Positions 1-64,000 of a stretch of DNA of 64,000 bases are shown here, one piece after another. The notes under the pieces are model-generated. The model had not been told where the DNA came from, did not search any database, and saw only the letters and a list, made by a program, of their open reading frames with translations. Positions within the stretch are counted from its first letter, which is position 1. Each line of letters begins with the position of its first letter. Made by a program: the position numbers and the translations under genes. The stretch is from a virus, in the IMG/VR virus record IMGVR_UViG_3300045988_160394, positions 96,001 through 160,000 of that record; one strand, 5' to 3'.

Positions 1-36
1 ACGTTATTCTTTAATGAAGAAAACAGCCAATTATAT

Positions 37-693
37 ATGAAACTTATAACAGAATCTATGACTTTTCAAACCAAAATGGATCTAGATAAAACTATTGAAG
101 AACTAGTTAAATGTGTAGAAGAGAATAAGACTTTAAGCAATTGTATTTATATAAATGAAATTATAAATAAATTATATAATGATGCTTTTAAATTCTTTTT
201 TGAAGATAACATAGTTCTTTTGTCTAATCACATAGTTAAAGATATAGCATACGTATATAATTTAAATAATAAAAATATAGGTTGTGCATCTAGATTTATA
301 ATTACTCCTACCTGTTGTTATCTTTTAGAATACGAAGGTAGAGGAAAAGATGTAGAAGATATGAAATATATAGAAGTGATAATAGGAAAAAAGAGAATCC
401 AATTTTTAAAATCTAAGATAGAAGAATCTTTCTTTTCAATTATTGGATACTATGAAGTTACTGGTATATTGGGGCAAATATGTGACTTAGATGAAGTAAA
501 AAAAGAACGCATAAATATAGAAGAAGTAACTCCTTTAAAGGTAAAACCAAATTTAATATCTTTAATTGATATGAAAGATTATGTTGTTAGCTCTAACAAT
601 GTCGAAACCTTATTGAGTTATAAAAAGACTATGAAACCTTCAGTATCTATGATTAATATTAATAAGTATATATTAAAAGATTTTATGATTTAA
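37..693 (+). CDS. hypothetical protein (218 aa)
   Basis: Uninterrupted ORF ending TAA. The RBS AAGGAGGA of the next gene follows directly. No motif recognised. Confidence 0.5.
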   Translation: MKLITESMTFQTKMDLDKTIEELVKCVEENKTLSNCIYINEIINKLYNDAFKFFFEDNIVLLSNHIVKDIAYVYNLNNKNIGCASRFIITPTCCYLLEYEGRGKDVEDMKYIEVIIGKKRIQFLKSKIEESFFSIIGYYEVTGILGQICDLDEVKKERINIEEVTPLKVKPNLISLIDMKDYVVSSNNVETLLSYKKTMKPSVSMININKYILKDFMI

Positions 694-707
694 AGGAGGA
701 TATTGAT

Positions 708-2303
708 ATGTTATTTAAAGATGAACTAGTGTCTTTGTTAAAAGCTAGACAACCTGGTATTTGGATTAATACTACAGAAGAAAAAGAAGCAGTTATAGCT
801 ATTAGAAATGCAGTTGCAGAAGTAGCAGAATATGATGATATATATCTTTGGTCTATGAATGAAGGTATATATCAATTAGTAGAGGGTGAAGAAAAATTAA
901 CATATGATCAAGTTTCTGCTAATCCTGGATTTGCTGAATTAAGTAAATACTTAAAAGAAAGTAATGATAAAGATTTAAATTTATCAAGAGTATGGGTATT
1001 AAGAGATTATCATTTAACTTTTAATAATCCAGTTTCAATAAGAGTTATTAGAGATTTAAAGGAATCTCCTTTAAGTAAATATACTCCAATAATAATAATT
1101 TCACCTGATATAGATATACCATTTGAATTATCTCATTTGTTTACTGTATTAAATTATGATACTCCATCTATTGAAGATATTGAAGAATTAGTAAAAGCTT
1201 GGTGTAATGCAAAAGACCAAGAAGAATTATCTGAAGAAGATATAAAAACAGTTGGGAAAAGATTATATGGTTTTCATAGATGTGAAATTATTAAAATGTT
1301 AAACTTATCTTTAGTTAAGTATGGTAAAATAAGTTTAGACATAATTAATGAGAAGAAAATAGAAAGTATTTCTGAATCAGGAGTTTTAGATTATAAAGTT
1401 CCTAAAGCTAATTTAGATAATGTAGGAGGAAATGAAAAATTCAAAGAATGGGTTGAAGTAATAGAATCTTGCATGACTGAAGAAGCCAGAGAATACGGGA
1501 TACCAGCTCCAAAAGGATATTTATCTGTTGGTATACCAGGATCAAGTAAAACTTACAGTGCAGAAGCATTAGCTGGCAAATGGAATGTTCCGTTTATAAA
1601 ATTAAATATGTCTAAGATAAATAGTAGATATAGTGGTGAAACAGAAAGAAATATGGCTAAAGCCTTAAATCTTGTTAAATCTTGTGCACCATGCGTATTT
1701 TTAATAGATGAAATAGAAAAAGCTTTAGGTGGTTATGCTTCATCTAATAATTCAGATTCTGGAGCAATAGCTAGAGCATTTGGTTTAGTATTAGAATTCT
1801 TAAACGATAACGATAATGGTGTATTTGTAGTTATGACTTCTAATGATGTAAGTCAATTACCACCAGAGTTAACTAGAGCAGGTAGATTAGATGCTACTTG
1901 GTATTTCTCATTACCTACTTTATCTGAAAGAAAAGAAATATTTAAGATACATTTAAATAGAATAGGTAAAGAAGTAGACGAAGAAACTATTAATAAAATA
2001 GCAGAAGAAACAGTTGCTTATACTGGAGCAGAAATAGAATCAATAGTAAAAGCTGCTTTAAGAAGAGCATTTATGTTAAAAGTTAAAAAAGGTATAGACA
2101 ATGGAATAGATTATGATATATTATTAGAATCTAAAAACGAAGTTGTACCTGTAGCTTTATCTTCTAGAGAAAAAATAATAGCTTTAGAGAATTGGTCATA
2201 CGGTAGAGCTTTAAGAGCTAGTGATTCATCAGAAGATGAAGAAATAATTGAAAATGAAAAGAAAAGTTCAACACCTGTTTTTAAATTTAAAAAGAAAAAA
2301 TAG
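708..2303 (+). CDS. AAA+ ATPase (FtsH/CDC48-like ATPase module)
   Basis: Walker A GIPGSSKT, Walker B VFLIDEIEK, sensor-1 MTSN, Arg-finger region LTRAGRLD. RBS AAGGAGGA upstream. All 8 Trp codons are TGG. Confidence 0.85.
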   Translation: MLFKDELVSLLKARQPGIWINTTEEKEAVIAIRNAVAEVAEYDDIYLWSMNEGIYQLVEGEEKLTYDQVSANPGFAELSKYLKESNDKDLNLSRVWVLRDYHLTFNNPVSIRVIRDLKESPLSKYTPIIIISPDIDIPFELSHLFTVLNYDTPSIEDIEELVKAWCNAKDQEELSEEDIKTVGKRLYGFHRCEIIKMLNLSLVKYGKISLDIINEKKIESISESGVLDYKVPKANLDNVGGNEKFKEWVEVIESCMTEEAREYGIPAPKGYLSVGIPGSSKTYSAEALAGKWNVPFIKLNMSKINSRYSGETERNMAKALNLVKSCAPCVFLIDEIEKALGGYASSNNSDSGAIARAFGLVLEFLNDNDNGVFVVMTSNDVSQLPPELTRAGRLDATWYFSLPTLSERKEIFKIHLNRIGKEVDEETINKIAEETVAYTGAEIESIVKAALRRAFMLKVKKGIDNGIDYDILLESKNEVVPVALSSREKIIALENWSYGRALRASDSSEDEEIIENEKKSSTPVFKFKKKK

Positions 2304-2346
2304 ATGTTGCTTATATAAATATTAATTTTAATAGGAGATGATAATT

Positions 2347-2742
2347 ATGTCAGTATGGACAAGAGTACAAACTAAAGTATTAAATGAAAATGTAGATATG
2401 GGTATCTTAGAAGAAGCCTTAAATGATTTAGAATTATCACTAGATAAAACAGTAACTAGAGTAGAAAATAGCTATGGTCATTCTAGTGTAACAGCAGGAT
2501 TAAAATATAAAGGAAGAAATATAGATATGGGTATCGTTGTTAATAGTAAAAAAGGTATTACTTTAGCAGGAGATACTTATAGATCAGGTATAGTTGGAGA
2601 TAATCAAGCTGATAAATTAATCAATATGATATCTCAAGCATATCAAAAAGTTAAATTAACAAGAGATTTAGAATTAGAAGGTTGGACTATTACATCTAAG
2701 AATGTTGATGGTAAAATAGTTCTAGACTGTATCCATCTTTAA
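2347..2742 (+). CDS. small conserved phage protein, DUF1257-like (family recalled, not verified)
   Basis: ORF track gives 2338..2742, but the ATG at 2347 has better spacing from TAGGAG. It sits between the AAA+ ATPase and a DUF2997-like ORF. Confidence 0.45.
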   Translation: MSVWTRVQTKVLNENVDMGILEEALNDLELSLDKTVTRVENSYGHSSVTAGLKYKGRNIDMGIVVNSKKGITLAGDTYRSGIVGDNQADKLINMISQAYQKVKLTRDLELEGWTITSKNVDGKIVLDCIHL

Positions 2743-2766
2743 TCTATAAATAGGGAGGTCTAGAAT

Positions 2767-3246
2767 ATGGCTAACATGTGTTATTTTAACTTAAAAGTTA
2801 TAGGAGATCTTAAAAATCTTCAAAAGTTTGAAGAAATATTAACAGCAGATTATGATTATGACAATCCAATAGCTTGTGAATCTGAGCATCTTTTTAGAAT
2901 ATATGACCCTAAAAAGATTAAATTGGGTAATGATTATGATATATATGCTGGGGAATGTGCTTGGTCTGCTTTTTCTTGTATGTTAGACAAATCTTCTAGA
3001 TCTAACTATGCTTGTTTAAAGAGGAATTATCCTGAAAAGTTTAAAGGAACTACAATAGACGAAGTGTCAAAAAAATTAAATCTAAAAATAGAAGTTTTTT
3101 CAGAAGAAACAGATTTCACTGAGCACATTATTGTTGATAATGGTGATATAGTTTTAAACGAAGAAAAAGATTTTGAAGAAAGATATATCGAAGAAACTGA
3201 TTCTTATATAAAAATTGGTGGACACGAATGGGAATTTACGATATAA
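2767..3246 (+). CDS. hypothetical protein (159 aa)
   Basis: Intact ORF with RBS GGGAGG upstream, ends TAA. Confidence 0.5.
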   Translation: MANMCYFNLKVIGDLKNLQKFEEILTADYDYDNPIACESEHLFRIYDPKKIKLGNDYDIYAGECAWSAFSCMLDKSSRSNYACLKRNYPEKFKGTTIDEVSKKLNLKIEVFSEETDFTEHIIVDNGDIVLNEEKDFEERYIEETDSYIKIGGHEWEFTI

Positions 3247-3262
3247 AAAGGAGGAATTAATC

Positions 3263-3463
3263 ATGAAGAGAGTAGAAATAACTATAAATTCAGATGGTAG
3301 TACAGAATTAGATTTTAAAGAAGGATTCTCAGGAATGAGTTGTGTAGAAAAATCTAAGCAAATAGAATTAATGATAGGTGGTGGTTCTGTTGAAAGACAA
3401 GAAAAGCCAGAATACTATGAATCTGAAAGTAGCATAGATTTAGGTGTAGATATATTTAGATAA
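3263..3463 (+). CDS. small protein, DUF2997-like (family recalled, not verified)
   Basis: ATG at 3263 is preceded by AAGGAGGA. The ORF-track start at 3215 lies inside the previous gene. Sequence: MKRVEITINSDGSTELDFKEGFSGMSCVEKS... Confidence 0.45.
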   Translation: MKRVEITINSDGSTELDFKEGFSGMSCVEKSKQIELMIGGGSVERQEKPEYYESESSIDLGVDIFR

Positions 3464-3516
3464 GAGGCACATTCTGATGTGCCCTTTTAGTTCAAAATTA
3501 GAAGGAGGATATTAAC

Positions 3517-5418
3517 ATGACAAAAACAGAAGTATTGGCAACAGCTAATGATGAGCAACAAGAGGCTATTAAACATCAAGAAGGTGCGTGTATTATAATT
3601 GCTGGTCCAGGTAGTGGAAAGACAAAGACAGTAATATCAAGAACTCAATATATGATATTAAATGGAGTAGATCCATCTCAAATATGTCTTTTTACTTTTA
3701 CAAATAAAGCAGCCAATGAAATGAAAGAAAGAATTAGATCTGCTGTAGGAGATCTAGCTGATAATATAACTTGTGGAACTTATCATTCAGTTGCACATAG
3801 ACTATTAAGAAAATACGCAACTCATATTGGATTTAATAAAAATTTTACTATATTAAGTCCTGATGATTGTAAAAAAATCTTAAAGAAAATTGGTAAACAA
3901 AGAGGTGTAGAAGAAGATATCTTATCTCTTTATATATCAGCTAAAAAGGATAAAGTTATTTCACCTGAAAGAGCTTTAACTGATGCAAAGAATGAAGCCG
4001 AAAAGGTTATGGCTAATGCTTATATAGATTATCAAAACGATCTAAAACGTCAAATGGCTATGGACTTTGATGACTTAATAATAAATACAATAAAATTATT
4101 ACAAAACTGCCCTGAAGTAAAGAAAACTATTAATAATAAATGGAGATATATTACTGCTGATGAAGCACATGACTCTTCTCCTAGAGATTTAATGTTAATA
4201 AGATTGCTTGGCGGTGATTCTGAAAATGTTTGTTTTATTCTAGATGATCATCAAAGTATATATGGTTTTAGAGGAGCAGATATAGAAGCAGTTATGAATG
4301 TAAGAAATGTCTATAAAGATATAAGTATCTTTAATTTATCAAGAAATTATAGATGTTCTCAAACAATAGTTGAAGCTAGTAAATCTTTAATAGCTAAAAA
4401 TACTGCTTTGATAGAAAAGAGAATTGTAGCTGCTAGAGATTATAAAGGTAGTCCTATTATAGTTTCTAGAGTTAAAAATCCTCAACAAGAAGCTGCTAGA
4501 GTAATACAATATGTACAAGCATTAAGAAAAAAGGGTTTAAAATATAAAGATATTGCTGTATTATATAGAATGTCATCTGCTTCTAGAGTATTAGAACAAG
4601 CTTTCAATACAGCTAAGATACAATGTAAAATCGTAGGAGGAACTCCTTTCTTTAATAGAGCAGAAATACAAGATATATTATCTTATTTAAGATTGCTTGT
4701 TAATGAATATGATTTTACAGCTTTTAAAAGAGCAATCACTGTTCCCAAAAGAGGGATCGGTGAAAAAACTATAGAAAAGATAGATGAATTTGCAAGAAAT
4801 TATCCAGGTGGAGCTATTTCAATCAGAAAAGCTATAGAGGAAATAGATCTTTCAGGTAAAGCTCAAAAAACAATTAAAGATTTTGTTGATTACCTAAATG
4901 AATTAGAGATAGCTATGGTTAATATGTCTCCAAAAGATTTAATCTTAAAGATATGTAAAGATATAGATATTACAAATTATCTTCAAACAAATCCTGATTA
5001 TAAAAAGAATTGGGAAGATAGAATAGGTAATGTAAAAGAGCTATTAAATGTAGCAGCAGAATATGCAGATATTCAAGAGCTTATAAGTCAAGCATCTTTG
5101 TATGCTGATACAGATGGCGAAGAAGAAGAAAAACAAGATGCAGTTAATTTATTAACTATGCATAGTTCTAAAGGGTTAGAATATAAAGCAGTTATTATAG
5201 TTAACTGTAATGAAGGAACTTCTCCTCATTATAAATCTTTAGGTATAAAGAAACAATTAGAAGAAGAAAGAAGACTTTTCTATGTTGCTATGACTAGAGC
5301 AAAAGATTACTTATTTATGACTTTCCCTGATTGTGTTTTAGTTCAAGGACAATTACAATATGCAAAGCCATCTAGATTTTTAAATGAAATAGATAAAAAA
5401 TATATCTATAGAAACTAA
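3517..5418 (+). CDS. UvrD/Rep/PcrA-family SF1 DNA helicase
   Basis: Walker A AGPGSGKT, plus TFTNKAANEM, YRCSQTIVEAS, TMHSSKGLEY and FYVAMTRAK. RBS GAAGGAGGA. Confidence 0.9.
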   Translation: MTKTEVLATANDEQQEAIKHQEGACIIIAGPGSGKTKTVISRTQYMILNGVDPSQICLFTFTNKAANEMKERIRSAVGDLADNITCGTYHSVAHRLLRKYATHIGFNKNFTILSPDDCKKILKKIGKQRGVEEDILSLYISAKKDKVISPERALTDAKNEAEKVMANAYIDYQNDLKRQMAMDFDDLIINTIKLLQNCPEVKKTINNKWRYITADEAHDSSPRDLMLIRLLGGDSENVCFILDDHQSIYGFRGADIEAVMNVRNVYKDISIFNLSRNYRCSQTIVEASKSLIAKNTALIEKRIVAARDYKGSPIIVSRVKNPQQEAARVIQYVQALRKKGLKYKDIAVLYRMSSASRVLEQAFNTAKIQCKIVGGTPFFNRAEIQDILSYLRLLVNEYDFTAFKRAITVPKRGIGEKTIEKIDEFARNYPGGAISIRKAIEEIDLSGKAQKTIKDFVDYLNELEIAMVNMSPKDLILKICKDIDITNYLQTNPDYKKNWEDRIGNVKELLNVAAEYADIQELISQASLYADTDGEEEEKQDAVNLLTMHSSKGLEYKAVIIVNCNEGTSPHYKSLGIKKQLEEERRLFYVAMTRAKDYLFMTFPDCVLVQGQLQYAKPSRFLNEIDKKYIYRN

Positions 5419-5439
5419 TAAATTGGAGGAGGCAAATAT

Positions 5440-5715
5440 ATGACTTTTGAAAAATATTGTAATGGAGTAATTGAAGATTTTATTGAAGATGTTGAGTTAA
5501 AACTATGTCTAGAACTAACTCAAGATCAGAAAGATGATATTTATACAGCTATGGAAGAACATAAAGAATGTTTTGAAGAAGAATATGAATCTTTCTGTAA
5601 AGAAGACGCTGAAATGATTATTTCTGTTATATATTCTGAATCAGTTGCTATAGAATGTATGAATTGTAATGAAACAATTATAGATACTGATGTTTTGTTT
5701 TTAGGTAATGAATAA
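5440..5715 (+). CDS. small acidic hypothetical protein (91 aa)
   Basis: Intact ORF with RBS GGAGGAGG. Its TAA overlaps the next ATG (TAATG). Confidence 0.5.
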   Translation: MTFEKYCNGVIEDFIEDVELKLCLELTQDQKDDIYTAMEEHKECFEEEYESFCKEDAEMIISVIYSESVAIECMNCNETIIDTDVLFLGNE

Positions 5716-7382
5716 TGATAGAAGTAAAAGATTATGGACATTATTATAATGTATCATTCAATGGAGATAAGGATAATTATCATAAATTTTTTAACTTTAT
5801 GGTATCTAAAGATGATATTGTAAAATTAAAAAAGAAAACTGGATGAAAGATGCCTAAATGTTATTTACCTGAATTAGAAGAAACATTTAATAATGTTGTT
5901 GAATTAATAGCTAATCCTTGGGATTATATAGGGGAAGGTTTAAAACTTTCTCCATATTGTTATCAAAAAGAAACAATTAAATTTGGAGTAGATAATAAAA
6001 AAGGTCTATTAATTTTGCCTTGTGGTTCTGGTAAAACACCTATTCTTGTAGGTATATATCATGAACTTAGAAAGAATAATTTAACTACTAAACCAGGAGC
6101 AATTATTGTTAAAGCATCTTTAAAGTATCAATGAGTGAAAGAAGTAGAAAAATTTTCAGATTATATAGCAAAAGCCATAGAAACTCCTTCTAAAGTTAAA
6201 AAGAAATTTGATGAGCAATTTGAAAACGCTGATTTATTTATATTAAATTATGAAACATTAAAGAATAAACAAGTAGCTGCTAAGTTAAGAGAGAAGAATG
6301 TAGAAGTAATGCTATTAGACGAAATACATTACATAAACAATCATACCTCTGCTAGAAGTAAAGCTGCTTATGAATTTAATGATTTGAAGTATTTAATAGG
6401 GGCTACTGCTACGCCAATTACTAATAACCCAGAAAATTTATTTGGAATATTTAATCTTATAGAAAAAGATCTATTCCAGTCCCACAGTAAATTTGCTAGG
6501 TCATATATAAAATATGCTGGTTATGGAAGAGTAGCTGGTTGCAAAAATGAAGATCATTTAAAGAAGAAGATAGCTCCATATATATTTATTAAAAGCGAAG
6601 CAGATGTTGCTGATCAATTGCCATCTCTTGTTGTTAATCAAAAATATTGTTATATTACTAGTCCTATTATGCAAGAAACTAATGCTAAATTGTTTGAGGA
6701 ATTAGATGTAGTCAATAATCAAATTAAACAATTAGAGAAAAGATATCCTAATCCAAAAGATTTAGAATCTAATGAAGAGTTTTTAACAGCTAAAGGTAAG
6801 GTAATGGCATATCAAACTTTTCTACAAGAATTAGTAGACGATCCTAGATTATTAAATGAATCAGAAAGTAATTTAGCTAAACAATATCATTGTCAAGAAG
6901 AATCTCCTAAGTTAAAAATGCTATTTGAACTAGTAGAAGAAATAACTGAAGCTGGTAGTAAAGTATGCATATTTACTAAGTATGTTCGTATGCAAAACAT
7001 ATTACAAAGGGAATTGGAAAGATATTTCGATTTTAAATGTGTTATAATTAATGGCAGTATGACTCCAGAAGAAAGATACGAAGCTGCTTATACTAAATTT
7101 GGAGACAATGATGATTATAAAGTATTGATAGGTACTGATGCTATGGCAGAAGGAATATCTTTATCTAAGTGTAATTATCTTATAGAATATGATTTAGCAG
7201 ATTCATATGCCATTCAGACACAAAGACATGGTAGAATAAAAAGAGCTAATTCAGTTCATAAAACTGGATACGTATATCAATTGATATGCGTAGATAGTTG
7301 GGATGAAGTACAGCAAAAGATAATAGCTAAAAAAGAGAATTATGATAATAATTTAATACAGAATATAGGAGAGTGAAAATAA
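5715..7382 (+). CDS. SNF2-family (SF2) helicase, decoded with TGA=Trp
   Basis: 5715-5849, 5850..6134 and 6135..7376 are one frame joined by TGA at 5844 and 6132. A third TGA at 7374 is followed by AAA TAA. Motifs: LPCGSGKT, SLKYQ[TGA]VKEVEKF (conserved QW..E of motif Ia), LLDEIH, TATPITNNP, QTQRHGRIKR. Confidence 0.8.
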
Positions 7383-7425
7383 TGTCACAAATAAAAGAGT
7401 GTTTGATTATTTCTTATAAAGTAAG

Positions 7426-7968
7426 GTGTATAATATGTCTATAAAACCATTAGATAATAAGGAAGGCTTCATATTTAATGTAAATGAAGGATCTTTTAAT
7501 AAAAGTATAGAATCTTTAGTAAATTTTATAGAAGATTCTAAAGATAATGTTCTTCAAGATGATTATTATGGTTTCTTTCCTAGAGAAATTTTTGATGGTC
7601 ATGGAGACTCTTTTGATGGTTTAACTTATGAAGAAAGATCCCAAAGAAAATATGAAAAACATAGACAGCTTTTTTATTTAATGTCTTCAAGAGATGATTT
7701 AATGGAATGTATTCCTAAAGAATTAAGAGATAGGATAATTCAAAACAAAAAATGGCTTGATGAAAATTACAATTTTAATAATATGTTAGATATAATTAGA
7801 TATGAATGTTTAGAAGCTATGGAAAAAGGTTATCCTTTTAAGCTTGAAGAGAATACTGAAGGTATTATAAAGTTAATAGTTGAAGATATAATATCTAAAA
7901 ATCAACAATATGTAAAAGAAAATTATAGTGATAAAGGTATAGATGTAAATTCTATAGATTTTGATTAA
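7426..7968 (+). CDS. hypothetical protein (about 177-180 aa)
   Basis: Intact ORF. ATG at 7435 is an alternative start. Ends TAA. Confidence 0.5.
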   Translation: MYNMSIKPLDNKEGFIFNVNEGSFNKSIESLVNFIEDSKDNVLQDDYYGFFPREIFDGHGDSFDGLTYEERSQRKYEKHRQLFYLMSSRDDLMECIPKELRDRIIQNKKWLDENYNFNNMLDIIRYECLEAMEKGYPFKLEENTEGIIKLIVEDIISKNQQYVKENYSDKGIDVNSIDFD

Positions 7969-7970
7969 AT

Positions 7971-7993
7971 AGCTCCTTATTATAGGAGCTTTT
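7971..7993 (+). terminator. putative intrinsic terminator
   Basis: agctcct-tattat-aggagct followed by ttt. Confidence 0.5.
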
Positions 7994-8026
7994 ATATATA
8001 AATAATAAAATTAGGGGGAATAAACC

Positions 8027-8992
8027 ATGAGTAAAGTTACAGAAAAGAATACAAAAAAAGAAATATTAGAAGCGTTAAGAGCTACAGAAGCAGAATTAAA
8101 AGCTGCTAGAGAAGCTACTACAACTACTGCTGATACAGTAGAAAAGAAGAGAAAAGAAACTGTAAAAGAGGTTGCTAAAAAAGTAGCTGAAGAAGAAATC
8201 TTAAATCCTGTAGTTATTGAAAAATACAAATCTTTAAAGGAAGCTAATGAAATGCTTGAAAAAGAGTTAGAAGAAACTCATGAAATTAAGAAAACTGTTG
8301 ATACTTTAGAAGCTCTTTACGTTGTTCATGCTAAGAAAGAAGCTGAATTAAAAGAAGAATATGCTCAATTAAAAGCTAATTTAGAAAAAGAACATCAAGC
8401 TAAGAAAGTAGCTATGATAGAAGAATATAAAGAAGAAGAAATACTACGTAAAAAAGCTATAGCAGATTTAAAAGAAGAATTCGTTGAAGAAAAGAAATCA
8501 TTAGAACTTGCAAGAAAAAGAGAAGAAGAAATATATGAGTATAACTTAAAAAGAAAAAGAGCAAAAGAAAATGATAACTGGGAAGATGTAAAAGCAACAA
8601 GAGAAAAAGAATTAGCTGATAGAGAAGCTGCTGTTGCAAAAAGAGAAATCTCTATGAACGATTTAGAAGATAGAGTAATGAAAGCTGAAAGCGAAATTAG
8701 CAGAGTAGAAAAAGAAAAAGAAGAAGCTATCGCTCAAGCTTTTAAAGAAGGAGAAAATAAAGCAGAAAAAGTTTGTGCTATAAAAGAAGCAGCTGTTAAG
8801 AAAGATGCTGAATGGCAAAAGAAAATTGCTGACGAAAAGATTTCAAACCTTCAAATAGCAGTAGATCATAAAGATGAAGAAATAGATTCATTAAAAGCTA
8901 AATTAGATGAAGCTTATACAAGAATTCAAAATATGGCTATAGCTCAATCTAACGCTAATGGTAGAACAATCCCTCAAGAAACTACTAAATAA
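8027..8992 (+). CDS. Glu/Lys-rich coiled-coil protein (321 aa)
   Basis: Intact ORF with RBS TAGGGGGA. Its low-complexity E/K/A composition explains the spurious antisense ORFs. Confidence 0.55.
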   Translation: MSKVTEKNTKKEILEALRATEAELKAAREATTTTADTVEKKRKETVKEVAKKVAEEEILNPVVIEKYKSLKEANEMLEKELEETHEIKKTVDTLEALYVVHAKKEAELKEEYAQLKANLEKEHQAKKVAMIEEYKEEEILRKKAIADLKEEFVEEKKSLELARKREEEIYEYNLKRKRAKENDNWEDVKATREKELADREAAVAKREISMNDLEDRVMKAESEISRVEKEKEEAIAQAFKEGENKAEKVCAIKEAAVKKDAEWQKKIADEKISNLQIAVDHKDEEIDSLKAKLDEAYTRIQNMAIAQSNANGRTIPQETTK

Positions 8993-9008
8993 TTTTAAAA
9001 TATAAACA

Positions 9009-9038
9009 AGCCCTCTAGATAAGAGGGTTTGTTTTGTT
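9009..9038 (+). terminator. intrinsic terminator
   Basis: agccctct-agata-agagggtt followed by tgttttgtt. Confidence 0.7.
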
Positions 9039-9085
9039 ATATAATACTTTATACAACTTAGGAATGGAGGGGGATCATTTCAAGC

Positions 9086-9334
9086 ATGAAAAAAGTATTA
9101 GTAGAAGAAGAATTCTTATCTAATCAAGGATGTTCTGAAGAATATGAATGAGCCTCTTATGAATTATATGTAGATGGCGAAGAAGTATTAAATTTTAAAC
9201 ATAATACTGAAGTTCCAGAAGAAAATACATTATTTCATAATTTTAAAGACTGTCTTAATATTCTTCCTTTATTAGAAACATTCTATAATTTAGGAAAAAA
9301 CAATATAGATATAGAATTTAAATTGAAAGAATAA
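9086..9334 (+). CDS. small hypothetical protein (82 aa) with one in-frame TGA
   Basis: Runs from ATG 9086 to TAA 9332 and is open only if TGA at 9149 is sense. Missed by the ORF track because it is split into pieces under 60 aa. RBS GGAGGGGG lies rather far upstream (12 nt). Confidence 0.4.
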
Positions 9335-9352
9335 AAAAGGAAGGTGATTGAT

Positions 9353-9949
9353 ATGTCAATCAATAGAGATGAATTTACTAATTTTATTGATGAATTTTTA
9401 ATGCAAGAAGAAGCTAAAGAATTACAAATCAAAATAACAGGAGAAGAAGAAAAAGATGCTCCTATGATAGATTCTATGCAGAAAGCAAACTATTTCTTAA
9501 AGCTTGTTAAGAACATAGAAGCTGATATGAAAGTAATCAATGAATTATGTGATGAAGAAATCAAAAAAACAACTGATAGAGTTAATGCTTATAGAGAAGC
9601 ACAATTGCTACCTTTAGCAAGAACTATTAATTATTACAGTAAATTATTACAAAACTATGCAGAAAACCAATTAATAGATAGTAAAAAAAGAAGTGTTAAA
9701 CTACCAAACGGTACTTTATCTATTTCTAAACAAGCACCAACATATGATTATGAAGATGAAACTATTATGGATTGGTTATTACAAAATAAAATAGAAAAAT
9801 ATATAACTACAAAAATAGAAAATAAATTAGATAAAAGAGAATTTAAAAAAGCTATAGAACTTGATGATGAAGGAAATGCTATTATTGAAGGTAAAGTTAT
9901 CCCAGGACTAACTATTACTCCAAAAGAAGATAAATTCACAATCAGATAA
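9353..9949 (+). CDS. Mu Gam-like host-nuclease inhibitor (tentative)
   Basis: ATG 9353 follows AAGGAAGGTG. The size, N-terminal coiled coil and the KKRSVKLPNGTLSISK segment resemble the Gam family. Assigned by eye only. Confidence 0.45.
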   Translation: MSINRDEFTNFIDEFLMQEEAKELQIKITGEEEKDAPMIDSMQKANYFLKLVKNIEADMKVINELCDEEIKKTTDRVNAYREAQLLPLARTINYYSKLLQNYAENQLIDSKKRSVKLPNGTLSISKQAPTYDYEDETIMDWLLQNKIEKYITTKIENKLDKREFKKAIELDDEGNAIIEGKVIPGLTITPKEDKFTIR

Positions 9950-9966
9950 AAAAAGGAGCTGAGTTC

Positions 9967-11115
9967 ATGGCTAGAATTCCTGAAGGGTTTATAGAAGAAT
10001 TAAAAAATAAAACAGATTTAGTAAGGTATGTCAAGCAATACACTCAGCTTAAAAAAGTAGGTAGAGGTGTATGGCAAGGACAATGCCCTCACCCAAAACA
10101 TTCTGATAGCACTCCATCTTTTACTGTATGGGAAAAACAAAAAAGTTGGGCTTGTTTTGGATGCCATAAAGGCAAGAAAGGCCAAGATGGTAATGTTGGT
10201 TCAGATATTATAGCTTTTATTCAATGGATACAAAATGTTGATTTTAGAAAAGCTATTGAAATATTAGCTGAATGGAATAACGTAAGTATTCCTACAGATG
10301 AACATCAAAAGCTATATGATCAAAATTATAAGTTAGCAAGAAAATATCAACAAGACCTTTACAACAAATATGAATATGTTTTAGACTATTTATATGATAG
10401 AGGTCTAGATGATATTGATATTGAACATTGGATGATAGGTTATGATAATTTTACAAACAGGATTGTTTTTCCTTTGTTTGATAGATATAATAATATTATT
10501 GGTTTTAATAAAAGAGTTATCGATCCTGATTATAAAGGAGGAGATAAATACGTTAACTCTTCTAATTCTAAAATTTTTAATAAATCATATTTCTTATATG
10601 GCATGCAAGAAATTGATAATGATTTTGATGAGATTAGAATTACTGAAGGATCATTTGACGTTATATTAGGAAGAAAATATGGGATTAAAAATCTTGTTGC
10701 TTCTCTTGGAACATCTTTTACCGAACATCATGCTGAAATTATTGCTAAGACAGGAAAAACACCTGTTTTGATATTTGATGGCGATGAAGCAGGTAACAAG
10801 GCTTTAAAAAAGGCTTTATTTTATTTTGAACAATTAGGAGTTTATTGTAAAATAGTAAATTTACCTAAAGGAAAGGATTTAGCTAATATGACAGATGATA
10901 TAGGTTATAATGTTAATGCGTATATAAAAGAAAAATCTATGACGGCTGGATATTTTATAGTTAAAGATATTATACAACAATATCAATCATCTCTGTATGA
11001 ATTAAAATTAAAAACTATCCCTCAATTAGAAAAAGCTTTAGAAAATATACCTTTATCAGAAAAGAAACCAATAAAAAATTTCATTAAAGATGAAATTAAT
11101 CTTACAATAGAATAG
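9967..11115 (+). CDS. dnaG: DnaG-type DNA primase
   Basis: CHC2 zinc finger CPHPKHSDSTPSFTVW...ACFGCH. TOPRIM motifs ITEGSFDV and IFDGDEAG. Confidence 0.85.
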   Translation: MARIPEGFIEELKNKTDLVRYVKQYTQLKKVGRGVWQGQCPHPKHSDSTPSFTVWEKQKSWACFGCHKGKKGQDGNVGSDIIAFIQWIQNVDFRKAIEILAEWNNVSIPTDEHQKLYDQNYKLARKYQQDLYNKYEYVLDYLYDRGLDDIDIEHWMIGYDNFTNRIVFPLFDRYNNIIGFNKRVIDPDYKGGDKYVNSSNSKIFNKSYFLYGMQEIDNDFDEIRITEGSFDVILGRKYGIKNLVASLGTSFTEHHAEIIAKTGKTPVLIFDGDEAGNKALKKALFYFEQLGVYCKIVNLPKGKDLANMTDDIGYNVNAYIKEKSMTAGYFIVKDIIQQYQSSLYELKLKTIPQLEKALENIPLSEKKPIKNFIKDEINLTIE

Positions 11116-11131
11116 AGGAGAGAGTAATATA

Positions 11132-11668
11132 ATGTTATCTAAAGAATCATTATGTTTCACATGTGATAATAGAAAAATTTGTAGACATTTTTATAATGCA
11201 AATATGGAGTTTTCTTTATCTATAGAAATAAAACAATGTGATAATGTGAAATTAAAAGAGAATTTTCCTAAAATAAATTCAACATTAATAGCAAATGGAG
11301 AACCTAAAACTGCTTTATTAAATACTACTCCTTCTTTATCAGAAGGCTATGTAGATTTAAAACAATATGACACTATAGGTAAAGTATCTATAGAAAAATT
11401 AGAAGTTGAAAAAAGTCTTTGTGAAATATGTAAAAATAAAAAACCAATCACTGAATTACTTAAATGTAATAAATGTGGAAAAACAGTTTGTCAATCTTGT
11501 AGTAATACATTTAAAGATATAGATACTAAGGAATTAGAAACTATATGTTATGAATGTAAACCTGATGACAAATCTATTGATTGGGATATAAAAAGTTTTG
11601 TAGAAGAGGAAGATAAAAATGGAAGAAAGAACAATAAATCATCTAGTACAAAATCTAAAAAATCATAA
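11132..11668 (+). CDS. Cys-rich zinc-ribbon protein (178 aa)
   Basis: Several CxxC pairs (CEICKNK...CNKCGKTVCQSC...CYEC) and a basic tail. Confidence 0.5.
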   Translation: MLSKESLCFTCDNRKICRHFYNANMEFSLSIEIKQCDNVKLKENFPKINSTLIANGEPKTALLNTTPSLSEGYVDLKQYDTIGKVSIEKLEVEKSLCEICKNKKPITELLKCNKCGKTVCQSCSNTFKDIDTKELETICYECKPDDKSIDWDIKSFVEEEDKNGRKNNKSSSTKSKKS

Positions 11669-12401
11669 AGATGCTGTAATTATATATGGGAATAGAACAG
11701 ATTTTAACACTTTAAAAATCGATGAATCAACTAAAGATGATTATAGTAGAAAAAAAATGATAAAAGAACCTAATGAGTTCTGGAAATACTATAAAGAAAA
11801 GATTTATGACCAAGATAGTGTTAAAACTCCATCCTGTATAGATGAAGCAATTAATGCATTTATCGAAACAGGTACAGTTAAACTTCTAATTAATCTTAAT
11901 TATACAGATCATATCAATGGTGTTGATGTAATTAATTTAAAAGGTAGAGCAAAACATTTAAGATGTATGTCTTGTAATAAAGATTTTGAAATAACAGATA
12001 ATTTATTAGAAGAAGCTATTAATGGAGAATCTATTCTTAAATGTGATGAATGTGGAGGAAAAATATCTCCAACAGTCATGATGTTTAATGAAAAATATAA
12101 GGACGAGCATATACAAAAAATAAAAGATGCTATATTTAAAGAAGATGAAAAATTCAATATATTATTGAATACACATACTTTAATATTTATAGACGTTGAC
12201 TTTGGTGAAAATTATTTAGACGAAGTAATAGAAAGTTATTCAGCTATTAAGTCTAATGTAGAATCAGATGATGAACATTTTTATACTGTAATGATATGTA
12301 ATAAAGATGGTATATCTATAGACTATTATAAACCTGAATTTGCTACGTATGAAGATATAGCAGATTCTGTTACTAGACTAAATAATTTATTATTAGACTA
12401 A
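11619..12401 (+). CDS. Sir2-like (sirtuin-fold) protein, divergent
   Basis: CMSC-x25-CDECGG followed by ISPTVMMFNE (compare Sir2: CxxC...CxxCGG.hRP.VV.FGE). The N-terminal GAGxS NAD motif is not evident. Overlaps the previous ORF by 50 nt. Confidence 0.5.
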   Translation: MEERTINHLVQNLKNHKDAVIIYGNRTDFNTLKIDESTKDDYSRKKMIKEPNEFWKYYKEKIYDQDSVKTPSCIDEAINAFIETGTVKLLINLNYTDHINGVDVINLKGRAKHLRCMSCNKDFEITDNLLEEAINGESILKCDECGGKISPTVMMFNEKYKDEHIQKIKDAIFKEDEKFNILLNTHTLIFIDVDFGENYLDEVIESYSAIKSNVESDDEHFYTVMICNKDGISIDYYKPEFATYEDIADSVTRLNNLLLD

Positions 12402-12442
12402 GGTATTAAAATATTTAATATAATAAAAAAGGGGTTTTAGTT

Positions 12443-12781
12443 ATGACAGTAAATGAAATTGAAGTATTTGAATTCCTTAAGGCAAAGTCAAGAATAAAGA
12501 ATCTAGATATCAATGATCTTCAATCTTTACTGACTAACGCCTCAAAAGGTAAAACATTTAAAAATTATACAATAAAGATGTTGAACAAAGGTTCATCAAT
12601 TCTTATACATGACTCTTTAACAAATAATAATACGTTATTGTCATGTGTATGTGACATATGTAAAGACTATCCTAAGAATTGTTCACAAATAAGAAAACAA
12701 TTAGGATTAGATAGTATGTCAAATAATTGTGCTGAATGTTATGTAAAACATATAGAAAGAATTAATAAAGGTGAAATTTAA
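12443..12781 (+). CDS. small Cys-rich hypothetical protein (112 aa)
   Basis: Intact ORF with RBS AAGGGG, ends TAA. Confidence 0.45.
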   Translation: MTVNEIEVFEFLKAKSRIKNLDINDLQSLLTNASKGKTFKNYTIKMLNKGSSILIHDSLTNNNTLLSCVCDICKDYPKNCSQIRKQLGLDSMSNNCAECYVKHIERINKGEI

Positions 12782-12794
12782 GGAGGAATTTACA

Positions 12795-13070
12795 ATGAAT
12801 AAAATGGAATTAGTATCAAGAATGGCTGAGAAATCAGGATTAACTAAAAAGGACTCAGAAGCTGCATTAAAAGCTTTCATCGAATCTGTAGAAGAAACAT
12901 TAGTAGCTGGAGATAAAGTTCAATTAATAGGATTTGGTACTTTTGAAACAAGAGAAAGAGCTGCTAGAGAAGGTAGAAACCCTCAAACTAAAGAGGTAAT
13001 TCATATACCTGCTTCAATAGCTCCTGCATTCAAAGCTGCTAGCACTTTAAAAGAAAAATTAAACAAATAA
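12795..13070 (+). CDS. hup: HU/IHF-family DNA-binding protein
   Basis: MNKMELVSRMAEKSGLTKKDSEAALKAF...GFGTFETRERAAREGRNPQTKEVIHIPA is a full-length HU fold with the RNPQT arm. AAGGAGGA precedes ATG 12795. Confidence 0.9.
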   Translation: MNKMELVSRMAEKSGLTKKDSEAALKAFIESVEETLVAGDKVQLIGFGTFETRERAAREGRNPQTKEVIHIPASIAPAFKAASTLKEKLNK

Positions 13071-13098
13071 TGTTTGTTTAAATATAATTAATTAATAT

Positions 13099-13128
13099 AG
13101 GCTAAGGTAATACTTAGCCTTATTTTTT
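13099..13128 (+). terminator. intrinsic terminator
   Basis: aggctaag-gtaata-cttagcct followed by tatttttt. Confidence 0.75.
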
Positions 13129-13140
13129 GGAGGTATATTA

Positions 13141-13788
13141 ATGTTAATGGATAATGTAAAACAAGTATTTATTGTTCCGTATGATAAAACAACTGATATT
13201 AGTAATGGATTTACTAGACAAAAACATGACGCATCTATTTGAAAAAAATATAATGATATAGGAAAATTTATTGATATTGATGTTGCAAATGATAATATAG
13301 CTATGCAACAAATAACACCTTTTACAATAATAAAAAGAGGTAATAAATATTTAACAACTGTATTTAATCAAAATGGATTTGAAAAATTATCTATTGGAAT
13401 AGGCAATAATATAGAAACTCAAGATGGAGTTTCATCACCTTTGTTTAATGGGGCTGTTAGAACTTTATTAGAAAGTGTAAATATAGATTGTTTAGTTCCA
13501 TTAATCCATGTAGGTACAGTTAGAGATAAAAATAAACTTCCTAATTATATTGGATATGTTTTTGTATTTAATGATATAGCAGAATCTGTTGTATATAAAG
13601 ACAAAATTGCTTATAAAAGTGGTGGTTGTAATTATTATACAAACAATGTTGATAATCACGATAAAGATGATATATCATATGAAATAAAAGGTGAATGGTT
13701 AACAATTGATGAATTAATTAATAAATATGGTAAACTTGATACTTGGACTCGTCATATTGTCAGCTATTTAGTAGATTCTGACTTCTAA
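13141..13788 (+). CDS. hypothetical protein (215 aa) with one in-frame TGA; weak Nudix-like resemblance
   Basis: ATG 13141 follows GGAGG. It is in frame with ORF-track 13303..13788 through TGA at 13240. Confidence 0.55.
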
Positions 13789-13880
13789 TTATGGTATTAT
13801 ATTCAAACAACAATAATGATTAACGGATAATGATTATCCATATAATAATAAGTACCGAAAAAAATTAGGGGGAGGAAAAA

Positions 13881-16013
13881 ATGATGAATCATATTATATT
13901 AAAAAGAGATGGAAGCGAAACTGCTTTTGACTCAAAAAAAATTAAAAATGCTATATTAAAAGCCATGAAAAATGGTAGTGGAATAATAAAGAAAGGCATA
14001 GCTGAACAAATAGCTAATGAAGCAGAAAATGCATTATTCCAATCTGATAATTTACCTACAACTGTAGACCAAGTAGAAGATTATGTTTACTTTGCTTTAT
14101 TAGAATACGGTGAAGACTTAACAGCTAAGTTATATGAAGGATATAGAACCGTACAAGCTTTTAAAAGAAACATTAATACTACTGATGAATCTATATTAGA
14201 ATTAGTTAGTTATAATAATAAAGACGTAATGGAAGAGAACTCTAATAAAAATGCTAGACTAGCTTCTACTCAACGTGATTTAATAGCTGGAGAAGTTAGT
14301 AAAGATATTTCTAGAAGAGTTTTAATTCCAGCAGAATTTGTACAAGCTCATGATGAGGGTATAATACATTGGCATGATATGGACTATAGTTTACAGCCTA
14401 TATTTAACTGCTGTTTATTAAACTTAGAGGATATGCTAGATAACGGAACTGTTATAAATGAGAAACTAGTAGAGTCTCCTAACAGTTTTGCTACAGCATG
14501 TACTATAACTACTCAAATAATGGCTCAAGTATCTTCAGGCCAATATGGTGGTCAATCTATAACCATTAAGCATTTAGCTAAATATTTAAGAAGAAGTAGA
14601 GTTAGATACTATAAGTTATTAAAAGAAACAATAAAAGACGCTAAGGTGTTAAAAGATACACTTGATGTATTATGTAAACAAGAACTTAAAGACGGTATCC
14701 AAACTATTAGATATCAATTAAGTACTCTTCAAACAAGTAACGGGCAAAGTCCTTTCTGCACAATCTATTTAGAGGTAGAAGTGGGAGATCCTTATGAAGA
14801 AGAATGTGCGGCTATCATTGAAGAGATGTTACATCAAAGAATAACTGGAATGAAGAATGTTAATGGTCAAGAAATAGGAGAAGCTTTCCCTAAACTTGTT
14901 TACCTATTAGACGAAGATAATTGTTTAGAAGGAGGCAAATATGACTATTTAACTAAATTAGCTGCTGAATGTACAGCTAAAAGACTTGTTCCTGATTATC
15001 AATCTAAATTAATGATGATGAAGAACTATGAAGGAGAATATTTCCCTCCTATGGGTTGTCGTTCACATTTATCACCTTGGAAAGATGAAAATGGAAAATA
15101 CAAATGGTATGGTAGATTCAATCAAGGTGTTGTATCTATAAACTTACCTCAAATAGGTATTTTAGCTAAAGAAGATCCAGCTATATTCTGGGACTTATTA
15201 GATGAAAGATTAGATCTTTGTAAGAGAGCTTTATTAAAGAGACATGAGCTATTAAAAGGAACATTAAGTGATGTTTCTCCTATCCATTGGCAACATGGAG
15301 CTATTGCTAGACTTAAACCAGGCGAAAAGATAGACAAATATCTTATGGATGGATATTCTACATTATCTTTAGGTTATGTAGGAATTCACGAAATGGTTCA
15401 AGCATTAATAGGTGAATCACATACAACTAAAAAAGGTGAACAATTAGCTGTTGCTGTTATGGAACATTTAAATAACAAATGTAAAGAATGGAAAGCAGAA
15501 ACTGGTTTAGGATTTAGTTTATATGGTACTCCTGCTGAAAGTTTAGTATATAGATTCTGTAGATTAGACAAAGAAAGATTTGGAGAAATTCCTAATGTAA
15601 CAGATAAGTTATATTATACTAATAGCTATCATGTTAATGTACGTGAAGAAATAGATGCCTTTGATAAATTAAAATTTGAAAGTCAATTCCACGATATATC
15701 TTTAGGAGGATGTATTTCATATATAGAAACTCCTAACTTAGTAAACAATACAGAAGCGATAGAAGATGTAATAAGATATGGTTATAGACATATACAATAC
15801 TTTGAAATCAACTCTAGACCAGACGTTTGTTATAAATGTGGGTATAGAGGAGAAATGCAAATAAATGAAAATTTAGAATGGTATTGTCCTTGTTGTGGAA
15901 ATAACGATCAAAATCAAATGCAAGTAATGAGACGTACTTGCGGCTATATTGGCTCTAGTTTCTGGAACAAAGGAAAGACTCAAGAAATTAAAGAAAGAGT
16001 ATTCCATTTATAG
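13881..16013 (+). CDS. nrdD: anaerobic ribonucleoside-triphosphate reductase
   Basis: ATP-cone N-terminus, C-terminal Zn ribbon CYKCGY...CPCCG and glycyl-radical motif RRTCGYIG. All 8 Trp codons are TGG. Confidence 0.95.
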   Translation: MMNHIILKRDGSETAFDSKKIKNAILKAMKNGSGIIKKGIAEQIANEAENALFQSDNLPTTVDQVEDYVYFALLEYGEDLTAKLYEGYRTVQAFKRNINTTDESILELVSYNNKDVMEENSNKNARLASTQRDLIAGEVSKDISRRVLIPAEFVQAHDEGIIHWHDMDYSLQPIFNCCLLNLEDMLDNGTVINEKLVESPNSFATACTITTQIMAQVSSGQYGGQSITIKHLAKYLRRSRVRYYKLLKETIKDAKVLKDTLDVLCKQELKDGIQTIRYQLSTLQTSNGQSPFCTIYLEVEVGDPYEEECAAIIEEMLHQRITGMKNVNGQEIGEAFPKLVYLLDEDNCLEGGKYDYLTKLAAECTAKRLVPDYQSKLMMMKNYEGEYFPPMGCRSHLSPWKDENGKYKWYGRFNQGVVSINLPQIGILAKEDPAIFWDLLDERLDLCKRALLKRHELLKGTLSDVSPIHWQHGAIARLKPGEKIDKYLMDGYSTLSLGYVGIHEMVQALIGESHTTKKGEQLAVAVMEHLNNKCKEWKAETGLGFSLYGTPAESLVYRFCRLDKERFGEIPNVTDKLYYTNSYHVNVREEIDAFDKLKFESQFHDISLGGCISYIETPNLVNNTEAIEDVIRYGYRHIQYFEINSRPDVCYKCGYRGEMQINENLEWYCPCCGNNDQNQMQVMRRTCGYIGSSFWNKGKTQEIKERVFHL

Positions 16014-16028
16014 AAAGAAGTGTTTTAA

Positions 16029-16535
16029 ATGTATTATGCACAAATAAGGCGTAGTGATACAGCTAATGGCCCTGGCGTTAGAGTTTCTCTTTTTGTAAGT
16101 GGATGTACACATAATTGTAAAGGTTGTTTCAATAAAGAACAACAATCATTTACTTATGGTAATATTTTTACACAAGAAGAAGAAAATAAAATTATAGAGT
16201 TAGTTAAAAGAGAAGGAATAAGAGGTATTAACATTTTAGGAGGAGAGCCTATGCAACAAATCATGGACTCTACTCTAGTTAATCTCTTAAAAAGAATTAA
16301 ATCTGAAACAAATAAATCTATATGGCTATGGTCAGGATATCTTTATGAAGATATTATAGCTGATAAAAAAAGATTAGAAATCTTAAAGTACGTAGATGTA
16401 CTAGTGGATGGACAATTCAAAGAACAATTAAAAGACATAAGATTAAAACATAGAGGTTCTTCTAATCAAAGAATCATAGATGTACAACAATCTTTAAAAA
16501 ATAATGTTATAATAGAAAAGGAAGAGCTTTATTAG
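16029..16535 (+). CDS. nrdG: anaerobic RNR activating radical-SAM enzyme
   Basis: CxxxCxxC cluster GCTHNCKGCFN. Lies immediately downstream of nrdD. Confidence 0.9.
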   Translation: MYYAQIRRSDTANGPGVRVSLFVSGCTHNCKGCFNKEQQSFTYGNIFTQEEENKIIELVKREGIRGINILGGEPMQQIMDSTLVNLLKRIKSETNKSIWLWSGYLYEDIIADKKRLEILKYVDVLVDGQFKEQLKDIRLKHRGSSNQRIIDVQQSLKNNVIIEKEELY

Positions 16536-16572
16536 CTTCTTCCTTATTTTATTTCGCTTAGGAGGATTTTAT

Positions 16573-17070
16573 ATGTTAAACAAAATTAAATTACCAATCA
16601 AAGTATTAAGAGATGATGTTATAATACCAAACTATGCTCATGGTGTAGAAGATAGCGGTATGGATTTATATACTGCTGCAATAGCTGTTAAAGTAAATGG
16701 AGAATGGGTAGAATCAGATGAATACACATTATCTCCAAACGAAACAGTTTTAATTAAGACAGGAATAGCAGCTGCTGCTCCAATAGGAACAGAATTACAA
16801 GTTAGACCTACTTCAGGTAATAGCTTAAAAACAATGTTAAGAGTTGCTAATGCTCCTGGAACAATAGATGCAGGATATAGAAACGAAATTGGTGTCATAA
16901 TTACTAATACTGGTACAACTAATGTAACTATAAGTAAAAACGATAAAATAGCTCAAATGGTTTTAGTACCTATTTTACATGCAGATATACAAGTTGTAGA
17001 TGAACTTCCAACATCAGATAGAGGTTTAGATGGTTACGGATCTACTGGTACTATAAAAGACATTAAATAG
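16573..17070 (+). CDS. dut: dUTPase (trimeric dUTP diphosphatase)
   Basis: Motifs SGMDLY, RPTSGNS, GTIDAGYRNEIGVII, AQMVLVP and DRGLDGYGSTG. Confidence 0.8.
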   Translation: MLNKIKLPIKVLRDDVIIPNYAHGVEDSGMDLYTAAIAVKVNGEWVESDEYTLSPNETVLIKTGIAAAAPIGTELQVRPTSGNSLKTMLRVANAPGTIDAGYRNEIGVIITNTGTTNVTISKNDKIAQMVLVPILHADIQVVDELPTSDRGLDGYGSTGTIKDIK

Positions 17071-17078
17071 GTTTTATT

Positions 17079-17456
17079 ATGATATATACAACTTATTTGA
17101 GTAATATAAAATCTATACCAGATAATACTGTAAAAATACTCATAATGAGATATAAACCGAAATGGTTATATAAATATAATGATGACATTGCTTGGGAGCC
17201 ATTATTAGCTCCTAGAATGTTTGATGAGTATAAGTTTGATAACAATATATCAAAACAAGAATTGTTTGATGATTATTACGATTATTTAGAGAATAGCGAG
17301 ATTCCTAGTAAAGTTACATCTAAAATAATTGACTATATAAAAGAAGGCAAAAATGTTTGTTTTATATGTTGTGAAAAAGAATTATATGATTGCCATAGAA
17401 GAGTATTGGCAGAATGTATTTCTAAAAAAACAAACGTAGAATGGAAAGAATTATAA
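17079..17456 (+). CDS. DUF488-like protein
   Basis: C-terminal VCFICCEKELYDCHRRVLAECI matches the LLC.C....CHR signature of DUF488 (recalled). Confidence 0.55.
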   Translation: MIYTTYLSNIKSIPDNTVKILIMRYKPKWLYKYNDDIAWEPLLAPRMFDEYKFDNNISKQELFDDYYDYLENSEIPSKVTSKIIDYIKEGKNVCFICCEKELYDCHRRVLAECISKKTNVEWKEL

Positions 17457-17527
17457 AACGGATTTAAGATTTAATAAAGAAAGGTGGTGGACCTGTTGTA
17501 AAATATATAATAAAGCAACAGGAAACA

Positions 17528-17773
17528 ATGACAAAAGTAAAGTGTGACTTAACAGGATGTAAGTACAATAGTAGCTGCTGTTCATCTCCGCATGATTCAG
17601 TAGAAACATATTGCACTAAAGAGAGTATAGCGTTAGTAGTTGATGAGGATTTCTTATCTATGGATTGTCAAGAATACGTAGATGAATATGATAAAGAAAT
17701 AGAATGTAAATCTTGTCAAATGAAAAAATATGGAGGGATAAAATTCCCAAATAAAATAAATTTTAAATTATAG
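17528..17773 (+). CDS. small Cys-rich protein, DUF1540-like
   Basis: VKCDLTGCKYNSSCCSSP resembles the DUF1540 repeat (recalled). Confidence 0.4.
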   Translation: MTKVKCDLTGCKYNSSCCSSPHDSVETYCTKESIALVVDEDFLSMDCQEYVDEYDKEIECKSCQMKKYGGIKFPNKINFKL

Positions 17774-17834
17774 TATATAGCCTCATATGTGAAGTAATAT
17801 TCTATTGAATATATTTCACTGGAGGTAATGTGTT

Positions 17835-18080
17835 ATGAACGAAAAATTTAAAAATTATGGATTATGGGTTTCTTTATTCGCTTTACTAGGATTATTCTTA
17901 TCTGATATGAGTTGAATGCCTCATAACTATGATATGTATGTATCAATAATACTAAGTATCTTAGTCGGTTTAGGAATAGTTTCTAGCCCTGAAAAAGGAA
18001 AGTGGTATGGTGATAAACAAGATCAACTTCCACAAGAAAATGAAGAACCTAAAGACATATCTGAAAAAGACAAAAAGTAG
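17835..18080 (+). CDS. holin (phiLC3 / Phage_holin_1-like), one in-frame TGA
   Basis: 81 aa with two hydrophobic segments (LWVSLFALLGLFL; VSIILSILVGLGIV) and a charged tail, in the pattern IL.ILV.LGIV..P..G. TGA at 17913 is codon 27. RBS GGAGG. Missed by the ORF track. Confidence 0.6.
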
Positions 18081-18085
18081 TTAAA

Positions 18086-18112
18086 GGACAGGTTTTATAC
18101 CTGTCTTTTTTA
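18086..18112 (+). terminator. intrinsic terminator
   Basis: ggacagg-ttttata-cctgtct followed by a T run. Confidence 0.75.
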
Positions 18113-18142
18113 TTGCAACAAAACATGAGGAGGGAGTAAGAT

Positions 18143-21100
18143 ATGCAGAATAAATATATACCGTCTCATTTACATACTACTACAGGTAGTATAGGAGACT
18201 CAATAATAAAAATACCAGAACTAATTAAAAAAGCTAAACAACTAGATTTGCCTGCAATCGCCATCACTAATCATGGGTCTATGGCAGATATGTATGATTT
18301 TTATTTTGAATGCGTTTCTAACAATATAAAACCTATTATTGGATGTGAAGTATATACAACTGATGATATGGATTATAAAGAAAAAGATGCAAGACGAAAT
18401 GGACATCTAGTTATTTTAGCAAAGGATAACAATGGATTAAAGAATTTACTATCTATAACAGCCGCTGCACAATTACAAGGTTTTTATTATAAGCCTAGAA
18501 TTGATTATAACTTCTTAGAATCTACTGATACTTCTGGTTTAATAGCTACAACAGCTTGTGCAGGAAGTGATGTTAATCAATTGATATTACAAGATAAAAT
18601 AGAAGAAGCTAAAGAATTGATATTAAGGATTAATAATATATTTGAAACGTTCTTTTTAGAAATCCAACCAGGTGATTTCGATGAACAGAAAAAAATAAAT
18701 AAGCAATTGATAAAATTCAGCAATGAATTAAAGATACCATTAATAGCTTCTAATGATATACATTATTTAAATGCAGAAGATTTTATAGCACATGATGCTC
18801 ATGTTAAAAGCTATAGAAAACAGAAGTTGAATGATACGCTTTATTATCCTGATACTTGTTATTATTTAATGACAAGAGAAGAATTATTTGAAGCGTTATC
18901 TAAATATGTAAATGAAGATATTGCAAATACGGCTATTAATAATACTTTATTATTAAATGATATGTGTAACGTTGTTATAGATGTAAATGAATTAAATCTA
19001 CCTACTTTTCAGTGTCCACAAAAAATGACACCAAAAGCTTATCTAGAATATATCTGTTTACAAAAAATAGATAAAATAAAAGATAAGATTTGTGATGTAG
19101 TAGAGTATACAGATAGAATGTATATGGAGCTAGAAGTAATAGATAAATTAGGGTTCTGTTCTTATTATTTAATAGTAAGAGACTTTATGGAATATGCAAG
19201 AGAAAATAATATACCATATGGACCAGGCAGAGGTTCTGTATGTGGTTCATTAGTAGCTTATTTAGCAGGATTAATAAAGATAGATGCTATTAAATATAAT
19301 CTGTTATTTGATAGATTTTTATCTATTCATAGAACTGGTTCTATTCCTGATGTTGATTCAGATTTTGGATCATCAGGAAGACAAATGATGTTCGACTATG
19401 TTGTTAATAAGTATGGAGCAGATCATTGTGCAGCAGTTTCTACATTCCAAATGAGAAAAGCAAAATCAGCTATTAAAGATGCAGCTAGAATGTTAGACTT
19501 AGTTGAAGAAGGAGAGTGTATAGCTAAACTTATTCCTATGGTCTATTATGATGATGATGGAGATAAATTAACAGATTTATCTATAGAGGATTCTTTAAAA
19601 GCTGTTGAGGAATTAAGAGAATTTAAAGAAATATATCCTAAAATATTTGATATAGCCATGAAGATGGAAGGATTACCTAGATCTTCATCTATACATGCTG
19701 CTGGAACATTAATAGCTAAAACTCCATTGCATGATTTAATACCTATGATTAAGAAAAAAGATAGTGACTTATTAAATGCTACTAGTTTCGATTTATCTCA
19801 AGCAGAGAAAATGAAATTAGTTAAATATGATTTCTTAGGGTTATCTACTTTAGATGTATTAGAAGAAACTAAGAAAACAACAGGTTATTATTTTGATATA
19901 GAATTTGATAAATATGATGATGAAAATGTATGGAAGTTAATAGGTTCTAGAAATACTACAGCTTTATTCCAAATAGCTTCTTCTACTTATAAACAAAGAA
20001 TGTGGAGATTAAAACCACAAACAATAGAAGAATTAGCTGCTTGTTTAGCATTAGTTAGAGGACCTTGTATTTCAGCTAAAACAGATCAAACATATATAAG
20101 AATATTAGAAGGTAAAGAAGAAGTAAAAACAATTCATCCTTTTTATGATAATGCCGTTAAAGATACATTAGGTATTATGATATATCAAGAACAATTAATG
20201 GAATGTTGTCATAATTTTGGTTTACCTTTACATGTATGTTACGATATAATGAAAGCAGCGGCTAAAAAGAAGTTTGATAAACTTGAAAGTTATGAACAAG
20301 AATTGTGGGAATTGGCCGAACCACATATGAGTAAAGAAACTTTCGATATTATCTTTAAGATAATAGTTGATTCTGGATTATATTCATTTAACAAATCACA
20401 TGCAGTTGCTTATGCTACTTTATGTTATGAAACAGCATATTATAAATACTATTATCCTAAAGAATATTTAGCAGCTGAACTTACTAACATTTTTACATCT
20501 GTTGCAGCAGACAAAAGAAAAGAAAGAGTTGCTGAAACTGTTAAAGACTGTAGAAGATTAGGTATTAAATTTTTACCTATAACAGCACAAGATTCTGAAT
20601 GGAAATTTAAAGTCGAAGGTGATTCTATAAGAATAGGTATGTGTTCCATATCTTCTTTTGGTGAAAAAGCTTATAACGCCTTTTCTTTAGTTGAGGATAA
20701 AACAAGTATTGAATCCGTTTTTGAATCTGTTAATAAAACAACCTGTAATAAAAAAGCTTTTAATGCTTTAATATTTGCAGGTGCTTTTGGTGATAGAACT
20801 CAAGCATATTTAAAATATTGTGAATTAAGAGATGAATCACCAGTAGATGAAATAGTTTTTCATAAAACATTACGTGTTAATATATATGAAGATGATAGAG
20901 AAATAGAAGAAAAACTATTATCTTATAATTTTATATATAATCTAACAAACAATTTAAATGCTTTCGGATACAAGAATTTAAAGAAGAAAGCAGAGTTTTA
21001 TTGCGATGCTTTAATTACAAGAGTAAAAACAAAGAATGATAAGAATAAAAATAAAATGGCATGGATAACATTAGAGACAGGAGACGGCATTATAGAAGGT

Positions 21101-21217
21101 GTCGTCTTTGCTAATGTATATGCTAAATATAGAGCTCTTATTAAAAAAGATTCTTTTGTAAAAATTAAAGCAAGAAAAGAAGATGATGAAACTTGTTTTG
21201 TTAGTAGCATAGAATAG
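18143..21217 (+). CDS. dnaE: DNA polymerase III alpha-subunit homologue (DnaE type), copy 1
   Basis: PHP region PSHLHTTTGSIGDS (atypical), PGRGSVCGSLVAYLAGL, catalytic IPDVDSDF, FNKSHAVAYA. No TGA. Confidence 0.9.
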   Translation: MQNKYIPSHLHTTTGSIGDSIIKIPELIKKAKQLDLPAIAITNHGSMADMYDFYFECVSNNIKPIIGCEVYTTDDMDYKEKDARRNGHLVILAKDNNGLKNLLSITAAAQLQGFYYKPRIDYNFLESTDTSGLIATTACAGSDVNQLILQDKIEEAKELILRINNIFETFFLEIQPGDFDEQKKINKQLIKFSNELKIPLIASNDIHYLNAEDFIAHDAHVKSYRKQKLNDTLYYPDTCYYLMTREELFEALSKYVNEDIANTAINNTLLLNDMCNVVIDVNELNLPTFQCPQKMTPKAYLEYICLQKIDKIKDKICDVVEYTDRMYMELEVIDKLGFCSYYLIVRDFMEYARENNIPYGPGRGSVCGSLVAYLAGLIKIDAIKYNLLFDRFLSIHRTGSIPDVDSDFGSSGRQMMFDYVVNKYGADHCAAVSTFQMRKAKSAIKDAARMLDLVEEGECIAKLIPMVYYDDDGDKLTDLSIEDSLKAVEELREFKEIYPKIFDIAMKMEGLPRSSSIHAAGTLIAKTPLHDLIPMIKKKDSDLLNATSFDLSQAEKMKLVKYDFLGLSTLDVLEETKKTTGYYFDIEFDKYDDENVWKLIGSRNTTALFQIASSTYKQRMWRLKPQTIEELAACLALVRGPCISAKTDQTYIRILEGKEEVKTIHPFYDNAVKDTLGIMIYQEQLMECCHNFGLPLHVCYDIMKAAAKKKFDKLESYEQELWELAEPHMSKETFDIIFKIIVDSGLYSFNKSHAVAYATLCYETAYYKYYYPKEYLAAELTNIFTSVAADKRKERVAETVKDCRRLGIKFLPITAQDSEWKFKVEGDSIRIGMCSISSFGEKAYNAFSLVEDKTSIESVFESVNKTTCNKKAFNALIFAGAFGDRTQAYLKYCELRDESPVDEIVFHKTLRVNIYEDDREIEEKLLSYNFIYNLTNNLNAFGYKNLKKKAEFYCDALITRVKTKNDKNKNKMAWITLETGDGIIEGVVFANVYAKYRALIKKDSFVKIKARKEDDETCFVSSIE

Positions 21218-21269
21218 CTCTTTTATAGGGCTATTCAGTACATAACCAAATAAAGAAGGAGGATTAGAT

Positions 21270-22628
21270 ATGTTATATGCATTTACAAGTATAACTAAAA
21301 GTATAAATATTTTAATGAATTACAATAAAACTATTAATGAAAAAACTGATATAGAAAAAGCAAAAGTTAGGCTATTAAATGAACTATCTTTAATAAAGAA
21401 AATGTCAAAAGAATTAACATTAATTTTATATAGAGAACAAGATAAAAACATTTGTGATGAGCTTTATGATGGAGTTAATGCTTTAATATATATAGCTAAA
21501 AACATAACAACAATAGATCAAGTAAAAGATACAATAAATAAATTAACTGAATTTGATTGTTTAGAAGAATTTAATAATATGAATCTTTATAGAACTGATT
21601 TATGTTCTCCTAGCTATGAAATGTCAAACTATGATAGATATATGGGAGAAGAAGAATTAACAACTAAAGAATGTTCTCAAATTTTAACACACATCAATAA
21701 AACTAGAGCATTTAATATTATGAATACTAGAGCAGGAAAAGGTATAACATTTAGTAAATTAAAAAACCAAGAACATGATAAAATTATTACATATGGATTA
21801 GAACATAGAGATATTTATAACGATTTAAAAGAACGTTGTGATAAAACTATAAAAGGTAGATTAGTAGGTTCAAGAATCTCTAATGAAGTCTTTGATGTTA
21901 TGTATTTAAATCCTGAAGTATCATGGGTAGGTGAATTAACTAACGTAGGGAATTTAGCAGAAAAAAGAGAAAAAAGTTGTTTAAGATATCATACTAAGTT
22001 ATTAAGACCAAATGGAATAGTTATCTATAAAATACCTTTCTCTAGATTAACTAATGATATAGCATATAACATTGCAAAGATGTTTAATGATGTACAAGTA
22101 ATAAAAAGAGAAGATAATAGAATACAAGAGATTTTAATCTTTGGTATAAAAGATCAATCTCCTCAACCTAAAGAAGATATCTATGAATATTTAAAGAATT
22201 TAGAATATAATCAAATAGATGACGATTTAGAATTAACATATGAATTACCTCAAGGAGGAATTAAAACTCCTGATATATTTAGAGGTAGTGAATTAGATAA
22301 AGATGATATGTCTAATTTAATTCTTAATAGTGGTCTTATAGATAATTTCTGGAATGAAATAGATGCAAGTAAGCAACAAGAAGAAGCTAGACCATTAATG
22401 CCTTTTAATATGGGGCAAATAGGATTAGTCCTTACATCAGGATGTTTAGACGGCTTAGTTGAAGAATATGAAGGACAATATCATGCTATAAAAGGTATGG
22501 TTGTTAAAGTAAGAAGTAATAATGTTTCTAGTGAAAGAAGTAATGAAGAAATAGATATAGAAACAGTTTCAAATAAAGTACAAATAAATATAGTTACACC
22601 AGATGGTGAATTTGTTGAATTAGCATAA
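21270..22628 (+). CDS. SAM-methyltransferase-like protein (tentative)
   Basis: Motif-I-like NIMNTRAGKG and motif-IV-like DVMYLNPEVSW (an NPPY variant). Paired with the downstream helicase. Confidence 0.45.
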   Translation: MLYAFTSITKSINILMNYNKTINEKTDIEKAKVRLLNELSLIKKMSKELTLILYREQDKNICDELYDGVNALIYIAKNITTIDQVKDTINKLTEFDCLEEFNNMNLYRTDLCSPSYEMSNYDRYMGEEELTTKECSQILTHINKTRAFNIMNTRAGKGITFSKLKNQEHDKIITYGLEHRDIYNDLKERCDKTIKGRLVGSRISNEVFDVMYLNPEVSWVGELTNVGNLAEKREKSCLRYHTKLLRPNGIVIYKIPFSRLTNDIAYNIAKMFNDVQVIKREDNRIQEILIFGIKDQSPQPKEDIYEYLKNLEYNQIDDDLELTYELPQGGIKTPDIFRGSELDKDDMSNLILNSGLIDNFWNEIDASKQQEEARPLMPFNMGQIGLVLTSGCLDGLVEEYEGQYHAIKGMVVKVRSNNVSSERSNEEIDIETVSNKVQINIVTPDGEFVELA

Positions 22629-22645
22629 TAAAGGAGGAATGAAAA

Positions 22646-25600
22646 GTGGACTTATTTAGAATATCTGCAAATGGACTAGGCAGTATTTATTCTGATACTG
22701 TTATATTAGATAGTTATGAAAATGAAATAGTATTCTTTTCAGCTGTAGCTTACAATCCATTAATACAAGCTACAGTAAAACAAGTCTCAAAAGCAGGTTC
22801 ATTTGTATATGTTACTAATTCAGGTTCTTACAAATGTCCTAGACAAGGTTACAATACATCTATAAAAAGAGAATCAAATAGTGAATATTCTCATGTAGTA
22901 GCTTATGCAAAAGACAAGGTAGAATATAGAGAAGACGGATCAGAATTAATAAGAGTATATATATATTGTAAAGATGAATCTGAATTAGTAGAGAAGACTT
23001 ATGATAAATTAGTTAAGTATTCATCTATACCCGTACTTGATGAATGGAAAAGCTATGTTTGTGAAAAATTAATAGCTAATAGATTTTTAAAAAAATTAAG
23101 CGTAAAAACAAATAATAATTCTTTTTCATCAAATTGTTATAAATTAATATGTAATAAAGATTCTATAAAAACAATTATTCAAAGAGGCTTAAAAGAAAAA
23201 GCTATTAATATTAAAGGTAATAACAATCCTTCTGCATTAATGTCAGAAATAAAAGGATTAGATGCTTACTTATCTACATTTGGAGAAATATTGGCTCATA
23301 AAATACAAACAGCTTTTAGACCAAGATTTATTCCAGGAGAAGATAAGTATGATGACTTTACTAATTATTTAGATGATTATGTGTATGATGAAGCTAATAT
23401 TGAAGTATTTGAAGCTCAAAAATCAGTTATTCAAGCGATAACTAATAGTTTAAAAGTACATGACTCTGCTTTCTTAATAGCTGAAATGGGTGGAGGAAAA
23501 ACTTTAATGGGAGCTTCTATTCCATATGTTCATCATGCTAATAGAAATAAAGGTTATAATTCTATAGTAATGTGTCCTTCTCATTTAGTTAATGTTTGGG
23601 ATAGAGAAATTACTGAAAGAATACCTAATGCTAAAGCTTATATCATAAGAGATTATAAAGAACTTATAGACTTAGAACCTAAGCTAAGAAATAAGAATAA
23701 AGTTGAAAATTCTTATGTTATAATTTCTAAAGAAAGAGCTAAATTAGGTTATGATGTAAGACCTGCCGCTATCTGGAGCCGAAGTAAAAATACCTTTGTA
23801 TGTCCAGAATGTGGACAACCTTTATATACAAAAGAGTATGAAGGTAGTGGCAGACATAAAAGAGTAGTTCATGTTCCTTTTAATGAAACTAGTATGTTAA
23901 AACAATTAGCTTACAATAAAAGATGTATGAATGAAATAAAGAAATGGAATGCTAAAGAAGGTAAGTACGACGTTGTACATTGTAATGCTTCTTTATGGAC
24001 TCCATTAAATAAAGAAGACCAAGACCATAAATGGTTAAAGTTAGGTTCTGAAGGTTGGACTTATAAAGACCACGTAGTTACTCTAGTAAATAGATTAACT
24101 AGTTTAGAATCATTAACAAAAAAAGAATCTGCTTTATTAGCTAAACTTATGGAACAGTATGAGCTAATACAAGCAGGAGAAGAACCTTTTTCTAATTATA
24201 AAGGAATAAGAAAATATCCTATAGCAAAGTATATAAGAGAGAGAATGAACAATGTATTCGACTATTGTATAGTAGATGAATGTCATGAAATGAAAGGCTT
24301 AACTGAACAAGGTCAAGCCGCTGCTGATTTAATTTCATCTTCTAAAAAATCTATTTTATTAACTGGTACGCTATTAAATGGATATGCAGATGGTTTATAT
24401 TATTTATTATGGAGAACCGTTCCTAGATTAATGAGAAAAGAAGGTTTTAAATTCTCTGATGAAGGAGAGTTTGCTAGAATATACGGAGTTCATTCTAGAG
24501 AGTCTAGATTCTTAATGAGAAATGGATTAAGACAAAGACGTGTAGGATCTATCAAAGAAAAGAGATTACCAGGGGTATCCCCACTAGCATTTACAAAATT
24601 CTTATTAGAATACGCAGTGTTCTTATCTTTATCAGATATGTCAACAGGATTACCAGGATATGAAGAAATTCCTGTACCCGTTGCTATGGATTATGAATTA
24701 TTTAATGCTTACAGTCAATTTGAAGAAGCTTTTACTTCTTATGTTAGAGGAAGAGGAAGTAAGAAATGCATGGGGCCTTTCTTACAAAACTTATCAGCCT
24801 ATGCTGATTGCCCTCATATGGTTTCTCCTATTGTAGATCCTGATACTGGAGATATAGTATATACTCCTGTAGAATTGCCAAAACAACAAAGAAATAAAGA
24901 AGATGCTCTTTTAAGTTTAGTAGAAGAAAAAGTTAGAAATGGAGAAAAAGTTTTATTATACTATTCATGGGTTAATAAAACAGATGTTGGAGATTCATTA
25001 TTAAATCTATTAAAAGATAATGGTATAACAGCTTTTGAAATGAAATCGAATGTTACTTCTGATAAAAGAGAAGAATGGATAGAAAAGCATATAGCTAAGG
25101 GAATGCAAGTAATGATTTGTAACCCTAAATTGGTTGAAACAGGTTTAACACTGCTAGATTTTACATCCATTATATTTTATCAAATGGGATATAATTTATT
25201 TACTATGAGACAAGCTAGTAGAAGAAGCTGGAGGTTATCTCAAACAAAAGATGTTAAAGTATATTTTATGTATTATGAATCCTCTATTCAAGAACAAACT
25301 TTGAGTTTAATGGCTACTAAATTACAAGCTGCTATGGCACTTGAAGGTAAATTCTCAGAAGAAGGTTTAAGAGCAATGAGTAATAATGAAGATTTATTAA
25401 CTCAAATAGCTAATAATGTTGTAGAAGGAATAAAAGATACAGTTAATCAAGAAATCTTTAAAGCAACAGCTTTTATAAAATCAGATGAAGTAATTAATAG
25501 AGAACATTTGTTGCCTTCTTATATATTTAAAACTAATTTTAATGAATTAGGAGAACAATCAATATTCTCTAAGAAATCATTACAAGAAATACCTGATAGA

Positions 25601-25657
25601 AAAGTAGTTGATGTCAATGAAGATTTTTTAAAGAATCCTATATCTTTATTCCTATAA
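22646..25657 (+). CDS. SF2 (DEAD/DEAH-like) helicase with internal Zn ribbon
   Basis: AEMGGGKT (I), VDECHEMKG (II), LLTGTLLNG (III), QASRRSWRLSQ (VI), CPECG...C Zn ribbon. GTG start after AAGGAGGA. Confidence 0.75.
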   Translation: MDLFRISANGLGSIYSDTVILDSYENEIVFFSAVAYNPLIQATVKQVSKAGSFVYVTNSGSYKCPRQGYNTSIKRESNSEYSHVVAYAKDKVEYREDGSELIRVYIYCKDESELVEKTYDKLVKYSSIPVLDEWKSYVCEKLIANRFLKKLSVKTNNNSFSSNCYKLICNKDSIKTIIQRGLKEKAINIKGNNNPSALMSEIKGLDAYLSTFGEILAHKIQTAFRPRFIPGEDKYDDFTNYLDDYVYDEANIEVFEAQKSVIQAITNSLKVHDSAFLIAEMGGGKTLMGASIPYVHHANRNKGYNSIVMCPSHLVNVWDREITERIPNAKAYIIRDYKELIDLEPKLRNKNKVENSYVIISKERAKLGYDVRPAAIWSRSKNTFVCPECGQPLYTKEYEGSGRHKRVVHVPFNETSMLKQLAYNKRCMNEIKKWNAKEGKYDVVHCNASLWTPLNKEDQDHKWLKLGSEGWTYKDHVVTLVNRLTSLESLTKKESALLAKLMEQYELIQAGEEPFSNYKGIRKYPIAKYIRERMNNVFDYCIVDECHEMKGLTEQGQAAADLISSSKKSILLTGTLLNGYADGLYYLLWRTVPRLMRKEGFKFSDEGEFARIYGVHSRESRFLMRNGLRQRRVGSIKEKRLPGVSPLAFTKFLLEYAVFLSLSDMSTGLPGYEEIPVPVAMDYELFNAYSQFEEAFTSYVRGRGSKKCMGPFLQNLSAYADCPHMVSPIVDPDTGDIVYTPVELPKQQRNKEDALLSLVEEKVRNGEKVLLYYSWVNKTDVGDSLLNLLKDNGITAFEMKSNVTSDKREEWIEKHIAKGMQVMICNPKLVETGLTLLDFTSIIFYQMGYNLFTMRQASRRSWRLSQTKDVKVYFMYYESSIQEQTLSLMATKLQAAMALEGKFSEEGLRAMSNNEDLLTQIANNVVEGIKDTVNQEIFKATAFIKSDEVINREHLLPSYIFKTNFNELGEQSIFSKKSLQEIPDRKVVDVNEDFLKNPISLFL

Positions 25658-25781
25658 TTCCTGTTAATATAATAATAAGAAGATAGAATTTTATATCGAA
25701 TAATACTTTTTTGATTTTTAATACTTTATAATAGATATAAAAGATTCTATCTTTTTATTTTTATTTAAGGAGGAATTTAAA

Positions 25782-26090
25782 ATGGCTTTACATTTAAAAA
25801 GAATAACAGATCCGTATTTTTGTTGTCATTGTGACATAACTAGAAAAATGCTTGTTTATGGAGACTATTATTATGAGGATGATGAAGACGGATTTATTGT
25901 AGATTATAACTATTATTATGATAGAAAGATGGCTCAGAAAACTGCTGAAGCTTTACAAAATCCAGAGATTCAACATGCTTTAGATTCTATGTCTTATAAA
26001 ATGCAAATGAGAGAAGCAGAAAGAGCATTTTTTGATAAGAATTTATTTAAAAGAAAAATAGCTACAGATATGGTTCATAAGGAGGAATAA
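25782..26090 (+). CDS. hypothetical protein (102 aa)
   Basis: Intact ORF with RBS AAGGAGGA. Confidence 0.45.
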   Translation: MALHLKRITDPYFCCHCDITRKMLVYGDYYYEDDEDGFIVDYNYYYDRKMAQKTAEALQNPEIQHALDSMSYKMQMREAERAFFDKNLFKRKIATDMVHKEE

Positions 26091-26092
26091 TA

Positions 26093-29000
26093 ATGCCACC
26101 TATTAATAAGATACCATTTAAAGTGAAATTAATGTCAGAATCATTAGCTGGCAAAAGTTATGATAAATCTAATATATCAAAACAATTTATTGTAATACAC
26201 AATATGGTTGGAACATCTGAAAGTTCCCTAAAATATTGGAATAGTGGCTCAGGTGGTCAATACACTTCTGCACATTATTGTGTAGATGATAAAGAAATTT
26301 GGCAAACTTTAAAAGATCAATGAGCAGGTCGACATTGTGGGAAACCTAGTCCTTGGGCAACTTTAAAGGGATGTAATAATAATACCTCTATTGGTATAGA
26401 AATAGCAGATATGCTTTGTAACCAAAAACAAGCTGTAGATAATGCTATTGATGTCGCTAGACATTTAGCAAAAGTTCATGGGATTCCATATGAAAATATT
26501 GTTAGACATAAGGATGTGTCTAATACTGATTGCCCAAAATGGATAGAAAGTCATAATTTATGGGATTATTTTAAAAAAGAAGTAGAAAGAAGAGATCAAG
26601 AAAACGTAGAATTGTGTTATGATCCTTCTACCGCAATATCTGGAGATGTTACACCAGGAGACAACGGTACTGCGTCACCAGAGACAGGTGGAAGTCAAAC
26701 TCTTCCTAACTTTGATAATAGGGAAGATTGAACAAATCTAAAAGAAATAAAAGGTGTTGTATTAGTTTGCATGCCTCCTCAACATTTTACTACTTTAAAA
26801 GATAAAGATGAAAAATGGGCAAAAGAAAAGTATGCTAAGGAGTTCCATTTTCTATATGATACTGAATGGAAAGAAGGTAAAGAAAAAACCTTAATAGCTA
26901 GATCATTGTTAGATAATGATAGGCACACTTATATAGAAAGAGCTTTATATAATAATAAAGCAGAAAAATCAGTATTAAGTGTAGGTATGTTTTTACCTCC
27001 TATGTTAGATGATTATCCAGCCTATGAAAAAAAATTAATAGATAATTTAGGCAAAGTAATTTATGAGAATAAATTAAACACTAAAGATCTATGGAGAGAA
27101 TTTGATTTCAATAGGACACCATCACCATTTATGTATCTTGATAGAGAACAATGGAAAAAGTTTTTAAGAGAGATAGATAAGCAAGTTAAATGGAGATATG
27201 AGAAATTTGGAGAACCTCTTCAACCAGAGAAAGATCCAACTCAAGATAATACTGATTATTCAAATATAAAAGAGAATATAGGTAAAGAAACAGTTACTTC
27301 AAGATATTGCTTATTAAGAGCAAATCCTAGCATGACTAGCCCAATAATACTGGCTTTAGAAAAGGATGTGCCTTTAACAATTACAGATGCAGATACTAGA
27401 GGCTATTATAAAGTTAAATTAGCAACAAATCAAAAAGAAGGTTGGTTAGTCGCTAAGAGCGTTAAAATAGAAAAAGAAGAAGAAAAAGCTACTTTAAAAC
27501 CATTAGTATTAGCTGCTGTTAAAGAAAAAGATATTCCTCAGCCAGAGATAACTCCAACTATGACTCATGACCAATATTTAAAATGGAAAGAACTAACCGA
27601 TCCTAAATTAATAGATGAATTTGTTGGAGAGTGTGAACCTTACGATAAAGGACTAAAAGAAATCATAGATTCAGCTGTTAAAAATGATGATAGATTAACA
27701 TCTTTAACTAAGAATATGGAAACAGAGAATAACTCTACTATTAATTATTCAGTTACAGAAGCATCACCAGGAGATTCTGGTCATTGTGTTAAGCCTTCTG
27801 CTGAACTTAATGTATTAATAAAACCTAGAGAATCTATAAAAGTAGATCCTGTTTATCCTGATTTAATTGTTCCTCCAAATTACACTCCAACTGATTATAA
27901 TATAAGGTCTCAAAATTCTATTCCTATGGCTACATTAGAAGACGGATCTTTAATAAAAGACGCTAAAGATTTCGATAATGATCAATTAACGTTTGATTAT
28001 GAGCTATTAAATGATAAGAAAAAGATATCTAAAGGTAAACCTATTAACTATTTGGACCCTTATCCATATGATGATAAAATAATAGAACTAGAAAAACATC
28101 ATCCTAAAGTAAAGATAGATGAAATAGAAGCTAGACTATATGAAAGCAATCATCCAGGGGACCCTAGTTCACAACCAATGGCTAAAAATTTTGCATTGGT
28201 TTATGATGCTATGTTAAAACAATCTAGTAGTATAGAGAAAAGACTTGTGAAGATAGAAAATGTATTAGCTAATGTATTACGTAATCAAGGTAGAATTGGT
28301 TCAAGAATAAACGTAAATTGTGTTTATTATGGAGGTCAAGACTCCTTTGGAAAATATAAAACAATTAGATGTTTATGTGATGATAGAATACATGATGCAA
28401 GTTCTGTTACATTAGACCAATGTTTATCTTGTACTAGATACGAACCTATCTTAGGACAAGTATATGATATTCTAGATGATACAGGTATGAATGGAACTGT
28501 ATTCTTAGATAACATGCAAATGGGTTATATGAATTTAGATGATTTAAAAAATCTTAATAGAGTTGAAAAAAGATGTACTTCTAATGAATATGCAAATGTT
28601 AATAAAGAGATGGAAAAACCAGAATCTCAAATTAAGAGATGGGAAGAATCTGATAAGAAGATATATATAGAATCTCTTAAGAAAAAGATTACTGACGAAA
28701 AGGAATTAGATAAAAAGATAAAAGAGATAAAACAAGAAGATTATAGCTTCAAAATGAATTGGTATGAGCAAGATTTAGATGTTCAAGAACCAGATGTAAA
28801 ACCTTATCCATTAGAGGGAATTAAAGCTAGGTATAAAAAAATAAATCTAAGTAATCCAGGAGAAGAATCAGATAACTATCTAGAAAAAGAATCTGTATTA
28901 GATGATTCTACAGATCAAGATACTATAAAAGATATGACTGATTTAGAGAAATTAAATAATGGAGAATGGGTTGATACTAGAGAGGAAGCTGATACTACTG

Positions 29001-30247
29001 AAATAAATAAATATTCTTCTGAAGATTATTATTTTGAAGATTTTAATATAACTAGAGCAAGTAGTGGTGTAGGCTCATCACCTAGTGGAGTATTTGGAGC
29101 AGAAGCTCGTAAAAAAATTGTTGAGAAGGCTAAAGAAATTGTTCAATTACATGCAGAAGGCAAAGCAGGATATTCTCAAGGATCACCTCCTGGAAATAGA
29201 ACTGTTAATGACGAACACCGTATAATGGGTAGTAATTCTGTATTAAGTAATGTAGTAGTTTATGATTGTTCTTCATTTGTTTCTTGTTGCTATAAATATG
29301 CTGGATTAAATAGTATGTATAATAAAACTACTTACGATCAAGTAGCAGCAATGACAAGTAAAAAAATGCCTGAACAATTTTGGTTAGCAAATGCAGAAGG
29401 AGTAAAAAAAGCGTTACCAGGGGATTTAATGTTTAAAACCTCAGGTATATCAATGTCAGAAAGCAATATAGGTTCTTATGTTGATACAGAGCATGTAATG
29501 ATATATATAGGAGATAACAAAGTAGCACATGCTTCAAGTGGTAATAGACCAGTTCCAAAACAAATACCTATAGATAATGTTGATTATTATTTAAATTCAA
29601 GACATTTCTTTGCAAGACCTTGGGATTTAATAGAAGCTGATAAACAAGCTCAAGCTAATGGAGTTATAGGTGGAGGAGCTGAAGCAGTAGGAAACATAGT
29701 TACATCTAAAGGAGAAAACTTTGGCTATGTATACTCTTTCCCTAAAGCAGTTTGTTCTGTATATACCGATACTAATAAAGGTGCAAGTGGTGCTATGTGT
29801 ATACCAAGCGAAAGTAATATAGTAGCAGCTCATAATATGCCTTATGAAACAGTTATTTATATTAAAGAACTTGATGGAAAAGGCGGAGGAGGAACTGTTG
29901 CATTTAAAAACTGGTTAGGTATAACTACTCATACTAAAAATTTAGGTCAAGTCAATAACGGAGTCTTTATCGTTGGTGATACTGGTGGTCCATACTTTGA
30001 CTTTGATATATGTACAAATAAGTTTTCTAACAAAGGGAATATGGATGTTTTAGTGTTAGAATGGGGTAAATCAAAAATTCCTTTCTGGTCTTTCACAGAT
30101 GCAATTAACAATGAAGGTAGAGCTTTCCCTAAATATCCAGATGCTATTAGATCATATAAACGTATGAATGGAACAACAATTAACTTCTTTAAATTCAAAG
30201 ATAAAGATAAAGGATTAAGTCAAAGTTCAAAATGGACTTCTATTTAA
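26093..30247 (+). CDS. 1384-aa multidomain peptidoglycan hydrolase (Amidase_2 + SH3 + NlpC/P60 + 3D/DPBB-like), decoded with TGA=Trp
   Basis: ORF-track pieces 26093..26323, 26411..26731 and 26771..30247 share one frame and are joined by TGA at 26321 and 26729. Amidase_2: FIVIHNM...SAHYCVD...[TGA]AGRHCG...NNTSIGIEIAD...HKDVSNTDCPKW. SH3: RYCLLRANP...GYYKVKL..EGWLVAKSV. NlpC/P60: VVYDCSSFVSCCYKYAG...EHVMIYIG. C-terminal end: FIVGDTGGPYFDFDIC. Confidence 0.8.
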
Positions 30248-30266
30248 AAAAATTTTTTTAAAAAGT

Positions 30267-30351
30267 GAATAATCTTAGAGAGAAGTCATATAGTAAAATC
30301 ATGAGAGTAATCTTTACGACTCATAAACTCTCTCTCGATTATTCTTTTTTT
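30267..30351 (+). terminator. long irregular hairpin plus T run (terminator of the hydrolase gene)
   Basis: gaataatcttagagaga...tctctctcgattattc encloses nested helices (atgag...ctcat) and is followed by ttttttt. Confidence 0.6.
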
Positions 30352-30440
30352 GATCTTTTGATATTTTGAACACGATTATGCTTATTTTTGTCTGCATAAT
30401 TAAACCTCCTAACTAACTTTAATTTGATATATAAATTAGA

Positions 30441-30473
30441 AAGAACACCTGAACGGATGGGTGTTCTTTTTTT
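30441..30473 (+). terminator. intrinsic terminator
   Basis: aagaacacc-tgaacggatg-ggtgttctt (9 bp) followed by a T run. Confidence 0.8.
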
Positions 30474-30559
30474 ATATATGAATATACTAATATTAGACAA
30501 AGGTCAACTAGTTAAACTTAGCCGAAGGGCATTTGAATAATAAATAGGAGGAATAAGTT

Positions 30560-30688
30560 ATGGCTTTGTATCCAAATAAGTTTTCAAGTGATTCTTCATT
30601 AAAACCTAAAAAGGAGGCGAAGAAGATGGCTTGTAAAGGAAAAAAGAAAACTACTAAAAGCGGCAAATGTGGAAAAGGAGGTAAATAA
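30560..30688 (+). CDS. small Lys-rich peptide (42 aa; alternative 20-aa form from ATG 30626)
   Basis: The strong RBS TAGGAGGA is 8 nt upstream. A second AAGGAGG lies before the internal ATG. Ends TAA, and the next gene is coupled. Confidence 0.35.
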   Translation: MALYPNKFSSDSSLKPKKEAKKMACKGKKKTTKSGKCGKGGK

Positions 30689-30690
30689 TT

Positions 30691-31017
30691 ATGATAGGTA
30701 ACATAGTATATCTTCATTTATTTAAATTACCTGAAACATTAGCTGTTAAACAATCATTAGACAAACATAGATTTGTTAAAATCATAGAAGAAACTCCTGT
30801 TCAAGGTGGTAAACAAGGAGAACAATATATAAAATATAAAGGTGAATCTTTATATGATAGTAAAAAAGTTTATGAATTTAATAATTATTTAAGTCCTTTT
30901 AATTATTCAACATTAGAAGATTTAGATAGTATTGTTGAAAGTTTAAAAAACATTTTGCTTCCTAGTAATTATGATGATATAATCAATATGATAAATGAAG
31001 TAAAGGCTATTAAATAA
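30691..31017 (+). CDS. hypothetical protein (108 aa)
   Basis: Intact ORF with RBS AAGGAGG. No terminator lies between it and the downstream non-coding region. Confidence 0.5.
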   Translation: MIGNIVYLHLFKLPETLAVKQSLDKHRFVKIIEETPVQGGKQGEQYIKYKGESLYDSKKVYEFNNYLSPFNYSTLEDLDSIVESLKNILLPSNYDDIINMINEVKAIK

Positions 31018-31021
31018 TTTA

Positions 31022-32369
31022 TTATATGGGTGTCGAAAGACTCTTGTTGTTGGTGTACTACGGAGTGTCCCTTAAGCACTTTAAAACCATCAATGGGTAT
31101 GGACATTTAAAACCCATGCCACTGTTCCGTGAATGACGGGTATCGTAAGAGTAGAATATCATTCACTTGTATTGTATGCAATATTAGTCAAGGATAGAAA
31201 TGGCTTCTATCACGCTACTAAAAAGTAGTTGTCAGAGATGTAGGGTTGCCAAACTTACTAACTAATTAGCAAAACTAACTTCGGTATCAAATGATTCAAC
31301 TTTATAGCTAGTGTAATGTCCGTTAAGCATTTAAAAGCTATATGATCAATGAAACTTATGAAAGGCAGAATTATAAGTGGAGATCATCATTCAGGTTTAT
31401 AGTTAGATCCTGTTATGCTTACTTTATTGAATTATAAAATAATCTTTAAAAATAAAATTAATAATGGCGTTAATTGAAAATCTTTTATCACAATAAAACA
31501 ATAAAGGAAAAACATAAAAAAGCTATAATCATAACGATCATACTGATATTTCCTACGGGTTGTCAGTTAATAAATGGAGGCGAGTTGTCCGCAGAATTAA
31601 CCGTAATAGTGGGGATTAATACACTAGGCAATAAATCTACTCCTACATCTAATAGGGTTAGTAGTCTTAGAAAGACTATAATCTTAAAAGGGCAAGGTAA
31701 CAGCTAGAGCACAAATCCTAATCTGAGAAGTTAGGTCGCATTAAGTGGTAAGACACTATTTTTTAAATAAAATCAGTTACTAAAATCTTAATTGACGTGA
31801 GCATTCTTCTTCAGCTATTAATGAAGATGAAAATAAGTCTCTTCTCAGCAGTTGAGTATATGCTATGACTAGTAAAATAGTCTATCCAATATGAGGAGAA
31901 ATATCATATGCGTGGTGGATACAGGTGTATGACATATAGCAGGTCAGTTACCATCGCACTGGCTGTCAATTTAACCTGTAATTTTAATAGAGATCCCCCT
32001 AGGGCTATGTCATTAGGAATAATGTTAACCCCAACTGAGGGCCGTTTAAATCGTTACGAAGTACAAGTAACACTGTAATAGGGACATAAGCTGAGTTCAG
32101 TACGGCTACTACAAAAACATTAAAATCTCGCTACCGTCTAACATAATCCTCTATCATGTTTATTAGCTAAGTTAGACTAGATAATAATACTAAGATAGAT
32201 GCCTAGTTTTGCGAGGGGTCTAGGGTTAATTAGAATTAAAAGTACCTCTCTTTACGGAAATGGGTTACCAGGGTAATTCCCCCTGTAATGTATGTGCTTT
32301 ATGTTTTTTCAATTTTTAGGCTGAAAGAGCCGTCAAGGAGATCGGTTAAGGATACTGATCTCCTAATAT
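31022..32369 (+). ncRNA. candidate large structured non-coding RNA (about 1.35 kb; possibly two RNAs split by an AT-rich stretch at 31440-31545)
   Basis: No credible ORF in any frame even with TGA as sense. G/C visibly enriched compared with the flanks. Many short G/C-rich helices, some with GNRA-type loops: 31032-31041 gtc-GAAA-gac; 31093-31117; 31193-31211; 31997-32004; 32269-32285; 32319-32331; 32337-32363. Bounded by a tRNA-like element and a terminator. The + strand is inferred from these. Confidence 0.45.
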
Positions 32370-32444
32370 CGGAGTATAGTTTATGGAAAACACCAGAAAG
32401 CATTTATGTTGGTAATGTAAGTTCGATTCTTACTGCTCCGACCA
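32370..32444 (+). tRNA. tRNA-like element (acceptor stem + T arm + encoded ACCA) with a non-canonical anticodon arm; isotype not assignable
   Basis: Acceptor cggagta/tgctccg (7 bp, one G-U). T arm gtaag-TTCGATT-cttac. Discriminator A plus CCA. D-arm-like gttt-atgga-aaac. The middle region forms only accag/ttggt with a 12-nt loop. No TCA anticodon is present. Confidence 0.45.
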
Positions 32445-32479
32445 TTAACCACACAAATATATATGTTAAATCAACAAAA

Positions 32480-32510
32480 AGACTAGAAGGTTTTATCCCT
32501 CTAGTCTTTT
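32480..32510. terminator. bidirectional intrinsic terminator
   Basis: agactagaagg-ttttat-ccctctagtct has T runs on both strands. It lies between the + strand RNA region and the stop of the convergent dnaE copy 2. Confidence 0.75.
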
Positions 32511-32513
32511 ATA

Positions 32514-35500
32514 TTATTTAAGTTTAACGGAACTTATAATTAATTGTTTTCTAGAATCTTTTTTACCTTTTATTATAAGAGTTGGTTGAGGTCTATCTTC
32601 TCGAACTTCAAACTTGTCTGAATTAGCACAATATGTTCTAGCAAAAGCTACACAAGGTATTGTTACTCCTTCTGATTCTATCTTAGGGAATGACATCATA
32701 TTACCGTTTTTATCTATTAATTCTCTATTAGATACTACTGTTGCTTCTATTTCAATAGTTTGATTTGTTTCTACTTCATCCCACCATGGTTTATATGTTA
32801 TAGGTAATCCTAAAGTTTTAGTTTCATAATCCATACATACTTTTTCATCATAAGTATCAGCAGTAGGCATTATTTCTATTTTATCTTTTCTTAAAGTATA
32901 AAATTCATTTAATAAAGCATTTCTATTAGTATTAAACTTATCTAATGCTCCTGACTTTATTAATGCTTCTCCTACTCTTTTATTTAAGAACTTTTTAGGT
33001 ATTCTATCCATCATATCTTGTAAAGAAGTGAATTCTCCACTTTCTTTTCTTATTTTTAGTATTTCTTTAACAGCATTTTCTCCTACACCTTTTATAGAAC
33101 CTAATCCATATAATATCTTAAAGTTTTCAGGTAATGGTGTAAAGTCTTTATTAGAGATATTTATATCTGGTAATTCTACTTGTAATCCCATATCTTCTAC
33201 TACAGGTATATATTTAACTCTTTTCTTTTCGTCATCTTGTACTGATAATACAGATGCAAAGAAATCAACTGGATAATATCTTTTTAAGTAAGCTGTTAAT
33301 AATGTTATATATGAATAACAAGCTGCATGAGATTTATTAAATAAGTAAGAAGCATATCCTTCCATATCAGCCCAGAAAGCTTCTAAATCTTTTATATCAT
33401 ATCCATTATTAGATGCTCCTAATATTGGTGCACCATATTTTGCAGATGGATCATACATAGTACAATTTGGATTATTATTATCATATCCTTTTGGTGCTTC
33501 TTCATTTTTCTTACCATAGATTAACCATCTTTTACATAAGTCCATTATAGCTTGTTTCTTTTTAGCTAATGCTTTTCTAAGATATGAGTCTGCTTGGTTA
33601 TCGTCGAACCCAGCAATCTTTTTAGCAATAGCCATTACTTGCTCTTGATATACAATAGTACCGAATGTATCTCCTACGATATCTTCTGTATCATGAACTG
33701 GCATTACTATTTCTTCTAAGCCATTCTTTCTATTGTTATATTTAGTATGCATTCCTGCTTGTAGAGGACCAGGTCTTCCTATTGATGTAAGAACGACTAT
33801 GTCATCCATACTTGTTGGTTGCATATCAGAGATGATACCTTTAAACAAGTCAGATTCTATTTGGAAAACAGCTTCTGTTTCTTTATTACATATCATATCG
33901 AATACACCTTCATCATCTAATTCAACAGTTTTATATAAGTCTTCCCATTCAAGAGTTTCATCTATTGAATGCATAGCTTTATCAATTACACTTACTGTTT
34001 TTAATCCTAAAAAGTCATATTTAACTCCATTACATTCTTCAACTTGAGGACCAGTATATAAAGTAACTTTAACTCCAGTATCAGGATCTATTCTTATAGG
34101 GAATGTATCTGTTATAGGATTAGGAGTAGTAAGTATACCTGAAGCATGTACACCAAAGTTTCTCTTAGTACCTTCAAATCTTCTAGCTAATCTAAATAAC
34201 TCTGGATATTCATTTTCTATTTCTTTAAATTGTCTATATTTTTCAGGGTCAGTCTTTTCGTATTCATCTAAATCTTTAAAAGATATACTAGGAGCTTCAT
34301 CTGTTATTACAGTTATCTTTTTAGATATTTCATCTGTTATTGCATATGGCATATCTAATACTCTTCCTATATCTCTTACTCCTGATTTAACGCCTAATTC
34401 TGAATAAGTTCCTATATGAGCTACACATTCTTCTCCATATACTTCTTCCATATGTTCTATTACTCTATCTCTACCATAATAACAAAAATCTACGTCTACA
34501 TCTGGTAAAGCAGTTCTATCCATAGTTAAGAATCTTGAGAACAGTAATCCATTTTGTATAGGATCTATTACTTTAGTTATTCCTAATAAGAATAATACTA
34601 AACTACCTGCTGCTGATCCTCTCCCTGGACCTGTAGGTATTTTATTGCTATTAGACCAAAATATAAACTCATCTACTGTTAACATATAAGGAGCATATCC
34701 TTTTTTGTTTATTACATATAACTCCCAATTTAATCTAGCTTCATATTCTCTTCTATCATATTCAGGATGTTTAGCTAAATATTTATATAATTTCTTCCAA
34801 CACTTATATGTTAAGTATTTTTCACTTGTATATCCTTTAGGTAATTTAACTTCTGTAAATAAAGGTTTTTCACTTTTTAATCTTATATCTCCGTCTACCA
34901 TTTCAGCTATTAAGTTAGTATTTTCTAATCCTTTTATTACTTCTTCCATATATTCTTCGTTAGGAGCCAATCTTTTAAAAGCATTTACCATTTCATCATA
35001 ACTTCTCATCCAGAACTCTGGTTCATATCTCATTCTATCTATTTCGTCTTTCTTTTTGCCTAATCCTATACATAATAAAGTATCATGATCGTCTATATCA
35101 CTTTGTCTTGTATAATGAACATCATTAGTAGCTATTATTTTTAAGTCTAACTTTTTAGCCAATTTTATTAACTCTATATTTACTTCTTTTTGTACTTCCC
35201 AATCTAATCCTTGTATTTCTACAAATAGATTTTCTTTTCCGAAGATTTCTTTCCATTCAGTTAATATTTTTTCAGCAGTATCTATCTTACCATGTTTTAT
35301 AGAATTAGCTATTACAGAACCTATACATGCAGTTGTACATATTATTCCTTCTGAATACTTTTTAAGTAATTCGTTATCGCAATGAAATCTTGCATTAAAT
35401 AAACCTTTTTCAGATGCTTCACTTTGTATTTTAACAAGATTATGCCATCCTATTTGGTTTTTAGCTATTAATATAATATGATATCCTTTAGTATCGTACA

Positions 35501-35849
35501 TATAAGGTTTTATCAATTCGTTAATTTCTTTTTTAGTTGCTTTTCTAGGTATTTCTATTCCGTTTTTTATTGCTTCTTCTTGTGCTATTTTTGTTCTTTT
35601 ATCTAATGGTAAAGATATCATATCTCTATCCCATGTCCAATATAATTCAACTCCTAATAATGGTTTTATTCCATTCTCCTTACAAGCTGATTGAAACTCC
35701 AATACTCCACCTAAATGATTATGATCTGTTATAGCTAATGCCTTCATATTTAACTCTTTAGCTCTTAATACTCTTTCTAATGGACTTCCCATTCCATCTA
35801 GTAAACTGTAATGAGTATGACAATGTATATGCGTAAAGTTCTTTTCCAT
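32514..35849 (-). CDS. dnaE: DNA polymerase III alpha-subunit homologue (DnaE type), copy 2
   Basis: Canonical PHP HIHCHTHYSLLDG, PGRGSAAGSLVLFLLGI, catalytic LPDVDVDF, FNKSHAACYS. All 14 Trp codons are TGG. Confidence 0.9.
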   Translation of the reverse strand: MEKNFTHIHCHTHYSLLDGMGSPLERVLRAKELNMKALAITDHNHLGGVLEFQSACKENGIKPLLGVELYWTWDRDMISLPLDKRTKIAQEEAIKNGIEIPRKATKKEINELIKPYMYDTKGYHIILIAKNQIGWHNLVKIQSEASEKGLFNARFHCDNELLKKYSEGIICTTACIGSVIANSIKHGKIDTAEKILTEWKEIFGKENLFVEIQGLDWEVQKEVNIELIKLAKKLDLKIIATNDVHYTRQSDIDDHDTLLCIGLGKKKDEIDRMRYEPEFWMRSYDEMVNAFKRLAPNEEYMEEVIKGLENTNLIAEMVDGDIRLKSEKPLFTEVKLPKGYTSEKYLTYKCWKKLYKYLAKHPEYDRREYEARLNWELYVINKKGYAPYMLTVDEFIFWSNSNKIPTGPGRGSAAGSLVLFLLGITKVIDPIQNGLLFSRFLTMDRTALPDVDVDFCYYGRDRVIEHMEEVYGEECVAHIGTYSELGVKSGVRDIGRVLDMPYAITDEISKKITVITDEAPSISFKDLDEYEKTDPEKYRQFKEIENEYPELFRLARRFEGTKRNFGVHASGILTTPNPITDTFPIRIDPDTGVKVTLYTGPQVEECNGVKYDFLGLKTVSVIDKAMHSIDETLEWEDLYKTVELDDEGVFDMICNKETEAVFQIESDLFKGIISDMQPTSMDDIVVLTSIGRPGPLQAGMHTKYNNRKNGLEEIVMPVHDTEDIVGDTFGTIVYQEQVMAIAKKIAGFDDNQADSYLRKALAKKKQAIMDLCKRWLIYGKKNEEAPKGYDNNNPNCTMYDPSAKYGAPILGASNNGYDIKDLEAFWADMEGYASYLFNKSHAACYSYITLLTAYLKRYYPVDFFASVLSVQDDEKKRVKYIPVVEDMGLQVELPDINISNKDFTPLPENFKILYGLGSIKGVGENAVKEILKIRKESGEFTSLQDMMDRIPKKFLNKRVGEALIKSGALDKFNTNRNALLNEFYTLRKDKIEIMPTADTYDEKVCMDYETKTLGLPITYKPWWDEVETNQTIEIEATVVSNRELIDKNGNMMSFPKIESEGVTIPCVAFARTYCANSDKFEVREDRPQPTLIIKGKKDSRKQLIISSVKLK

Positions 35850-35883
35850 AAAATTTTCTCCCCCACTTCTAATCTATATTTAT

Positions 35884-35912
35884 ATTATACGTATTATACG
35901 TATAAAAGTCAA
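35884..35912 (-). promoter_or_regulatory. sigma-A-type promoter with palindromic operator in the spacer (copy 1)
   Basis: Minus strand: TTGACT-N17-TATAAT. The spacer contains TATACGTAT-A-ATACGTATA (35886-35904). Lies upstream of dnaE copy 2. Confidence 0.65.
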
Positions 35913-35914
35913 TA

Positions 35915-35956
35915 AGAAAAATAAAGACTCCGCTACTTTTTATTATAGCGAAGTCT
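35915..35956 (-). terminator. intrinsic terminator
   Basis: Minus strand: agacttcgc-N14-gcggagtct (9 bp) followed by ttattttt. Sits directly after the fibre gene stop. Confidence 0.7.
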
Positions 35957-35969
35957 ACATTATAAAATA

Positions 35970-36695
35970 TTATTCAGGATGATGTTGTGCAATTTTTTGT
36001 TCTAGTTGAGTATACTTACTTTGTAATTCTGTATACTTAGTTACTAGTTCGTTAATTGCTCCTACTATTGTTTTTGCTGTAGTAGTTAATGTTTCATCAT
36101 TTTTCTTTTGATAAGATTGTAAATCAGCAGCAGGACCAGTAGCACCTTGAGCTCCTGCATCTCCTTTAGGTCCTTTAAGTTCTGTAAGAGCTATTAATTG
36201 TTGCCAACTATCAGTTCCTGCATATTGCCATTCAATATGAGTATCACCTTTTTTAAGTTCTATTTGTTTTCCGTCTGCACCTTTTTGTCCTGCAACACCT
36301 TGCTCTCCCCTAGGGCCAGTTTCTCCTGTATCTCCTTTAGCTCCAGGAGCACCATTTTCACCTCTAGGTCCTTGAGGGCCTACAGCACCAGCTTGACCAG
36401 GATCACCTTTTAATTCAGTTAAAGCTATTAATTGATTTCATAGGTCAGTTCCTTTGTATCTTCATTCAATATGAGAACTACCTTTTTGTAATTCTATCTC
36501 TTTACCATCGACACCATTTTTACCAGCAGGTCCAACTGGTCCTTGAGCACCTGTTTCTCCTGGTTGTCCTTTAAGGTTTTTAGTTATTAAATCCATAGTA
36601 GTTGTCTTAGTGGAACCATCTTGTAATATAAGCACATTATCTGCCCCTTTAACAGATACAGCCTTTGGTAATTCACTCATTTTTATTCTTTCCAT
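35970..36695 (-). CDS. collagen-like (Gly-X-Y) tail-fibre protein, 241 aa, two in-frame TGAs
   Basis: 36462..36695 continues in frame through TGA at 36462 and 36438 to TAA at 35970. Contains G-X-Y runs (GQPGETGAQGPVGPAGKNGVDG; GDPGQAGAVGPQGPRGENGAPGAKGDTGETGPRGEQGVAGQKGADG) and a duplicated IEW.Y.GTD.W.QLIALTELKG module. Confidence 0.8.
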
Positions 36696-36714
36696 ATTTA
36701 TTTCCCCTTTACTG

Positions 36715-36927
36715 CTATACTAATACATCATTATTATCTTCTGTTACTATTAATTTTTCATCTTCAGTAATTAGAAGTCTATCTTGTGGAGTATTTATAA
36801 CTTCACCTTTTATAATTTTCATTACATCTCTTCCATCAGAAGTGACAAGACTTCCTTTTTTAAACATAACACTACCTTGTATTTTGGTACCTTGATCTAA
36901 GGTCATGTGTAATGGTGGTCATGCCAT
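36715..36927 (-). CDS. hypothetical protein (70 aa); TGA is codon 3
   Basis: ATG 36927 follows AGGGGTG. Reads M-A-[TGA]-PPLH and continues into ORF-track 36715..36906. Confidence 0.45.
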
Positions 36928-36982
36928 TATTAATCACCCCTTTATACATTAAATATAAAGGAGAAAATTAATTCTCCTTTAT

Positions 36983-37147
36983 TTATCTTGCTGGTCTATT
37001 TGGTAGCTCTGGTATATAAGTAGCATCTTTGTTTTGTGCTTTATATACTTTCTTTTGCCACTTAGCAATATCTAAAGTATATGGGTCCTTATAGTCTGAA
37101 CTAGATTTAGTCATAGTTCCATTTCCAAAGTATTTTCCTTTACTCAT
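36983..37147 (-). CDS. small hypothetical protein (54 aa)
   Basis: ATG follows AAGAGGTG and the ORF ends TAA. Below the ORF-track size cut-off. Confidence 0.4.
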   Translation of the reverse strand: MSKGKYFGNGTMTKSSSDYKDPYTLDIAKWQKKVYKAQNKDATYIPELPNRPAR

Positions 37148-37183
37148 TATTAAACACCTCTTTATTAGCTTTTAAAAGCTTAT

Positions 37184-38449
37184 TTATTTTTGTACATATT
37201 TAGCTGATACGTATCCTTCTTTTTTGCCTTTAGAAGTATCGTATTGGATATAATACCATCCATCTTCAGTCCATTTGATTAGAACTTTTTCTCCATTAAA
37301 AACCTTACCTATTACTGAACCATTAATATCGCTTCTTACATTTAAATAAGAATTAACTTTAACTGTTCCGTATACTGGCTTAGATTCTTGATAGAATTTA
37401 GTTCCTTGTTCTCCCTCATAACGAACGTATCCGTCAGAAGGAGTACCGTCCTCTCTATAGAATGTGATACGTAATCTTCCATCAGTTCTATACATTGGAC
37501 TGCATTTTTGATGAGGTTGTAAAATTTCATTATGTTCAGTTACGTTAACATCACCTGCTGACCACCAAACATAAGTTACTCCTCCATCATTAATATATTG
37601 CTTATGATAATCAAATTGCAATCTGTTGTATTGATCTATACTAATATAAGCATGATATTTCTTGCTTCCACCAGGATAAACTAATTCAACATATTTACGA
37701 GAAGGATAAATACCAACTACAAACACTTCGTCGAAAGGTGAAATATATCTTCCTTGTACTGGATTACAGTTTTGATCAAGTACTTGTATATTTCCTTGTC
37801 CTACGATTTTAGCATTAGTTCTCTTTTCATTAGATTCATAGAATCCAGGATTAGAAGAACTTGATACATTATTACTAGAATTAGATGAAGTTGTATTTCC
37901 TCCAGCTATTGCACTATTAGCTATACCTTCTGCTATTAAATTACCAATCTTCTCTGGTCCTGCTTGATGATATAGTCTAACATCTTCTGTAGCTTCACAG
38001 AAACATACTTCAACGATAACAGCTGGCATTGATGTTTTTCTTAATTCATATAACTTAGCATTAGTTTTTACACCTCTGTTTTTAAGTCCAGTTCCATTTG
38101 CCACACTGTTAACTATTCTCTTAGCAATAACTTCTGCTTGTCCACCTAGACCACACACCCATGTTCCAGTACCTAAAGCACCTTCATAATGGTTATAAGC
38201 TTTATCAAAGTGAATACTTATAAATAGATCAGCTCCTCATCCTTCTGCTTTATTAACGCCATAAGCAAGGTCTTCATTAACTCCGCAATTACCAGGAGTA
38301 ACGTCTAGGACTTGATAACCTGCTTTTCTTAAACTGTTAATAACAGCTACATAAACTTTTCTATCTTCTACTGTTTCATTGATTAATGCAGATGCTCCAG
38401 CAGCTTGAAAGTTATGTCCACCTCTTACAGCTATTTTTCTAATTGACAT
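37184..38449 (-). CDS. endolysin: N-acetylmuramoyl-L-alanine amidase (Amidase_3) with C-terminal SH3 domain, one in-frame TGA
   Basis: 38237..38485 and 37184..38158 share one frame, joined by TGA at 38237 (codon 71). Start ATG 38449 follows AAGGAGGA. Motifs: GGHN, [TGA]GADLFISIHF, MPAVIVEVCF. SH3 region: NVRSDINGSVIGKVFNGEKV...GWYYIQY...GYVSAKYV. Confidence 0.85.
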
Positions 38450-38480
38450 ATTAAATTCCTCCTTCATAATATGCAATAAG

Positions 38481-38512
38481 CACATTACAACTATATATTA
38501 CCTTGTAATGTG
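38481..38512 (-). terminator. 10-bp hairpin between recJ and the endolysin (possible attenuator or terminator)
   Basis: cacattacaa-N12-ttgtaatgtg. The downstream T run is weak. Confidence 0.4.
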
Positions 38513-38549
38513 CTTATAATTATATTATATTAAATTTATTAACAAATTT

Positions 38550-40337
38550 TTATGCTGGAATTATTTGCTCTACACTAAATGTATAATATTTAGGATTTCT
38601 AAAGTCAGGAACTAATTTGCCAATTAAATGAACTTTATTAGGCGAACCTAATCTTTTATATTCATTCATTTTATTCCATACCCATATTTCTTTACCTACC
38701 ATTTTGCCGTATCTATTCTTTTTAGCTTTACATGTATTATCTTCTAAGTTTAAACATAAGTGATCAGGATTATTACTTGAAGATCTAGCTTCTAATACAT
38801 CTAAGTTTTTAATAGCAAATATAGGTTCTTTTAATGTTCCGAAGAATAACATTTCATCATAATCTTTTACAGTAGCTTTCTTTATATCTTTTAATTCTAT
38901 AATGTCATCTACTTCTATAGTTATGTCTTGTTCTCTTTCTATTACTCCTGCTTCTGTTTTAGTTAATATTATAGCCATTAATAGCTCATTAAGTGATTGT
39001 CTTAAATCATCTATTTTATTTATATCAACTATTACACCTGCTGCTCCATGGTGTCCTCCAAAGTTTATCATATTGCCTTTTTCAACTTCATATTTAAATA
39101 ATTCATGTAAATTCAAACCTTCTACAGATCTAGCTGAACCATGTACTATTGTACCATTGCCTCCTAATAATATAACTGGCTTATTATAAGCTGATATCAT
39201 TTTAGAAGCTACTGTTCCACCTACTCCTCCTAGATTAGCAACATGTTCTACTATAAATAAATCTTTACTATAATCCTTTTTTATTAGCTCATCATATATA
39301 TTCTTTTCTAAAGCTTTTCTTTCATCATTAAGATTAACCATATGATTATATATATCTTCTAAATCATCTTCATCTTCTGCATTCATAAAGTCTAAAGCTA
39401 ATTGTATTTCTCCCATTCTACCACAAGCATTTATTTGTGGCCCTATGTCAAAACCTATATCAGTTATAGATATGTCTTTATTTATATAATTCCTATAATA
39501 CATAAGAGCTTCTTTTGCAAATCCTTGTTTCATTTGCCATAATCCTAATCCAACTATTCCTACGTTTTCTTGAGTAGTTGGCATTACATCTGTTATAGTT
39601 GCTATAGTTGCATTTGGTAAGTAATTAAATATAAAACTTTCATCTGCTTCAAATAATTCTAATACTCTACCGAATACTTTATAAGCTACACTTGCACCAC
39701 ATAAACCTAATGCATTTTCATTATCTGTATCATGTAACCATGGATCTACTACTAAGCAATCAGGAACTTCACCTTTTTTAGGAGCATGATGATCAGTTAT
39801 TATAACTGTAATTCCTTTTGATTGTAGATATTCTACTTCTTTATATTTAGTAATACCATTATCAACTGTCATAACCAAAGTTTCTTTTTTAACTTTCTTA
39901 GGAAAAGTCTTTTTACACCAGTCTAATGATAAACCGTATCCTTCAAATCTATTAGGTACTTTTATATTGATATTAACTTTAGATTCTAATGCTTCTTTAA
40001 TAGCTGTTAAAACTCCATTAGCTATACTAGTAGACATTATACCATCGCAATCATAATCTCCATATACATATATTTCTGCATCATCATTGCTTAATACTTT
40101 AGCTATTATTTCAGCTGCTTCTGTAGAATTAGTTATACTATCGTGACCACCTATAGCAAACTCATCTGTTTGTATATATTTATATAATTCTTCTTTTTCA
40201 TAGCCCCTATTTAATAATAAAGATACTACACTTTCTGTTGTCTTTAATTCTCGTGCTATCTTTTTTACTTCTTCTTTATTTAGATTCTTGTCTCTCTTTA
40301 TTATATTTATCATTAATTTCTCCCCATTTCTCTTCAA
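38550..40337 (-). CDS. recJ: RecJ-like single-stranded-DNA exonuclease (DHH/DHHA1)
   Basis: YGDYDCDGIMS, ITDHHAP and GGHHGAAG. The start may be the internal ATG at 40313. Confidence 0.85.
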   Translation of the reverse strand: MKRNGEKLMINIIKRDKNLNKEEVKKIARELKTTESVVSLLLNRGYEKEELYKYIQTDEFAIGGHDSITNSTEAAEIIAKVLSNDDAEIYVYGDYDCDGIMSTSIANGVLTAIKEALESKVNINIKVPNRFEGYGLSLDWCKKTFPKKVKKETLVMTVDNGITKYKEVEYLQSKGITVIITDHHAPKKGEVPDCLVVDPWLHDTDNENALGLCGASVAYKVFGRVLELFEADESFIFNYLPNATIATITDVMPTTQENVGIVGLGLWQMKQGFAKEALMYYRNYINKDISITDIGFDIGPQINACGRMGEIQLALDFMNAEDEDDLEDIYNHMVNLNDERKALEKNIYDELIKKDYSKDLFIVEHVANLGGVGGTVASKMISAYNKPVILLGGNGTIVHGSARSVEGLNLHELFKYEVEKGNMINFGGHHGAAGVIVDINKIDDLRQSLNELLMAIILTKTEAGVIEREQDITIEVDDIIELKDIKKATVKDYDEMLFFGTLKEPIFAIKNLDVLEARSSSNNPDHLCLNLEDNTCKAKKNRYGKMVGKEIWVWNKMNEYKRLGSPNKVHLIGKLVPDFRNPKYYTFSVEQIIPA

Positions 40338-40476
40338 CTATAATCTCTATAACTTCATTTAACCCTCTTATGTTTTTATTCTCTCTTTTTTTATATATTT
40401 TAATAAACTCTAATTGCTCTATTGTCGATGGTTTAAGAGTAGTAGTAAACTTTTGTCTATCTTCTTTCTTTTTCAT
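40276..40476 (-). CDS. small basic protein, possible ribbon-helix-helix DNA binder
   Basis: First ORF after promoter copy 2. Sequence: KFTTTLKPSTIEQLEFIK...GLNEVIEIIVEE. RBS AGGAGGAAA. Confidence 0.4.
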   Translation of the reverse strand: MKKKEDRQKFTTTLKPSTIEQLEFIKIYKKRENKNIRGLNEVIEIIVEEKWGEINDKYNKERQESK

Positions 40477-40514
40477 CTTATTTCCTCCTGCTCTTTGTAT
40501 CTTCCTTATTTATA

Positions 40515-40543
40515 ATTATATACGTATCATACGTATATGTCAA
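40515..40543 (-). promoter_or_regulatory. consensus sigma-A-type promoter with palindromic operator (copy 2)
   Basis: Minus strand: TTGACA-N17-TATAAT. The spacer holds TATACGTAT-G-ATACGTATA (40519-40537). Confidence 0.7.
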
Positions 40544-40549
40544 TAAAAA

Positions 40550-40579
40550 AATAAGATAAGGTAAAAAGCTTATCTTATT
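40550..40579 (-). terminator. intrinsic terminator
   Basis: 11-bp stem aataagataag/cttatcttatt followed by a T run on the minus strand. Sits directly after the sigma gene. Confidence 0.75.
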
Positions 40580-40585
40580 CTATAT

Positions 40586-41479
40586 TTATATTGTAGGAAG
40601 GCTAGCTTTTCTACCAGAGTTCCTACTTCTTTTTAATTGTTCTTTACTATAATTAGATTGATTACAAAGCTTATTAATAGCTTCACGTCTTCTTTGATTA
40701 ATGGTATTTATATGAGCTCCAAAATATTCTGCTATTTGTCTATCGTTTCAGTTTTCTAAATAATACTTAACAAGTATTTTTCTTTGAAAAGTAGATAAGC
40801 TTACAAATAGTTTTCCACATGTTTGACCATTTAATCAAGACAAATCAGGCAACCCTGTTATCATTTCATAATTATTATCTAAATTCTCTACAACTGATTT
40901 TTCAGTATCTATTGCTGTTGTTCAATCTTCAAATACATGATTCTTATAATTAATACTTAATGGATCTTTGATTCATTTTTTTATATGTCTGCCAACTTCA
41001 TGTTTGAAAACATTGTGTACATATGCACAAAAGTTTTTTCCTACGTTCTTATATCTTTTAGCTAATATTAAAAGACACATGCTTAAATCAGAAATTATAT
41101 CTTCTTCAGTATTTGCTCCGTATGTTTTTGTTACAAAATTGAATTTATTATAAGCACTAGCTCTATTTTCAGCATTTATCTTTTTTCTATATAATGCTTT
41201 TTTTAGTTCATAATCGTCAACAAATAAAGCTACGAATTCTTTTGTTTCTTTATCAGTTCAGTCTATGATTAAATGCTTTATAACTTGTATATATTTTCAG
41301 AAGAGAGGAGAAAACCTTGCTAATAGAATGTTACCGCATTCATCAGCATATTTCTTTTCAACCTCTGTACAGTCATTACTAAATTGTGCTTGAAAATGTA
41401 ACACTAAAGCTTCAATCTCATCTCACTCTTCTTTAAGTTCTTCTTCACTTTTAAAACCTAAATTAGTGAGTTTATTCAT
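40586..41479 (-). CDS. sigma-70-family RNA polymerase sigma factor (297 aa); all 7 Trp codons are TGA
   Basis: Checked codon by codon: open from ATG 41479 (RBS AAGGAG) to TAA 40586, with TGA at 40748, 40835, 40922, 40973, 41258, 41297 and 41423, and no TGG. Region 2-like EEDIISDLSMCLLILAKRYKNVGKNFCAYVHNVFKHEVGRHIKK. Region 4 HTH LSTFQRKILVKYYLEN[W]NDRQIAEYFGAHINTINQRRREAINKL. Confidence 0.8.
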
Positions 41480-41498
41480 TTTCATTCTCCTTTATTTA

Positions 41499-42095
41499 TT
41501 AATCATCACTTAATATATCTAATATTTGAACAAATATATTTATTATATCTAAATACATATCCATTACATGATTTAATATATTATCATCATCCATGGCTCT
41601 ATTCTTTTTAATTTCATTTTTAAACTTATTAAAATCATATGCTACATATCCGCAGAATAATAATACTATTACATATGCTAAGAATGGCATATTAACAAAC
41701 ATGCTTATTAAAGATAATATTAATACTACTATTAAACATGCAAAAAGAGTGCTACCTAGTCCAGATAAGTCTTTTGTTAACAGCCCTATTATCATGAATA
41801 TTACTACCATAGCTATTGTAATTCCTATAGCTGATAATATAATACTTATATTTATTGTTGTACTTTTTAATATTATTTGAGCTATTAACATACCTTCGGT
41901 AAAGTTAAATATAAAAAACAGTATCTTTTTAATTACTCCTTCACTAAATAAAAAAGCTAGCATTAATATTAAAGATGCTGCTATTAATATTACTACTTTA
42001 ACTGTACTTAAGAGAGGACTTAATAAAGCCCCTACAAAAGTTACAATTAAAGACAGTATTAAATACATAAAATATTTTATATAATAATTCTTCAT
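41499..42095 (-). CDS. BAX-inhibitor-1/YccA-family (TMBIM-like) integral membrane protein
   Basis: About 6-7 hydrophobic spans. The C-terminal MYLDIINIFVQILDIL matches the family signature LYLDIINLFL. Confidence 0.65.
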   Translation of the reverse strand: MKNYYIKYFMYLILSLIVTFVGALLSPLLSTVKVVILIAASLILMLAFLFSEGVIKKILFFIFNFTEGMLIAQIILKSTTINISIILSAIGITIAMVVIFMIIGLLTKDLSGLGSTLFACLIVVLILSLISMFVNMPFLAYVIVLLFCGYVAYDFNKFKNEIKKNRAMDDDNILNHVMDMYLDIINIFVQILDILSDD

Positions 42096-42107
42096 TACAG
42101 TCTCCTT

Positions 42108-42653
42108 TTATTTTTTCTTTTTTAATTTCTTCTTCTTTTCCCATTCAGAATACTCTAACCATTTCTTTTCAGAGTTATCCCAAATAACACACATAAAATC
42201 AATATCAGGGTATCTAAACTTAAGCATCTTTTCTTTTAGTTTGAAATCAGCAGTTTTAATACCTTTTGGATCGATTGTCTTTTTAGATCCATCTGCATAT
42301 GTTACTTCAAAGTCAGATATATATTTAATAGCTTGTACTATTTCAATCTTATCTTCTGGATTAGCTTTATTCCATGCTAATCTTTTTTTATTTAATTCTT
42401 TATATTTAGGATGTTCTTCTGTAACACAAAATCCATTCATAATAAAGAATTTAGGTTGTAATACATATACTGGTTGACACTTAATATCTTTAACTCTACC
42501 AGCTTTCTTTTCAGCTTTTAAATATAAATAGTATTCTGCTTCCATTTTAGAATCGAATGTTCTACCATCTATTGTAGTTTTAATATGCTTTATTTTACCT
42601 TCTGATTTCTTTTTTGTTCTTCTTCTTCTAAATGCCATTTTTAAATCCCCCAA
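42108..42653 (-). CDS. DUF1064-like endonuclease-fold protein
   Basis: DGRTFDSKMEAEYYLYL, ISDFEVTYADGSKKTIDPKG and FKLKEKM match the DUF1064 pattern (recalled). The likely start is ATG 42638. Confidence 0.6.
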   Translation of the reverse strand: MGDLKMAFRRRRTKKKSEGKIKHIKTTIDGRTFDSKMEAEYYLYLKAEKKAGRVKDIKCQPVYVLQPKFFIMNGFCVTEEHPKYKELNKKRLAWNKANPEDKIEIVQAIKYISDFEVTYADGSKKTIDPKGIKTADFKLKEKMLKFRYPDIDFMCVIWDNSEKKWLEYSEWEKKKKLKKKK

Positions 42654-42662
42654 TTAAAATTA

Positions 42663-42773
42663 TTATTTGCTTTTCTTTTTAGTATCTTTTTGTGTATTAG
42701 TCTTAGTTGTTTTTTTTGCTGTAGGTATTGGATTAAATCCTACTTCTTCTTTTAAGTAAATTCCTTTAGCCAT
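42663..42773 (-). CDS. small Lys-rich peptide (36 aa)
   Basis: ATG follows GGAGGTG and the ORF ends TAA. No other support. Confidence 0.3.
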   Translation of the reverse strand: MAKGIYLKEEVGFNPIPTAKKTTKTNTQKDTKKKSK

Positions 42774-42790
42774 TATATTCACCTCCATTA

Positions 42791-43504
42791 TTATTCATCT
42801 TCATTGCCTGTCCATGATTTGCATAAATCTCTAACTATACATGATGTACATAGAAAAGTTTCTCTTGGATATATTATATTATTTTCTAAACATATCCCTA
42901 TATTAGTTAGTATACTCTTAAGTCTTGTAAAATCTTTCACTGATCTTAAAGTTTGCATTGTTTTCCCTTGTGCAGGTACATAATATGTTATAACTACATC
43001 TTTGTTAAACATTTCTCTAATAGCATAAGCATCAATAGTATGTTTTAACATCATATCTATTGTAACTCTATCAGGTATAGCTTTATCAAATGATACTATA
43101 AATAATTCTATATAATTTTCTCTATCTATCATAGGTGGTAATTGTCCTGTTAGTTTTATTTTAGTACCTGGTATTTCTATAGAATAAGCTAAGTTAACTT
43201 CTGTAAAGTTTAATCTATTTAATGTTACATACTCATATGTTCTATATAATAAACCCCATCCTTCAAGAATCTTTTTAGGATTAAGTATATCTGTATTTTC
43301 TTGAGCAACTTTGTCCCATTTCTTTTTTAAAGTTATACTGTCAGCTTTCATACCATTACATTTAGAAGCTAACCATTGATTAATTGTCTTAGAAGCTAAT
43401 TTTTTATAACTTCTTTCACTACCAATATCTATTCCCTTTTTTATAAGCTCATATCTTAAAGGACATTTTAAATATTCAAATAATTCTTTTTCCTTTAATT
43501 CCAT
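42791..43504 (-). CDS. Cas4/RecB-like PD-(D/E)XK nuclease with Cys cluster
   Basis: N-terminal YLKCPLRY and C-terminal CTSCIVRDLC give a Cas4-type 4-Cys arrangement. ATG 43504 follows AAGAGGTGA. Confidence 0.6.
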   Translation of the reverse strand: MELKEKELFEYLKCPLRYELIKKGIDIGSERSYKKLASKTINQWLASKCNGMKADSITLKKKWDKVAQENTDILNPKKILEGWGLLYRTYEYVTLNRLNFTEVNLAYSIEIPGTKIKLTGQLPPMIDRENYIELFIVSFDKAIPDRVTIDMMLKHTIDAYAIREMFNKDVVITYYVPAQGKTMQTLRSVKDFTRLKSILTNIGICLENNIIYPRETFLCTSCIVRDLCKSWTGNEDE

Positions 43505-43525
43505 AATTATCACCTCTTGTTTTAT

Positions 43526-43554
43526 ATTATATACGTATGGTACGTATATGTCAA
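43526..43554 (-). promoter_or_regulatory. consensus sigma-A-type promoter with palindromic operator (copy 3)
   Basis: Minus strand: TTGACA-N17-TATAAT. The spacer holds TATACGTAC-C-ATACGTATA (43530-43548; one mismatch to the palindrome). Confidence 0.7.
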
Positions 43555-43580
43555 CAAAAAAAGAAAAGGCTATTAAGCCT
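43555..43580 (-). terminator. putative intrinsic terminator
   Basis: aggct-taat-agcct followed by a T run on the minus strand. The stop codon of the upstream gene lies in the loop. Confidence 0.5.
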
Positions 43581-44166
43581 CTTCATCTTCTTTAGTTACT
43601 GAGAATATTTGAAATAATTCATCACCAATTACTCTTGTTAACCATATAGCAGTAGCAAATAAATCTTGTGGAGAATTAGGAGATGGTTTAGTTTTAGCCA
43701 TTGGAGTACAATCTCCTAATTGACCTTCTATTGTATCCCAAATCATTTCTCTAAATTGTTCTGGAATTGGTCCGAATTCATAATCATCCATATCTGCTAT
43801 CTCATCAAATTCTTGTCTAGCTTTTAATAAAGATGAGATATTTGGGTCGAAGCCTATAGAATATTCATCAAAGCTTTCTTCTTTGCCATAATAAGCATTG
43901 TGTAAAAATGCTGCTACTAATAAAGAGTCTACATATGTTTGATGATTAGTTTTAGTTAATAATTCTTTTCTTATTAATAAATCTAATACTATTTCAGCTA
44001 CTTTGTTATTATAATCGTTTGGAGTTATATTAGCCTTTTGCATACATCTTTTACAAAATAATTTATAATCATCTACTTTTATAAATTCTACAAATCTATA
44101 TAAATCTTCTCTATTAGCTAATTCAGGAAACATTTCTCTAGCTCTTAACATTTTATCTTTATTCAT
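43573..44166 (-). CDS. hypothetical protein (197 aa)
   Basis: Intact ORF ending TAA. No motif assigned with confidence. Confidence 0.5.
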   Translation of the reverse strand: MNKDKMLRAREMFPELANREDLYRFVEFIKVDDYKLFCKRCMQKANITPNDYNNKVAEIVLDLLIRKELLTKTNHQTYVDSLLVAAFLHNAYYGKEESFDEYSIGFDPNISSLLKARQEFDEIADMDDYEFGPIPEQFREMIWDTIEGQLGDCTPMAKTKPSPNSPQDLFATAIWLTRVIGDELFQIFSVTKEDEEA

Positions 44167-44401
44167 TTATACTACCTCCACTAACAACTGGTTGATTTAT
44201 AGTCATATTTTCTGGATAAGCAACTGCTTCTTTTCTTTCAGCGTTCTTACGTCTCCAATCATATACTTCATTTCTTAATTGTTCTAATTCATCATTAGCA
44301 TCTTTTAATCTACTTAATAATATAGCTTCATTTATATTTGATTGAGCTATTCTATTACCTAATTCAGTTATAATTCTTTCGTAATTCAATTCTTGTCCCA
44401 T
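44159..44401 (-). CDS. hypothetical coiled-coil protein (80 aa)
   Basis: Intact ORF with RBS GGAGGA. Confidence 0.45.
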   Translation of the reverse strand: MGQELNYERIITELGNRIAQSNINEAILLSRLKDANDELEQLRNEVYDWRRKNAERKEAVAYPENMTINQPVVSGGSINE

Positions 44402-44403
44402 AA

Positions 44404-44658
44404 TTAAATATCCTCCATTAAATTATCTAAAATTATTTTATTCTTTGTAATTATTTTATTTATCTTTCAACCTTCATGTAATTCCTTATTACATATGTTA
44501 TAATTTTTACCTCTATTATCATCTTCTAATTTACATTCATAACATTCAGGATCTCTACTGTCATATGCTCTACACCCATAACATAAAGGGCATTGTTGAT
44601 AATTAATACAATGTATCTTATTGCCCCTTACGGATGATGGTTGTTTTATATTATTCAT
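44404..44658 (-). CDS. small Cys-rich protein (84 aa) with one in-frame TGA
   Basis: ORF-track 44467..44658 ends in TGA. The frame continues for 20 codons to TAA at 44404. Confidence 0.45.
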
Positions 44659-44968
44659 TTCTAGTAGCCTTTTTTATATAGTTTATAACTTCTTCTTCAG
44701 TACCATTTTTGATTAAGTCAGAAGGTATTTCTATATAATCTTTTCCTTCTATTAATGTATCTTTATGAACTAAAACATAATCTCCTAATAGTTCTTGAAA
44801 ATGGTCTAAGCATAAGCAGTATTGTAATCCATTTATATGAATTTTAAATATCTCTTCATTTTCTAATGTCTTGTCTATTTTTTCAAAAGGTTTTATACAT
44901 TTTAGGCAGAAATCATTCTTTTCTCCCATTTGTATACCGTCTCTTACTATCTTTTCAAACATTGCCAT
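44651..44968 (-). CDS. hypothetical protein (105 aa)
   Basis: Intact ORF with RBS GGAGGA. Confidence 0.45.
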   Translation of the reverse strand: MAMFEKIVRDGIQMGEKNDFCLKCIKPFEKIDKTLENEEIFKIHINGLQYCLCLDHFQELLGDYVLVHKDTLIEGKDYIEIPSDLIKNGTEEEVINYIKKATRNE

Positions 44969-45045
44969 TTTAAAATTCCTCCATTTAATTTTAATTTATT
45001 GTTTATATATATTAATTATATGCGTAATATTATTGGTTAATCTTA

Positions 45046-46161
45046 TTAAGCTTCAAATAATAATGCATTAAATCTTCTAGTAGAATCTGCATTACATTCT
45101 CTTGCTCTAGACATTTCAGGTGCAAAGTAACAGAATGATCTTCCTTTATAGCTAGATTTTTTGTTCTTAGCCCAATCGAACTCTATTATAGGAAGTTTTT
45201 CTTCTACTCCTTCTACTCTTTGGAATATCTTAGCTGCTTGTTTGTTTTTAGATACATCGTTAAATAATAACCATATAACAGATGCTTCGTAAACAAGTAC
45301 GTTAGAGTCTTTTAAGTCATCTAGTGTAGGTCTTCTATTTCCATTAAGCTTTCTTAAATGAACTGATGAGAATATAGGGCAATCATATTCTACTGTCCAA
45401 TGCTTTACTTCTCTAGCTATATAATCAGAAGCTTCATTAGTAGTTTTTATATTATAAACATCATCTAATACTATATCTTTTATAGAGTCTATTGCTATTG
45501 CTATATTCATTTCTGGATCTATTGCTTTTACATAATTATATACTTTATCTATATAAGCTTTCATTTGATTTAACGTTCTTACTTTAGTAGAATCAACTAT
45601 CATCATTTTATTACCATCAGCTTTTAAATTGTTTATACCTACTTCTCTTTTAGCTAATTCTTCTATTAATAAAGAAGCTTCTTCATGGTTATTATCTATC
45701 ATATTTTTAGCTCTTTGTGGTTTAGCTACTGTAGATATTCTTATTCCTTCTCTCATAGCTATAACTCTTGGTATTATTTCATGTTTACTATCATCTAATG
45801 AAAAGTATAATCCAAATAATTTGTTAGGTTCATGCATTACTAAATCTTCTAATATGTTCATCATCATAGCTGATTTACCTGCATTAGATTCAGCAGGTAA
45901 TAAATATAATCCACTATCTAATCCTTCTAATTTTGAAGATATCATAGGAAATCCTGGAGTAGAATAACCGTCTCCTTTGTTCCATGATTTTTCTTCAAAC
46001 TCTGCTAAGTCTTCTTCCATTACTGAAAAGAAGTCTTCTGCTTGTACTATTCCTTCATCTTCTTTTATTAACTCTATATCTTCTTTTCCTTCATTTAAAT
46101 ACTTTTCTATTTCTTCCATTGCTTTTTTCCCGTTTGCTATATTTTCTGGTACCATTGTCAC
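45046..46161 (-). CDS. DnaB-like / RecA-fold replicative helicase
   Basis: Walker A AESNAGKS, Walker B MMIVDS and a DnaB C-terminal-domain-like layout. Lies immediately downstream of the AEP primase. Confidence 0.65.
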   Translation of the reverse strand: MTMVPENIANGKKAMEEIEKYLNEGKEDIELIKEDEGIVQAEDFFSVMEEDLAEFEEKSWNKGDGYSTPGFPMISSKLEGLDSGLYLLPAESNAGKSAMMMNILEDLVMHEPNKLFGLYFSLDDSKHEIIPRVIAMREGIRISTVAKPQRAKNMIDNNHEEASLLIEELAKREVGINNLKADGNKMMIVDSTKVRTLNQMKAYIDKVYNYVKAIDPEMNIAIAIDSIKDIVLDDVYNIKTTNEASDYIAREVKHWTVEYDCPIFSSVHLRKLNGNRRPTLDDLKDSNVLVYEASVIWLLFNDVSKNKQAAKIFQRVEGVEEKLPIIEFDWAKNKKSSYKGRSFCYFAPEMSRARECNADSTRRFNALLFEA

Positions 46162-46177
46162 TATTACTTCCCCCTAA

Positions 46178-47188
46178 TTATATCTTTCTTACTGGACATC
46201 CTTTTACACATATATCTAATCCTATAAAAGCACTACATCCATATCTTTTACCACTCATCACATTTTTGTATGCACTCTTTACTGTATTTTCTAATTCTCT
46301 ATCAGATAAAGGCTCGTCTAACTTTGTTTCATTTCATTGTTTCATTATATCAAGTATTTTTTCCTCATTACTAGAATCTCTTTGATATAATGCACTAGCT
46401 AAAGCCATAGCCGTATTATTCCTTCCACCTTTAACAGCTCCATTTTGAAGTATATATTTTACACATGGTAATAACTCTTTATTAGCTAACATATTTCTAG
46501 CTACTCTATGGTTTATACTTCTTTTTTGTCTATTCTTTATATCTTCTACAAATATATCAAAAGCTTGTCTACTTTCAGGCTTATATTCTTTATTTATTTC
46601 TAATAAAGGTCTTTCTTCAGAAGCATATTCTGTTAAGTCTAAATAATTCATTACTCTTAAATCATTTAACTTTATTCCTACTTTATGTAAGCCTGTTTTA
46701 CTATTAATAGAATTTACTTCTCTAAATAATCTTTTATGCTCATATATTTTTGTATCTACTGATTTAGTTATTGTATAGCTTTTTAACTCTATGGCTATTA
46801 ATTTATAAATAGCATCTATACCTTTATCAAAGTCTAATCCAAATATTTGATAAGGAATTATAATATGAAAACCCTTTGAGCCACTAAAATATAATTCTAT
46901 ATTATTGTCATCTAATTTAAAGGTTGTCTTTATTTTTCTCATTATTAATAGAACATCTCTTTTTAGTTTTTCAAAATCTCTTTCTAAATTATCAGCATCT
47001 AAATCTATATATAAAGGAGCTCTATAATTAGCAGTATCTTGATTAACATCATCATACTCATATATAGTACTATAAGTATCTTTAAAATTGTATTTTTTAA
47101 TAGCTTTGTCTTTATCTTTTTTATCTATTATAATATTTCTTCTAAACATACCATTTATTTGTCCGCCTATCTCTATATAAGTATTCAT
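46178..47188 (-). CDS. archaeo-eukaryotic-type primase-polymerase (AEP) with PriCT-like C-terminus, one in-frame TGA
   Basis: YIDLDADN and SGSKGFHIIIP are AEP motifs. ORF-track 46334..47188 ends in TGA, and the frame continues for 51 codons (..SAYKNVMSGKRYGCSAFIGLDICVKGCPVRKI) to TAA 46178. Confidence 0.65.
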
Positions 47189-47189
47189 T

Positions 47190-47879
47190 TTATTTCCTCC
47201 AAACTATTTTATTAGCACCTTCATATTCTGCTTGTTCTATCATCTTATCAAACTTCTGTATTACTTCTTTAGCATACTCTTCTATTTCAAATACTTCTAG
47301 TATCATTTCTCTATCTATATCATTACTAGCTGCTTCTATTAATGATATCACATAATCTATACCTGGAGCTTTAAATTTATCATATTTGTTTATTAAAAAC
47401 ATTAATGCTCCTTTTACTTTTTTGTCGTCTTGTAGATTTAAAGGTATTCTACATTTTTCATAGTAGTAATTCATTAAATCATCTATAGTAAAGTTTATAA
47501 TCATTTCTAAATAAAACTCTTCACATGTTTCTTCAAATGTTATAGGATTCCATGTAGGAGGTTTACTTTTTAAATGTAATATTTCTGAATAATAAAATTT
47601 ATTTTTTTCTAATAAAGAAACATTCCATAATTCATTTGGCAATTCATCAAATGATATGTAATTCTTTGTATTCGGTTCTACAATCACTTCATTATTAAGA
47701 ACTATTTCTTTATTTTGTTTTCTTTGTTGTTCTATAGCACAAAATATTAAAAATATACCTTGGGCATTCTTATTATTATCCTTTAAATAATTAGCCACGG
47801 CTAAAGTTTTTTCAAACTCTTCTTTTGTAGGCTCTATTCCTACAAATGTAGAATAGTATTTATAAACCAATTCTTTCAT
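47190..47879 (-). CDS. hypothetical protein (229 aa)
   Basis: Intact ORF with RBS AAGGGGAGAG. First gene after operator copy 4. Confidence 0.5.
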   Translation of the reverse strand: MKELVYKYYSTFVGIEPTKEEFEKTLAVANYLKDNNKNAQGIFLIFCAIEQQRKQNKEIVLNNEVIVEPNTKNYISFDELPNELWNVSLLEKNKFYYSEILHLKSKPPTWNPITFEETCEEFYLEMIINFTIDDLMNYYYEKCRIPLNLQDDKKVKGALMFLINKYDKFKAPGIDYVISLIEAASNDIDREMILEVFEIEEYAKEVIQKFDKMIEQAEYEGANKIVWRK

Positions 47880-47896
47880 ATAACAACTCTCCCCTT

Positions 47897-47921
47897 CTTA
47901 TACGTATGATACGTATGTCAT
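47897..47921 (-). promoter_or_regulatory. palindromic operator copy 4 with degenerate -35/-10
   Basis: CATACGTAT-C-ATACGTATA on the minus strand (47899-47917; one mismatch to the palindrome). The flanks are ATGACA and TATAAG/TAAGAA with a shortened spacer. Confidence 0.45.
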
Positions 47922-47934
47922 GAATTTATTATAT

Positions 47935-47970
47935 AATAAAAAAAGAAAAAAGGCAATATAATAATTGCCA
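47935..47970 (-). terminator. intrinsic terminator ending the virion module
   Basis: Minus strand: ggcaat-tattat-attgcc followed by ttttttcttttttt. Confidence 0.75.
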
Positions 47971-47973
47971 ATT

Positions 47974-49071
47974 TTATAAAATAATTTCTTGATTTGTTGT
48001 AAAGTTTAATCCTACTCCATTTAAACATAAATAAGTTTTTTCTTTAGTTTTTATATTCTTTTGAAGTAAAGGTATTTTTATATAAATAGTTTTAGTGTTT
48101 TTAGGTATTCTATAAATAGAAGCTTCTGTACTTAAATTTACTTTACCCATTAAAGTATTGTTTTCATAATCAGTATATACTTCTATGCCATAATCCATAG
48201 CATCGATATCTAGTTTACCTTGTGTAGTATATAATGTCATGTTATTCATTACGTACTCTATAAATTTATCAGAAACAAATTGAGTTATTACAAATGAATC
48301 TTCTACATAGTCAGCTTCATAAAAATGTATATGTTTTAATCCAAAAGGAAATATATCAACAAAGTTTTTTTCTGTTTTATAATTAACTTTAAAATTGAAA
48401 ACGACTTTAGTAAACTTAACTTTTTCTTTTAATATTATTCTGGTTCTAGCTATATTATCAAATCCATTTAATACTATTGTAGGTTCAGCTGTTATATTGT
48501 TGGTACTATCTAAAGTATAAATATCTATAGATAATAAATCATAAGCACCATATATATATGGATCTATTTCTATAGTATTAAATCTCATAACTCCTAATAA
48601 TAACTCATTTGATAAACTAAATTCTAAAGATATATTCTCTGTATTATATTCATCAAAAGTTATACCTTTAGTTATATGATTATCAGCCATTAATATATTA
48701 GTATAACTTGGCATTTCTACACCATTAACTTTAGTTATAATTCCTTCTTTAAAATAATTACCTCCTTCAGGTAACTTTAAGTTCATTAAGTCTATCGGTG
48801 TCTTTTTGAATTTTGGATGTATCATATAGCCATATTCATTGAACATACCATAAGAGTTTTTATTAAAAGATACTAAACTATCATTAGCTATTAATCCAGT
48901 ATCTATTACATCTAATTTCTTATTTATAAAAGCATTTTCATATTTTATGATATTTATCTTTTTACCCATATCATCTTTAATAGCTTCTAGTTTCTTTTCA
49001 AATAATACATTATTTACTTGAGCGTCTTTAAATATTTTGTTTAACTCTTGCGAACTCATTTTAGGTATCAT
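47974..49071 (-). CDS. virion (baseplate/tail module) protein, hypothetical (365 aa)
   Basis: Intact ORF in tight operon packing with its neighbours. Contains no Trp. Confidence 0.5.
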   Translation of the reverse strand: MIPKMSSQELNKIFKDAQVNNVLFEKKLEAIKDDMGKKINIIKYENAFINKKLDVIDTGLIANDSLVSFNKNSYGMFNEYGYMIHPKFKKTPIDLMNLKLPEGGNYFKEGIITKVNGVEMPSYTNILMADNHITKGITFDEYNTENISLEFSLSNELLLGVMRFNTIEIDPYIYGAYDLLSIDIYTLDSTNNITAEPTIVLNGFDNIARTRIILKEKVKFTKVVFNFKVNYKTEKNFVDIFPFGLKHIHFYEADYVEDSFVITQFVSDKFIEYVMNNMTLYTTQGKLDIDAMDYGIEVYTDYENNTLMGKVNLSTEASIYRIPKNTKTIYIKIPLLQKNIKTKEKTYLCLNGVGLNFTTNQEIIL

Positions 49072-49310
49072 TATTTTGCCTCCTTAAACATAATTAGTTT
49101 TTTATAACATTTCTCACTAGAACCATATGGCCCTGTAGATTTTATATATAAATCATTTACTATACTTTCTAATTCTTTTATTGTCTTATAAGATTGTATA
49201 TTATCAAAGTCATCTAAGAAATCATTAGCATCGTTAGAATATTGTAGAATATTTAATATGAATTTATCATACTCATAAGGACCTCTATATCTCATATTAT
49301 AATGTATCAT
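49071..49310 (-). CDS. hypothetical protein (79 aa)
   Basis: Intact ORF. Start and stop overlap the neighbouring genes. Confidence 0.45.
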   Translation of the reverse strand: MIHYNMRYRGPYEYDKFILNILQYSNDANDFLDDFDNIQSYKTIKELESIVNDLYIKSTGPYGSSEKCYKKLIMFKEAK

Positions 49311-50494
49311 TATTCTACCTCCTTAATATATACACAATCTAACACTTCATCATTATCAGTTTCATTTATTTTTAGTTTAATTTTGTACAATGTAGATTTA
49401 TCTCTAATATATTCTTTTACTTTAAAGTCTCTTACTAATATCATACCATCATAGATAAGATAATTATCATAAGGTAAAGCATATTCAACAGTAGACCATC
49501 CTTGAGTTTTTTCGTCGCTAAAATTAAAATAACAAACGAAACCTTCATCTACATCTAAGAATATCTTCTGTATTTCTTTCTCTATTTTTACTAGCCCATC
49601 TTGAATAGAAAAATTAGAATGAAGAGGTTTTTTATTAAATGTATATTCTATATCACCTTTACCTTCTACATAAAAAGTAATAAAACAACTTTTATTCGCT
49701 ATAAATGGTTTTTCACTAGTAGGTATATCTGTTACTCTTACAGAATTAGTTTCTTTATCTGTAATAACCATTTTATTCTTTCCTCCTAAAATAGTATATT
49801 TGTTTTTAGGATTAGTTGGGAATGGTATTTTAATTTCACTATTAATATTAAAGTTTTTTTCTAAAGTAAGCTCTTGTTCTTTAACAGCTAATTTACCAGG
49901 AACAATATAAGTATCATTATTATAATTATAAGGTAAAGCCAAAAAGTCATATTTAGAATCTAAAGCGTTAAACTCAAATACTATATTCTTTTTATCAGTA
50001 TTATTTATATTTGCAAAACAAGATATTTCAGATCCTTGCACTAACTCTAGCTCTCCTATATTTACCGATACGCTATCGTCGCTAAATTCCATTTCTCATT
50101 CATTACTTTTAAACAATAAAGTTTTCCCTAAAGCTGTCCCATTAATTTCTTCATTCGCTCTCTTTTTAAAGTTATCAGCTATAGCTTCTAAGTTAATCAT
50201 ATGTGTTTCTATATTTAATACCATTCTATTAAACTCTTCTTTTTGTATCTCTTCTAAGATCTTGTATAAAAAAACTATATCAGTATATATCATTTTTAAC
50301 ATATGATTTATCTCTTTAGTATTAAATACTTCACCAGGGACGAAAACTTCTTTTTTAAATAATGCTAATCTTGTATTTATTTGTTCTAACTTATTATCTA
50401 TCTCCTCTTTATTAGGAAAGTATCCTCTTTTTATGAAAGAATTGATTATATGTTTTTTATGATAATCTAGTTTTAATAAAATATCTTTATACAT
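49310..50494 (-). CDS. virion-module protein (394 aa), fusion of two ORF-track fragments via TGA
   Basis: 50096..50494 and 49310..50092 share one frame and are joined by TGA at 50096 (..SNE-[TGA]-E-MEFSDD..). There is no RBS before the internal ATG. Confidence 0.55.
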
Positions 50495-51817
50495 CTATAC
50501 TTCACCACCTAACAACACTTTTAAATTATTTATATATGGAGTTAACTTATTTTTAGTTTTAATGTGTATTTTTAATTTAGCACTAGTTATCTTTTCTCCT
50601 ATATATTTTGTATATTCTGTCGGCATTTTACCTTGAGAGAATCTTATTATTTTAATTCCATTTTCATAGCTATTAACAGGTTTAATAGCATAATCTTTAC
50701 CGTTAACAGTTAAAATGAATTTAACATTATCTGAAGATATATTATTAGGAAGATATATGTTTGCAAAAACAGAAATAGCATATATATCTTTATTAGAATT
50801 AATTAGCTCATCTGTATACATTACGCTTTCTTGAATATATTTTTTAGAAGAAGGTTTGATGTCATTAATCCTTACTACATGTCTTTTAGCAGTGGGTACT
50901 ATAGTAGTTATAACTTCGTTTTTGTTTGAGTCAGGTATTATTCTTTCAAATGCTAAAGTTTCATCTAAATAACCAGTTGATTCAAAAGTTACTTTTAAGT
51001 AATAGCTATCTGGAAAAGAGATAATGTTGCTACCATAAATATAACCTTGGTTCTTATAACTATCTTCTTTAGAATTTATTTTAAAAGGCATCATTGGCAA
51101 ATCTGTATAAGAAGTATTATCTAAAGAATATCTTATCGATAATATCTTTATATTTTCTAAAGATGATTTTATTAAAAGCTGATTAGTCTTTTCATTAAAC
51201 TTTATTGTTAATGTACAAGTAGCTTCTGATGAATCAGTATTAAAATCAGATATTAAATATGGTTCTGTATTAGAAGCAGTTACTCTTGAATATTCTCAAT
51301 ATGTTGAAATATTATTATCTACTATATTCTTTTTAACTGTAGTATTTAAAGTATGTTCTAAGTAGTCTTTATTGTTTATAACATACTTGTTCCCTTCATA
51401 TCCATTACCTGTTACTTCTATAACTTGTGCTTTATTAGTTGTTGATTGAGTTTCTTTACCTGTAAAAACGCCATCGTTAAATGAATAATCACCTTTAAAA
51501 TGATAATCCGTTAATGGTATAGCATTATCATAATCTGTTTTACTATTACATAACATTGCTATATCTTGTAATCTTTCTTTTTCTGAAGTTATAATATCTT
51601 TAACTACGTCTAATCTTTTAGTTGTTCTATTCATTAAATCTTCAACTTTACTACCTAAGTTTTTTATATTAGAATCTATTTTTTTTATATCTTCTAGATT
51701 TTCTCTAGTAGCTGTATTAATCTTTCTATTTCCGTACTCTTCTGGATGTAATACAGTCTTTTCAGATATAGTATAATTATCTAATGTTTTATTTATCATA
51801 TCTACATATCTGTCCAT
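50495..51817 (-). CDS. virion-module protein (440 aa), fusion via TGA
   Basis: 51296..51817 and 50495..51100 share one frame. The 65 bridging codons were checked and are free of TAA/TAG. TGA at 51296. Confidence 0.55.
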
Positions 51818-53259
51818 GGAACATCGCCTCCATATTTACGTATTTTAATAGCTTTTAAATAAGACTTATCTATACTATCTTTGTTATAAGTTCTTATAGT
51901 TGCTTTTATTTTTATAGATGAATTTATAGGATTGTAATTGTATTTATGTTGAGGGAAATAATCTACTGAAAACCTAGACAACATTTGTAGCTTAGCATCA
52001 TCTAATGTTATATCTGTAATAACTCCATCTTTTTTAATAATAGTTTCAGTACTGTAATCTTGATTAAATCTTAATGGTAAAGCTGAAAACAGCTTTTCAT
52101 TCTTTATTATTTTTCTTCCATAAGGTAATATAGGAATATCAACATTACCATCTAAAATACTGTATTCTATTGTAGCTGTATCATCTAGTACTTCTTCAAC
52201 ATGTAATTGTATAAATTCTTTTTCAGATAATTCTCCTATATTAATAGCTTCTGATATGAAACAACTATCTTTTTCTTGTTCAATATTTTTCATAACTATT
52301 GAGTCTAGTCCAAACATATAAGTATACATAGATTTTTCAACTATATTATTTTTATTAGGAATATTATTATTGTATATATCTGTTTTATCTCCACTCACTC
52401 TAGCAATTATCTCTTCCATCTCTATTTTTGAATCAATATTAAAAGCATAATTATATTCATATTCTTTTATCCTATTTCATACATCTTCTGTTAACTTATC
52501 TTTTTGTACGTAATAAGTTGACTTGTTGTAATTCTTACAAACCAAATCGAATTTAATTTGAGTAATAATAGCAGAAGGCATTATTCCAGTTTTATAATCT
52601 CTTTTCTCTTCTATTCCGTTAAGATAAACCACTCTAAAATTCTCTATATTACAATTTACTTTTTTTAAATCTATATAGTTAATTGTTTGAGGTTTATCCA
52701 ATGTAATAGTTATTGTTTCAACTACACCTTTACTAGCTATTCTTTCTTCAATAAAATAACTTCTATAATATTCATTTTTTATATTATTAATATTATTGTA
52801 ATAAGGAACGAATACGCTCTTTTTTGAAACATTGGCATATGTTATAGGAGTTTCTCTTTTAATTCCTAAAGTTAAAGCTCCTTCTTTATATAAAGCGTTA
52901 GAAATTACTTCATTATTTCTATCTTTTTTAACAGATAAATCATCTTTAAAATTACATAAGTATTCTATATAAGCATTGTTTCTGTTTATATCTCTGATAT
53001 CTTCTATAGCTTTTAAAGTTTGAGTAATGTCTTGCTCATATTCATTTATTTTTAAATTTAGAAAAGCATCACAATAAGATATTGCATCTTCTAAATATCT
53101 TGTATTTTCATATAATGTATTTAATGAATTTTCTATATTTGAAAAGACTTCATTCATATCATTGCTATTTAAATAAATATCTTGTGGTTTATATTCAGTA
53201 TTGATTTCTCTTTTAATTTGTTCTAAGCAATAATTAAAATCAATCTTTGTTTTATCCAT
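51802..53259 (-). CDS. virion-module protein (485 aa), fusion via TGA
   Basis: 52477..53259 and 51802..52419 share one frame. The bridge was checked. TGA at 52477. Confidence 0.55.
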
Positions 53260-53326
53260 GTTATCACCTCTTAATTATTATATTATACAAAAAGAGGCGA
53301 ATATAGATTCACCTCTTCCTTATTGT

Positions 53327-54718
53327 CTATCTAGGATATATTAAACATAATACTTTTTTAGTTTCAACTGAATCATTTGATTCTAATGCTTTTCCTATTA
53401 TATTATCTTTTATAAGATTATTAGAACTACAAGATGCACCTAATCCATCTTTAGCTAATGCTATCTTATCTCCATTTTTAACTGGTCCAACGACATTAAC
53501 ATGGACTTTACCTATTAATCCTACTGGTATCTTTATACCTTTTTCAAGTTCTTCTTCTGTAGCTCCTAAACAGTTAGCATATTCATTAGATACTGTTCCC
53601 ACTATTGGGAAGTGTGAATTAGGATCACCTTTTACCAATAATCCTTTGTCATTAACTTGAACTATGTCTCCTGGTATAAATACAACATCTTTATCTGGTT
53701 CATATGCTTCTGCTATATCCATGAATGTTGAATTATAAATTCTAGTAGCATTAATAGTACCTTTAGCTTCTATATTACCATTTACATTTAAGTCTTTTCT
53801 TAAATTTACATTGTTATCATTATCATACATAACAGGATCGCCTATTAAATCTACAACATCTTTAGCTAGTTTTTCTCTAGTTACAGAATTGTTTTCATAA
53901 GCTGATGTTGGTATAGATAAGTCAGAATAATGCTTTTTCTTAATAGCTCTTGGAGCTATATTATTACTATCAACACATTCATTATCTAAATGCTTATTTT
54001 TTATATTTCTATCAGCTATTTTAGGTTCAGTAACACATCCATTCATTAAATGTTCAGTATTAACTGCATTTATAGCTAAATGTATGTTTTCTACACCAGC
54101 TCTTTTAATTACATCTCCTCACACACTTTGATGTTTAAAAGCTGTATGAGGAACACATTCTTCTGAGAAATGTCTTTCTAGTAAACATTTGTTTTTTAAA
54201 ATTCTACCATCTATAGTATTATCGTTTAAGTTTATACCTTCTAAAGTTCTGTCAGCTATTTTTGAACCAGTAATAGTTTTATCTTTGAATTTGATTCCTT
54301 CTAGTTCATTATTCTTAACATGCCTATTAAGTATATTACTATCTTTTACTTTAGAACTAGTAACTGATTGGTTATCTAATTTAGGTTCAGTAACAGATAG
54401 ATTTGCAAGTTTAGGCTCGGTAACAGATAAGTTTTCTAAAGTTCTCTCATTAATAGCTCTATCAGCTACTTTTATATTAGTAACACTTTTATCAGCTAAT
54501 AATTTAGTAGGTATAGATCCTTCTAATAATACTTGAGCAGCATCTAAAAAAGATAAAGTGTTTTTACCTGTTTTTATTTTAATTCCTTTTTTATTACTAT
54601 CAGTTCATAAAGCTCCTATTGATATAGCATCATTATCAGGAACTAATGGATCTGTTATTAAAAATGCTCTTTTTTCAATAACGACGTTTTCGCTAATTTT
54701 TTTAATACCTTCAGCCAT
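53327..54718 (-). CDS. tail-fibre protein with N-terminal tandem repeats and a chaperone-like C-terminus (463 aa), two in-frame TGAs
   Basis: ATG 54718 follows GAAGGGAGA. The frame was checked through TGA at 54605 and 54119 into ORF-track 53327..54046. Contains repeats of the type SVTNIKVADRAI / SVTEPKLANL / SVTEPKLDNQ / ITGSKIADRTL / VTEPKIADRNI. Confidence 0.65.
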
Positions 54719-54773
54719 TTATTTGTCTCCCTTCATTAATATAAATATTCGACCCTATTAAGGGCCGAATTAA

Positions 54774-56720
54774 TTATTCTTTTATAGTATTATAAGTATT
54801 ATCTGTTGAAACAGTTATATCAAATATTTTACCTGCTAATTCAGGAGAGTTATTTAAGTCTACTGTAGTAGTACCTTTATTCTCCCAATATACTTGTACT
54901 TCTATTTCATCAAATTCTTCTAATTTATAACCAGATAACTCTTCTACTTTTAATTCTCCTTCAAAGATTAATCTATCAGAAGATAAAGATTCTTTACCAG
55001 CTTCTTTTCCTTCTATAATAGCTTTTAAAGGAAGTTCTGTTATAACAGCTTCTTTTACTTTTATAGGGTTATTGACATCCATTTTATCAAAATGTTTTTT
55101 TAAACCCTTTGCTATAACTTTATAGCCTATTCTATATACAGGAGCTTCAGCAGGTGCATAGGTATCAGCTTTTAAATTAAAAGATGTATTATCAGTTCTA
55201 GAATCTCCTACTGTAGCTATTTGATTACCTATAGCTATTAAATCTCCAGTATTGAATAAAGATGCACTATAAGACTTATTATCTTCGTTATAAGTATTTA
55301 GAGGTCTAGCATTATTAGGAACTAAAGTGTTAGGGTTATTTATAACCTTAAACTTACCTTCTCTATTAACTTTCAATTCTGCTCTTACTCTTGTAGATTT
55401 GCTCAAACTTGATAATTTAGTAGAGCAAGAATATAAACCTTGTTTTGAATATTCAAGATTATTTAAAAGCACTTCTGAAGTTACTACTACTAGATACAAA
55501 TCTCCATCTTCTGTTCTTAATCCAGCTCCGTTATCGAATGAGAATAATTTACTATTTGTTTGTAAATCAATACTATCTTTACCTCTTAGCCCTTTAAGTT
55601 CCCAATAGTTATTTGTATCAGCGTCTATTTGTACAAATAAGAACATATAGTTAGGTTTATCTAACACAATAGTATTTGAGAAGTTGAAAAATAATTCGTT
55701 AAATGCTTGGTTAGCTTGAGCAGGATATAATAAATCTGACTCACCAATTATTTTCCCATCTTCTTTTAATTGTTCTATTGTAGCTAATGTGAAGATATCA
55801 GTACCTGTATTTGTTGGATCTACCACATAACATTTTAATGCTCCTGGGAAACCTGTTCTTCTTGCTTGTACACCTATTCTTCTAATAGCTCCTCTTGCTG
55901 TAGAAGGTATATTGATTTGTGCACAATATCCTGAATTAGGAGTATATTTCTTTGTTAGTAATATAGGTTGAGCATCGTCATTTAATATTATATATTTTTC
56001 TTGAGAAGAAACAGATACGTCTTTTTTCTTACCGAATACAAAGGAACCGTCGCTATAACTTCCATATGACTTGAATATTTGTGTACCTGAAGGAATTGGA
56101 CCTGTTATTGTTGAAGTTAAGTTTATTCTATTAGCACTAACAACATCTTGTACTTTTGTTATTTGAGGTTCATTAGTACCAATAACGATATATTCTCCAG
56201 TCATAAAATCTGAAGAATCTTCAACTGTTATAAAACTAGTTTGATTAGTACTCATATCTGAATTAGTAACAGTTATAACTTCATGAATATATTTTTCATT
56301 GCCTTCTTTAAAAGCATCAATATATCCATTGTAACATTCAGTATTTTTTATCATACCTGATTTGGCTAATTCAGCTTTCATTTGATATAGTTCATCTCTT
56401 AGGTTTTTAATTTCGTTACCTGAGTTTATTGATACAGCATAAGTATCACTTAGTATTCCAGAAGCCCCTTCTGTTGTTAAGTATTTAGAAGCTTCTATTC
56501 CTCCCAATCTTAAAGCATTATTAACAGTATCTCTATCAGAGATTAATTCACCTGATTCTGGATCAGTTGCTGCTTTAGCTATAAGATCTGATTTTATTCC
56601 AGCTACATTTATAGTATCGTTAGAAGCATCGGTTAATTTTCTAAAACCATATACTTTTTCTAAATACTGACCTATTTGGTCTAATGGTAACATAGCTGGA
56701 CTCATTATAGTTCTTGACAT
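54774..56720 (-). CDS. tail-fibre-like structural protein (648 aa)
   Basis: Intact ORF. NALRLGGIEASKYLT resembles the L.G..AS.Y motif common in phage fibre N-termini. Confidence 0.5.
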   Translation of the reverse strand: MSRTIMSPAMLPLDQIGQYLEKVYGFRKLTDASNDTINVAGIKSDLIAKAATDPESGELISDRDTVNNALRLGGIEASKYLTTEGASGILSDTYAVSINSGNEIKNLRDELYQMKAELAKSGMIKNTECYNGYIDAFKEGNEKYIHEVITVTNSDMSTNQTSFITVEDSSDFMTGEYIVIGTNEPQITKVQDVVSANRINLTSTITGPIPSGTQIFKSYGSYSDGSFVFGKKKDVSVSSQEKYIILNDDAQPILLTKKYTPNSGYCAQINIPSTARGAIRRIGVQARRTGFPGALKCYVVDPTNTGTDIFTLATIEQLKEDGKIIGESDLLYPAQANQAFNELFFNFSNTIVLDKPNYMFLFVQIDADTNNYWELKGLRGKDSIDLQTNSKLFSFDNGAGLRTEDGDLYLVVVTSEVLLNNLEYSKQGLYSCSTKLSSLSKSTRVRAELKVNREGKFKVINNPNTLVPNNARPLNTYNEDNKSYSASLFNTGDLIAIGNQIATVGDSRTDNTSFNLKADTYAPAEAPVYRIGYKVIAKGLKKHFDKMDVNNPIKVKEAVITELPLKAIIEGKEAGKESLSSDRLIFEGELKVEELSGYKLEEFDEIEVQVYWENKGTTTVDLNNSPELAGKIFDITVSTDNTYNTIKE

Positions 56721-56726
56721 GTATTA

Positions 56727-59558
56727 TTACCTCCACTCAAAAGTTATTTCACTAATAACAGGGTTAGCTACATATGGCTTACCATGTTCTAGTATATATT
56801 TTTCATGTTCTAATGGGTTTAATTCAAAGTATCTAGCTATTGGATCTATATTTAAAACATTATCCAACTCTTTATCTAATAAAGTTATAGATTTATTTTC
56901 TCTATTTATAATATATTCCCCAGTATATATTACTCCATCTATATATATTTTTATTAAATCTTGTGTAGAAAATAAGCTTCTAGGGATTGAATCGTCTTCC
57001 ATATAGAAAATTCTTTGTCCAGGATATCTAACATTAATTGCTTGTGATTTTATATTAAAGTCTTGTCTTACTTCAACTAATATATAATCATCTCTTTCAC
57101 AATCAATTTCTACTTTTCCTTTTTTATTGTATATAACATATTTGCTCCAAGTTTCTCTATTCTCAGGATCATAGTTGTTTTGATTACCAACTATTTGTTT
57201 ATGGATAACTATTGTATTTTCATTAACTATAGTAAAATCCTTTCTATTTAATCTTACTCCATTAACATATACAGTTACTACACCTGGAGTCATTGAAATG
57301 TTAGTAGTATATCCTCCACTAAAATCCATTGTTCTATTAGCAGCTGTTAATACTTCTTTTTGACAAGATACCGTTTCAGTTTTTTCAGGACGTTCTACAT
57401 AATACATTAACTCTCCATCTTCATATGGATCTAATCCCTCAACAGATTCCATAGTAGGAATGATAAACTTACCTGTATTAGAACTCTCTTCTGAAACATC
57501 ATAGTTCAATAAATTATTAGTAAATACAGTTAATGCTCCTTCATTGTTACTAAACATATGCTCTACATTTACAGAATAAACAGTCTTATCTTTTATTAAA
57601 GATTGTTTACCTTTTAATAAAGGTTCTTCTACTCCATTAGAATATGTGTATGCATAAAATGTACCTTTCTTGCCTTTTAAATCTTTACTATCTAACATAA
57701 TAGAACCAGCTGAATAGTTACCTTTTATCATACTAGTAATAGCATTTATAGATTCAAAGTCTCTTATTTCTATCCATTTTTTTGTACTATCATTTCATTC
57801 ATAGTATTTATATACTTCTGAACTAGACATAGTATTTTTAACTTTAACTATTTGACCTGAAGCACCTTTTATAGGTAAAGCTTCTCTAAGGATAGAATCT
57901 TCCATAGGAATCATTTTACCATCAGCGAATATAAGAGCGTTATTACATTCATTGTACATAGTACCGTCTTCATTATTAATAGCTACGGTAAAATTCATAA
58001 CTTTAGTATCGAATGATAAAGCAGTATTGCTATCGTCTTTTATTTTTAATAATACGTATTGTTGCCCTTCTTTAGCATTAGATATTCTTATTTCTCCTTC
58101 AGAAACATCTAATTCTCTTGATGACATTAATAATCCATCTATAAATAATAAATATTCATCTTTTGGATTGTTAGTAATCTCACTATTTCTAATAGCTATT
58201 TTAGAATCTATTTTACCATGACAAACATACATATTATCTGCTTCAACTATCATTACTTTTACTGGAGCTTCTATAGTGTCTAATCCTCAGTTTTTAATTA
58301 ATAAGCTATCACCTTGGAAAGTAATTTCTTCTGGAGATACTATATTAGTACCCATAACCCCAGAAACAAAAGCTAATGGCTTTTTAAAATTAACTGCATT
58401 AGTAAAAGTACCTACTAAAGTATCAGTTCCTGAACTAGTAATATTATTAATTTCTTTTTCTCCAGTTGATTCTTGATCTTGGAATACTACAGCCATCATA
58501 TCCATTGGATTTATTATTGTGTCGTTTATTTGTATTTTTCCACTAGCTGAATCATAATTATATTTAGTTTGTTCTAAATATAAACCATCTAAGAAAATCA
58601 TTGGTCTTTTGGTTAATTGACCTATTTGTACTTCAGATTGGCTTCCAATAGTAAAATCATTTCTAATAAGCTTTCCTGGTTTTTGTGTATCTTGAAAAAC
58701 ATAAGATACAGAATAAATATAGTTAGCTGCTTTAGCTTTTTCACTTATGATTTCTATACCTTTATCAAACGTTTTGTAATCGTAAGTTAAAGTTTTACCT
58801 GTATAAGGTATCATAGCTATACCATTGTTACTAACTGGATCTAGATAATAAAATTCTGTATTATGATCGAATAATCCATATATCTTATAATCATCTTCAG
58901 CTTTATTTATTTTTAATAGCTTCTTTTCTATTTTGAATGTTTTATTAGCATTAACATGTATCCATGATTCTTTTTCATCTATAGAAGTTGTATCATATTT
59001 AACACTAACATCTGATAAAGTATGATATTTTTCATCAGTTGGATGAATAAAGATTCCATTATCAAATAGCTTACCATATTCAGAATAAGGAACTAGGAAT
59101 GTCTTTCTTCCTTCTACATCATCCATATCTTTTATTGGCACAATGTTTATAAAGTTATTATGCATATCTACTAATACATTTTCAGCAGTAGTATTTACAG
59201 ATTTTACAGCAATCCAACTATTAGTATTCTGATCATATCTTTTTAAAATATCATCTTCATCTAACCATAGTTGACCATTAACAGGGTTTAAAGGTTTATC
59301 TTTCATGTTGACAGGATGATAAAAATCATTAAAAGCTGGCACTCATTTATTGTCAGTATTTTTAACTTTTAGAACATTAAGTCCTCTGCTATTATCATTC
59401 CAAATAGCACCAACAGGAATATCTGTTTGTTTATCTTTTATTGGCTGAGTAGGTCCATTATTGATATATCTTAATGCCATAAGTAAATCATAAAGTTCTT
59501 GATTTAATGTCAAATCACTTTGACGACCTATAGAAAATTTTCTAGCCACTATCTTCAC
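56727..59558 (-). CDS. large baseplate/tail structural protein (943 aa), fusion of four ORF-track fragments via three TGAs
   Basis: 59343..59558, 58287..59342, 57795..58253 and 56727..57731 are all in one frame. The bridges were checked. TGA at 59343, 58287 and 57795. The true stop is TAA at 56727. Confidence 0.6.
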
Positions 59559-59594
59559 TCCTTTTTAATAAGAACGGCTATTAAAAACCGTTCT

Positions 59595-61517
59595 TTAAAT
59601 AATATTAATATCTGCTATTATAGCATCTCAATATTTTTCTTCATTTTTAGTATTAGGTGTTAACATCTTTGAATTCAGCTTTCTATTAAAAGCATCATTA
59701 TTTAGTATACTATTTATACCATTATTAATGATTCTTAAAGAGTCAACTAATTCATTATATATATCACAAGTTATAAAAGTTTCTCTAGGAACTATTCTAG
59801 TAAAGTTAAAGAATCTATTATAAGCTTTTGCTTTATCATTTATATAATCTTGTAGTTCTTTTATCAAATAGCCTTCTGTTATTTCTAATGCCCTTATCTT
59901 ATCTAAAGCTTCTCTTCTTTTAAAATTATATGTTTCTGAAATAGGAGATTCTCCATAAACATTTCTCATATAAGCTTTAATAGCTATAGTCTCTTTACTT
60001 GTAAGATTGTTATCATCTGGAGCTACAAACATAACTTTATCTCCACTTATAGAAAAACATTCTGAATATTTTTTATTGTCATAATCTATTCCATTTAAAT
60101 TAACGATAAAAGTGCTTGCTCCATCATATCCAGAAAATATAAATCTAGGAGATATGCTATAAATTCCAGTGTTAGGCACTGATGGAGAAACTAATTTAGG
60201 AGTACCTTTCGGTTTAGAACCTTTTTTAAAATCTATCTTATAAGACCAATCGCTATATAATAATCCATCAGTAGATCTTACTCATACTTCATAATCACAT
60301 CCATCAGGATCTGAACCTATATCAAAGTTATATGATGTATCTTTTATTCTACTTTCAATAATCTTATCTCTTATTTTATAGCCATCAGCATCTATAGTTT
60401 TTATTCATACTTCATAAGAAACGCTATCTTCATCTGGATCACTAGAAGCATCTCAAGTAAATGTTAAATCATTATAAATAATATTTCTTTTACCTGAAAC
60501 AGATAAGTTTTGAGGGGTAGTCGGTCTACCATTATATCTATGTCCACCAACTAAACCTGTTCCTGTAGACTCTTTTCCATAAGCATTTTTAGCTCATGCT
60601 TGATAATATACATCATGGCCTTCATGCTCTCTGCCGAAATAAGCATCGAAATCTATATCATAATCTCATGATTGACCAGCATAAAAAGTTCCACTTGTAT
60701 CGTATGTTCTTATTTCTTTTTGGATTCCATTACAATATGCTCTTAATCATATTTCACCAGAAGCGTTATTATTATCTACATACTTTAATGTTAACTTTCC
60801 ACTACTTCCTTTAGCAGGATGAATATTTAATTCAGGATTAACAGCATCTTTTACTATGCCAGATGTTACAACACTATCATAATAATATTTTCTAAAATAA
60901 AAAGCACAACTCTTTCTACTTATTTGTTTATATCCAGAGTCAGAAATTCATCCATTAGAGCTGTTTGCACTACCATTAAGTTGTTCGAATCTACCATTAT
61001 CATGAGCCCAGTTATTAGTATCTTGACCATGTTTATAAGCCCAATCTGACCATGCACATGTATGATAGTCTCAGTCTTTAGGAACTATTGCATATATACC
61101 ATAAAGGTTGTTTTTAGGTTTTGCTGGAGTGCTATCTGTAAAATTACCATAAGAATATCTACTTAAATTGTTACCATAGTTACCATAATAGAAAAAAGGA
61201 ATAGAACCATCTGTACATTGGAAGTGATACCCCATTGTTTTCAATGAGTACAATCCTTCAGCTTGAACTGTTACATCATTCTCATCTATGTCTATAGAAA
61301 TTGTTTCAGTAGTATCGTAACTTACCCATGGTTTGTTTCCTACTTTTATTCTTGCCTCAACTAGTTCTATACCTTCTCATATTCCTTTCCTAGCAGTAGT
61401 CCCTCCACCAACATGTGTTGCTGTATAATTTGATCTAGAACAAGTTATGCTTTTAGGACTTAAATCAAAAGTAACACGACATTTATTATTAACAATACTC
61501 GTACTATGATTTATCAC
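59595..61517 (-). CDS. FN3-domain-containing virion protein (640 aa), ten in-frame TGAs
   Basis: The frame was checked triplet by triplet from GTG 61517 to TAA 59595. TGA at 61377, 61071, 60948, 60747, 60666, 60594, 60453, 60405, 60282 and 59628. FN3-like region: PTTPQNLSVSG..LTFT[W]DASSDPDEDSVSYEV[W]IK...DYEV[W]VRSTDGLLYSDWS. Confidence 0.65.
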
Positions 61518-64000
61518 TATTTTTCACCGCCTTATTTTTTAATAAAGTTATTTCATCTTTTAATTTAATTATTTCTTTATGAGCTTCTTTTAATCCTTGC
61601 CATAATACAGCTGTTACAGCAACAGGATCTATTGTTTTTAAATCATGTAGATCATTACCGTTTTTATCTTTAGGGAATATTATATCTCCACTTTCTATTT
61701 CTTTATCAGTAAATTTCATAGTATTAACTGTTAAAGGGAATTGTGCTTCTAAGTCTTGAGCAAAGAAACCAAATATAGGAGTTTGTGAAGTATCTTGTGC
61801 ATAGCAGTATATCTTTGGTTTAATAGTATCTATTTTTTCTAATATTGTTCTTTCATCTGGATCGTCACTTAATTTAGAAAATTGAGTTAATTCAATTTTA
61901 GTTCTTTCGTCAGATTGTTGACGATATACTTTAGCATAAATATCTACATATTGTCCTTCTATATTTGCAAAATGTCATCCATAGTTACCTGAACGTCCTT
62001 CACAATATAAATCGGGCTGAGAACTACATCATGATACTAATTTTGCATCTAATTTTACATCTCCTGTAGCATGCATAGCACCTGTTTGGAATGTATTTAC
62101 GTTTTCTAATATTAATTGCTTACCATCTTGTTTGTAATACATTCTTCCATTTTCTCCACCACCATATCAGTCATGGATTCTAAGATATTTTCATGCAATT
62201 AAATCTCCTCATGCTTCTATATTATTTTGTGCAATAAAGTGTCCAGAAGCTTTTAATTTAGTATCTTCAAATACATCTAATCTATAATGGAAGTCTTTTG
62301 CCGAATCCTCATTATAATGGAAGTCTATAAATCTACCTATTTCCATTACACCATCATTACCTATTATAGGAATAGTGTTTCTATTTTTTCCATTAGAAGC
62401 TCCTACTCAGTTACCATTTATATTTTTAGTATAAGTTGAATTAAATGGTCATTCTGAAGTTCCTAAAGAACTAGCCCCTCCACCAGAGAATGGTATTAAC
62501 CCTAGTTTAGTAGTTCTAATTCATTCATTGTTAGAATTATTTCTACCTCTCATACCATAGTAATCACCTTCATCTGTTCCATAATAACAACCCATTGCAC
62601 CTATATCTCCTATAGATATGTTATTTATTTTAGAACAAGACACTTGTCTTCCTCCTGGAGGATTCTGCTGTAACTTTTGATTACTAAACATTGTTACATC
62701 ACCAGAACTCATTATTAAGCTAAAAGATATAAAAGTGTAACTTTGATCACATTTTACTCATAACTCATAATCTGTTAATTTATTAGTTTTTGTTATTTCT
62801 ATTAATTTAAAGTTGTTTTCGTTTATAGTTAAATAATCAGATAAAAATAAACTACAAGCTGTTTCTTGCCCCATAGCTGCTTGTTGTTTTACTCTAGCAG
62901 TTATTTCTCCTTTGATTGGAGTAGTTCTACCAGAACCATGATCAAGCACTTTTATAATAGCTTGAGCATCATCATATTGATAATGTATTTTAAAACTAGC
63001 TACTCTACTTCACCATCCAACTTTATCTCCGTTTGTTCCTTCTGTTTCGTATCCTCTATTTGAAAAGCTATTAGCACGAGCAGTTCCATTAACTAATAAA
63101 GGATATTTTTCTTCAGCTTTTGCTCCACCTACTCCTAATCCATACTTATTAATAAATGCTACAGAGTTTACAGCTGGAATACTTGTAGAATAAGAATGTG
63201 TTCCTGATAATCCTAAACCATCTAAAAAGCTTACATGGAAACCATGTGCATACTCACCAAATAAAGATATGTTTAATGTTTGTATATCTTGTGTGTTTTT
63301 TAATTCTCCTCTAATCTCTTGACCTTTTTCGCCAACACAATTCCATTGTCCTTGAATCTCAACTCCAGGTATAGATGTATTAGCTTTTACTGATAACTGT
63401 ATTTTTGCATCAGCTGATGTTCTTGTCATAGAGTTTATTGATAATGTTGGAGGATTATAATAATGTATATCTACTGCTCCTGAATCTAAAAAGTTATCTG
63501 TACCATAATCAGAAACTACATGAACTCCAAAAGCTAATGTGTGTTTACTATTTTGTTTTGGTAATGTTACAGAATAATTTTTTGTTGAGCTATTAACTTC
63601 AGTTATATAAGAAGCATGTCCATCAATTATTTGATGTAATGTATATTTAAATCCTCCTCCTAATGGATCTCCTCCACCTTCCCATGAGAAAGTAATAGTA
63701 TCACTACCATTAGGAACATAATATTTTTGCCCATTGTGACAAGTTTTTAAAGCTGTTCCTCCTGATATCCATACTCTGCTTGGAGGATTTGGAGTTGCTC
63801 TAATATCTACTCATACTGTTCTACTACTAAATTTAGAACTTCCATTATTATTTTTAGTAGCTAATCCAATATGGAGATTACCTTTATAAGAATTTCCTGA
63901 AAAAGCTTTCTTCAAATCATCAAATTTTATATAAGGACCAGAAGGTGTACTTCCTCCTTTTCATATTGTTATAGTATCTGAAGTTCCAGTAACGTCTCTT
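61504..64000 (-). CDS. large tail-fibre protein, 5' end outside the window, at least 12 in-frame TGAs, C-terminal intramolecular-chaperone-like tail
   Basis: ORF-track fragments 63010.., 62758.., 62521.. and 61504.. are all in one frame. Every line from 61681 to 64000 was checked and is free of in-frame TAA/TAG. The C-terminus DPVAVTAVLWQGLKEAHKEIIKLKDEITLLKNK resembles the end of S74-type chaperone domains. Confidence 0.65.

What the first reader, a model, noticed from the sequence alone, without database searches (positions are those of the whole stretch)
1..64000. TGA-Trp and TGG-Trp codons are segregated by gene class
These genes use only TGG: AAA+ ATPase (8 W), NrdD (8 W), DnaE copy 1 (5 W), DnaE copy 2 (14 W), the SF2 helicase (about 11 W), and also UvrD, the DnaG primase, RecJ and the DnaB-like helicase. 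The sigma factor is 7/7 TGA. The 16 kb of virion genes at 47974-64000 contain about 30 TGAs mixed with TGG. The partition is not absolute: SNF2 has 3 TGAs, the AEP primase 1, and three small ORFs 1 each. That pattern fits a genome whose early genes remain translatable under the host code.
Basis: seen in the sequence. Interest (0 to 1): 0.75.

Follow-up and report, generated by a model that had tools for sequence, protein, structure and literature searches.

The report
Opal-recoded jumbo phage; sigma factor locked
This is part of a 263-kb phage genome that reads TGA as tryptophan only in its tail-fibre, cell-wall-lysis and sigma-factor genes and keeps its replication genes free of TGA, a known phage timing strategy whose new detail is that the sigma factor is the most completely recoded gene.

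Summary
In 57 credible genes there are 51 in-frame TGA and 151 TGG codons. Replication and nucleotide-metabolism genes have 4 TGA/78 TGG. The tail-fibre block at 47974-64000 has 30/21. Three cell-wall hydrolase or collagen-like genes have 5/28. The sigma factor has 7/0. TGA means Trp: it aligns with TGG-Trp in standard-code relatives and never with Gly. No gene ends in TGA.

Synonymous A/G sites are nearly saturated against the standard-code sister clade (69% of G-ending codons are now A). Yet only 4 of 54 ancestral TGG codons outside the late block changed, so TGA is selected against there.

The new part concerns the sigma factor. In eight fetched loci of recoded relatives it is 43 TGA/1 TGG, while its operon neighbours are almost all TGG. 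It has gained extra TGA-Trp codons. It is the last gene of an operon behind a perfect host-type TTGACA-17-TATAAT promoter.

I infer that opal suppression gates the sigma factor. No suppressor tRNA lies in these 64 kb. Timing and the host's code are untested.

The parts
40586..41485 (-). Sigma-70-family sigma factor gene. All 7 Trp codons are TGA, at codons 21, 63, 76, 171, 188, 217 and 246 (41425-41423, 41299-41297, 41260-41258, 40975-40973, 40924-40922, 40837-40835, 40750-40748).
   Evidence: Pfam Sigma70_r4 is weak. TIGR02937 gives E=9e-9 over sigma regions 2-4, below its cut-off. The AlphaFold model has pLDDT 78, and all top 50 PDB fold matches are sigma factors with weak E-values. TGA aligns to W in 115/120, 118/120, 89/120 and 64/120 homologs, and to TGG in standard-code relatives.
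43526..43554 (-). Perfect TTGACA-17-TATAAT promoter with a palindromic spacer, ATACGTA-N3-TACGTAT. It heads the operon 42791-43504 / small ORF / DUF1064 / Bax1-I / sigma.
   Evidence: No terminator-like site lies between it and sigma. It is conserved 1.4-2.1 kb upstream of sigma in recoded and standard-code relatives.
40515..40543 (-). Second perfect promoter of the same type. It heads the unit 40276-40476 / RecJ / Amidase_3 endolysin.
   Evidence: The next terminator-like hairpin is at 36982-36955, after the endolysin.
35884..35912 (-). Third promoter of the same type (11 of 12 consensus bases), in front of DnaE copy 2.
37184..38485 (-). Amidase_3 + SH3_3 endolysin, 1 TGA (codon 83) and 5 TGG. 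It is the last gene behind the RecJ promoter.
   Evidence: Pfam, counts. Orthologous or analogous endolysins downstream of RecJ in recoded relatives carry 2-3 TGA.
26093..30247 (+). 1384-aa Amidase_2 / SH3 / NlpC-P60 cell-wall hydrolase, 2 TGA (codons 77 and 213) and 21 TGG.
   Evidence: Pfam, counts.
35970..36695 (-). Collagen-like protein with an internal repeat. Copy 1 has TGA at the two Trp positions where copy 2 has TGG.
   Evidence: Sequence: HIEXRYKGTDLXNQLIALTELKG versus HIEWQYAGTDSWQQLIALTELKG. Pfam Collagen.
47974..64000 (-). Tail-fibre/baseplate-type block of ten genes, 30 TGA and 21 TGG. The richest genes are 61504-63999 (12/5, Peptidase_S74 end) and 59595-61517 (10/5).
   Evidence: Counts. 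PHROG tail-fibre hits for 53327-54718. S74 domain. The syntenic block in sister clade locus L053 has 0 TGA/69 TGG, and nine window TGAs align to its TGG-Trp.
5715..7382 (+). SNF2 helicase, the main exception among replication-type genes. TGA at codons 44 and 140 aligns to TGG-Trp in the sister clade. TGA at codon 554 sits at the ancestral stop position.
   Evidence: The source assembly called this gene as three pieces under the standard code.
46178..47188 (-). AEP/PriCT_1 primase, single TGA at codon 285 of 336.
   Evidence: Pfam. The TGA aligns to TGG-Trp in 12 of 12 relatives.
708..25657 (+). Plus-strand replication and nucleotide-metabolism cluster: AAA+, UvrD, Gam, DnaG, SIR2, NrdD, NrdG, dUTPase, DnaE1, methyltransferase and SF2 helicase. 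It is TGG-only apart from SNF2 and three unannotated ORFs, and all stops are TAA or TAG.
   Evidence: Pfam, counts. The 9.3 kb upstream on the source contig adds 0 TGA/30 TGG.
32514..35849 (-). DnaE copy 2, 0 TGA/14 TGG. All 14 Trp are conserved as TGG with the sister clade.
38550..40313 (-). RecJ, 0 TGA/5 TGG. It lies directly between sigma (7/0) and the endolysin.
32370..32444 (+). The only tRNA-like gene in the window. It has an aberrant anticodon arm and no UCA anticodon. It is listed because it is the one candidate decoding RNA present, but it is not shown to be the suppressor.
   Evidence: Rfam tRNA 45.2 bits. Default ARAGORN finds nothing. Relaxed ARAGORN gives conflicting UUA and GCA readings.

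Best explanation
The window is 64 kb of a 263-kb jumbo phage genome (ENA ERZ1756024 NODE_19). The phage belongs to a clade of mostly standard-code phages of 130-277 kb from gut-type samples. Its lineage has reassigned TGA from stop to Trp, but only in some genes.

Genes needed first (replication, recombination, nucleotide metabolism) contain no TGA as a sense codon or as a stop. Host ribosomes therefore read them correctly before and after any code change.

The tail-fibre genes, three cell-wall hydrolase or collagen-like genes and, most completely, the phage sigma factor contain in-frame TGA. They can only be made once UGA is decoded as Trp. The likely agent is a phage opal-suppressor tRNA encoded elsewhere in the genome.

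The sigma factor and the endolysin are each the last gene of an operon that starts at a consensus host-type promoter and otherwise holds TGG-only genes. For those two genes the TGA codons, not transcription, would set the delay.

Shown: TGA means Trp; the gene-specific distribution; selection against TGA in the TGG-only genes; the standard-code sister clade; the promoter and operon layout. Inferred: a standard-code host; the existence of a suppressor tRNA; early versus late timing; that this sigma factor drives late transcription.
For: TGA means Trp.
- Sigma TGAs align to W in up to 118 of 120 homologs and never to G.
- At the DNA level, window TGAs align to TGG in standard-code relatives in sigma, AEP primase, SNF2 and the tail-fibre genes.
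- The collagen-like protein has an internal TGA/TGG repeat pair.

Counts and tests.
- Replication genes 4/78, tail block 29/20 before the start correction, sigma 7/0 (TGA/TGG).
- Fisher p=5e-12, and heterogeneity exceeded all 20,000 shuffles.
- All 61 ORFs called, the four doubtful ones included, end in TAA or TAG.

Selection.
- A-ending share at two-fold purine codons is 0.88 in all genes.
- Conserved K/E/Q codons that are G-ending in the sister clade are A-ending here in 128 of 186 cases.
- Only 4 of 54 ancestral TGG outside the late block became TGA (p=3e-21).

Relatives.
- The sister clade has 0 TGA in the sigma region, the SNF2 region and the syntenic tail-fibre block, and 0 of 49 TGA stops.
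- Recoded relatives L002, L028, L030, L036/37 and L038 repeat the pattern.

Sigma.
- 43 TGA/1 TGG over eight loci, against 9/136 in DUF1064, 197-aa, 237-aa, RecJ and DnaE2 (Fisher p=2e-32).

Promoters.
- Only three intergenic near-perfect TTGACA-17-TATAAT sites occur in 64 kb, all before TGG-only genes. Sigma and the endolysin are at the operon ends.

The published model matches (Borges et al., bioRxiv 10.1101/2021.08.26.457843).
Against: - No opal-suppressor tRNA, RF1 or TrpRS lies in the window or the 9.3 kb upstream. The one tRNA-like gene lacks a UCA anticodon.
- Timing classes are inferred from function and promoter consensus, not measured.
- SNF2, a replication-type gene, needs read-through of two N-terminal TGAs.
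- Three genes of the tail block have no TGA.
- Even in late genes, conserved Trp codons are only 27% TGA, below the 69% neutral turnover. TGA therefore still carries a cost, which also fits a pure tolerance model.
- The sigma share of 43/44 is only marginally above the neutral 0.88 (p=0.025), and the lineages are not independent.
- No late-promoter motif could be defined.
Confidence: 0.75

Rival explanations
1. Tolerance rather than timing. The phage suppresses UGA throughout infection but imperfectly. TGA therefore persists only in genes that tolerate some truncated product or need low output. The class pattern would reflect the cost of inefficient suppression, not a temporal switch.
For: Conserved Trp codons in late genes are only 4/15 TGA, against 69% neutral turnover, so TGA is costly even there. 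T after TGA is depleted (4/50 versus 35/149, p=0.02), which suggests selection on read-through context. No suppressor or timing evidence is available.
Against: Sigma, a conserved regulator, is 43/44 TGA over eight loci and gained extra TGA-Trp codons. Seven serial inefficient read-throughs would abolish the protein, so suppression must be efficient when sigma is made. Replication genes avoid TGA as a stop as well, which a cost-of-sense-TGA model does not require. Sigma and the endolysin share operons with TGG-only genes behind consensus promoters.
Confidence: 0.15
2. The host itself reads TGA as Trp (code 4, as in Mycoplasmatales). The TGG-only genes would simply be recent acquisitions from standard-code sources, or would not yet have drifted.
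For: The genome is AT-rich (28% GC). One distant relative sits in a MAG labelled Bacilli, a class that in GTDB includes code-4 orders (my knowledge).
Against: Synonymous A/G sites are close to saturation against the sister clade (0.228 differing against 0.274 expected). Yet 50 of 54 ancestral TGG outside the late block are kept, and new Trp codons in those genes are TGG. Only 18 of 57 genes carry TGA, against about 90% of genes in phages adapted to recoded hosts (Borges et al.). Relatives in the same clade are standard-code. The phage carries three peptidoglycan hydrolases, which implies a walled host.
Confidence: 0.05
3. The in-frame TGAs are not sense codons. They would be assembly errors, pseudogenes, selenocysteine or glycine (code 25) sites.
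For: None beyond the fact that the source assembly's standard-code gene calls split SNF2 and truncate some homologs.
Against: The same TGA positions recur in independent assemblies from different samples. Reading frames stay open and conserved across them. TGA aligns to Trp or aromatic residues and never to Gly. With 51 sites in 18 genes, selenocysteine is excluded as a general explanation.
Confidence: 0.02

Closest known systems
TGA-recoded (code 4) gut phages of Borges et al. (Agate, Jade and Sapphire clades), bioRxiv 10.1101/2021.08.26.457843
   Same: TGA is read as Trp. Recoding sits in structural and lysis genes and not in the replication machinery. Close standard-code relatives exist. 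TGA is nearly absent as a stop in those relatives. GC content is low. A Firmicutes-type host is predicted. Genomes are large (Jade 210 +/- 35 kb). Only a minority of genes is recoded (26-71% there, 32% here). Source.
   Different: Clade membership could not be tested because no terminase lies in the window. That paper does not mention a sigma factor at all (0 occurrences). Its most TGA-biased families are a homing endonuclease, a tail protein and a lysis-cassette membrane protein. Here the top family is a sigma factor at the end of an early-type operon. The code-change module (suppressor tRNA, TrpRS, RF1) seen in Jade phages was not found in this window.
TAG-recoded crAss-like and Lak phages (code 15)
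   Same: The logic is the same: late structural and lysis genes carry the reassigned stop codon and early genes do not. LC-MS/MS metaproteomics supports code 15 in crAss-like phages (abstract of PMC9523058).
   Different: A different codon and amino acid (TAG to Gln), a Bacteroidota host and an unrelated phage lineage.
Phages adapted to recoded hosts (code 25 phages of Absconditabacteria/Gracilibacteria; mycoplasma-type code 4)
   Same: In-frame TGA is read as an amino acid.
   Different: There TGA occurs in about 90% of genes with no class bias. Here it occurs in 18 of 57 genes, is excluded from replication genes, and is never aligned to Gly.
Phage sigma-factor cascades (Bacillus phage SPO1 gp28 and gp33/34; my knowledge, not tested here)
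   Same: A phage-encoded sigma-70-family protein, made from a host-RNAP-dependent transcript, redirects RNA polymerase to later gene classes.
   Different: In those systems the delay is transcriptional. Here the sigma ORF would additionally be untranslatable until UGA is suppressed. Sequence similarity to characterised phage sigmas was not established. The nearest GenBank phage hits are unstudied Bacillus and Moorella jumbo-phage genes at 25-27% identity.
TGA-free 'code-neutral' phages predicted to infect both standard-code and code-25 hosts (Liu et al., mBio 2023, PMC10746230)
   Same: Avoiding TGA altogether makes genes readable under either code (abstract). The early genes here and the whole sister clade show that state.
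   Different: There the proposed benefit is host range. Here the neutral state is confined to one gene class within a genome that elsewhere uses TGA as a sense codon.

Membership tests
Stop-codon-recoded phage (TGA to Trp) with late-gene-biased recoding, infecting a standard-code host (Borges et al.) | In-frame TGA in conserved ORFs, aligned with Trp in homologs | tested here: met
   and the internal repeat.
Stop-codon-recoded phage (TGA to Trp) with late-gene-biased recoding, infecting a standard-code host (Borges et al.) | TGA abandoned as a stop codon | tested here: met
   All called genes end in TAA or TAG. The one TGA at an ancestral stop position (SNF2) is followed by Lys-TAA. The sister clade has 0 of 49 TGA stops.
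Stop-codon-recoded phage (TGA to Trp) with late-gene-biased recoding, infecting a standard-code host (Borges et al.) | Recoded codon enriched in structural and lysis genes and depleted from replication genes | tested here: met
   4/78 versus 29/20, Fisher p=5e-12. The pattern repeats in recoded relatives. Exceptions are SNF2 and the AEP primase.
Stop-codon-recoded phage (TGA to Trp) with late-gene-biased recoding, infecting a standard-code host (Borges et al.) | Close relatives that use the standard code | tested here: met
   The sister clade (IMG/VR 3300045988 contigs, L003-6, L039-41, L053-55; Logan L031-33) has 0 in-frame TGA in about 60 kb sampled.
Stop-codon-recoded phage (TGA to Trp) with late-gene-biased recoding, infecting a standard-code host (Borges et al.) | Phage-encoded opal-suppressor tRNA (anticodon UCA) or other code-change genes (RF1, TrpRS) | tested here: inconclusive
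   None was found in the window, in the 9.3 kb upstream or in any fetched relative locus. Only 73 of 263 kb of this genome could be read. The tRNA-like gene at 32370 has no UCA anticodon. Borges et al. detected suppressors in only 35% of code-4 phages.
Stop-codon-recoded phage (TGA to Trp) with late-gene-biased recoding, infecting a standard-code host (Borges et al.) | Host uses the standard code | not testable with these tools
   Inferred from selection against TGA in early genes, the peptidoglycan hydrolases, consensus sigma-A-type promoters, and relatives binned with Clostridia and Bacilli MAGs.
Stop-codon-recoded phage (TGA to Trp) with late-gene-biased recoding, infecting a standard-code host (Borges et al.) | Temporal switch of decoding during infection | not testable with these tools
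   Needs time-resolved transcriptomics or proteomics of an infected culture.
Sigma-70 family (gene 40586-41485) | Sigma region 2 and region 4 domains recognisable by sequence | tested here: inconclusive
   TIGR02937 gives E=9e-9 and 35.1 bits over profile positions 17-161 of 165, below the 42.9-bit cut-off. Pfam r4 scores 21.0 bits against a cut-off of 24.1. A PDB profile search finds only FliA/ECF sigma region 4, at E=0.018 and weaker.
Sigma-70 family (gene 40586-41485) | Two-domain all-helical sigma fold | tested here: met
   The model has pLDDT 78.4, with two helical domains joined by a disordered linker at residues 173-208. All top 50 PDB fold matches are sigma factors. The best E-value is 3.4e-3 and TM-scores are low, as expected for two mobile domains.
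Code 25 (TGA to Gly) phage | TGA aligns with Gly in homologs | tested here: not met
   No Gly appears at any sigma TGA column in 120 homologs. Trp or aromatic residues align elsewhere.
Phage fully adapted to a code-4 host | TGA used as the main Trp codon in nearly all genes | tested here: not met
   18 of 57 genes carry TGA. The overall TGA share is 25%, against 88% expected from A/G bias.

The most novel reading that the evidence does not exclude
The genetic-code switch sits upstream of the transcriptional switch. In this phage clade the sigma factor is the primary and earliest target of opal recoding. It is transcribed with early genes from a host-type promoter, but it cannot be translated until a suppressor reads its 5-7 TGA codons. 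Opal suppression would then license late transcription, and the TGAs in the fibre and lysis genes would form a second lock.

Five findings support this.
1. Sigma is 43 TGA/1 TGG across eight loci, next to TGG-only operon mates.
2. The Trp count rose from 2-4 in standard-code relatives to 5-7, all as TGA.
3. Some gain positions recur in lineages that are not sisters on the sigma tree (63; 171).
4. In the lightly recoded lineage L034/L035 in the sister clade, sigma is 2 of 3 TGA while a neighbouring fibre gene is 0/19.
5. The endolysin sits behind RecJ in an early-type operon only in the recoded clade.

No paper in the searchable library links a phage sigma factor to stop-codon recoding.
Probability: 0.4. 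Interest if true: 0.7.

Novelty: new member of a known kind. Interest (0 to 1): 0.45.

Why it matters
The class-specific use of a reassigned stop codon is already the leading model for how recoded gut phages time their lytic programme. This window adds a clean, well-controlled example. It has a fully standard-code sister clade at 60-78% protein identity, a lightly recoded lineage (L034/L035), and direct evidence of selection against TGA in early genes.

The sigma result gives the model a concrete and testable regulatory node. If a sigma factor is locked by UGA, then one suppressor tRNA controls both translation and transcription of the late programme. It also means standard-code annotation pipelines will systematically truncate this regulator, as happened for homologs in public data (215-aa calls).

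Tried and rejected
- **Near-identical DNA in GenBank phages:** none. Exact-match searches for the sigma gene and for the 3' half of the tRNA-like gene in IMG/VR also found nothing.
- **Suppressor tRNA:** ARAGORN on the window and on all 55 loci fetched up to then found only one unrelated tRNA-Leu. Rfam at gathering and E-value thresholds found a single aberrant tRNA-like gene. Relaxed ARAGORN gave contradictory anticodons, UUA with a 5-nt 'intron' or GCA, so I do not call it a suppressor. The rest of the 263-kb contig could not be reached with the look-up rules.
- **Late-promoter motif:** upstream regions of TGA-bearing genes, compared with the sister clade, gave only AT-rich TATAAT-like strings directly after hairpins. 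Nothing was robust.
- **PHROGs and Pfam on the block 47974-53259 and on the genes at 54774-59549 and 59595-61517:** no families, so their 'virion' label rests on position only.
- **Two small ORFs (47840-48028, 61180-61380) with many TGAs:** rejected as out-of-frame artefacts. They have atypical A3 values and overlap real genes. The second overlaps the true 5' extension of the gene at 59595.
- **Structure prediction with the window's own sigma (TGA written as W):** The 97%-identical homolog P0001 was used instead.
- **Sample accessions:** not found in the paper library.
- **Code 25, pseudogene and artefact readings:** rejected.

Full report
**What the window is.** The sequence is 28% GC. Genes lie on the plus strand up to about 32.5 kb and on the minus strand after that, and the GC skew flips there. 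An exact-protein look-up places it on a 263,172-bp metagenomic contig, ENA ERZ1756024 NODE_19. The 9.3 kb upstream of the window encode RecA, thymidine kinase, an RNA ligase/PNK-type protein, UDG, dTMP kinase and Rad52. GenBank phages hold no near relative. The sigma gene finds only distant Bacillus and Moorella jumbo-phage genes there. Metagenomes hold many relatives on contigs of 130-277 kb.

**Checking the counts.** I called genes with TAA and TAG as the only stops and counted Trp codons.
AAA+ is 0/8, NrdD 0/8, DnaE1 0/5, DnaE2 0/14, SF2 helicase 0/10, UvrD 0/2, DnaG 0/6, RecJ 0/5, DnaB-like 0/4, sigma 7/0, SNF2 3/2 and AEP primase 1/0 (TGA/TGG). Pfam confirms these identities.
- The block 47974-64000 has 30 TGA and 21 TGG. 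This count follows correction of one start codon: the gene at 59595 begins at GTG 61517, giving 640 aa, which matches the 641-aa sister ortholog.
- Five unannotated ORFs, not three, carry one TGA each.
- Two small TGA-rich ORFs are out-of-frame artefacts.
- In all, 18 of 57 credible genes contain TGA.

**What TGA encodes.**
- In 120 sigma homologs, the seven TGA columns hold W in 115, 118, 89 and 64 sequences at the four conserved positions. The other three positions hold mainly K, F/Y or C. None holds Gly.
- Some database proteins may themselves have been translated with code 4, so I repeated the test on DNA. In standard-code relatives, the codons opposite the window's TGAs are TGG in sigma (positions 21, 76, 217, 246), AEP primase (12 of 12), SNF2 (44, 140), the ORF at 44404 and nine tail-block sites.
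- The collagen-like protein carries an internal duplicate in which one copy has TGA, TGA and the other TGG, TGG at the same two Trp positions.

TGA is therefore Trp. It is not Gly, selenocysteine or a stop.

**Is the segregation more than chance?**
- By class, replication and nucleotide-metabolism genes are 4/78, the tail block 29/20 (before the start correction), lysis, cell-wall and collagen-like genes 5/28, sigma 7/0 and unannotated genes 5/24.
- Replication versus tail block gives Fisher p=5e-12. Gene-level heterogeneity exceeded all 20,000 label shuffles.
- The proper null is neutral code-4 usage. A-ending codons make up 0.88 of two-fold purine-ending codons in every gene, so a neutral TGA share would be near 0.88.
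- A direct clock is available. At conserved Lys, Glu and Gln codons, 128 of 186 that are G-ending in the sister clade are A-ending here. Overall third-base difference is 0.228, against 0.274 at saturation.
- Against that 69% turnover, ancestral TGG became TGA in 4 of 54 cases outside the late block (p=3e-21), in 4 of 15 cases in the late block (p=9e-4) and in 3 of 3 cases in sigma.
- Trp codons that are new relative to the sister clade are TGG in RecJ, DUF1064, NrdD and the 237-aa gene, but TGA in sigma and the fibre genes.
- No gene ends in TGA.

The TGG-only genes are thus kept free of TGA in every role. That is what genes read under two codes would need.

**Relatives.**
- Nineteen IMG/VR relatives further out and a sister clade show no in-frame TGA in sigma. 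The sister clade has none in its flanks either. The scattered TGAs counted in the flanks of more distant relatives are probably stop codons read through by my TAA/TAG-only ORF calls.
- The sister clade comprises IMG/VR 3300045988 contigs and Logan L031-33. Its sigma is 60-62% identical to the window's and its SNF2 78% identical.
- The sister clade's syntenic tail-fibre block is 0 TGA/69 TGG. It uses TAA or TAG for 49 of 49 stops.
- A monophyletic group on the sigma tree (window, L002, L028, L030, L036/37, L038) is recoded.
- Within the sister clade, L034/L035 is lightly recoded. Sigma has 2 TGA and 1 TGG, one fibre paralog 3/6, another 0/19 and a nucleoside transporter 1/0. The standard-code gene call for its sigma is a truncated 215-aa protein, seen on 24-30 contigs.

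**The sigma factor.**
- Over eight loci the sigma family is 43 TGA/1 TGG. The families around it are DUF1064 0/21, the 197-aa protein 0/11, RecJ 1/33, DnaE2 2/53 and the 237-aa protein 6/18. Fisher p=2e-32, with the caveat that the lineages share ancestry.
- Recoded sigmas have 5-7 Trp against 2-4 in standard-code homologs.
- The extra Trp are all TGA. They lie at position 188 (Cys in the sister clade; Val, Tyr, Thr or Cys further out), which is shared by the six recoded lineages, and at 63, 76, 137, 171 and 179 in subsets. Positions 63 and 171 recur in lineages that are not sisters on the sigma tree.
- The sigma-family assignment is reasonable but not at curated thresholds. The predicted fold matches only sigma factors.

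**Operon context.**
- The window contains only three intergenic near-perfect TTGACA-17-TATAAT sites. All three are on the minus strand, and all share a palindromic spacer, ATACGTA-N3-TACGTAT.
- They precede the operon 42791 / DUF1064 / Bax1-I / sigma, the unit 40276 / RecJ / endolysin, and DnaE2.
- The motif is conserved at the same places in recoded and standard-code relatives.
- No terminator-like site separates sigma or the endolysin from the TGG-only genes upstream of them.
- If these are host sigma-A-type early promoters (inference), sigma and endolysin mRNA are made together with replication mRNAs, and only the TGA codons delay the proteins. The first TGA is at codon 21 in sigma and codon 83 in the endolysin.

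**Comparison with what is known.** Borges et al. already reported several of these features:
- TGA-recoded phages with standard-code relatives above 90% ANI;
- loss of TGA stops as a precursor state;
- 26-71% of genes recoded in phages of standard-code hosts;
- the proposal that a mid-infection code switch times late and lytic proteins.

Whether this lineage is their Jade clade (210 +/- 35 kb, Firmicutes, TGA) cannot be tested without a terminase. Neither that paper, nor a 2026 jumbo-phage survey, nor three full-text searches link a sigma factor to recoding.

**What remains open.**
- No opal suppressor, RF1 or TrpRS lies in the 73 kb I could read.
- The only tRNA-like gene (32370-32444) has an aberrant anticodon arm and no UCA anticodon.
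- Host identity is only hinted at. The hints are peptidoglycan hydrolases, relatives binned with Clostridia and Bacilli MAGs, and a sub-threshold match to a Clostridioides helicase-embedded RNA model.
- Timing is inferred.
- SNF2 is a genuine exception to the class rule.
- The lower-than-neutral TGA share in late genes leaves room for a cost-only model.

**Verdict.** The finding is a new member of a known kind. The sigma-factor lock is a credible and testable new detail.

Noticed in passing
window 32370-32444 (+): tRNA-like gene (Rfam tRNA 45.2 bits) with good acceptor, D and T arms and an encoded CCA, but three extra bases in the anticodon arm. Default ARAGORN misses it. Relaxed runs read it either as tRNA-Stop(UUA) with a 5-nt insert or as tRNA-Cys(GCA). 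It is absent from the relatives' loci scanned with Rfam, and no exact match to its 3' half exists in IMG/VR.
   Followed up: partly
window 30250-32500, especially 31183-31266 (+): A 2.2-kb ORF-poor stretch between the convergent gene blocks contains a full-length skipping-rope RNA (RF02924, 57.6 bits against a 36.7 cut-off). This is a structured RNA of unknown function. The rest of the stretch may hold further structured RNA.
   Followed up: partly
window 43531-43547, 40520-40536, 35887-35903, 47900-47916: The palindrome ATACGTA-N3-TACGTAT is embedded as the spacer of consensus -35/-10 promoters, which makes it operator-like. It occurs four times on the minus-strand half only. It is conserved at syntenic sites in recoded and standard-code relatives. 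The binding factor is unknown.
   Followed up: partly
window 7374-7382: SNF2 ends GE-TGA-AAA-TAA, and the sister clade ends GE-TAA at the same place. This TGA therefore acts as a stop under the standard code and as Trp-Lys-stop under code 4.
   Followed up: yes
L036 14815-18172; L037 5593-10424: In one recoded relative lineage, DnaE copy 2 is interrupted. L037 carries a LAGLIDADG endonuclease ORF there whose two Trp codons are both TGA, while the first DnaE2 piece is 0/9 and the last piece is 2 TGA/5 TGG. This echoes the recoded homing endonuclease reported by Borges et al.
   Followed up: partly
L034 7600-8496; L035 7314-8210: A lightly recoded lineage in the otherwise standard-code sister clade. 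Sigma has TGA at W217 and W246 but TGG at W21. Public standard-code gene calls truncate it to 215 aa, and that call is seen on 24-30 contigs.
   Followed up: yes
window 37184-38485; L036 13052-14155; L038 6299-7564: An endolysin sits directly downstream of RecJ only in the recoded clade (Amidase_3 or CHAP type, each with 1-3 TGA). In the sister-clade loci L031 and L034 that position holds small ORFs.
   Followed up: partly
whole window, in-frame TGA codons: T is depleted directly after TGA (4 of 50) compared with after TGG (35 of 149), Fisher p=0.02. This may reflect selection on read-through context.
   Followed up: partly
window 5236-5333 (+), inside UvrD: Sub-threshold match (61.8 bits against a 65.2 cut-off) to RF03531, a Clostridioides difficile sRNA model embedded in a helicase gene. 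It probably reflects coding-sequence similarity and may hint at the host lineage.
   Followed up: no
window 18143-21217 (+) and 32514-35849 (-): Two DnaE (Pol III alpha) genes lie in one phage genome and are only about 28% identical to each other's relatives. Both are TGG-only.
   Followed up: no
L001 2386-4578: Upstream of the window, the contig encodes a 730-aa protein with AAA_33, Metallophos and T4-type RNA ligase domains (PNK/RNA-ligase-like). Proteins of this type repair tRNA (my knowledge), so the phage may depend on tRNA integrity.
   Followed up: no
window 56727-59549 and 59595-61517 (-): Both fibre-block genes start at GTG upstream of the first ATG, as shown by alignment with the sister clade. 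ATG-only calling truncates them by 23 and 94 codons.
   Followed up: yes

What the first reader, a model, noticed from the sequence alone, without database searches (positions are those of the whole stretch)
5715..64000. The window decodes coherently only with TGA = Trp (translation table 4)
I located about 50 in-frame TGA codons in at least 20 genes. Wherever an ORF-track fragment ends in TGA, the same frame continues without TAA or TAG. It runs either into the next fragment or to a nearby TAA/TAG; for example, the SNF2 gene ends TGA-AAA-TAA. Every gene end I checked is TAA or TAG, so no gene needs TGA as its stop. The TGAs fall on positions that are Trp in the families concerned: SNF2 motif Ia SLKYQ[TGA]VKEVEKF; FN3 strands LTFT[TGA]DAS, SYEV[TGA]IK and DYEV[TGA]VRS; Amidase_3 [TGA]GADLFISIHF. 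Stop-codon-recoded phages are known from metagenomic surveys (Ivanova et al. 2014; Borges et al. 2022). A standard table-11 annotation would shatter this region into fragments.
Basis: partly seen in the sequence, partly recalled or inferred. Interest (0 to 1): 0.9.

Follow-up and report, generated by a model that had tools for sequence, protein, structure and literature searches.

The report
Jumbo phage reading TGA as tryptophan
This 64-kb stretch of a 263-kb gut-type jumbo phage reads the stop codon TGA as tryptophan in about a third of its genes (mostly tail and lysis genes plus one sigma-like regulator) but not in its core replication genes, which is a clear new example of the already described 'stop-codon-recoded' phages.

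Summary
About 50 in-frame TGAs lie inside 17 genes, against about 150 TGG. After an in-frame TGA the frame stays open for a median of 281 codons, against 6 for off-frame TGAs. Single Pfam domains span TGAs. No gene needs TGA as its stop, whereas standard-code relatives end 14.6% of orthologous genes in TGA.

TGA means Trp, not Gly. At 27 sites a relative's DNA has TGG. Near-identical strains swap TGA and TGG. One protein's internal repeat pairs TGA with TGG.

The window is part of a 263,172-bp contig, so this is a jumbo phage. Most relatives use the standard code. Recoding is partial: replication genes have 3 TGA and 69 TGG, structural and lysis genes 35 and 49. This fits the published model of a phage that switches code late while infecting a standard-code, cell-walled host. 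It is a new member of a known kind.

A sigma-like gene writes every Trp as TGA in four recoded genomes (25 TGA, 0 TGG). The only tRNA-like gene in the window has an aberrant anticodon arm without UCA. The suppressor was not found in the roughly 81 kb I could read. The Amidase_3 Trp claim was overstated.

The parts
5715..7382 (+). SNF2-family helicase. Internal TGAs at 5844 and 6132. A terminal TGA at 7374 is followed by AAA-TAA.
   Evidence: Pfam SNF2-rel_dom and Helicase_C span the TGAs. TGA 6132 aligns to the motif Ia Trp of 1z63 and is TGG in 14 of 14 relatives; TGA 5844 is TGG in 3 of 3. TGA 7374 aligns to the relatives' TAA stop. The source record splits the gene into 43, 94 and 413 aa.
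9086..9334 (+). Small gene with one TGA (9149).
   Evidence: ORF continuity only; no informative homologue.
13141..13788 (+). Gene of unknown function with one TGA (13240).
   Evidence: TGG in 3 of 3 closest standard-code relatives.
17835..18080 (+). Small membrane-like gene with one TGA (17913).
   Evidence: ORF continuity only.
26093..30247 (+). 1384-aa lysin-like protein (Amidase_2, SH3_3, NlpC/P60). TGAs at 26321 and 26729, with 21 TGG.
   Evidence: The Amidase_2 domain (residues 35-153) spans TGA idx 80.
31018..32513 (.). Non-coding block of about 1.5 kb where the two gene arrays converge. It is specific to this lineage and has 34.5% GC against 28% for the window.
   Evidence: Standard-code relatives have the DNA polymerase gene 10-40 nt from the convergent ORFs. 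No nucleotide homology in any fetched locus. GC. A bidirectional terminator lies at 32477-32510.
31183..31266 (+). Skipping-rope RNA (Rfam RF02924), an orphan structured RNA.
   Evidence: 57.6 bits against a gathering score of 36.7. Function unknown (PMC5737381).
32370..32444 (+). tRNA-like gene with an encoded CCA and an aberrant anticodon arm (3 extra nt, no UCA). It is the only tRNA-like element in the window.
   Evidence: Rfam tRNA 45.2 bits. Missed by default ARAGORN. Relaxed ARAGORN gives contradictory UUA-with-intron or GCA readings. The anticodon stem is not formed in the MFE fold. Absent from 22 relatives' loci scanned with Rfam and from IMG/VR.
35970..36695 (-). Collagen-like protein with an internal duplication. 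TGAs at 36462 and 36438.
   Evidence: Copy 1 reads ...HIE[TGA]RYKGTDL[TGA]NQLIALTELKG. Copy 2 reads ...HIEWQYAGTDSWQQLIALTELKG with TGG at both positions. Pfam Collagen.
37184..38449 (-). Endolysin (Amidase_3 + SH3_3). One TGA at 38237.
   Evidence: The Amidase_3 domain spans the TGA. The site is TGG in the 4 closest homologues and N, Q, G or L in PDB amidases.
40586..41485 (-). Sigma-like transcription regulator. All 7 Trp codons are TGA (41423, 41297, 41258, 40973, 40922, 40835, 40748) and there is no TGG.
   Evidence: Sigma70_r4 or r4_2 in 64 of 65 family members. The top 50 Foldseek hits are all sigma factors, with E of 0.03 or worse. TGA columns are Trp in 63/64, 64/64, 52/64 and 32/64 homologues. 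Four recoded genomes total 25 TGA and 0 TGG against 17 and 80 in neighbouring genes. Standard-code relatives have 3-4 TGG and 0 TGA.
44404..44658 (-). Small Cys-rich protein. Its single Trp codon is TGA (44467).
   Evidence: TGA is kept in all three other recoded genomes; TGG in 10 standard-code relatives.
46178..47188 (-). Primase-like protein (PriCT_1). One TGA at 46334.
   Evidence: The PriCT_1 domain spans the TGA. TGG in 35 of 35 relatives.
49310..54718 (-). Four putative structural genes (49310-50494, 50495-51817, 51802-53259, 53327-54718). TGAs at 50096, 51296, 52477, 54605 and 54119.
   Evidence: TGG in strains or relatives at 50096, 51296 and 52477. Syntenic with L001-L004.
56727..59549 (-). 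940-aa tail-associated protein. TGAs at 59343, 58287 and 57795.
   Evidence: TGG at all three sites in L001 or in strains.
59595..61517 (-). 640-aa FN3-containing tail protein. 10 TGA and 5 TGG.
   Evidence: 51 full-length homologues. Trp is 51 of 51 at four TGA columns and the commonest residue at four more. TGG at 8 of the 10 sites in L001 DNA.
61504..64000 (-). Tail fibre with a C-terminal Peptidase_S74 chaperone domain. It runs off the window. 12 TGA and 5 TGG.
   Evidence: Pfam. The full-length 1124-aa homologue is in L002 and L003. Strains have TGG at 62029 and 61975.
13881..21217 (+). Part of the TGA-free replication and nucleotide-metabolism set: NrdD (13881-16013) and DnaE-like polymerase 1 (18143-21217). 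This span also contains the TGA-bearing small gene 17835-18080, listed separately.
   Evidence: PHROG annotation. NrdD and polymerase 1 together have 0 TGA and 13 TGG.
32514..35849 (-). DnaE-like polymerase 2. TGA-free, with 14 TGG.
   Evidence: PHROG 405; codon counts. The exact protein is on NODE_19_length_263172.

Best explanation
The window is 24% of a jumbo phage genome of about 263 kb in which UGA has been reassigned from stop to tryptophan, but only part of the gene set uses it.

Shown:
- TGA is a sense codon in 17 genes.
- It stands for Trp.
- TGA has been purged as a terminator.
- Core replication genes avoid it, while tail, lysis and other structural genes and a sigma-like regulator are rich in it.
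- More distant family members, and some relatives at similar distance, use the standard code with TGG at the same positions.

Inferred:
- The host is a cell-walled, standard-code bacterium, probably a Firmicute.
- Early genes are translated with the host's code.
- A phage-supplied opal suppressor, expected to be a tRNA-Trp with anticodon UCA and possibly helped by RF1 or TrpRS as in some 'Jade' phages, is made later and licenses translation of the TGA-bearing genes. UGA would then act as a timing lock on late functions.
- The sigma-like gene has every Trp written as TGA, and extra TGA codons were gained. It is plausibly the most tightly locked step, coupling the code switch to late transcription.

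The suppressor itself was not found in the roughly 81 kb I could read.
For: Sense reading:
- Frame continuity, p = 1e-33.
- Pfam domains span TGAs.
- ORF coverage rises by 8-14 points with TGA as sense but not with TAG as sense.

Trp identity:
- TGA and TGG swap between strains that are 96-100% identical.
- 27 sites have TGG in relatives' DNA.
- Homologue columns are Trp-dominated.
- SNF2 motif Ia Trp.
- The intra-protein repeat pairs TGA with TGG.

TGA stops purged: 0 of 56 here against 59 of 405 in relatives, P = 1.5e-4.

Partial, class-specific use:
- 3 TGA and 69 TGG in replication genes against 35 and 49 in structural and lysis genes, Fisher 1.5e-8.
- 30% of genes carry TGA. This lies within the 26-71% reported for recoded phages of standard-code hosts and far from the roughly 90% reported for phages of recoded hosts.

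Host:
- The phage carries three peptidoglycan hydrolase domains (Amidase_2, Amidase_3, NlpC/P60) and SH3 wall-binding domains.
- Relatives use the standard code.
- Family contigs are binned with Clostridia, Bacilli and Gemella MAGs.

Sigma-like gene: 25 TGA and 0 TGG in four recoded genomes against 17 and 80 in neighbours, Fisher 4e-15.

Genome size: 263,172-bp source contig.
Against: - No UCA-anticodon tRNA, TrpRS or release-factor gene was seen in the window, in its roughly 17 kb of flanks, or in the recoded relatives' loci. About 180 kb of the genome could not be read.
- The temporal order of expression is inferred from gene function only.
- SNF2 and a PriCT primase are nominally replication genes yet carry TGA, so the early/late split is not clean.
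- The host is not identified directly.
- There is no translation-level evidence.
Confidence: 0.85

Rival explanations
1. The phage infects a host that itself uses table 4 (a Mycoplasma- or Spiroplasma-like Mollicute or another UGA = Trp bacterium). It has simply adapted to its host's code, so there is no code switch.
For: TGA = Trp and the low GC content (28%) are both typical of Mollicutes. No phage-encoded suppressor was found in the sequence available.
Against: - Only 30% of genes and 25% of Trp codons use TGA, and ten core replication genes have 0 TGA among 67 Trp codons (P = 4e-9). An AT-rich phage adapted to a code-4 host should carry TGA everywhere. Borges et al. report about 90% of genes for host-matched recoded phages.
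- The phage carries Amidase_2, Amidase_3, NlpC/P60 and SH3 wall-binding domains, which are pointless against wall-less Mollicutes.
- Relatives at similar distance, down to 61-78% protein identity, use the standard code and TGA stops.
Confidence: 0.08
2. TGA encodes glycine (table 25), as in phages of Gracilibacteria and Absconditabacteria.
For: Table 25 also makes TGA a sense codon, so the ORF-continuity evidence alone cannot exclude it.
Against: Gly is absent from all 10 TGA columns of the FN3 protein and all 7 of the sigma-like protein, while Trp is at or near fixation at several. Strains and relatives show TGA to TGG changes. The in-protein repeat pairs TGA with TGG.
Confidence: 0.01
3. The TGAs are real stops. 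The genes are pseudogenes, or the TGAs are assembly or sequencing errors, or they are read through or skipped only rarely.
For: A table-11 gene call does produce fragments.
Against: - The same TGAs recur in independent assemblies from other samples and at conserved positions in genomes only 63-68% identical.
- Frames remain open for hundreds of codons.
- Essential tail, lysis and regulator genes would all be broken.
- Leaky read-through cannot yield product from genes with 10-12 TGAs.
Confidence: 0.01

Closest known systems
TGA-recoded (code 4) gut phages of standard-code hosts, in particular the 'Jade' clade of Borges et al. 2022 (preprint 10.1101/2021.08.26.457843)
   Same: TGA read as Trp. 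Genome of about 200 kb or more. A Firmicutes-type host is indicated. Only a minority of genes carry in-frame TGA. TGA is concentrated in structural and lysis genes scattered in several modules, and replication genes are largely standard. Close relatives use the standard code.
   Different: No 'code change module' (suppressor tRNA, TrpRS, RF1) lies upstream of either lysin gene in this window. At 263 kb the genome is larger than the reported clade mean. Clade membership, which is defined by terminase phylogeny, could not be tested. The most TGA-biased gene here is a sigma-like regulator, a class not among the preferentially recoded families that paper lists.
TGA-recoded 'Agate' phages (same paper)
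   Same: [quoted passage not shown] Recoded and standard-code genomes are interleaved at short distances (compare).
   Different: Agate genomes are about 127-154 kb.
TAG-recoded crAss-like and Lak phages (code 15), validated by metaproteomics (PMC9523058)
   Same: The same logic applies: a stop codon is reassigned in late genes of a phage infecting a standard-code host, presumably through a phage suppressor tRNA.
   Different: The codon is different (TAG), the amino acid is different (Gln), and the hosts are different (Bacteroidota).
Mollicute code 4 and their phages
   Same: The same codon-to-amino-acid reassignment (UGA = Trp) in an AT-rich genome.
   Different: There TGA is the dominant Trp codon genome-wide and the host lacks peptidoglycan. 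Here TGA makes up 25% of Trp codons, is absent from core replication genes, and the phage carries several peptidoglycan hydrolases.

Membership tests
Code-4 (TGA = Trp) recoded phage of a standard-code host | In-frame TGA inside genes with recognisable homologues, with the reading frame continuing | tested here: met
   About 50 TGAs in 17 genes. Median 281 codons to the next TAA or TAG, against 6 for off-frame TGAs. Pfam domains span TGAs.
Code-4 (TGA = Trp) recoded phage of a standard-code host | TGA positions correspond to Trp (TGG) in homologues | tested here: met
   TGG in relatives' DNA at 27 sites. Trp in 51/51, 63/64 and 64/64 homologues at several columns. TGA and TGG swap between strains.
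Code-4 (TGA = Trp) recoded phage of a standard-code host | TGA not used as a terminator | tested here: met
   0 of 56 gene ends, against 59 of 405 in relatives. One TGA lies at an ancestral stop position but is backed by a TAA two codons later.
Code-4 (TGA = Trp) recoded phage of a standard-code host | Partial recoding: early and replication genes are readable in the standard code, late genes are not | tested here: met
   3 TGA and 69 TGG against 35 and 49, Fisher 1.5e-8. 30% of genes carry TGA.
Code-4 (TGA = Trp) recoded phage of a standard-code host | Phage-encoded opal suppressor tRNA (anticodon UCA) | tested here: inconclusive
   None in the window, in about 17 kb of flanks, or in the recoded relatives' loci, by ARAGORN, Rfam and a custom scan. 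About 180 kb of the genome was unreachable.
Code-4 (TGA = Trp) recoded phage of a standard-code host | Host uses the standard code | not testable with these tools
   Indirect evidence only: peptidoglycan hydrolases, standard-code relatives, and family contigs binned with Firmicutes MAGs.
Code-4 (TGA = Trp) recoded phage of a standard-code host | Peptide-level evidence of Trp at UGA | not testable with these tools
   Needs proteomics.
Jade clade (Borges et al.) | Placement in the clade by terminase phylogeny | not tested
   There is no terminase in the window and no Jade sequences were on hand. GenBank phages gave only hits below 35% identity.
Jade clade (Borges et al.) | [quoted passage not shown] | tested here: not met
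   No such genes lie next to the endolysin (37184-38449) or the large lysin (26093-30247).
Table 25 (TGA = Gly) | Gly at TGA columns of homologues | tested here: not met
   0 Gly at 17 well-aligned columns.
Phage of a code-4 (Mollicute-type) host | TGA is the dominant Trp codon, present in nearly all genes | tested here: not met
   25% of Trp codons and 30% of genes. 0 of 67 Trp codons in ten core replication genes.
Sigma70-family sigma factor (gene 40586-41485) | Region 4 helix-turn-helix | tested here: met
   Sigma70_r4 or r4_2 in 64 of 65 family members. The window protein scores 21 bits, just under the 24.1-bit cutoff.
Sigma70-family sigma factor (gene 40586-41485) | Region 2 domain and overall sigma fold | tested here: inconclusive
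   AlphaFold model pLDDT 83. All top 50 Foldseek PDB hits are sigma factors, but E is 0.03 or worse and TM is 0.2-0.3.
Canonical tRNA (32370-32444) | Acceptor stem, T-arm with TTCGA loop, 3' CCA | tested here: met
   Rfam 45.2 bits. 7-bp acceptor, GTAAG-TTCGATT-CTTAC T-arm, A73 followed by CCA.
Canonical tRNA (32370-32444) | 5-bp anticodon stem closing a 7-nt loop with U33 and a purine at position 37 | tested here: not met
   There are 3 extra nt. The alternative readings need a 5-nt 'intron' or have A33 and U37. The MFE fold does not form the arm.

The most novel reading that the evidence does not exclude
In this sub-lineage the code switch may be wired into the transcription programme. A phage sigma-like factor is written so that it can be made only once UGA is read as Trp. 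All ancestral TGG codons were converted and 2-4 extra TGA codons were gained, and the pattern is conserved in four genomes that have diverged to 60-73% identity. That would make opal suppression the licensing step for late transcription. The lineage-specific 1.5-kb non-coding block, with its non-canonical tRNA-like gene and skipping-rope RNA, may be part of an unconventional code-change apparatus that standard tRNA finders miss.
Probability: 0.2. Interest if true: 0.7.

Novelty: new member of a known kind. Interest (0 to 1): 0.4.

Why it matters
For annotation, the consequence is immediate. The public record of this 263-kb genome was gene-called with table 11. As a result its tail fibres, endolysin, SNF2 helicase and sigma-like regulator are fragmented or missing, so any functional or host-range inference drawn from that record is wrong.

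Biologically, the window is a clean example of the idea that phages use a reassigned stop codon as a timing lock on late genes. Within one 64-kb stretch, ten core replication genes have 0 TGA among 67 Trp codons, while tail genes have about 70%. Recoded and standard-code relatives also sit side by side for comparison.

The opal-only sigma-like gene suggests a concrete, testable link between the code switch and late transcription that the surveys did not report.

Tried and rejected
- **Near-identical DNA in GenBank phages:** none. Protein-level search with the DnaE-like polymerase gave only hits below 35% identity, so no annotated relative could be read whole.
- **IMG/VR search with the 940-aa tail protein:** no relatives.
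- **Walking along the 263-kb source contig:** A chimeric query meant to retrieve IDs for flanking proteins returned only homologues of 44% identity or less, not the exact proteins. About 180 kb of the genome stayed unread.
- **tRNA-like gene as the opal suppressor:** considered and rejected. It contains no UCA, its anticodon arm is non-canonical, and its discriminator (A73) and first pair (C1-G72) do not resemble the tRNA-Trp sequences I recall from memory.
- **Exact 25-mer of its 3' half in IMG/VR:** no match.
- **Rfam scans of 22 relatives' loci for tRNA-like or skipping-rope elements:** nothing but one group I intron.
- **Custom relaxed scan for UCA stem-loops followed by a T-arm:** one spurious hit antisense to a coding gene.
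- **Non-coding block 31.0-32.4 kb:** MFE z-scores are unremarkable and there is no match to any large ornate RNA family in Rfam.
- **Naive total-ORF counts across all six frames:** these do not discriminate between codes in this AT-rich sequence. Coverage restricted to the coding strand was used instead.
- **Automatic start-codon picking:** it mis-set the SNF2 and DnaB starts. The counts were corrected by hand.

Full report
**What the window is**

The sequence has 28% GC. Genes lie on the + strand from 1 to about 31 kb and on the - strand from about 32.5 to 64 kb, so the two arrays converge.

PHROG and Pfam annotation shows a large phage. It carries:
- two DnaE-like polymerases, NrdD, UvrD, SNF2, DnaB, DnaG, a PriCT primase, RecJ and a resolvase;
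- an Amidase_3+SH3 endolysin and a 1384-aa Amidase_2/NlpC-P60 lysin;
- a collagen-like protein, a sigma-like regulator and a block of large tail or fibre genes.

An exact-protein look-up places the window on ENA contig ERZ1756024 NODE_19_length_263172, so this is a jumbo phage. Related contigs of 150-277 kb are common in IMG/VR and in public assemblies. No close relative exists among GenBank phages.

**Checking the observation**

With only TAA and TAG as stops, the coding-strand ORFs contain 56 in-frame TGA, 156 TGG, and 44 TAA plus 12 TAG ends. Removing the TGAs that lie upstream of likely starts leaves about 50 inside 17 genes of at least 80 aa.

This is far beyond chance:
- After an in-frame TGA the frame stays open for a median of 281 codons, and 53 of 56 reach at least 50.
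- After the 1,282 off-frame TGAs in the same genes the median is 6 codons, and 0.9% reach 50 (p = 1e-33).
- Single Pfam domains run across TGAs: SNF2-rel_dom, Amidase_2, Amidase_3, PriCT_1 and Sigma70_r4.
- ORFs of at least 200 aa cover 66.9% of the coding strand under table 11 and 81.1% with TGA as sense. A TAG-as-sense control gives 67.9%.

The predicted shattering under table 11 is visible in the source record's own gene calls. SNF2 is split into 43, 94 and 413 aa, the endolysin is truncated to 324 aa, and no gene is called at the sigma-like locus.

**Which amino acid**

I masked TGA as X so that hit recruitment could not favour Trp.

*FN3 tail protein (10 TGAs).* It has 51 full-length homologues. 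Trp occupies 51 of 51 at four TGA columns and is the commonest residue at four more. The background Trp frequency is 2.5%, and Gly never appears at these columns.

*Sigma-like protein (7 TGAs).* Trp occupies 63/64, 64/64, 52/64 and 32/64 homologues at four columns. Every Trp-rich column of the family coincides with a window TGA.

*DNA-level check.* Some database proteins were themselves called with table 4, so I checked the DNA directly.
- Strains from other samples at 96-100% identity (L002-L004) have TGG at 5 window TGA sites and TGA at 1 window TGG site, with no other change there.
- A 151.7-kb relative (L001) has TGG at 15 window TGA sites. Its FN3 gene, which accounts for 8 of them, translates under table 11; the contig carries a few in-frame TGAs elsewhere.
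- 46 IMG/VR loci with essentially no in-frame TGA give 167 pairings of window TGA with relative TGG. Examples are PriCT at 32 of 32 and sigma idx 218 at 46 of 46.
- SNF2 relatives give 3 of 3 and 14 of 14.

Overall, 27 of the roughly 50 sites have TGG in at least one relative's DNA.

*Internal control.* The collagen-like protein contains a duplicated segment in which two TGAs in copy 1 align with two TGGs in copy 2.

*Solved structures.* The SNF2 TGA aligns to the motif Ia Trp of 1z63. That site is therefore a lineage-specific Trp, TGG in the 4 closest homologues, and not a family-conserved one.

**TGA as a stop**

No window gene needs TGA as its stop. In standard-code relatives, 59 of 405 orthologous gene ends (14.6%) are TGA. 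At that rate the chance of seeing none in 56 genes is 1.5e-4.

The one near-terminal case is SNF2. Three relatives at 77-78% identity end ...GGT GAA TAA, and the window reads ...GGA GAG TGA AAA TAA. The TGA therefore occupies the ancestral stop position and a TAA follows two codons later. This looks like a stop that mutated to a now-sense codon and is tolerated because a backup stop is close.

**Recoding is partial and specific to gene class**

Thirty-nine of 56 genes have no TGA. Replication and nucleotide-metabolism genes have 3 TGA and 69 TGG. Structural and lysis genes have 35 and 49 (Fisher p = 1.5e-8). Ten core replication genes have 0 TGA among 67 Trp codons (P = 4e-9 at the overall rate).

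In an AT-rich genome that read TGA as Trp throughout infection, G-to-A mutation pressure should spread TGA everywhere. Its exclusion from replication genes argues that those genes must be readable while TGA still means stop.

The share of genes carrying TGA is 30%. Borges et al. report 26-71% for recoded phages of standard-code hosts and about 90% for phages matched to recoded hosts. Three further points favour a cell-walled, standard-code host over a Mollicute-type code-4 host:
- the phage carries peptidoglycan hydrolases and SH3 wall-binding domains;
- its relatives use the standard code;
- family contigs are binned with Clostridia, Bacilli and Gemella MAGs.

**Where recoding sits in the family**

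On the sigma-like protein, the recoded genomes are the window, L052, L053 and L054, and the standard-code genomes include L007, L074 and L077. The two groups are interleaved at 60-73% identity. The closest standard-code relatives share 77-78% identity in SNF2. This matches the published observation that genetic code changes over short evolutionary distances within phage clades.

**The sigma-like gene**

Gene 40586-41485 has 7 TGA and no TGG. Three other recoded genomes, 63-68% identical, have 5/0, 7/0 and 6/0 (TGA/TGG). Their flanking RecJ, resolvase, DnaB and PriCT genes stay almost entirely TGG. The pooled counts are 25 TGA and 0 TGG for the sigma-like gene against 17 and 80 for its neighbours (Fisher p = 4e-15). 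Even at the tail-gene rate of 0.68, 25 out of 25 has P = 6e-5.

Standard-code relatives have 3-4 TGG and no TGA. The recoded lineages therefore converted every ancestral TGG and gained further TGA-Trp codons at sites that are F, Y, K or C elsewhere.

The sigma identification is reasonable but not proven:
- the region 4 helix-turn-helix matches in 64 of 65 family members;
- a confident model (pLDDT 83) has its top 50 PDB matches all among sigma factors, but only at E of 0.03 or worse.

Borges et al. list lysis, tail and intron-endonuclease families as preferentially recoded, and no transcription factor. I infer that this regulator is deliberately locked behind opal suppression.

**Mechanism: what was and was not found**

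The expected agent is a phage opal suppressor tRNA, with RF1 and TrpRS in some Jade phages. Default ARAGORN finds no tRNA in the window or in any flank.

Rfam finds one tRNA-like gene at 32370-32441 (+), scoring 45.2 bits. It has a good acceptor stem, D-arm and T-arm and an encoded CCA. Its anticodon arm has three extra nucleotides and contains no UCA. Relaxed ARAGORN gives two incompatible readings: UUA after removing a 5-nt 'intron', or GCA with A33 and U37. The arm does not form in the minimum-energy fold. I do not regard it as the suppressor.

It lies at the end of a non-coding block of about 1.5 kb (31018-32513, 34.5% GC). The block also holds a skipping-rope RNA at 57.6 bits, and it ends at a bidirectional terminator. 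Standard-code relatives lack the block entirely: their polymerase gene sits 10-40 nt from the convergent ORFs. None of the 22 relatives' loci scanned with Rfam has either RNA. Whether the block is linked to recoding is unknown, because the three recoded relatives' contigs end before that position.

A custom scan for UCA stem-loops followed by a T-arm found nothing credible. About 180 kb of the genome could not be reached.

**Comparison with what is known, and verdict**

Borges et al. surveyed it in depth, and it is now handled by dedicated annotation tools. Alternative coding has been validated by metaproteomics for code 15 (PMC9523058).

This window meets every sequence-level criterion of that class. 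The suppressor tRNA is the exception, and its test is inconclusive for lack of the rest of the genome. The closest described group is the Jade clade (about 200 kb, Firmicutes hosts, TGA-recoded). Membership could not be tested, and the Jade code-change module is not next to either lysin here.

I classify the finding as a new member of a known kind. The opal-only sigma-like gene and the odd tRNA-like and skipping-rope block are the parts worth a follow-up. Interest: 0.4.

Noticed in passing
window 32370-32444 (+): tRNA-like gene with a canonical acceptor stem, T-arm and encoded CCA, but an anticodon arm with 3 extra nt and no readable canonical anticodon. Default ARAGORN misses it; Rfam scores it 45.2 bits. 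It was not seen in any relative examined.
   Followed up: partly
window 31183-31266 (+): A full-length skipping-rope RNA (RF02924, 57.6 bits), an orphan structured RNA of unknown function. Here it sits in a jumbo phage about 1.1 kb upstream of the tRNA-like gene.
   Followed up: partly
window 31018-32513: Non-coding block of about 1.5 kb with relatively high GC (34.5%), located where the two gene arrays converge. It is absent from standard-code relatives, whose polymerase gene abuts the next ORF. It has no Rfam match apart from the two elements above, and its MFE z-scores are unremarkable.
   Followed up: partly
window 7374-7382 (+): SNF2 ends ...GAG TGA AAA TAA, while three standard-code relatives end ...GAA TAA at the position of the TGA. 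This is an ancestral stop converted to a sense TGA, with a backup stop two codons later.
   Followed up: yes
window 18143-21217 (+) and 32514-35849 (-): Two paralogous DnaE-like (Pol III alpha) polymerases of about 1,000-1,100 aa in the same phage. Both match PHROG 405 and both are TGA-free.
   Followed up: no
window 35970-36695 (-): Collagen-like protein with two Gly-X-Y tracts, each followed by a duplicated segment of about 30 aa. It lies between the endolysin and polymerase 2.
   Followed up: partly
window 41499-42107 (-): A 198-aa protein that the source record's precomputed Pfam table tags as Bax1-I (Bax inhibitor-1/YccA-like membrane protein). It lies immediately upstream of the sigma-like gene and contains no Trp codons. 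It is a possible lysis-timing membrane protein.
   Followed up: no
L005 1-9290 (the 9.3 kb left of the window on the source contig): Carries RecA-like, thymidine kinase, Tad2-like (anti-Thoeris), Rad52-like and UDG-like genes and a 730-aa kinase/phosphatase/T4-type RNA ligase fusion (a tRNA-repair type enzyme). Homologues of the ligase fusion in other jumbo phages carry LAGLIDADG or HNH insertions.
   Followed up: no
L021 15120-15484: A group I intron (RF00028, 55.9 bits) in a standard-code relative, in the neighbourhood of the polymerase and RecJ genes.
   Followed up: no
L056 and L057 (GTDB genome records JBGVED010000022.1, USNF01000001.1): Contigs of 208-238 kb labelled as 'Bacilli bacterium' and 'uncultured Gemella sp.' MAGs carry this phage family's gene neighbourhood. 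They are probably phage genomes binned into, or mistaken for, bacterial MAGs.
   Followed up: no
L052, L053, L054: All three recoded relatives' contigs end within about 3 kb downstream of the sigma-like gene, just short of the polymerase and tRNA-like position. This may be coincidence, or an assembly break at a variable or repeated region.
   Followed up: no
L002 3369-6560: Just beyond the window's right edge, a 1063-aa structural gene carries 11 in-frame TGAs, so the TGA-rich structural block continues outside the window.
   Followed up: partly

What the first reader, a model, noticed from the sequence alone, without database searches (positions are those of the whole stretch)
17835..38449. 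All three lysis-related genes carry an early in-frame TGA
The holin has TGA at codon 27 of 81, between the two hydrophobic segments. The Amidase_3-SH3 endolysin has TGA at codon 71 of 421, just before the GADLFISIHF motif. The 1384-aa hydrolase has TGA at codons 77 and 213, the first of them inside the Amidase_2 catalytic domain. Under the standard code each gene would give an inactive stub, so lysis would require TGA suppression.
Basis: inference. Interest (0 to 1): 0.7.

Follow-up and report, generated by a model that had tools for sequence, protein, structure and literature searches.

The report
TGA-as-tryptophan recoding in a jumbo phage
The in-frame TGAs in the three cell-wall/lysis genes are real, but they belong to a wider reassignment of TGA to tryptophan in the late genes of a ~263-kb gut jumbo phage that probably infects a standard-code Clostridium, which is a phenomenon and a "lysis gate" idea already published for gut phages.

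Summary
The holin has TGA at codon 27, the Amidase_3-SH3 endolysin at codon 71, and the 1384-aa hydrolase at codons 77 and 213.

The TGAs are not specific to lysis genes. In 76 kb of this phage, 21 of 73 genes carry 65 in-frame TGAs against 194 TGG. They are densest in the tail-fibre genes (40 TGA / 31 TGG) and in a sigma-like gene (7/7). They also occur in an SNF2 helicase and a primase.

TGA codes for Trp: it sits in conserved-Trp columns of orthologues. Core replication genes are TGA-free here and in about 9 related phages (2 TGA in 324 Trp codons). Holin, endolysin and hydrolase repeatedly carry TGA, at different Trp positions in different lineages.

The closest endolysin homologues are all from Clostridium sensu stricto or Sarcina, which have the same ~28% GC and use TGA as a stop. 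A relative at 68% polymerase identity has no TGA at all.

This matches the stop-codon-recoded phages of Borges et al. (2021/2022), who already proposed that recoding gates late and lysis genes.

"All three genes carry one" is expected by chance once Trp counts are considered (P≈0.2). The early-position bias is only suggestive (P≈0.05). No opal suppressor tRNA lies in the 76 kb seen.

Verdict: a new member of a known kind.

The parts
17835..18080 (+). Holin, 81 aa with two hydrophobic segments. In-frame TGA at 17913-17915 (codon 27).
   Evidence: Matches phrog_297 'holin' at E=5e-5. Hydropathy. In relatives L007/L028 the orthologue sits directly upstream of an Amidase_3 endolysin. Orthologues carry TGA at other Trp positions: W11 in L039 and L040, W58 in L044.
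26093..30247 (+). 1384-aa multi-domain peptidoglycan hydrolase (Amidase_2, SH3_3, NlpC/P60). In-frame TGA at 26321-26323 (codon 77) and 26729-26731 (codon 213).
   Evidence: Pfam domains; PHROG amidase/endolysin families. Both TGAs fall in Trp columns of the orthologues. Relatives have TGA at Trp columns 49, 70, 157, 334, 354 and others.
37184..38449 (-). Endolysin, 421 aa (Amidase_3 plus SH3_3). In-frame TGA at 38237-38239 (codon 71).
   Evidence: Pfam; phrog_435 at E=7e-57. At position 71, 22 Clostridium-type homologues have W (7), F (8) or N (5). The relative at 85% nucleotide identity (L045) has TGG at 71 and TGA at W97. L047 has TGA at the position-71 column.
40586..41485 (-). Sigma-70-like factor, 299 aa. 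All 7 Trp codons are TGA.
   Evidence: Sigma70_r4 domain; PHROG sigma-factor families. Orthologues have 7/7, 4/5 and 6/6 TGA in L045, L046 and L047.
49310..64000 (-). Tail-fibre / structural block that runs off the window end. TGA is the majority Trp codon: 40 TGA against 31 TGG in 9 genes, counting 2.7 kb beyond the window.
   Evidence: The orthologous block in relative L037 has 61 TGG and 0 TGA.
5715..7382 (+). SNF2-family helicase with TGA at codons 44, 140 and 554. It is a replication-type gene that is nevertheless recoded.
   Evidence: The SNF2-rel_dom match (residues 83-340) spans codon 140.
46178..47188 (-). Primase (PriCT_1) with TGA at codon 285.
   Evidence: The PriCT_1 match (residues 245-311) spans the TGA. 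W is aligned there in relatives.
35970..36695 (-). Collagen-repeat, tail-fibre-like protein with TGA at codons 78 and 86.
18143..25657 (+). The contrasting TGA-free class: DnaE-type PolIII-alpha copy 1, a DUF6094 protein and a 1003-aa helicase. 0 TGA in 18 Trp codons.
   Evidence: Orthologues in the recoded relatives have 0 TGA in 52, 11 and 57 Trp codons.
32514..35849 (-). DnaE-type PolIII-alpha copy 2, TGA-free (0 of 14 Trp codons).
32370..32441 (+). tRNA-like element with an oversized anticodon loop and no UCA anticodon. It is not an evident opal suppressor.
   Evidence: Rfam tRNA model, 45.2 bits. ARAGORN finds it only with introns allowed or a lowered threshold, and then calls the anticodon tta or gca.

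Best explanation
The window is part of a ~263-kb, 27% GC jumbo phage (ENA ERZ1756024 NODE_19). In this phage TGA has been reassigned from stop to tryptophan (genetic code 4) in a defined subset of genes. Terminators are only TAA or TAG.

Genes needed first stay free of TGA and can be read by a standard-code host. These include the two PolIII-alpha genes, the helicases, DnaG, DnaB, RecJ, NrdDG and dUTPase. Late-type genes contain TGA and can be completed only once TGA is decoded as Trp. These include the tail fibres, the collagen-like protein, a sigma-like factor, the holin, the endolysin and the big peptidoglycan hydrolase.

The three lysis-related genes are therefore dependent on suppression, but as ordinary members of the recoded late class and not through a dedicated lysis device.

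Shown: TGA codes for Trp; the gene-class partition exists and is conserved across relatives; there is a TGA-free relative. Inferred: the host is a standard-code Clostridium; decoding is by a phage suppressor tRNA(UCA), or equivalent machinery, encoded outside the 76 kb seen; the switch comes late in infection.
For: 1. TGA codes for Trp. All 12 TGA columns in the hydrolase alignment are Trp in the other orthologues. Across the window, 16 of 42 aligned TGA positions are W in TGA-free relatives and none is G. Pfam domains span the TGAs.

2. The recoding is widespread but uneven. There are 65 TGA against 194 TGG in 73 genes, with heterogeneity P<5e-5. The tail block has 40/31 and the sigma-like gene 7/7. 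All 73 gene models end in TAA (55) or TAG (18) by construction, and none shows signs of an internal TGA terminator.

3. The partition is conserved. In about 9 related phages the replication genes have 2 TGA in 324 Trp codons, holin plus hydrolase have 23 in 135 (P=2e-11), and the sigma-like gene has 17 in 18. Positions differ between lineages, so these are independent events.

4. A relative group at 68% polymerase identity (L007, L028, L037) has no in-frame TGA in the orthologous lysis or tail-fibre genes.

5. Host. All 16 genomic relatives of the endolysin catalytic domain (44-72% identity) are Clostridium sensu stricto or Sarcina, with 26-32% GC. Those loci use TGA as a terminator in 9 of 107 ORFs. 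The phage encodes three peptidoglycan hydrolase domains and an anaerobic NrdDG.

6. The pattern matches the published description of TGA-recoded gut phages of Firmicutes.
Against: - No tRNA(UCA), RF1 or TrpRS was found in the 76 kb available or in 634 kb of related loci.
- The host assignment rests on endolysin homology and base composition only.
- An SNF2 helicase (3 TGA) and a primase (1 TGA) break a simple early/late split.
- The timing of expression is not known for any gene.
- With the two heavily recoded relatives removed, the lysis-versus-replication contrast is only P=0.047.
Confidence: 0.82

Rival explanations
1. Strong form of the reader's idea. Selection specifically keeps an early 'sentinel' TGA in each lysis gene, so that premature or host-forced expression yields an inert stub. 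The lysis genes are the target of the recoding, not bystanders.
For: - The lysis genes sit inside TGA-free replication blocks yet carry TGA.
- Every recoded lineage examined has TGA in at least one lysis-related gene, at shifting positions. Holin: W11, codon 27, W58. Endolysin: W71, W97. Hydrolase: W49, W70, W77.
- In hydrolases with only 1-3 TGAs, the first is always among the first three of about 22 Trp codons.
- Borges et al. report lysis-gene bias in two other clades.
Against: - The early-position test is weak: Fisher P=0.048 over non-independent lineages and 0.07 with one lineage per group.
- There is no early bias across the whole window (P=0.22).
- The TGA share in lysis genes (12-17%) is lower than in tail genes (56%).
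- Phage L039/L046 has no TGA in its endolysin (0/6) or hydrolase (0/22).
- L041 and L043 holins have none.
- Drift of TGG to TGA under AT pressure in any late gene would produce the same picture (P≈0.2-0.5).
Confidence: 0.3
2. The host itself reads TGA as Trp (a code-4 organism such as a mycoplasma), so TGA is an ordinary sense codon and nothing is gated.
For: The low GC (27%) and the TGA=Trp assignment are what a Mollicutes phage would show.
Against: - TGA is almost absent from replication genes in about 10 lineages (2 of 324 Trp codons) but is the majority Trp codon in tail genes. A native code-4 setting with AT pressure should spread TGA everywhere.
- The phage carries Amidase_3, Amidase_2 and NlpC/P60 peptidoglycan hydrolases with SH3 wall-binding domains, which would be useless against wall-less Mollicutes.
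- The endolysin is 57-72% identical to Clostridium/Sarcina genes.
- A close relative is TGA-free.
- For phages whose hosts share the alternative code, Borges et al. report about 90% of genes with in-frame TGA. Here the figure is 29%.
Confidence: 0.04
3. There is no phage suppressor. The TGAs are read at low efficiency by the host's own tRNA-Trp. Leaky UGA read-through is known in Bacillus subtilis (from my own knowledge, not checked here). On this view the TGAs act as translational attenuators that keep lysis proteins scarce.
For: - No suppressor tRNA was found in the sequence available.
- The lysis genes carry only 1-2 TGAs each, which a leak of a few per cent could pass.
Against: Genes with 7-16 TGAs (the sigma-like factor and the tail fibres) could not be completed by a few-per-cent leak per codon, so efficient decoding must exist in infected cells. 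Most of the genome was not searched.
Confidence: 0.08
4. The TGAs are artefacts or decay (sequencing errors or pseudogenes), or they encode Gly (code 25) or selenocysteine.
For: None beyond the bare presence of in-frame stops.
Against: - Only TGA interrupts frames, never TAA or TAG. ORFs of up to 1384 codons remain open in 27% GC DNA.
- TGAs fall in conserved Trp columns; none of 42 aligned positions is Gly.
- The same protein sequences occur on 6 independent contigs.
- 65 sites is far too many for selenocysteine.
Confidence: 0.01

Closest known systems
TGA-to-Trp (code 4) recoded gut phages of standard-code Firmicutes: the Jade, Sapphire and Agate clades of Borges et al. 2021 (bioRxiv 10.1101/2021.08.26.457843; Nat Microbiol 2022)
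   Same: - Low GC.
- Genome size in the range of the large recoded clades (means about 150-210 kb; this phage is 263 kb).
- TGA=Trp in only a fraction of genes: 29% here, against clade means of 26-71% reported.
- Recoded structural and lysis modules scattered among largely standard-code replication genes, with recoding in the replication machinery 'variable'.
- Close standard-code relatives that have almost no TGA stops.
- The proposed late-gene and lysis gating.
   Different: - Clade membership could not be tested because no terminase lies in the sequence seen.
- No suppressor tRNA, TrpRS or RF1 'code-change module' was found next to the lysis genes.
- The lysis genes here are sparsely recoded (1-2 TGA each), not preferentially.
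- The most biased gene is a sigma-like factor, which that paper does not mention.
TAG-to-Gln (code 15) recoding in crAss-like and Lak phages
   Same: A partial, late-gene-biased reassignment of a stop codon in phages of standard-code hosts. Code 15 has been confirmed by metaproteomics (PMC9523058).
   Different: A different codon and amino acid, and Bacteroidota hosts. That paper's text does not mention code 4, and I found no experimental validation of TGA=Trp in phages.
Phages of code-4 or code-25 hosts (Mollicutes, Absconditabacteria)
   Same: In-frame TGA is read as an amino acid.
   Different: There the code is the host's own and about 90% of genes carry TGA. Here the replication genes avoid TGA and the phage targets a walled, Clostridium-like host.
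Classical nonsense-suppression genetics (phage amber/opal mutants grown on suppressor hosts)
   Same: Full-length protein depends on a suppressor tRNA. An early nonsense codon gives an inactive stub.
   Different: Those are laboratory mutations. Here the codons are fixed, numerous, sit at conserved Trp sites, and are shared as a gene-class pattern across a phage family.

Membership tests
Stop-codon-recoded (code 4) phage of a standard-code host | In-frame TGA inside conserved genes, aligned with Trp in homologues | tested here: met
   All 12 hydrolase TGA columns are Trp in the orthologues. 16 of 42 aligned TGA sites are W and none is G. Pfam domains span the TGAs.
Stop-codon-recoded (code 4) phage of a standard-code host | TGA not used as a terminator; ORFs lengthen under code 4 | tested here: met
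   ORFs of at least 100 codons total 60.5 kb under code 11 and 75.8 kb under code 4, and the longest grows from 1172 to 1389 codons. All 73 gene models end in TAA (55) or TAG (18) by construction, with none needing a TGA stop. Two C-terminal TGAs remain ambiguous: SNF2 codon 554 of 555 and one in a small ORF.
Stop-codon-recoded (code 4) phage of a standard-code host | Only part of the genome is recoded; early/replication genes are readable in the standard code | tested here: met
   21 of 73 genes carry TGA. Replication genes have 2 TGA in 324 Trp codons across relatives. Exceptions are the SNF2 helicase and the PriCT primase.
Stop-codon-recoded (code 4) phage of a standard-code host | Phage-encoded means of code change (suppressor tRNA-UCA, RF1 or TrpRS) | tested here: inconclusive
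   None was found in the 76 kb seen. The one tRNA-like element lacks a UCA anticodon. Borges et al. detected suppressor tRNAs in only 35% of code-4 phages.
Stop-codon-recoded (code 4) phage of a standard-code host | Host uses the standard code | tested here: inconclusive
   This is indirect. The endolysin's closest homologues are all in Clostridium/Sarcina genomes of matching GC, and those loci use TGA stops. No CRISPR-spacer or prophage link was available.
Stop-codon-recoded (code 4) phage of a standard-code host | Low-GC, TGA-depleted standard-code relatives | tested here: met
   L007, L028 and L037 (68% polymerase identity, 29-30% GC) have TGA neither in frame nor as a terminator in about 55 genes.
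Named Borges clades (Jade / Sapphire / Agate) | Placement in the large-terminase phylogeny | not testable with these tools
   No terminase lies in the window or its flanks, and the clade reference sequences are not held.
Holin | Small protein with at least one transmembrane segment, a charged C-terminus, and genetic linkage to an endolysin | tested here: met
   Two hydrophobic segments and a charged tail. Matches phrog_297 at E=5e-5. The orthologue is adjacent to an Amidase_3 gene in L007. There is no Pfam hit, and function is untested.
Amidase_3 (N-acetylmuramoyl-L-alanine amidase) endolysin | Pfam PF01520 above the gathering score, with a wall-binding domain | tested here: met
   Amidase_3 scores 82.2 bits against a cut-off of 27. 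SH3_3 scores 32 bits against 27.
Lysis function of the 1384-aa hydrolase | Acts at lysis, as opposed to being a virion-associated entry enzyme | not testable with these tools
   Amidase_2 (52.9 bits, cut-off 26) and NlpC/P60 (25.3 bits, cut-off 23) are present. Its PHROG hits include both endolysins and a minor tail protein. Its size and its position among replication genes do not decide the matter.

The most novel reading that the evidence does not exclude
In this jumbo-phage family the code switch may sit at the top of the late programme. A sigma-like factor has essentially every Trp codon as TGA in all four recoded lineages where it was seen (24 of 25 codons, counting the window), so it cannot be made until TGA is decoded. 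On top of this, selection may keep one or two 'sentinel' TGAs near the 5' end of the holin, endolysin and hydrolase genes, with the position turning over between lineages. That would be a two-layer gate on lysis, acting on both translation and transcription, which has not been described.
Probability: 0.2. Interest if true: 0.6.

Novelty: new member of a known kind. Interest (0 to 1): 0.35.

Why it matters
For annotation, standard-code gene calling shatters this phage's lysis, tail and sigma genes. The public gene calls show the hydrolase, tail fibres and sigma-like gene in fragments.

For biology, the window adds a Clostridium-type jumbo-phage lineage to the recoded phages. It comes with TGA-free, sparsely recoded and heavily recoded relatives within 68-89% polymerase identity. 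That gives a graded series for studying how a stop codon is captured and which genes are allowed to use it first. It does not open a new question, because the lysis-gating hypothesis is already in the literature and still awaits experimental testing.

Tried and rejected
- Megablast of 20 kb against INPHARED phages gave no match. tblastn of PolIII-alpha gave at most 33% identity to any deposited phage, so there is no cultured relative.
- Default ARAGORN found no tRNA in the window, its flanks or 634 kb of related loci.
- Rfam found one tRNA-like element in the window. Its anticodon loop is 3-5 nt too long and has no UCA. An exact search for its T-arm and acceptor in IMG/VR found nothing. I therefore rejected it as the opal suppressor.
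- A scan for UCA anticodon-arm hairpins across the window gave one AT-rich chance hit at 36413.
- Rfam found nothing on five related loci.
- The ORF-free stretch 31.0-32.5 kb has no nucleotide match in any fetched relative.
- Internal restart after the TGAs is rejected. None of the downstream ATGs (17916, 26411, 26771) has a ribosome-binding site, whereas the true starts do.
- Truncated PolIII-alpha hits (P0040 and others) looked like TGA truncations but are interruptions by homing endonucleases or introns.
- Code 25 (Gly), selenocysteine and pseudogene readings are rejected.
- The published Nat Microbiol version of Borges et al. is not held, so I used the preprint.


Full report
**1. The observation**

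The window is 27% GC. Genes run on the + strand up to about 30.2 kb and on the − strand from 32.5 kb.
- Holin, 17835-18080 (+), 81 aa, TGA at codon 27.
- Hydrolase, 26093-30247 (+), 1384 aa, TGA at codons 77 and 213.
- Endolysin, 37184-38449 (−), 421 aa, TGA at codon 71.

The 421-aa endolysin start and the other two starts each have a GGAGG-type ribosome-binding site. The ATGs that follow the TGAs do not.

Pfam Amidase_3 (residues 7-178) and Amidase_2 (31-149) run straight across the TGAs. The holin matches PHROG 297 'holin' and has hydrophobic segments on either side of codon 27.

**2. The TGAs are not confined to lysis genes**

Two exact-protein look-ups placed the window on ENA contig ERZ1756024 NODE_19 (263,172 bp) and added 12 kb of flanks. 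In these 76 kb, 21 of 73 gene models contain 65 in-frame TGAs against 194 TGG. All models end in TAA (55) or TAG (18).

TGA-containing genes:
- SNF2 helicase: 3 TGAs, one inside the SNF2 domain.
- PriCT primase: 1 TGA, inside the domain.
- Collagen-repeat protein: 2 TGAs.
- Sigma-70-like protein: all 7 Trp codons are TGA.
- Tail-fibre block from 49.3 kb onwards: 40 TGA against 31 TGG.

The distribution among genes is strongly uneven (permutation P<5e-5). These genes have none:
- The two DnaE-type polymerases.
- The 1003-aa helicase.
- DnaG, DnaB and RecJ.
- NrdD/NrdG and dUTPase.
- The 16 genes upstream of the window, apart from one doubtful 70-codon ORF.

**3. What TGA means**

- In an alignment of ten hydrolase orthologues, every one of the 12 columns where any sequence has TGA is a Trp column in the others.
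- Over all window genes with orthologues in TGA-free relatives, 16 of 42 aligned TGA positions are W, 7 are Y or F, and none is G.
- At endolysin position 71, 22 homologues have W (7), F (8) or N (5). Those sharing the local motif YGVNKAE-x-W-G-x-DLF have W.

TGA is therefore Trp (code 4). It is not Gly, not selenocysteine, and not decay.

**4. Relatives**

Homologues of PolIII-alpha and RecJ led to a large family of 150-290 kb phage contigs from metagenomes; one record name says gut. I fetched DNA for about ten lineages.

One group (L007, L028, L037; 68% polymerase identity) has no TGA in frame and none as a terminator in about 55 genes. This covers its holin, its adjacent Amidase_3 endolysin, its hydrolase, and tail-fibre genes with 61 TGG.

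The lineages at 71-74% polymerase identity, and one at 85% nucleotide identity (L045), are recoded. Their syntenic genes split in the same way as in the window:

| Gene class | TGA / Trp codons |
|---|---|
| Replication genes | 2 / 324 |
| Holin + hydrolase | 23 / 135 |
| Sigma-like gene | 17 / 18 |

The positions differ between lineages:

| Gene | Position of TGA | Lineage |
|---|---|---|
| Holin | conserved W11 | L039, L040 |
| Holin | codon 27 | window |
| Holin | W58 | L044 |
| Holin | none | L041, L043 |
| Endolysin | W71 | window, L047 |
| Endolysin | W97 | L045 |
| Endolysin | none (a different, Amidase_2-type endolysin) | L046 |
| Hydrolase | W49 | L040, L042, L043 |
| Hydrolase | W70 | L041, L044 |
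| Hydrolase | W77 and W213 | window |
| Hydrolase | 8-9 sites | L044, L047 |
| Hydrolase | none | L039/L046 |

. Lysis-related genes thus belong consistently to the class in which TGA is allowed. 'All three carry one' is not a conserved rule.

**5. Host**

All 16 genome hits to the endolysin are Clostridium sensu stricto or Sarcina (C. perfringens, C. chrysemydis, C. mediterraneense and others). Identity is 57-72% (one at 44%) over the catalytic domain, and GC is 26-32%. In those loci TGA terminates 9 of 107 ORFs, including one endolysin homologue.

The phage carries three peptidoglycan-hydrolase domains with SH3 wall-binding modules, and an anaerobic ribonucleotide reductase. Replication genes avoid TGA almost completely despite strong AT pressure. 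Together these argue against a host that natively reads TGA as Trp. The host assignment is still an inference.

**6. Mechanism**

Shown:
- TGA codes for Trp.
- The gene-class partition exists and recurs across relatives.
- Under the standard code the three products would be a 26-aa peptide with one transmembrane segment, a 70-aa fragment and a 76-aa fragment.

Inference from family knowledge of Amidase_3 and Amidase_2 zinc sites: the two enzyme fragments would lack the second zinc-ligand histidine and the catalytic residues that lie downstream.

Inferred:
- TGA-free genes are translated first by host machinery.
- A phage-encoded tRNA(UCA), possibly with RF1 or TrpRS, then allows the TGA-containing set to be completed.

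I could not find the decoding factor. There is no tRNA(UCA) in the 76 kb or in any related locus. The one tRNA-like element (32370-32441) has an oversized anticodon loop without UCA. About 187 kb of the genome could not be reached.

**7. Is there anything special about the lysis genes?**

Within the window there is not. Given their Trp counts, the chance that all three carry at least one TGA is 0.20-0.48. Their TGA share is 4 of 32, no higher than other non-structural genes and well below the tail genes.

The 'early' placement is nominally significant in the window (P=0.03, post hoc). In hydrolases with few TGAs the first is always one of the first three Trp codons. The combined test is only P=0.048 over non-independent lineages, or 0.07 with one lineage per group. 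There is no early bias across the window as a whole (P=0.22).

TGG and TGA exchange quickly even between the window and its 85%-identical relative. The endolysin has W71 against W97. Gene 42791-43513 has 0/4 against 3/4. The primase has 1/1 against 0/1. Drift under AT pressure in any late gene would explain the presence of a TGA without selection for a gate.

The gate is therefore mechanically plausible. It is not shown to be an adaptation, and it is not specific to lysis.

**8. Comparison with what is known**

Borges et al. (preprint 10.1101/2021.08.26.457843; Nat Microbiol 2022) describe the following, all of which apply here:
- TGA-to-Trp recoded phages of standard-code Firmicutes in animal and human guts, including large-genome clades.
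- Recoding in 26-71% of genes.
- Structural and lysis modules recoded, and replication genes variably so.
- TGA-depleted standard-code close relatives.
- An explicit model in which recoding blocks premature expression of lysis proteins.

What is not in that paper is a sigma-like factor recoded at essentially every Trp codon, or any analysis of where within genes the recoded codons sit. These are leads, not results.

**9. Verdict**

This is a new member (a Clostridium-type jumbo phage lineage) of a known kind. Interest is modest.

Noticed in passing
window 40586-41485 (-): A sigma-70-like protein has all 7 Trp codons as TGA and no TGG. Orthologues in three other recoded lineages have 7/7, 4/5 and 6/6. 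It is the most consistently recoded gene in the replication-side block, which would make a transcription factor itself dependent on the code switch.
   Followed up: partly
window 31020-32450 (+): An ORF-free, higher-GC stretch of about 1.4 kb lies in the convergent gap between the two gene blocks. It contains a skipping-rope RNA (31183-31266, 57.6 bits) and a tRNA-like element (32370-32441, 45.2 bits) with a 10-12 nt anticodon loop. Relatives L039, L046 and L047 have only about 40-60 nt between the flanking genes, so this is an insertion specific to this lineage. Its function is unknown.
   Followed up: partly
window 18143-21217 (+) and 32514-35849 (-): There are two DnaE-type PolIII-alpha paralogues, only 29% identical to each other. 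Both are free of TGA and both are conserved in the relatives.
   Followed up: partly
window 17835-18142 versus L007 8861-9911: In the TGA-free relatives the holin is followed by a 254-aa Amidase_3 endolysin. In the window that gene is missing. The endolysin at 37184-38449 is only 31% identical to it but 57-72% identical to Clostridium/Sarcina genomic endolysins, which suggests endolysin replacement by horizontal transfer. L046 has yet another type (Amidase_2-SPOR-SH3_5) at the same site.
   Followed up: partly
L038 3042-8238 and 10001-14379; L042 3905-7065 and 14535-18717: In some relatives NrdD, PolIII-alpha and the helicase are split by HNH or LAGLIDADG homing-endonuclease insertions (introns or inteins). 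The resulting truncated polymerase proteins in the database look like TGA truncations but are not.
   Followed up: no
window 42791-43513 (-), 46178-47188 (-), versus L045: The relative at 85% nucleotide identity differs in which Trp codons are TGA. Gene 42791 has 0/4 in the window and 3/4 in L045. The primase has 1/1 against 0/1. The endolysin has W71 against W97. TGG and TGA therefore exchange rapidly.
   Followed up: partly
window 5715-7382 (+): An SNF2 helicase with 3 TGAs sits in an otherwise TGA-free replication block. One TGA is the penultimate codon (TGA AAA TAA), which could equally be a terminator. No orthologue was available to decide.
   Followed up: no
window 41499-42095 (-): A Bax-inhibitor-1-like multi-pass membrane protein (Pfam Bax1-I on the L045 orthologue) lies immediately downstream of the sigma-like gene. 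It has no Trp codons at all. A role in membrane or lysis control is possible but untested.
   Followed up: no
L007, L028, L037 (IMG/VR 3300045988 contigs and OCIU01000024.1): The standard-code relatives use TGA neither as a sense codon nor as a terminator in about 68 kb, so the codon is effectively unassigned. This is the intermediate state predicted for codon capture.
   Followed up: partly
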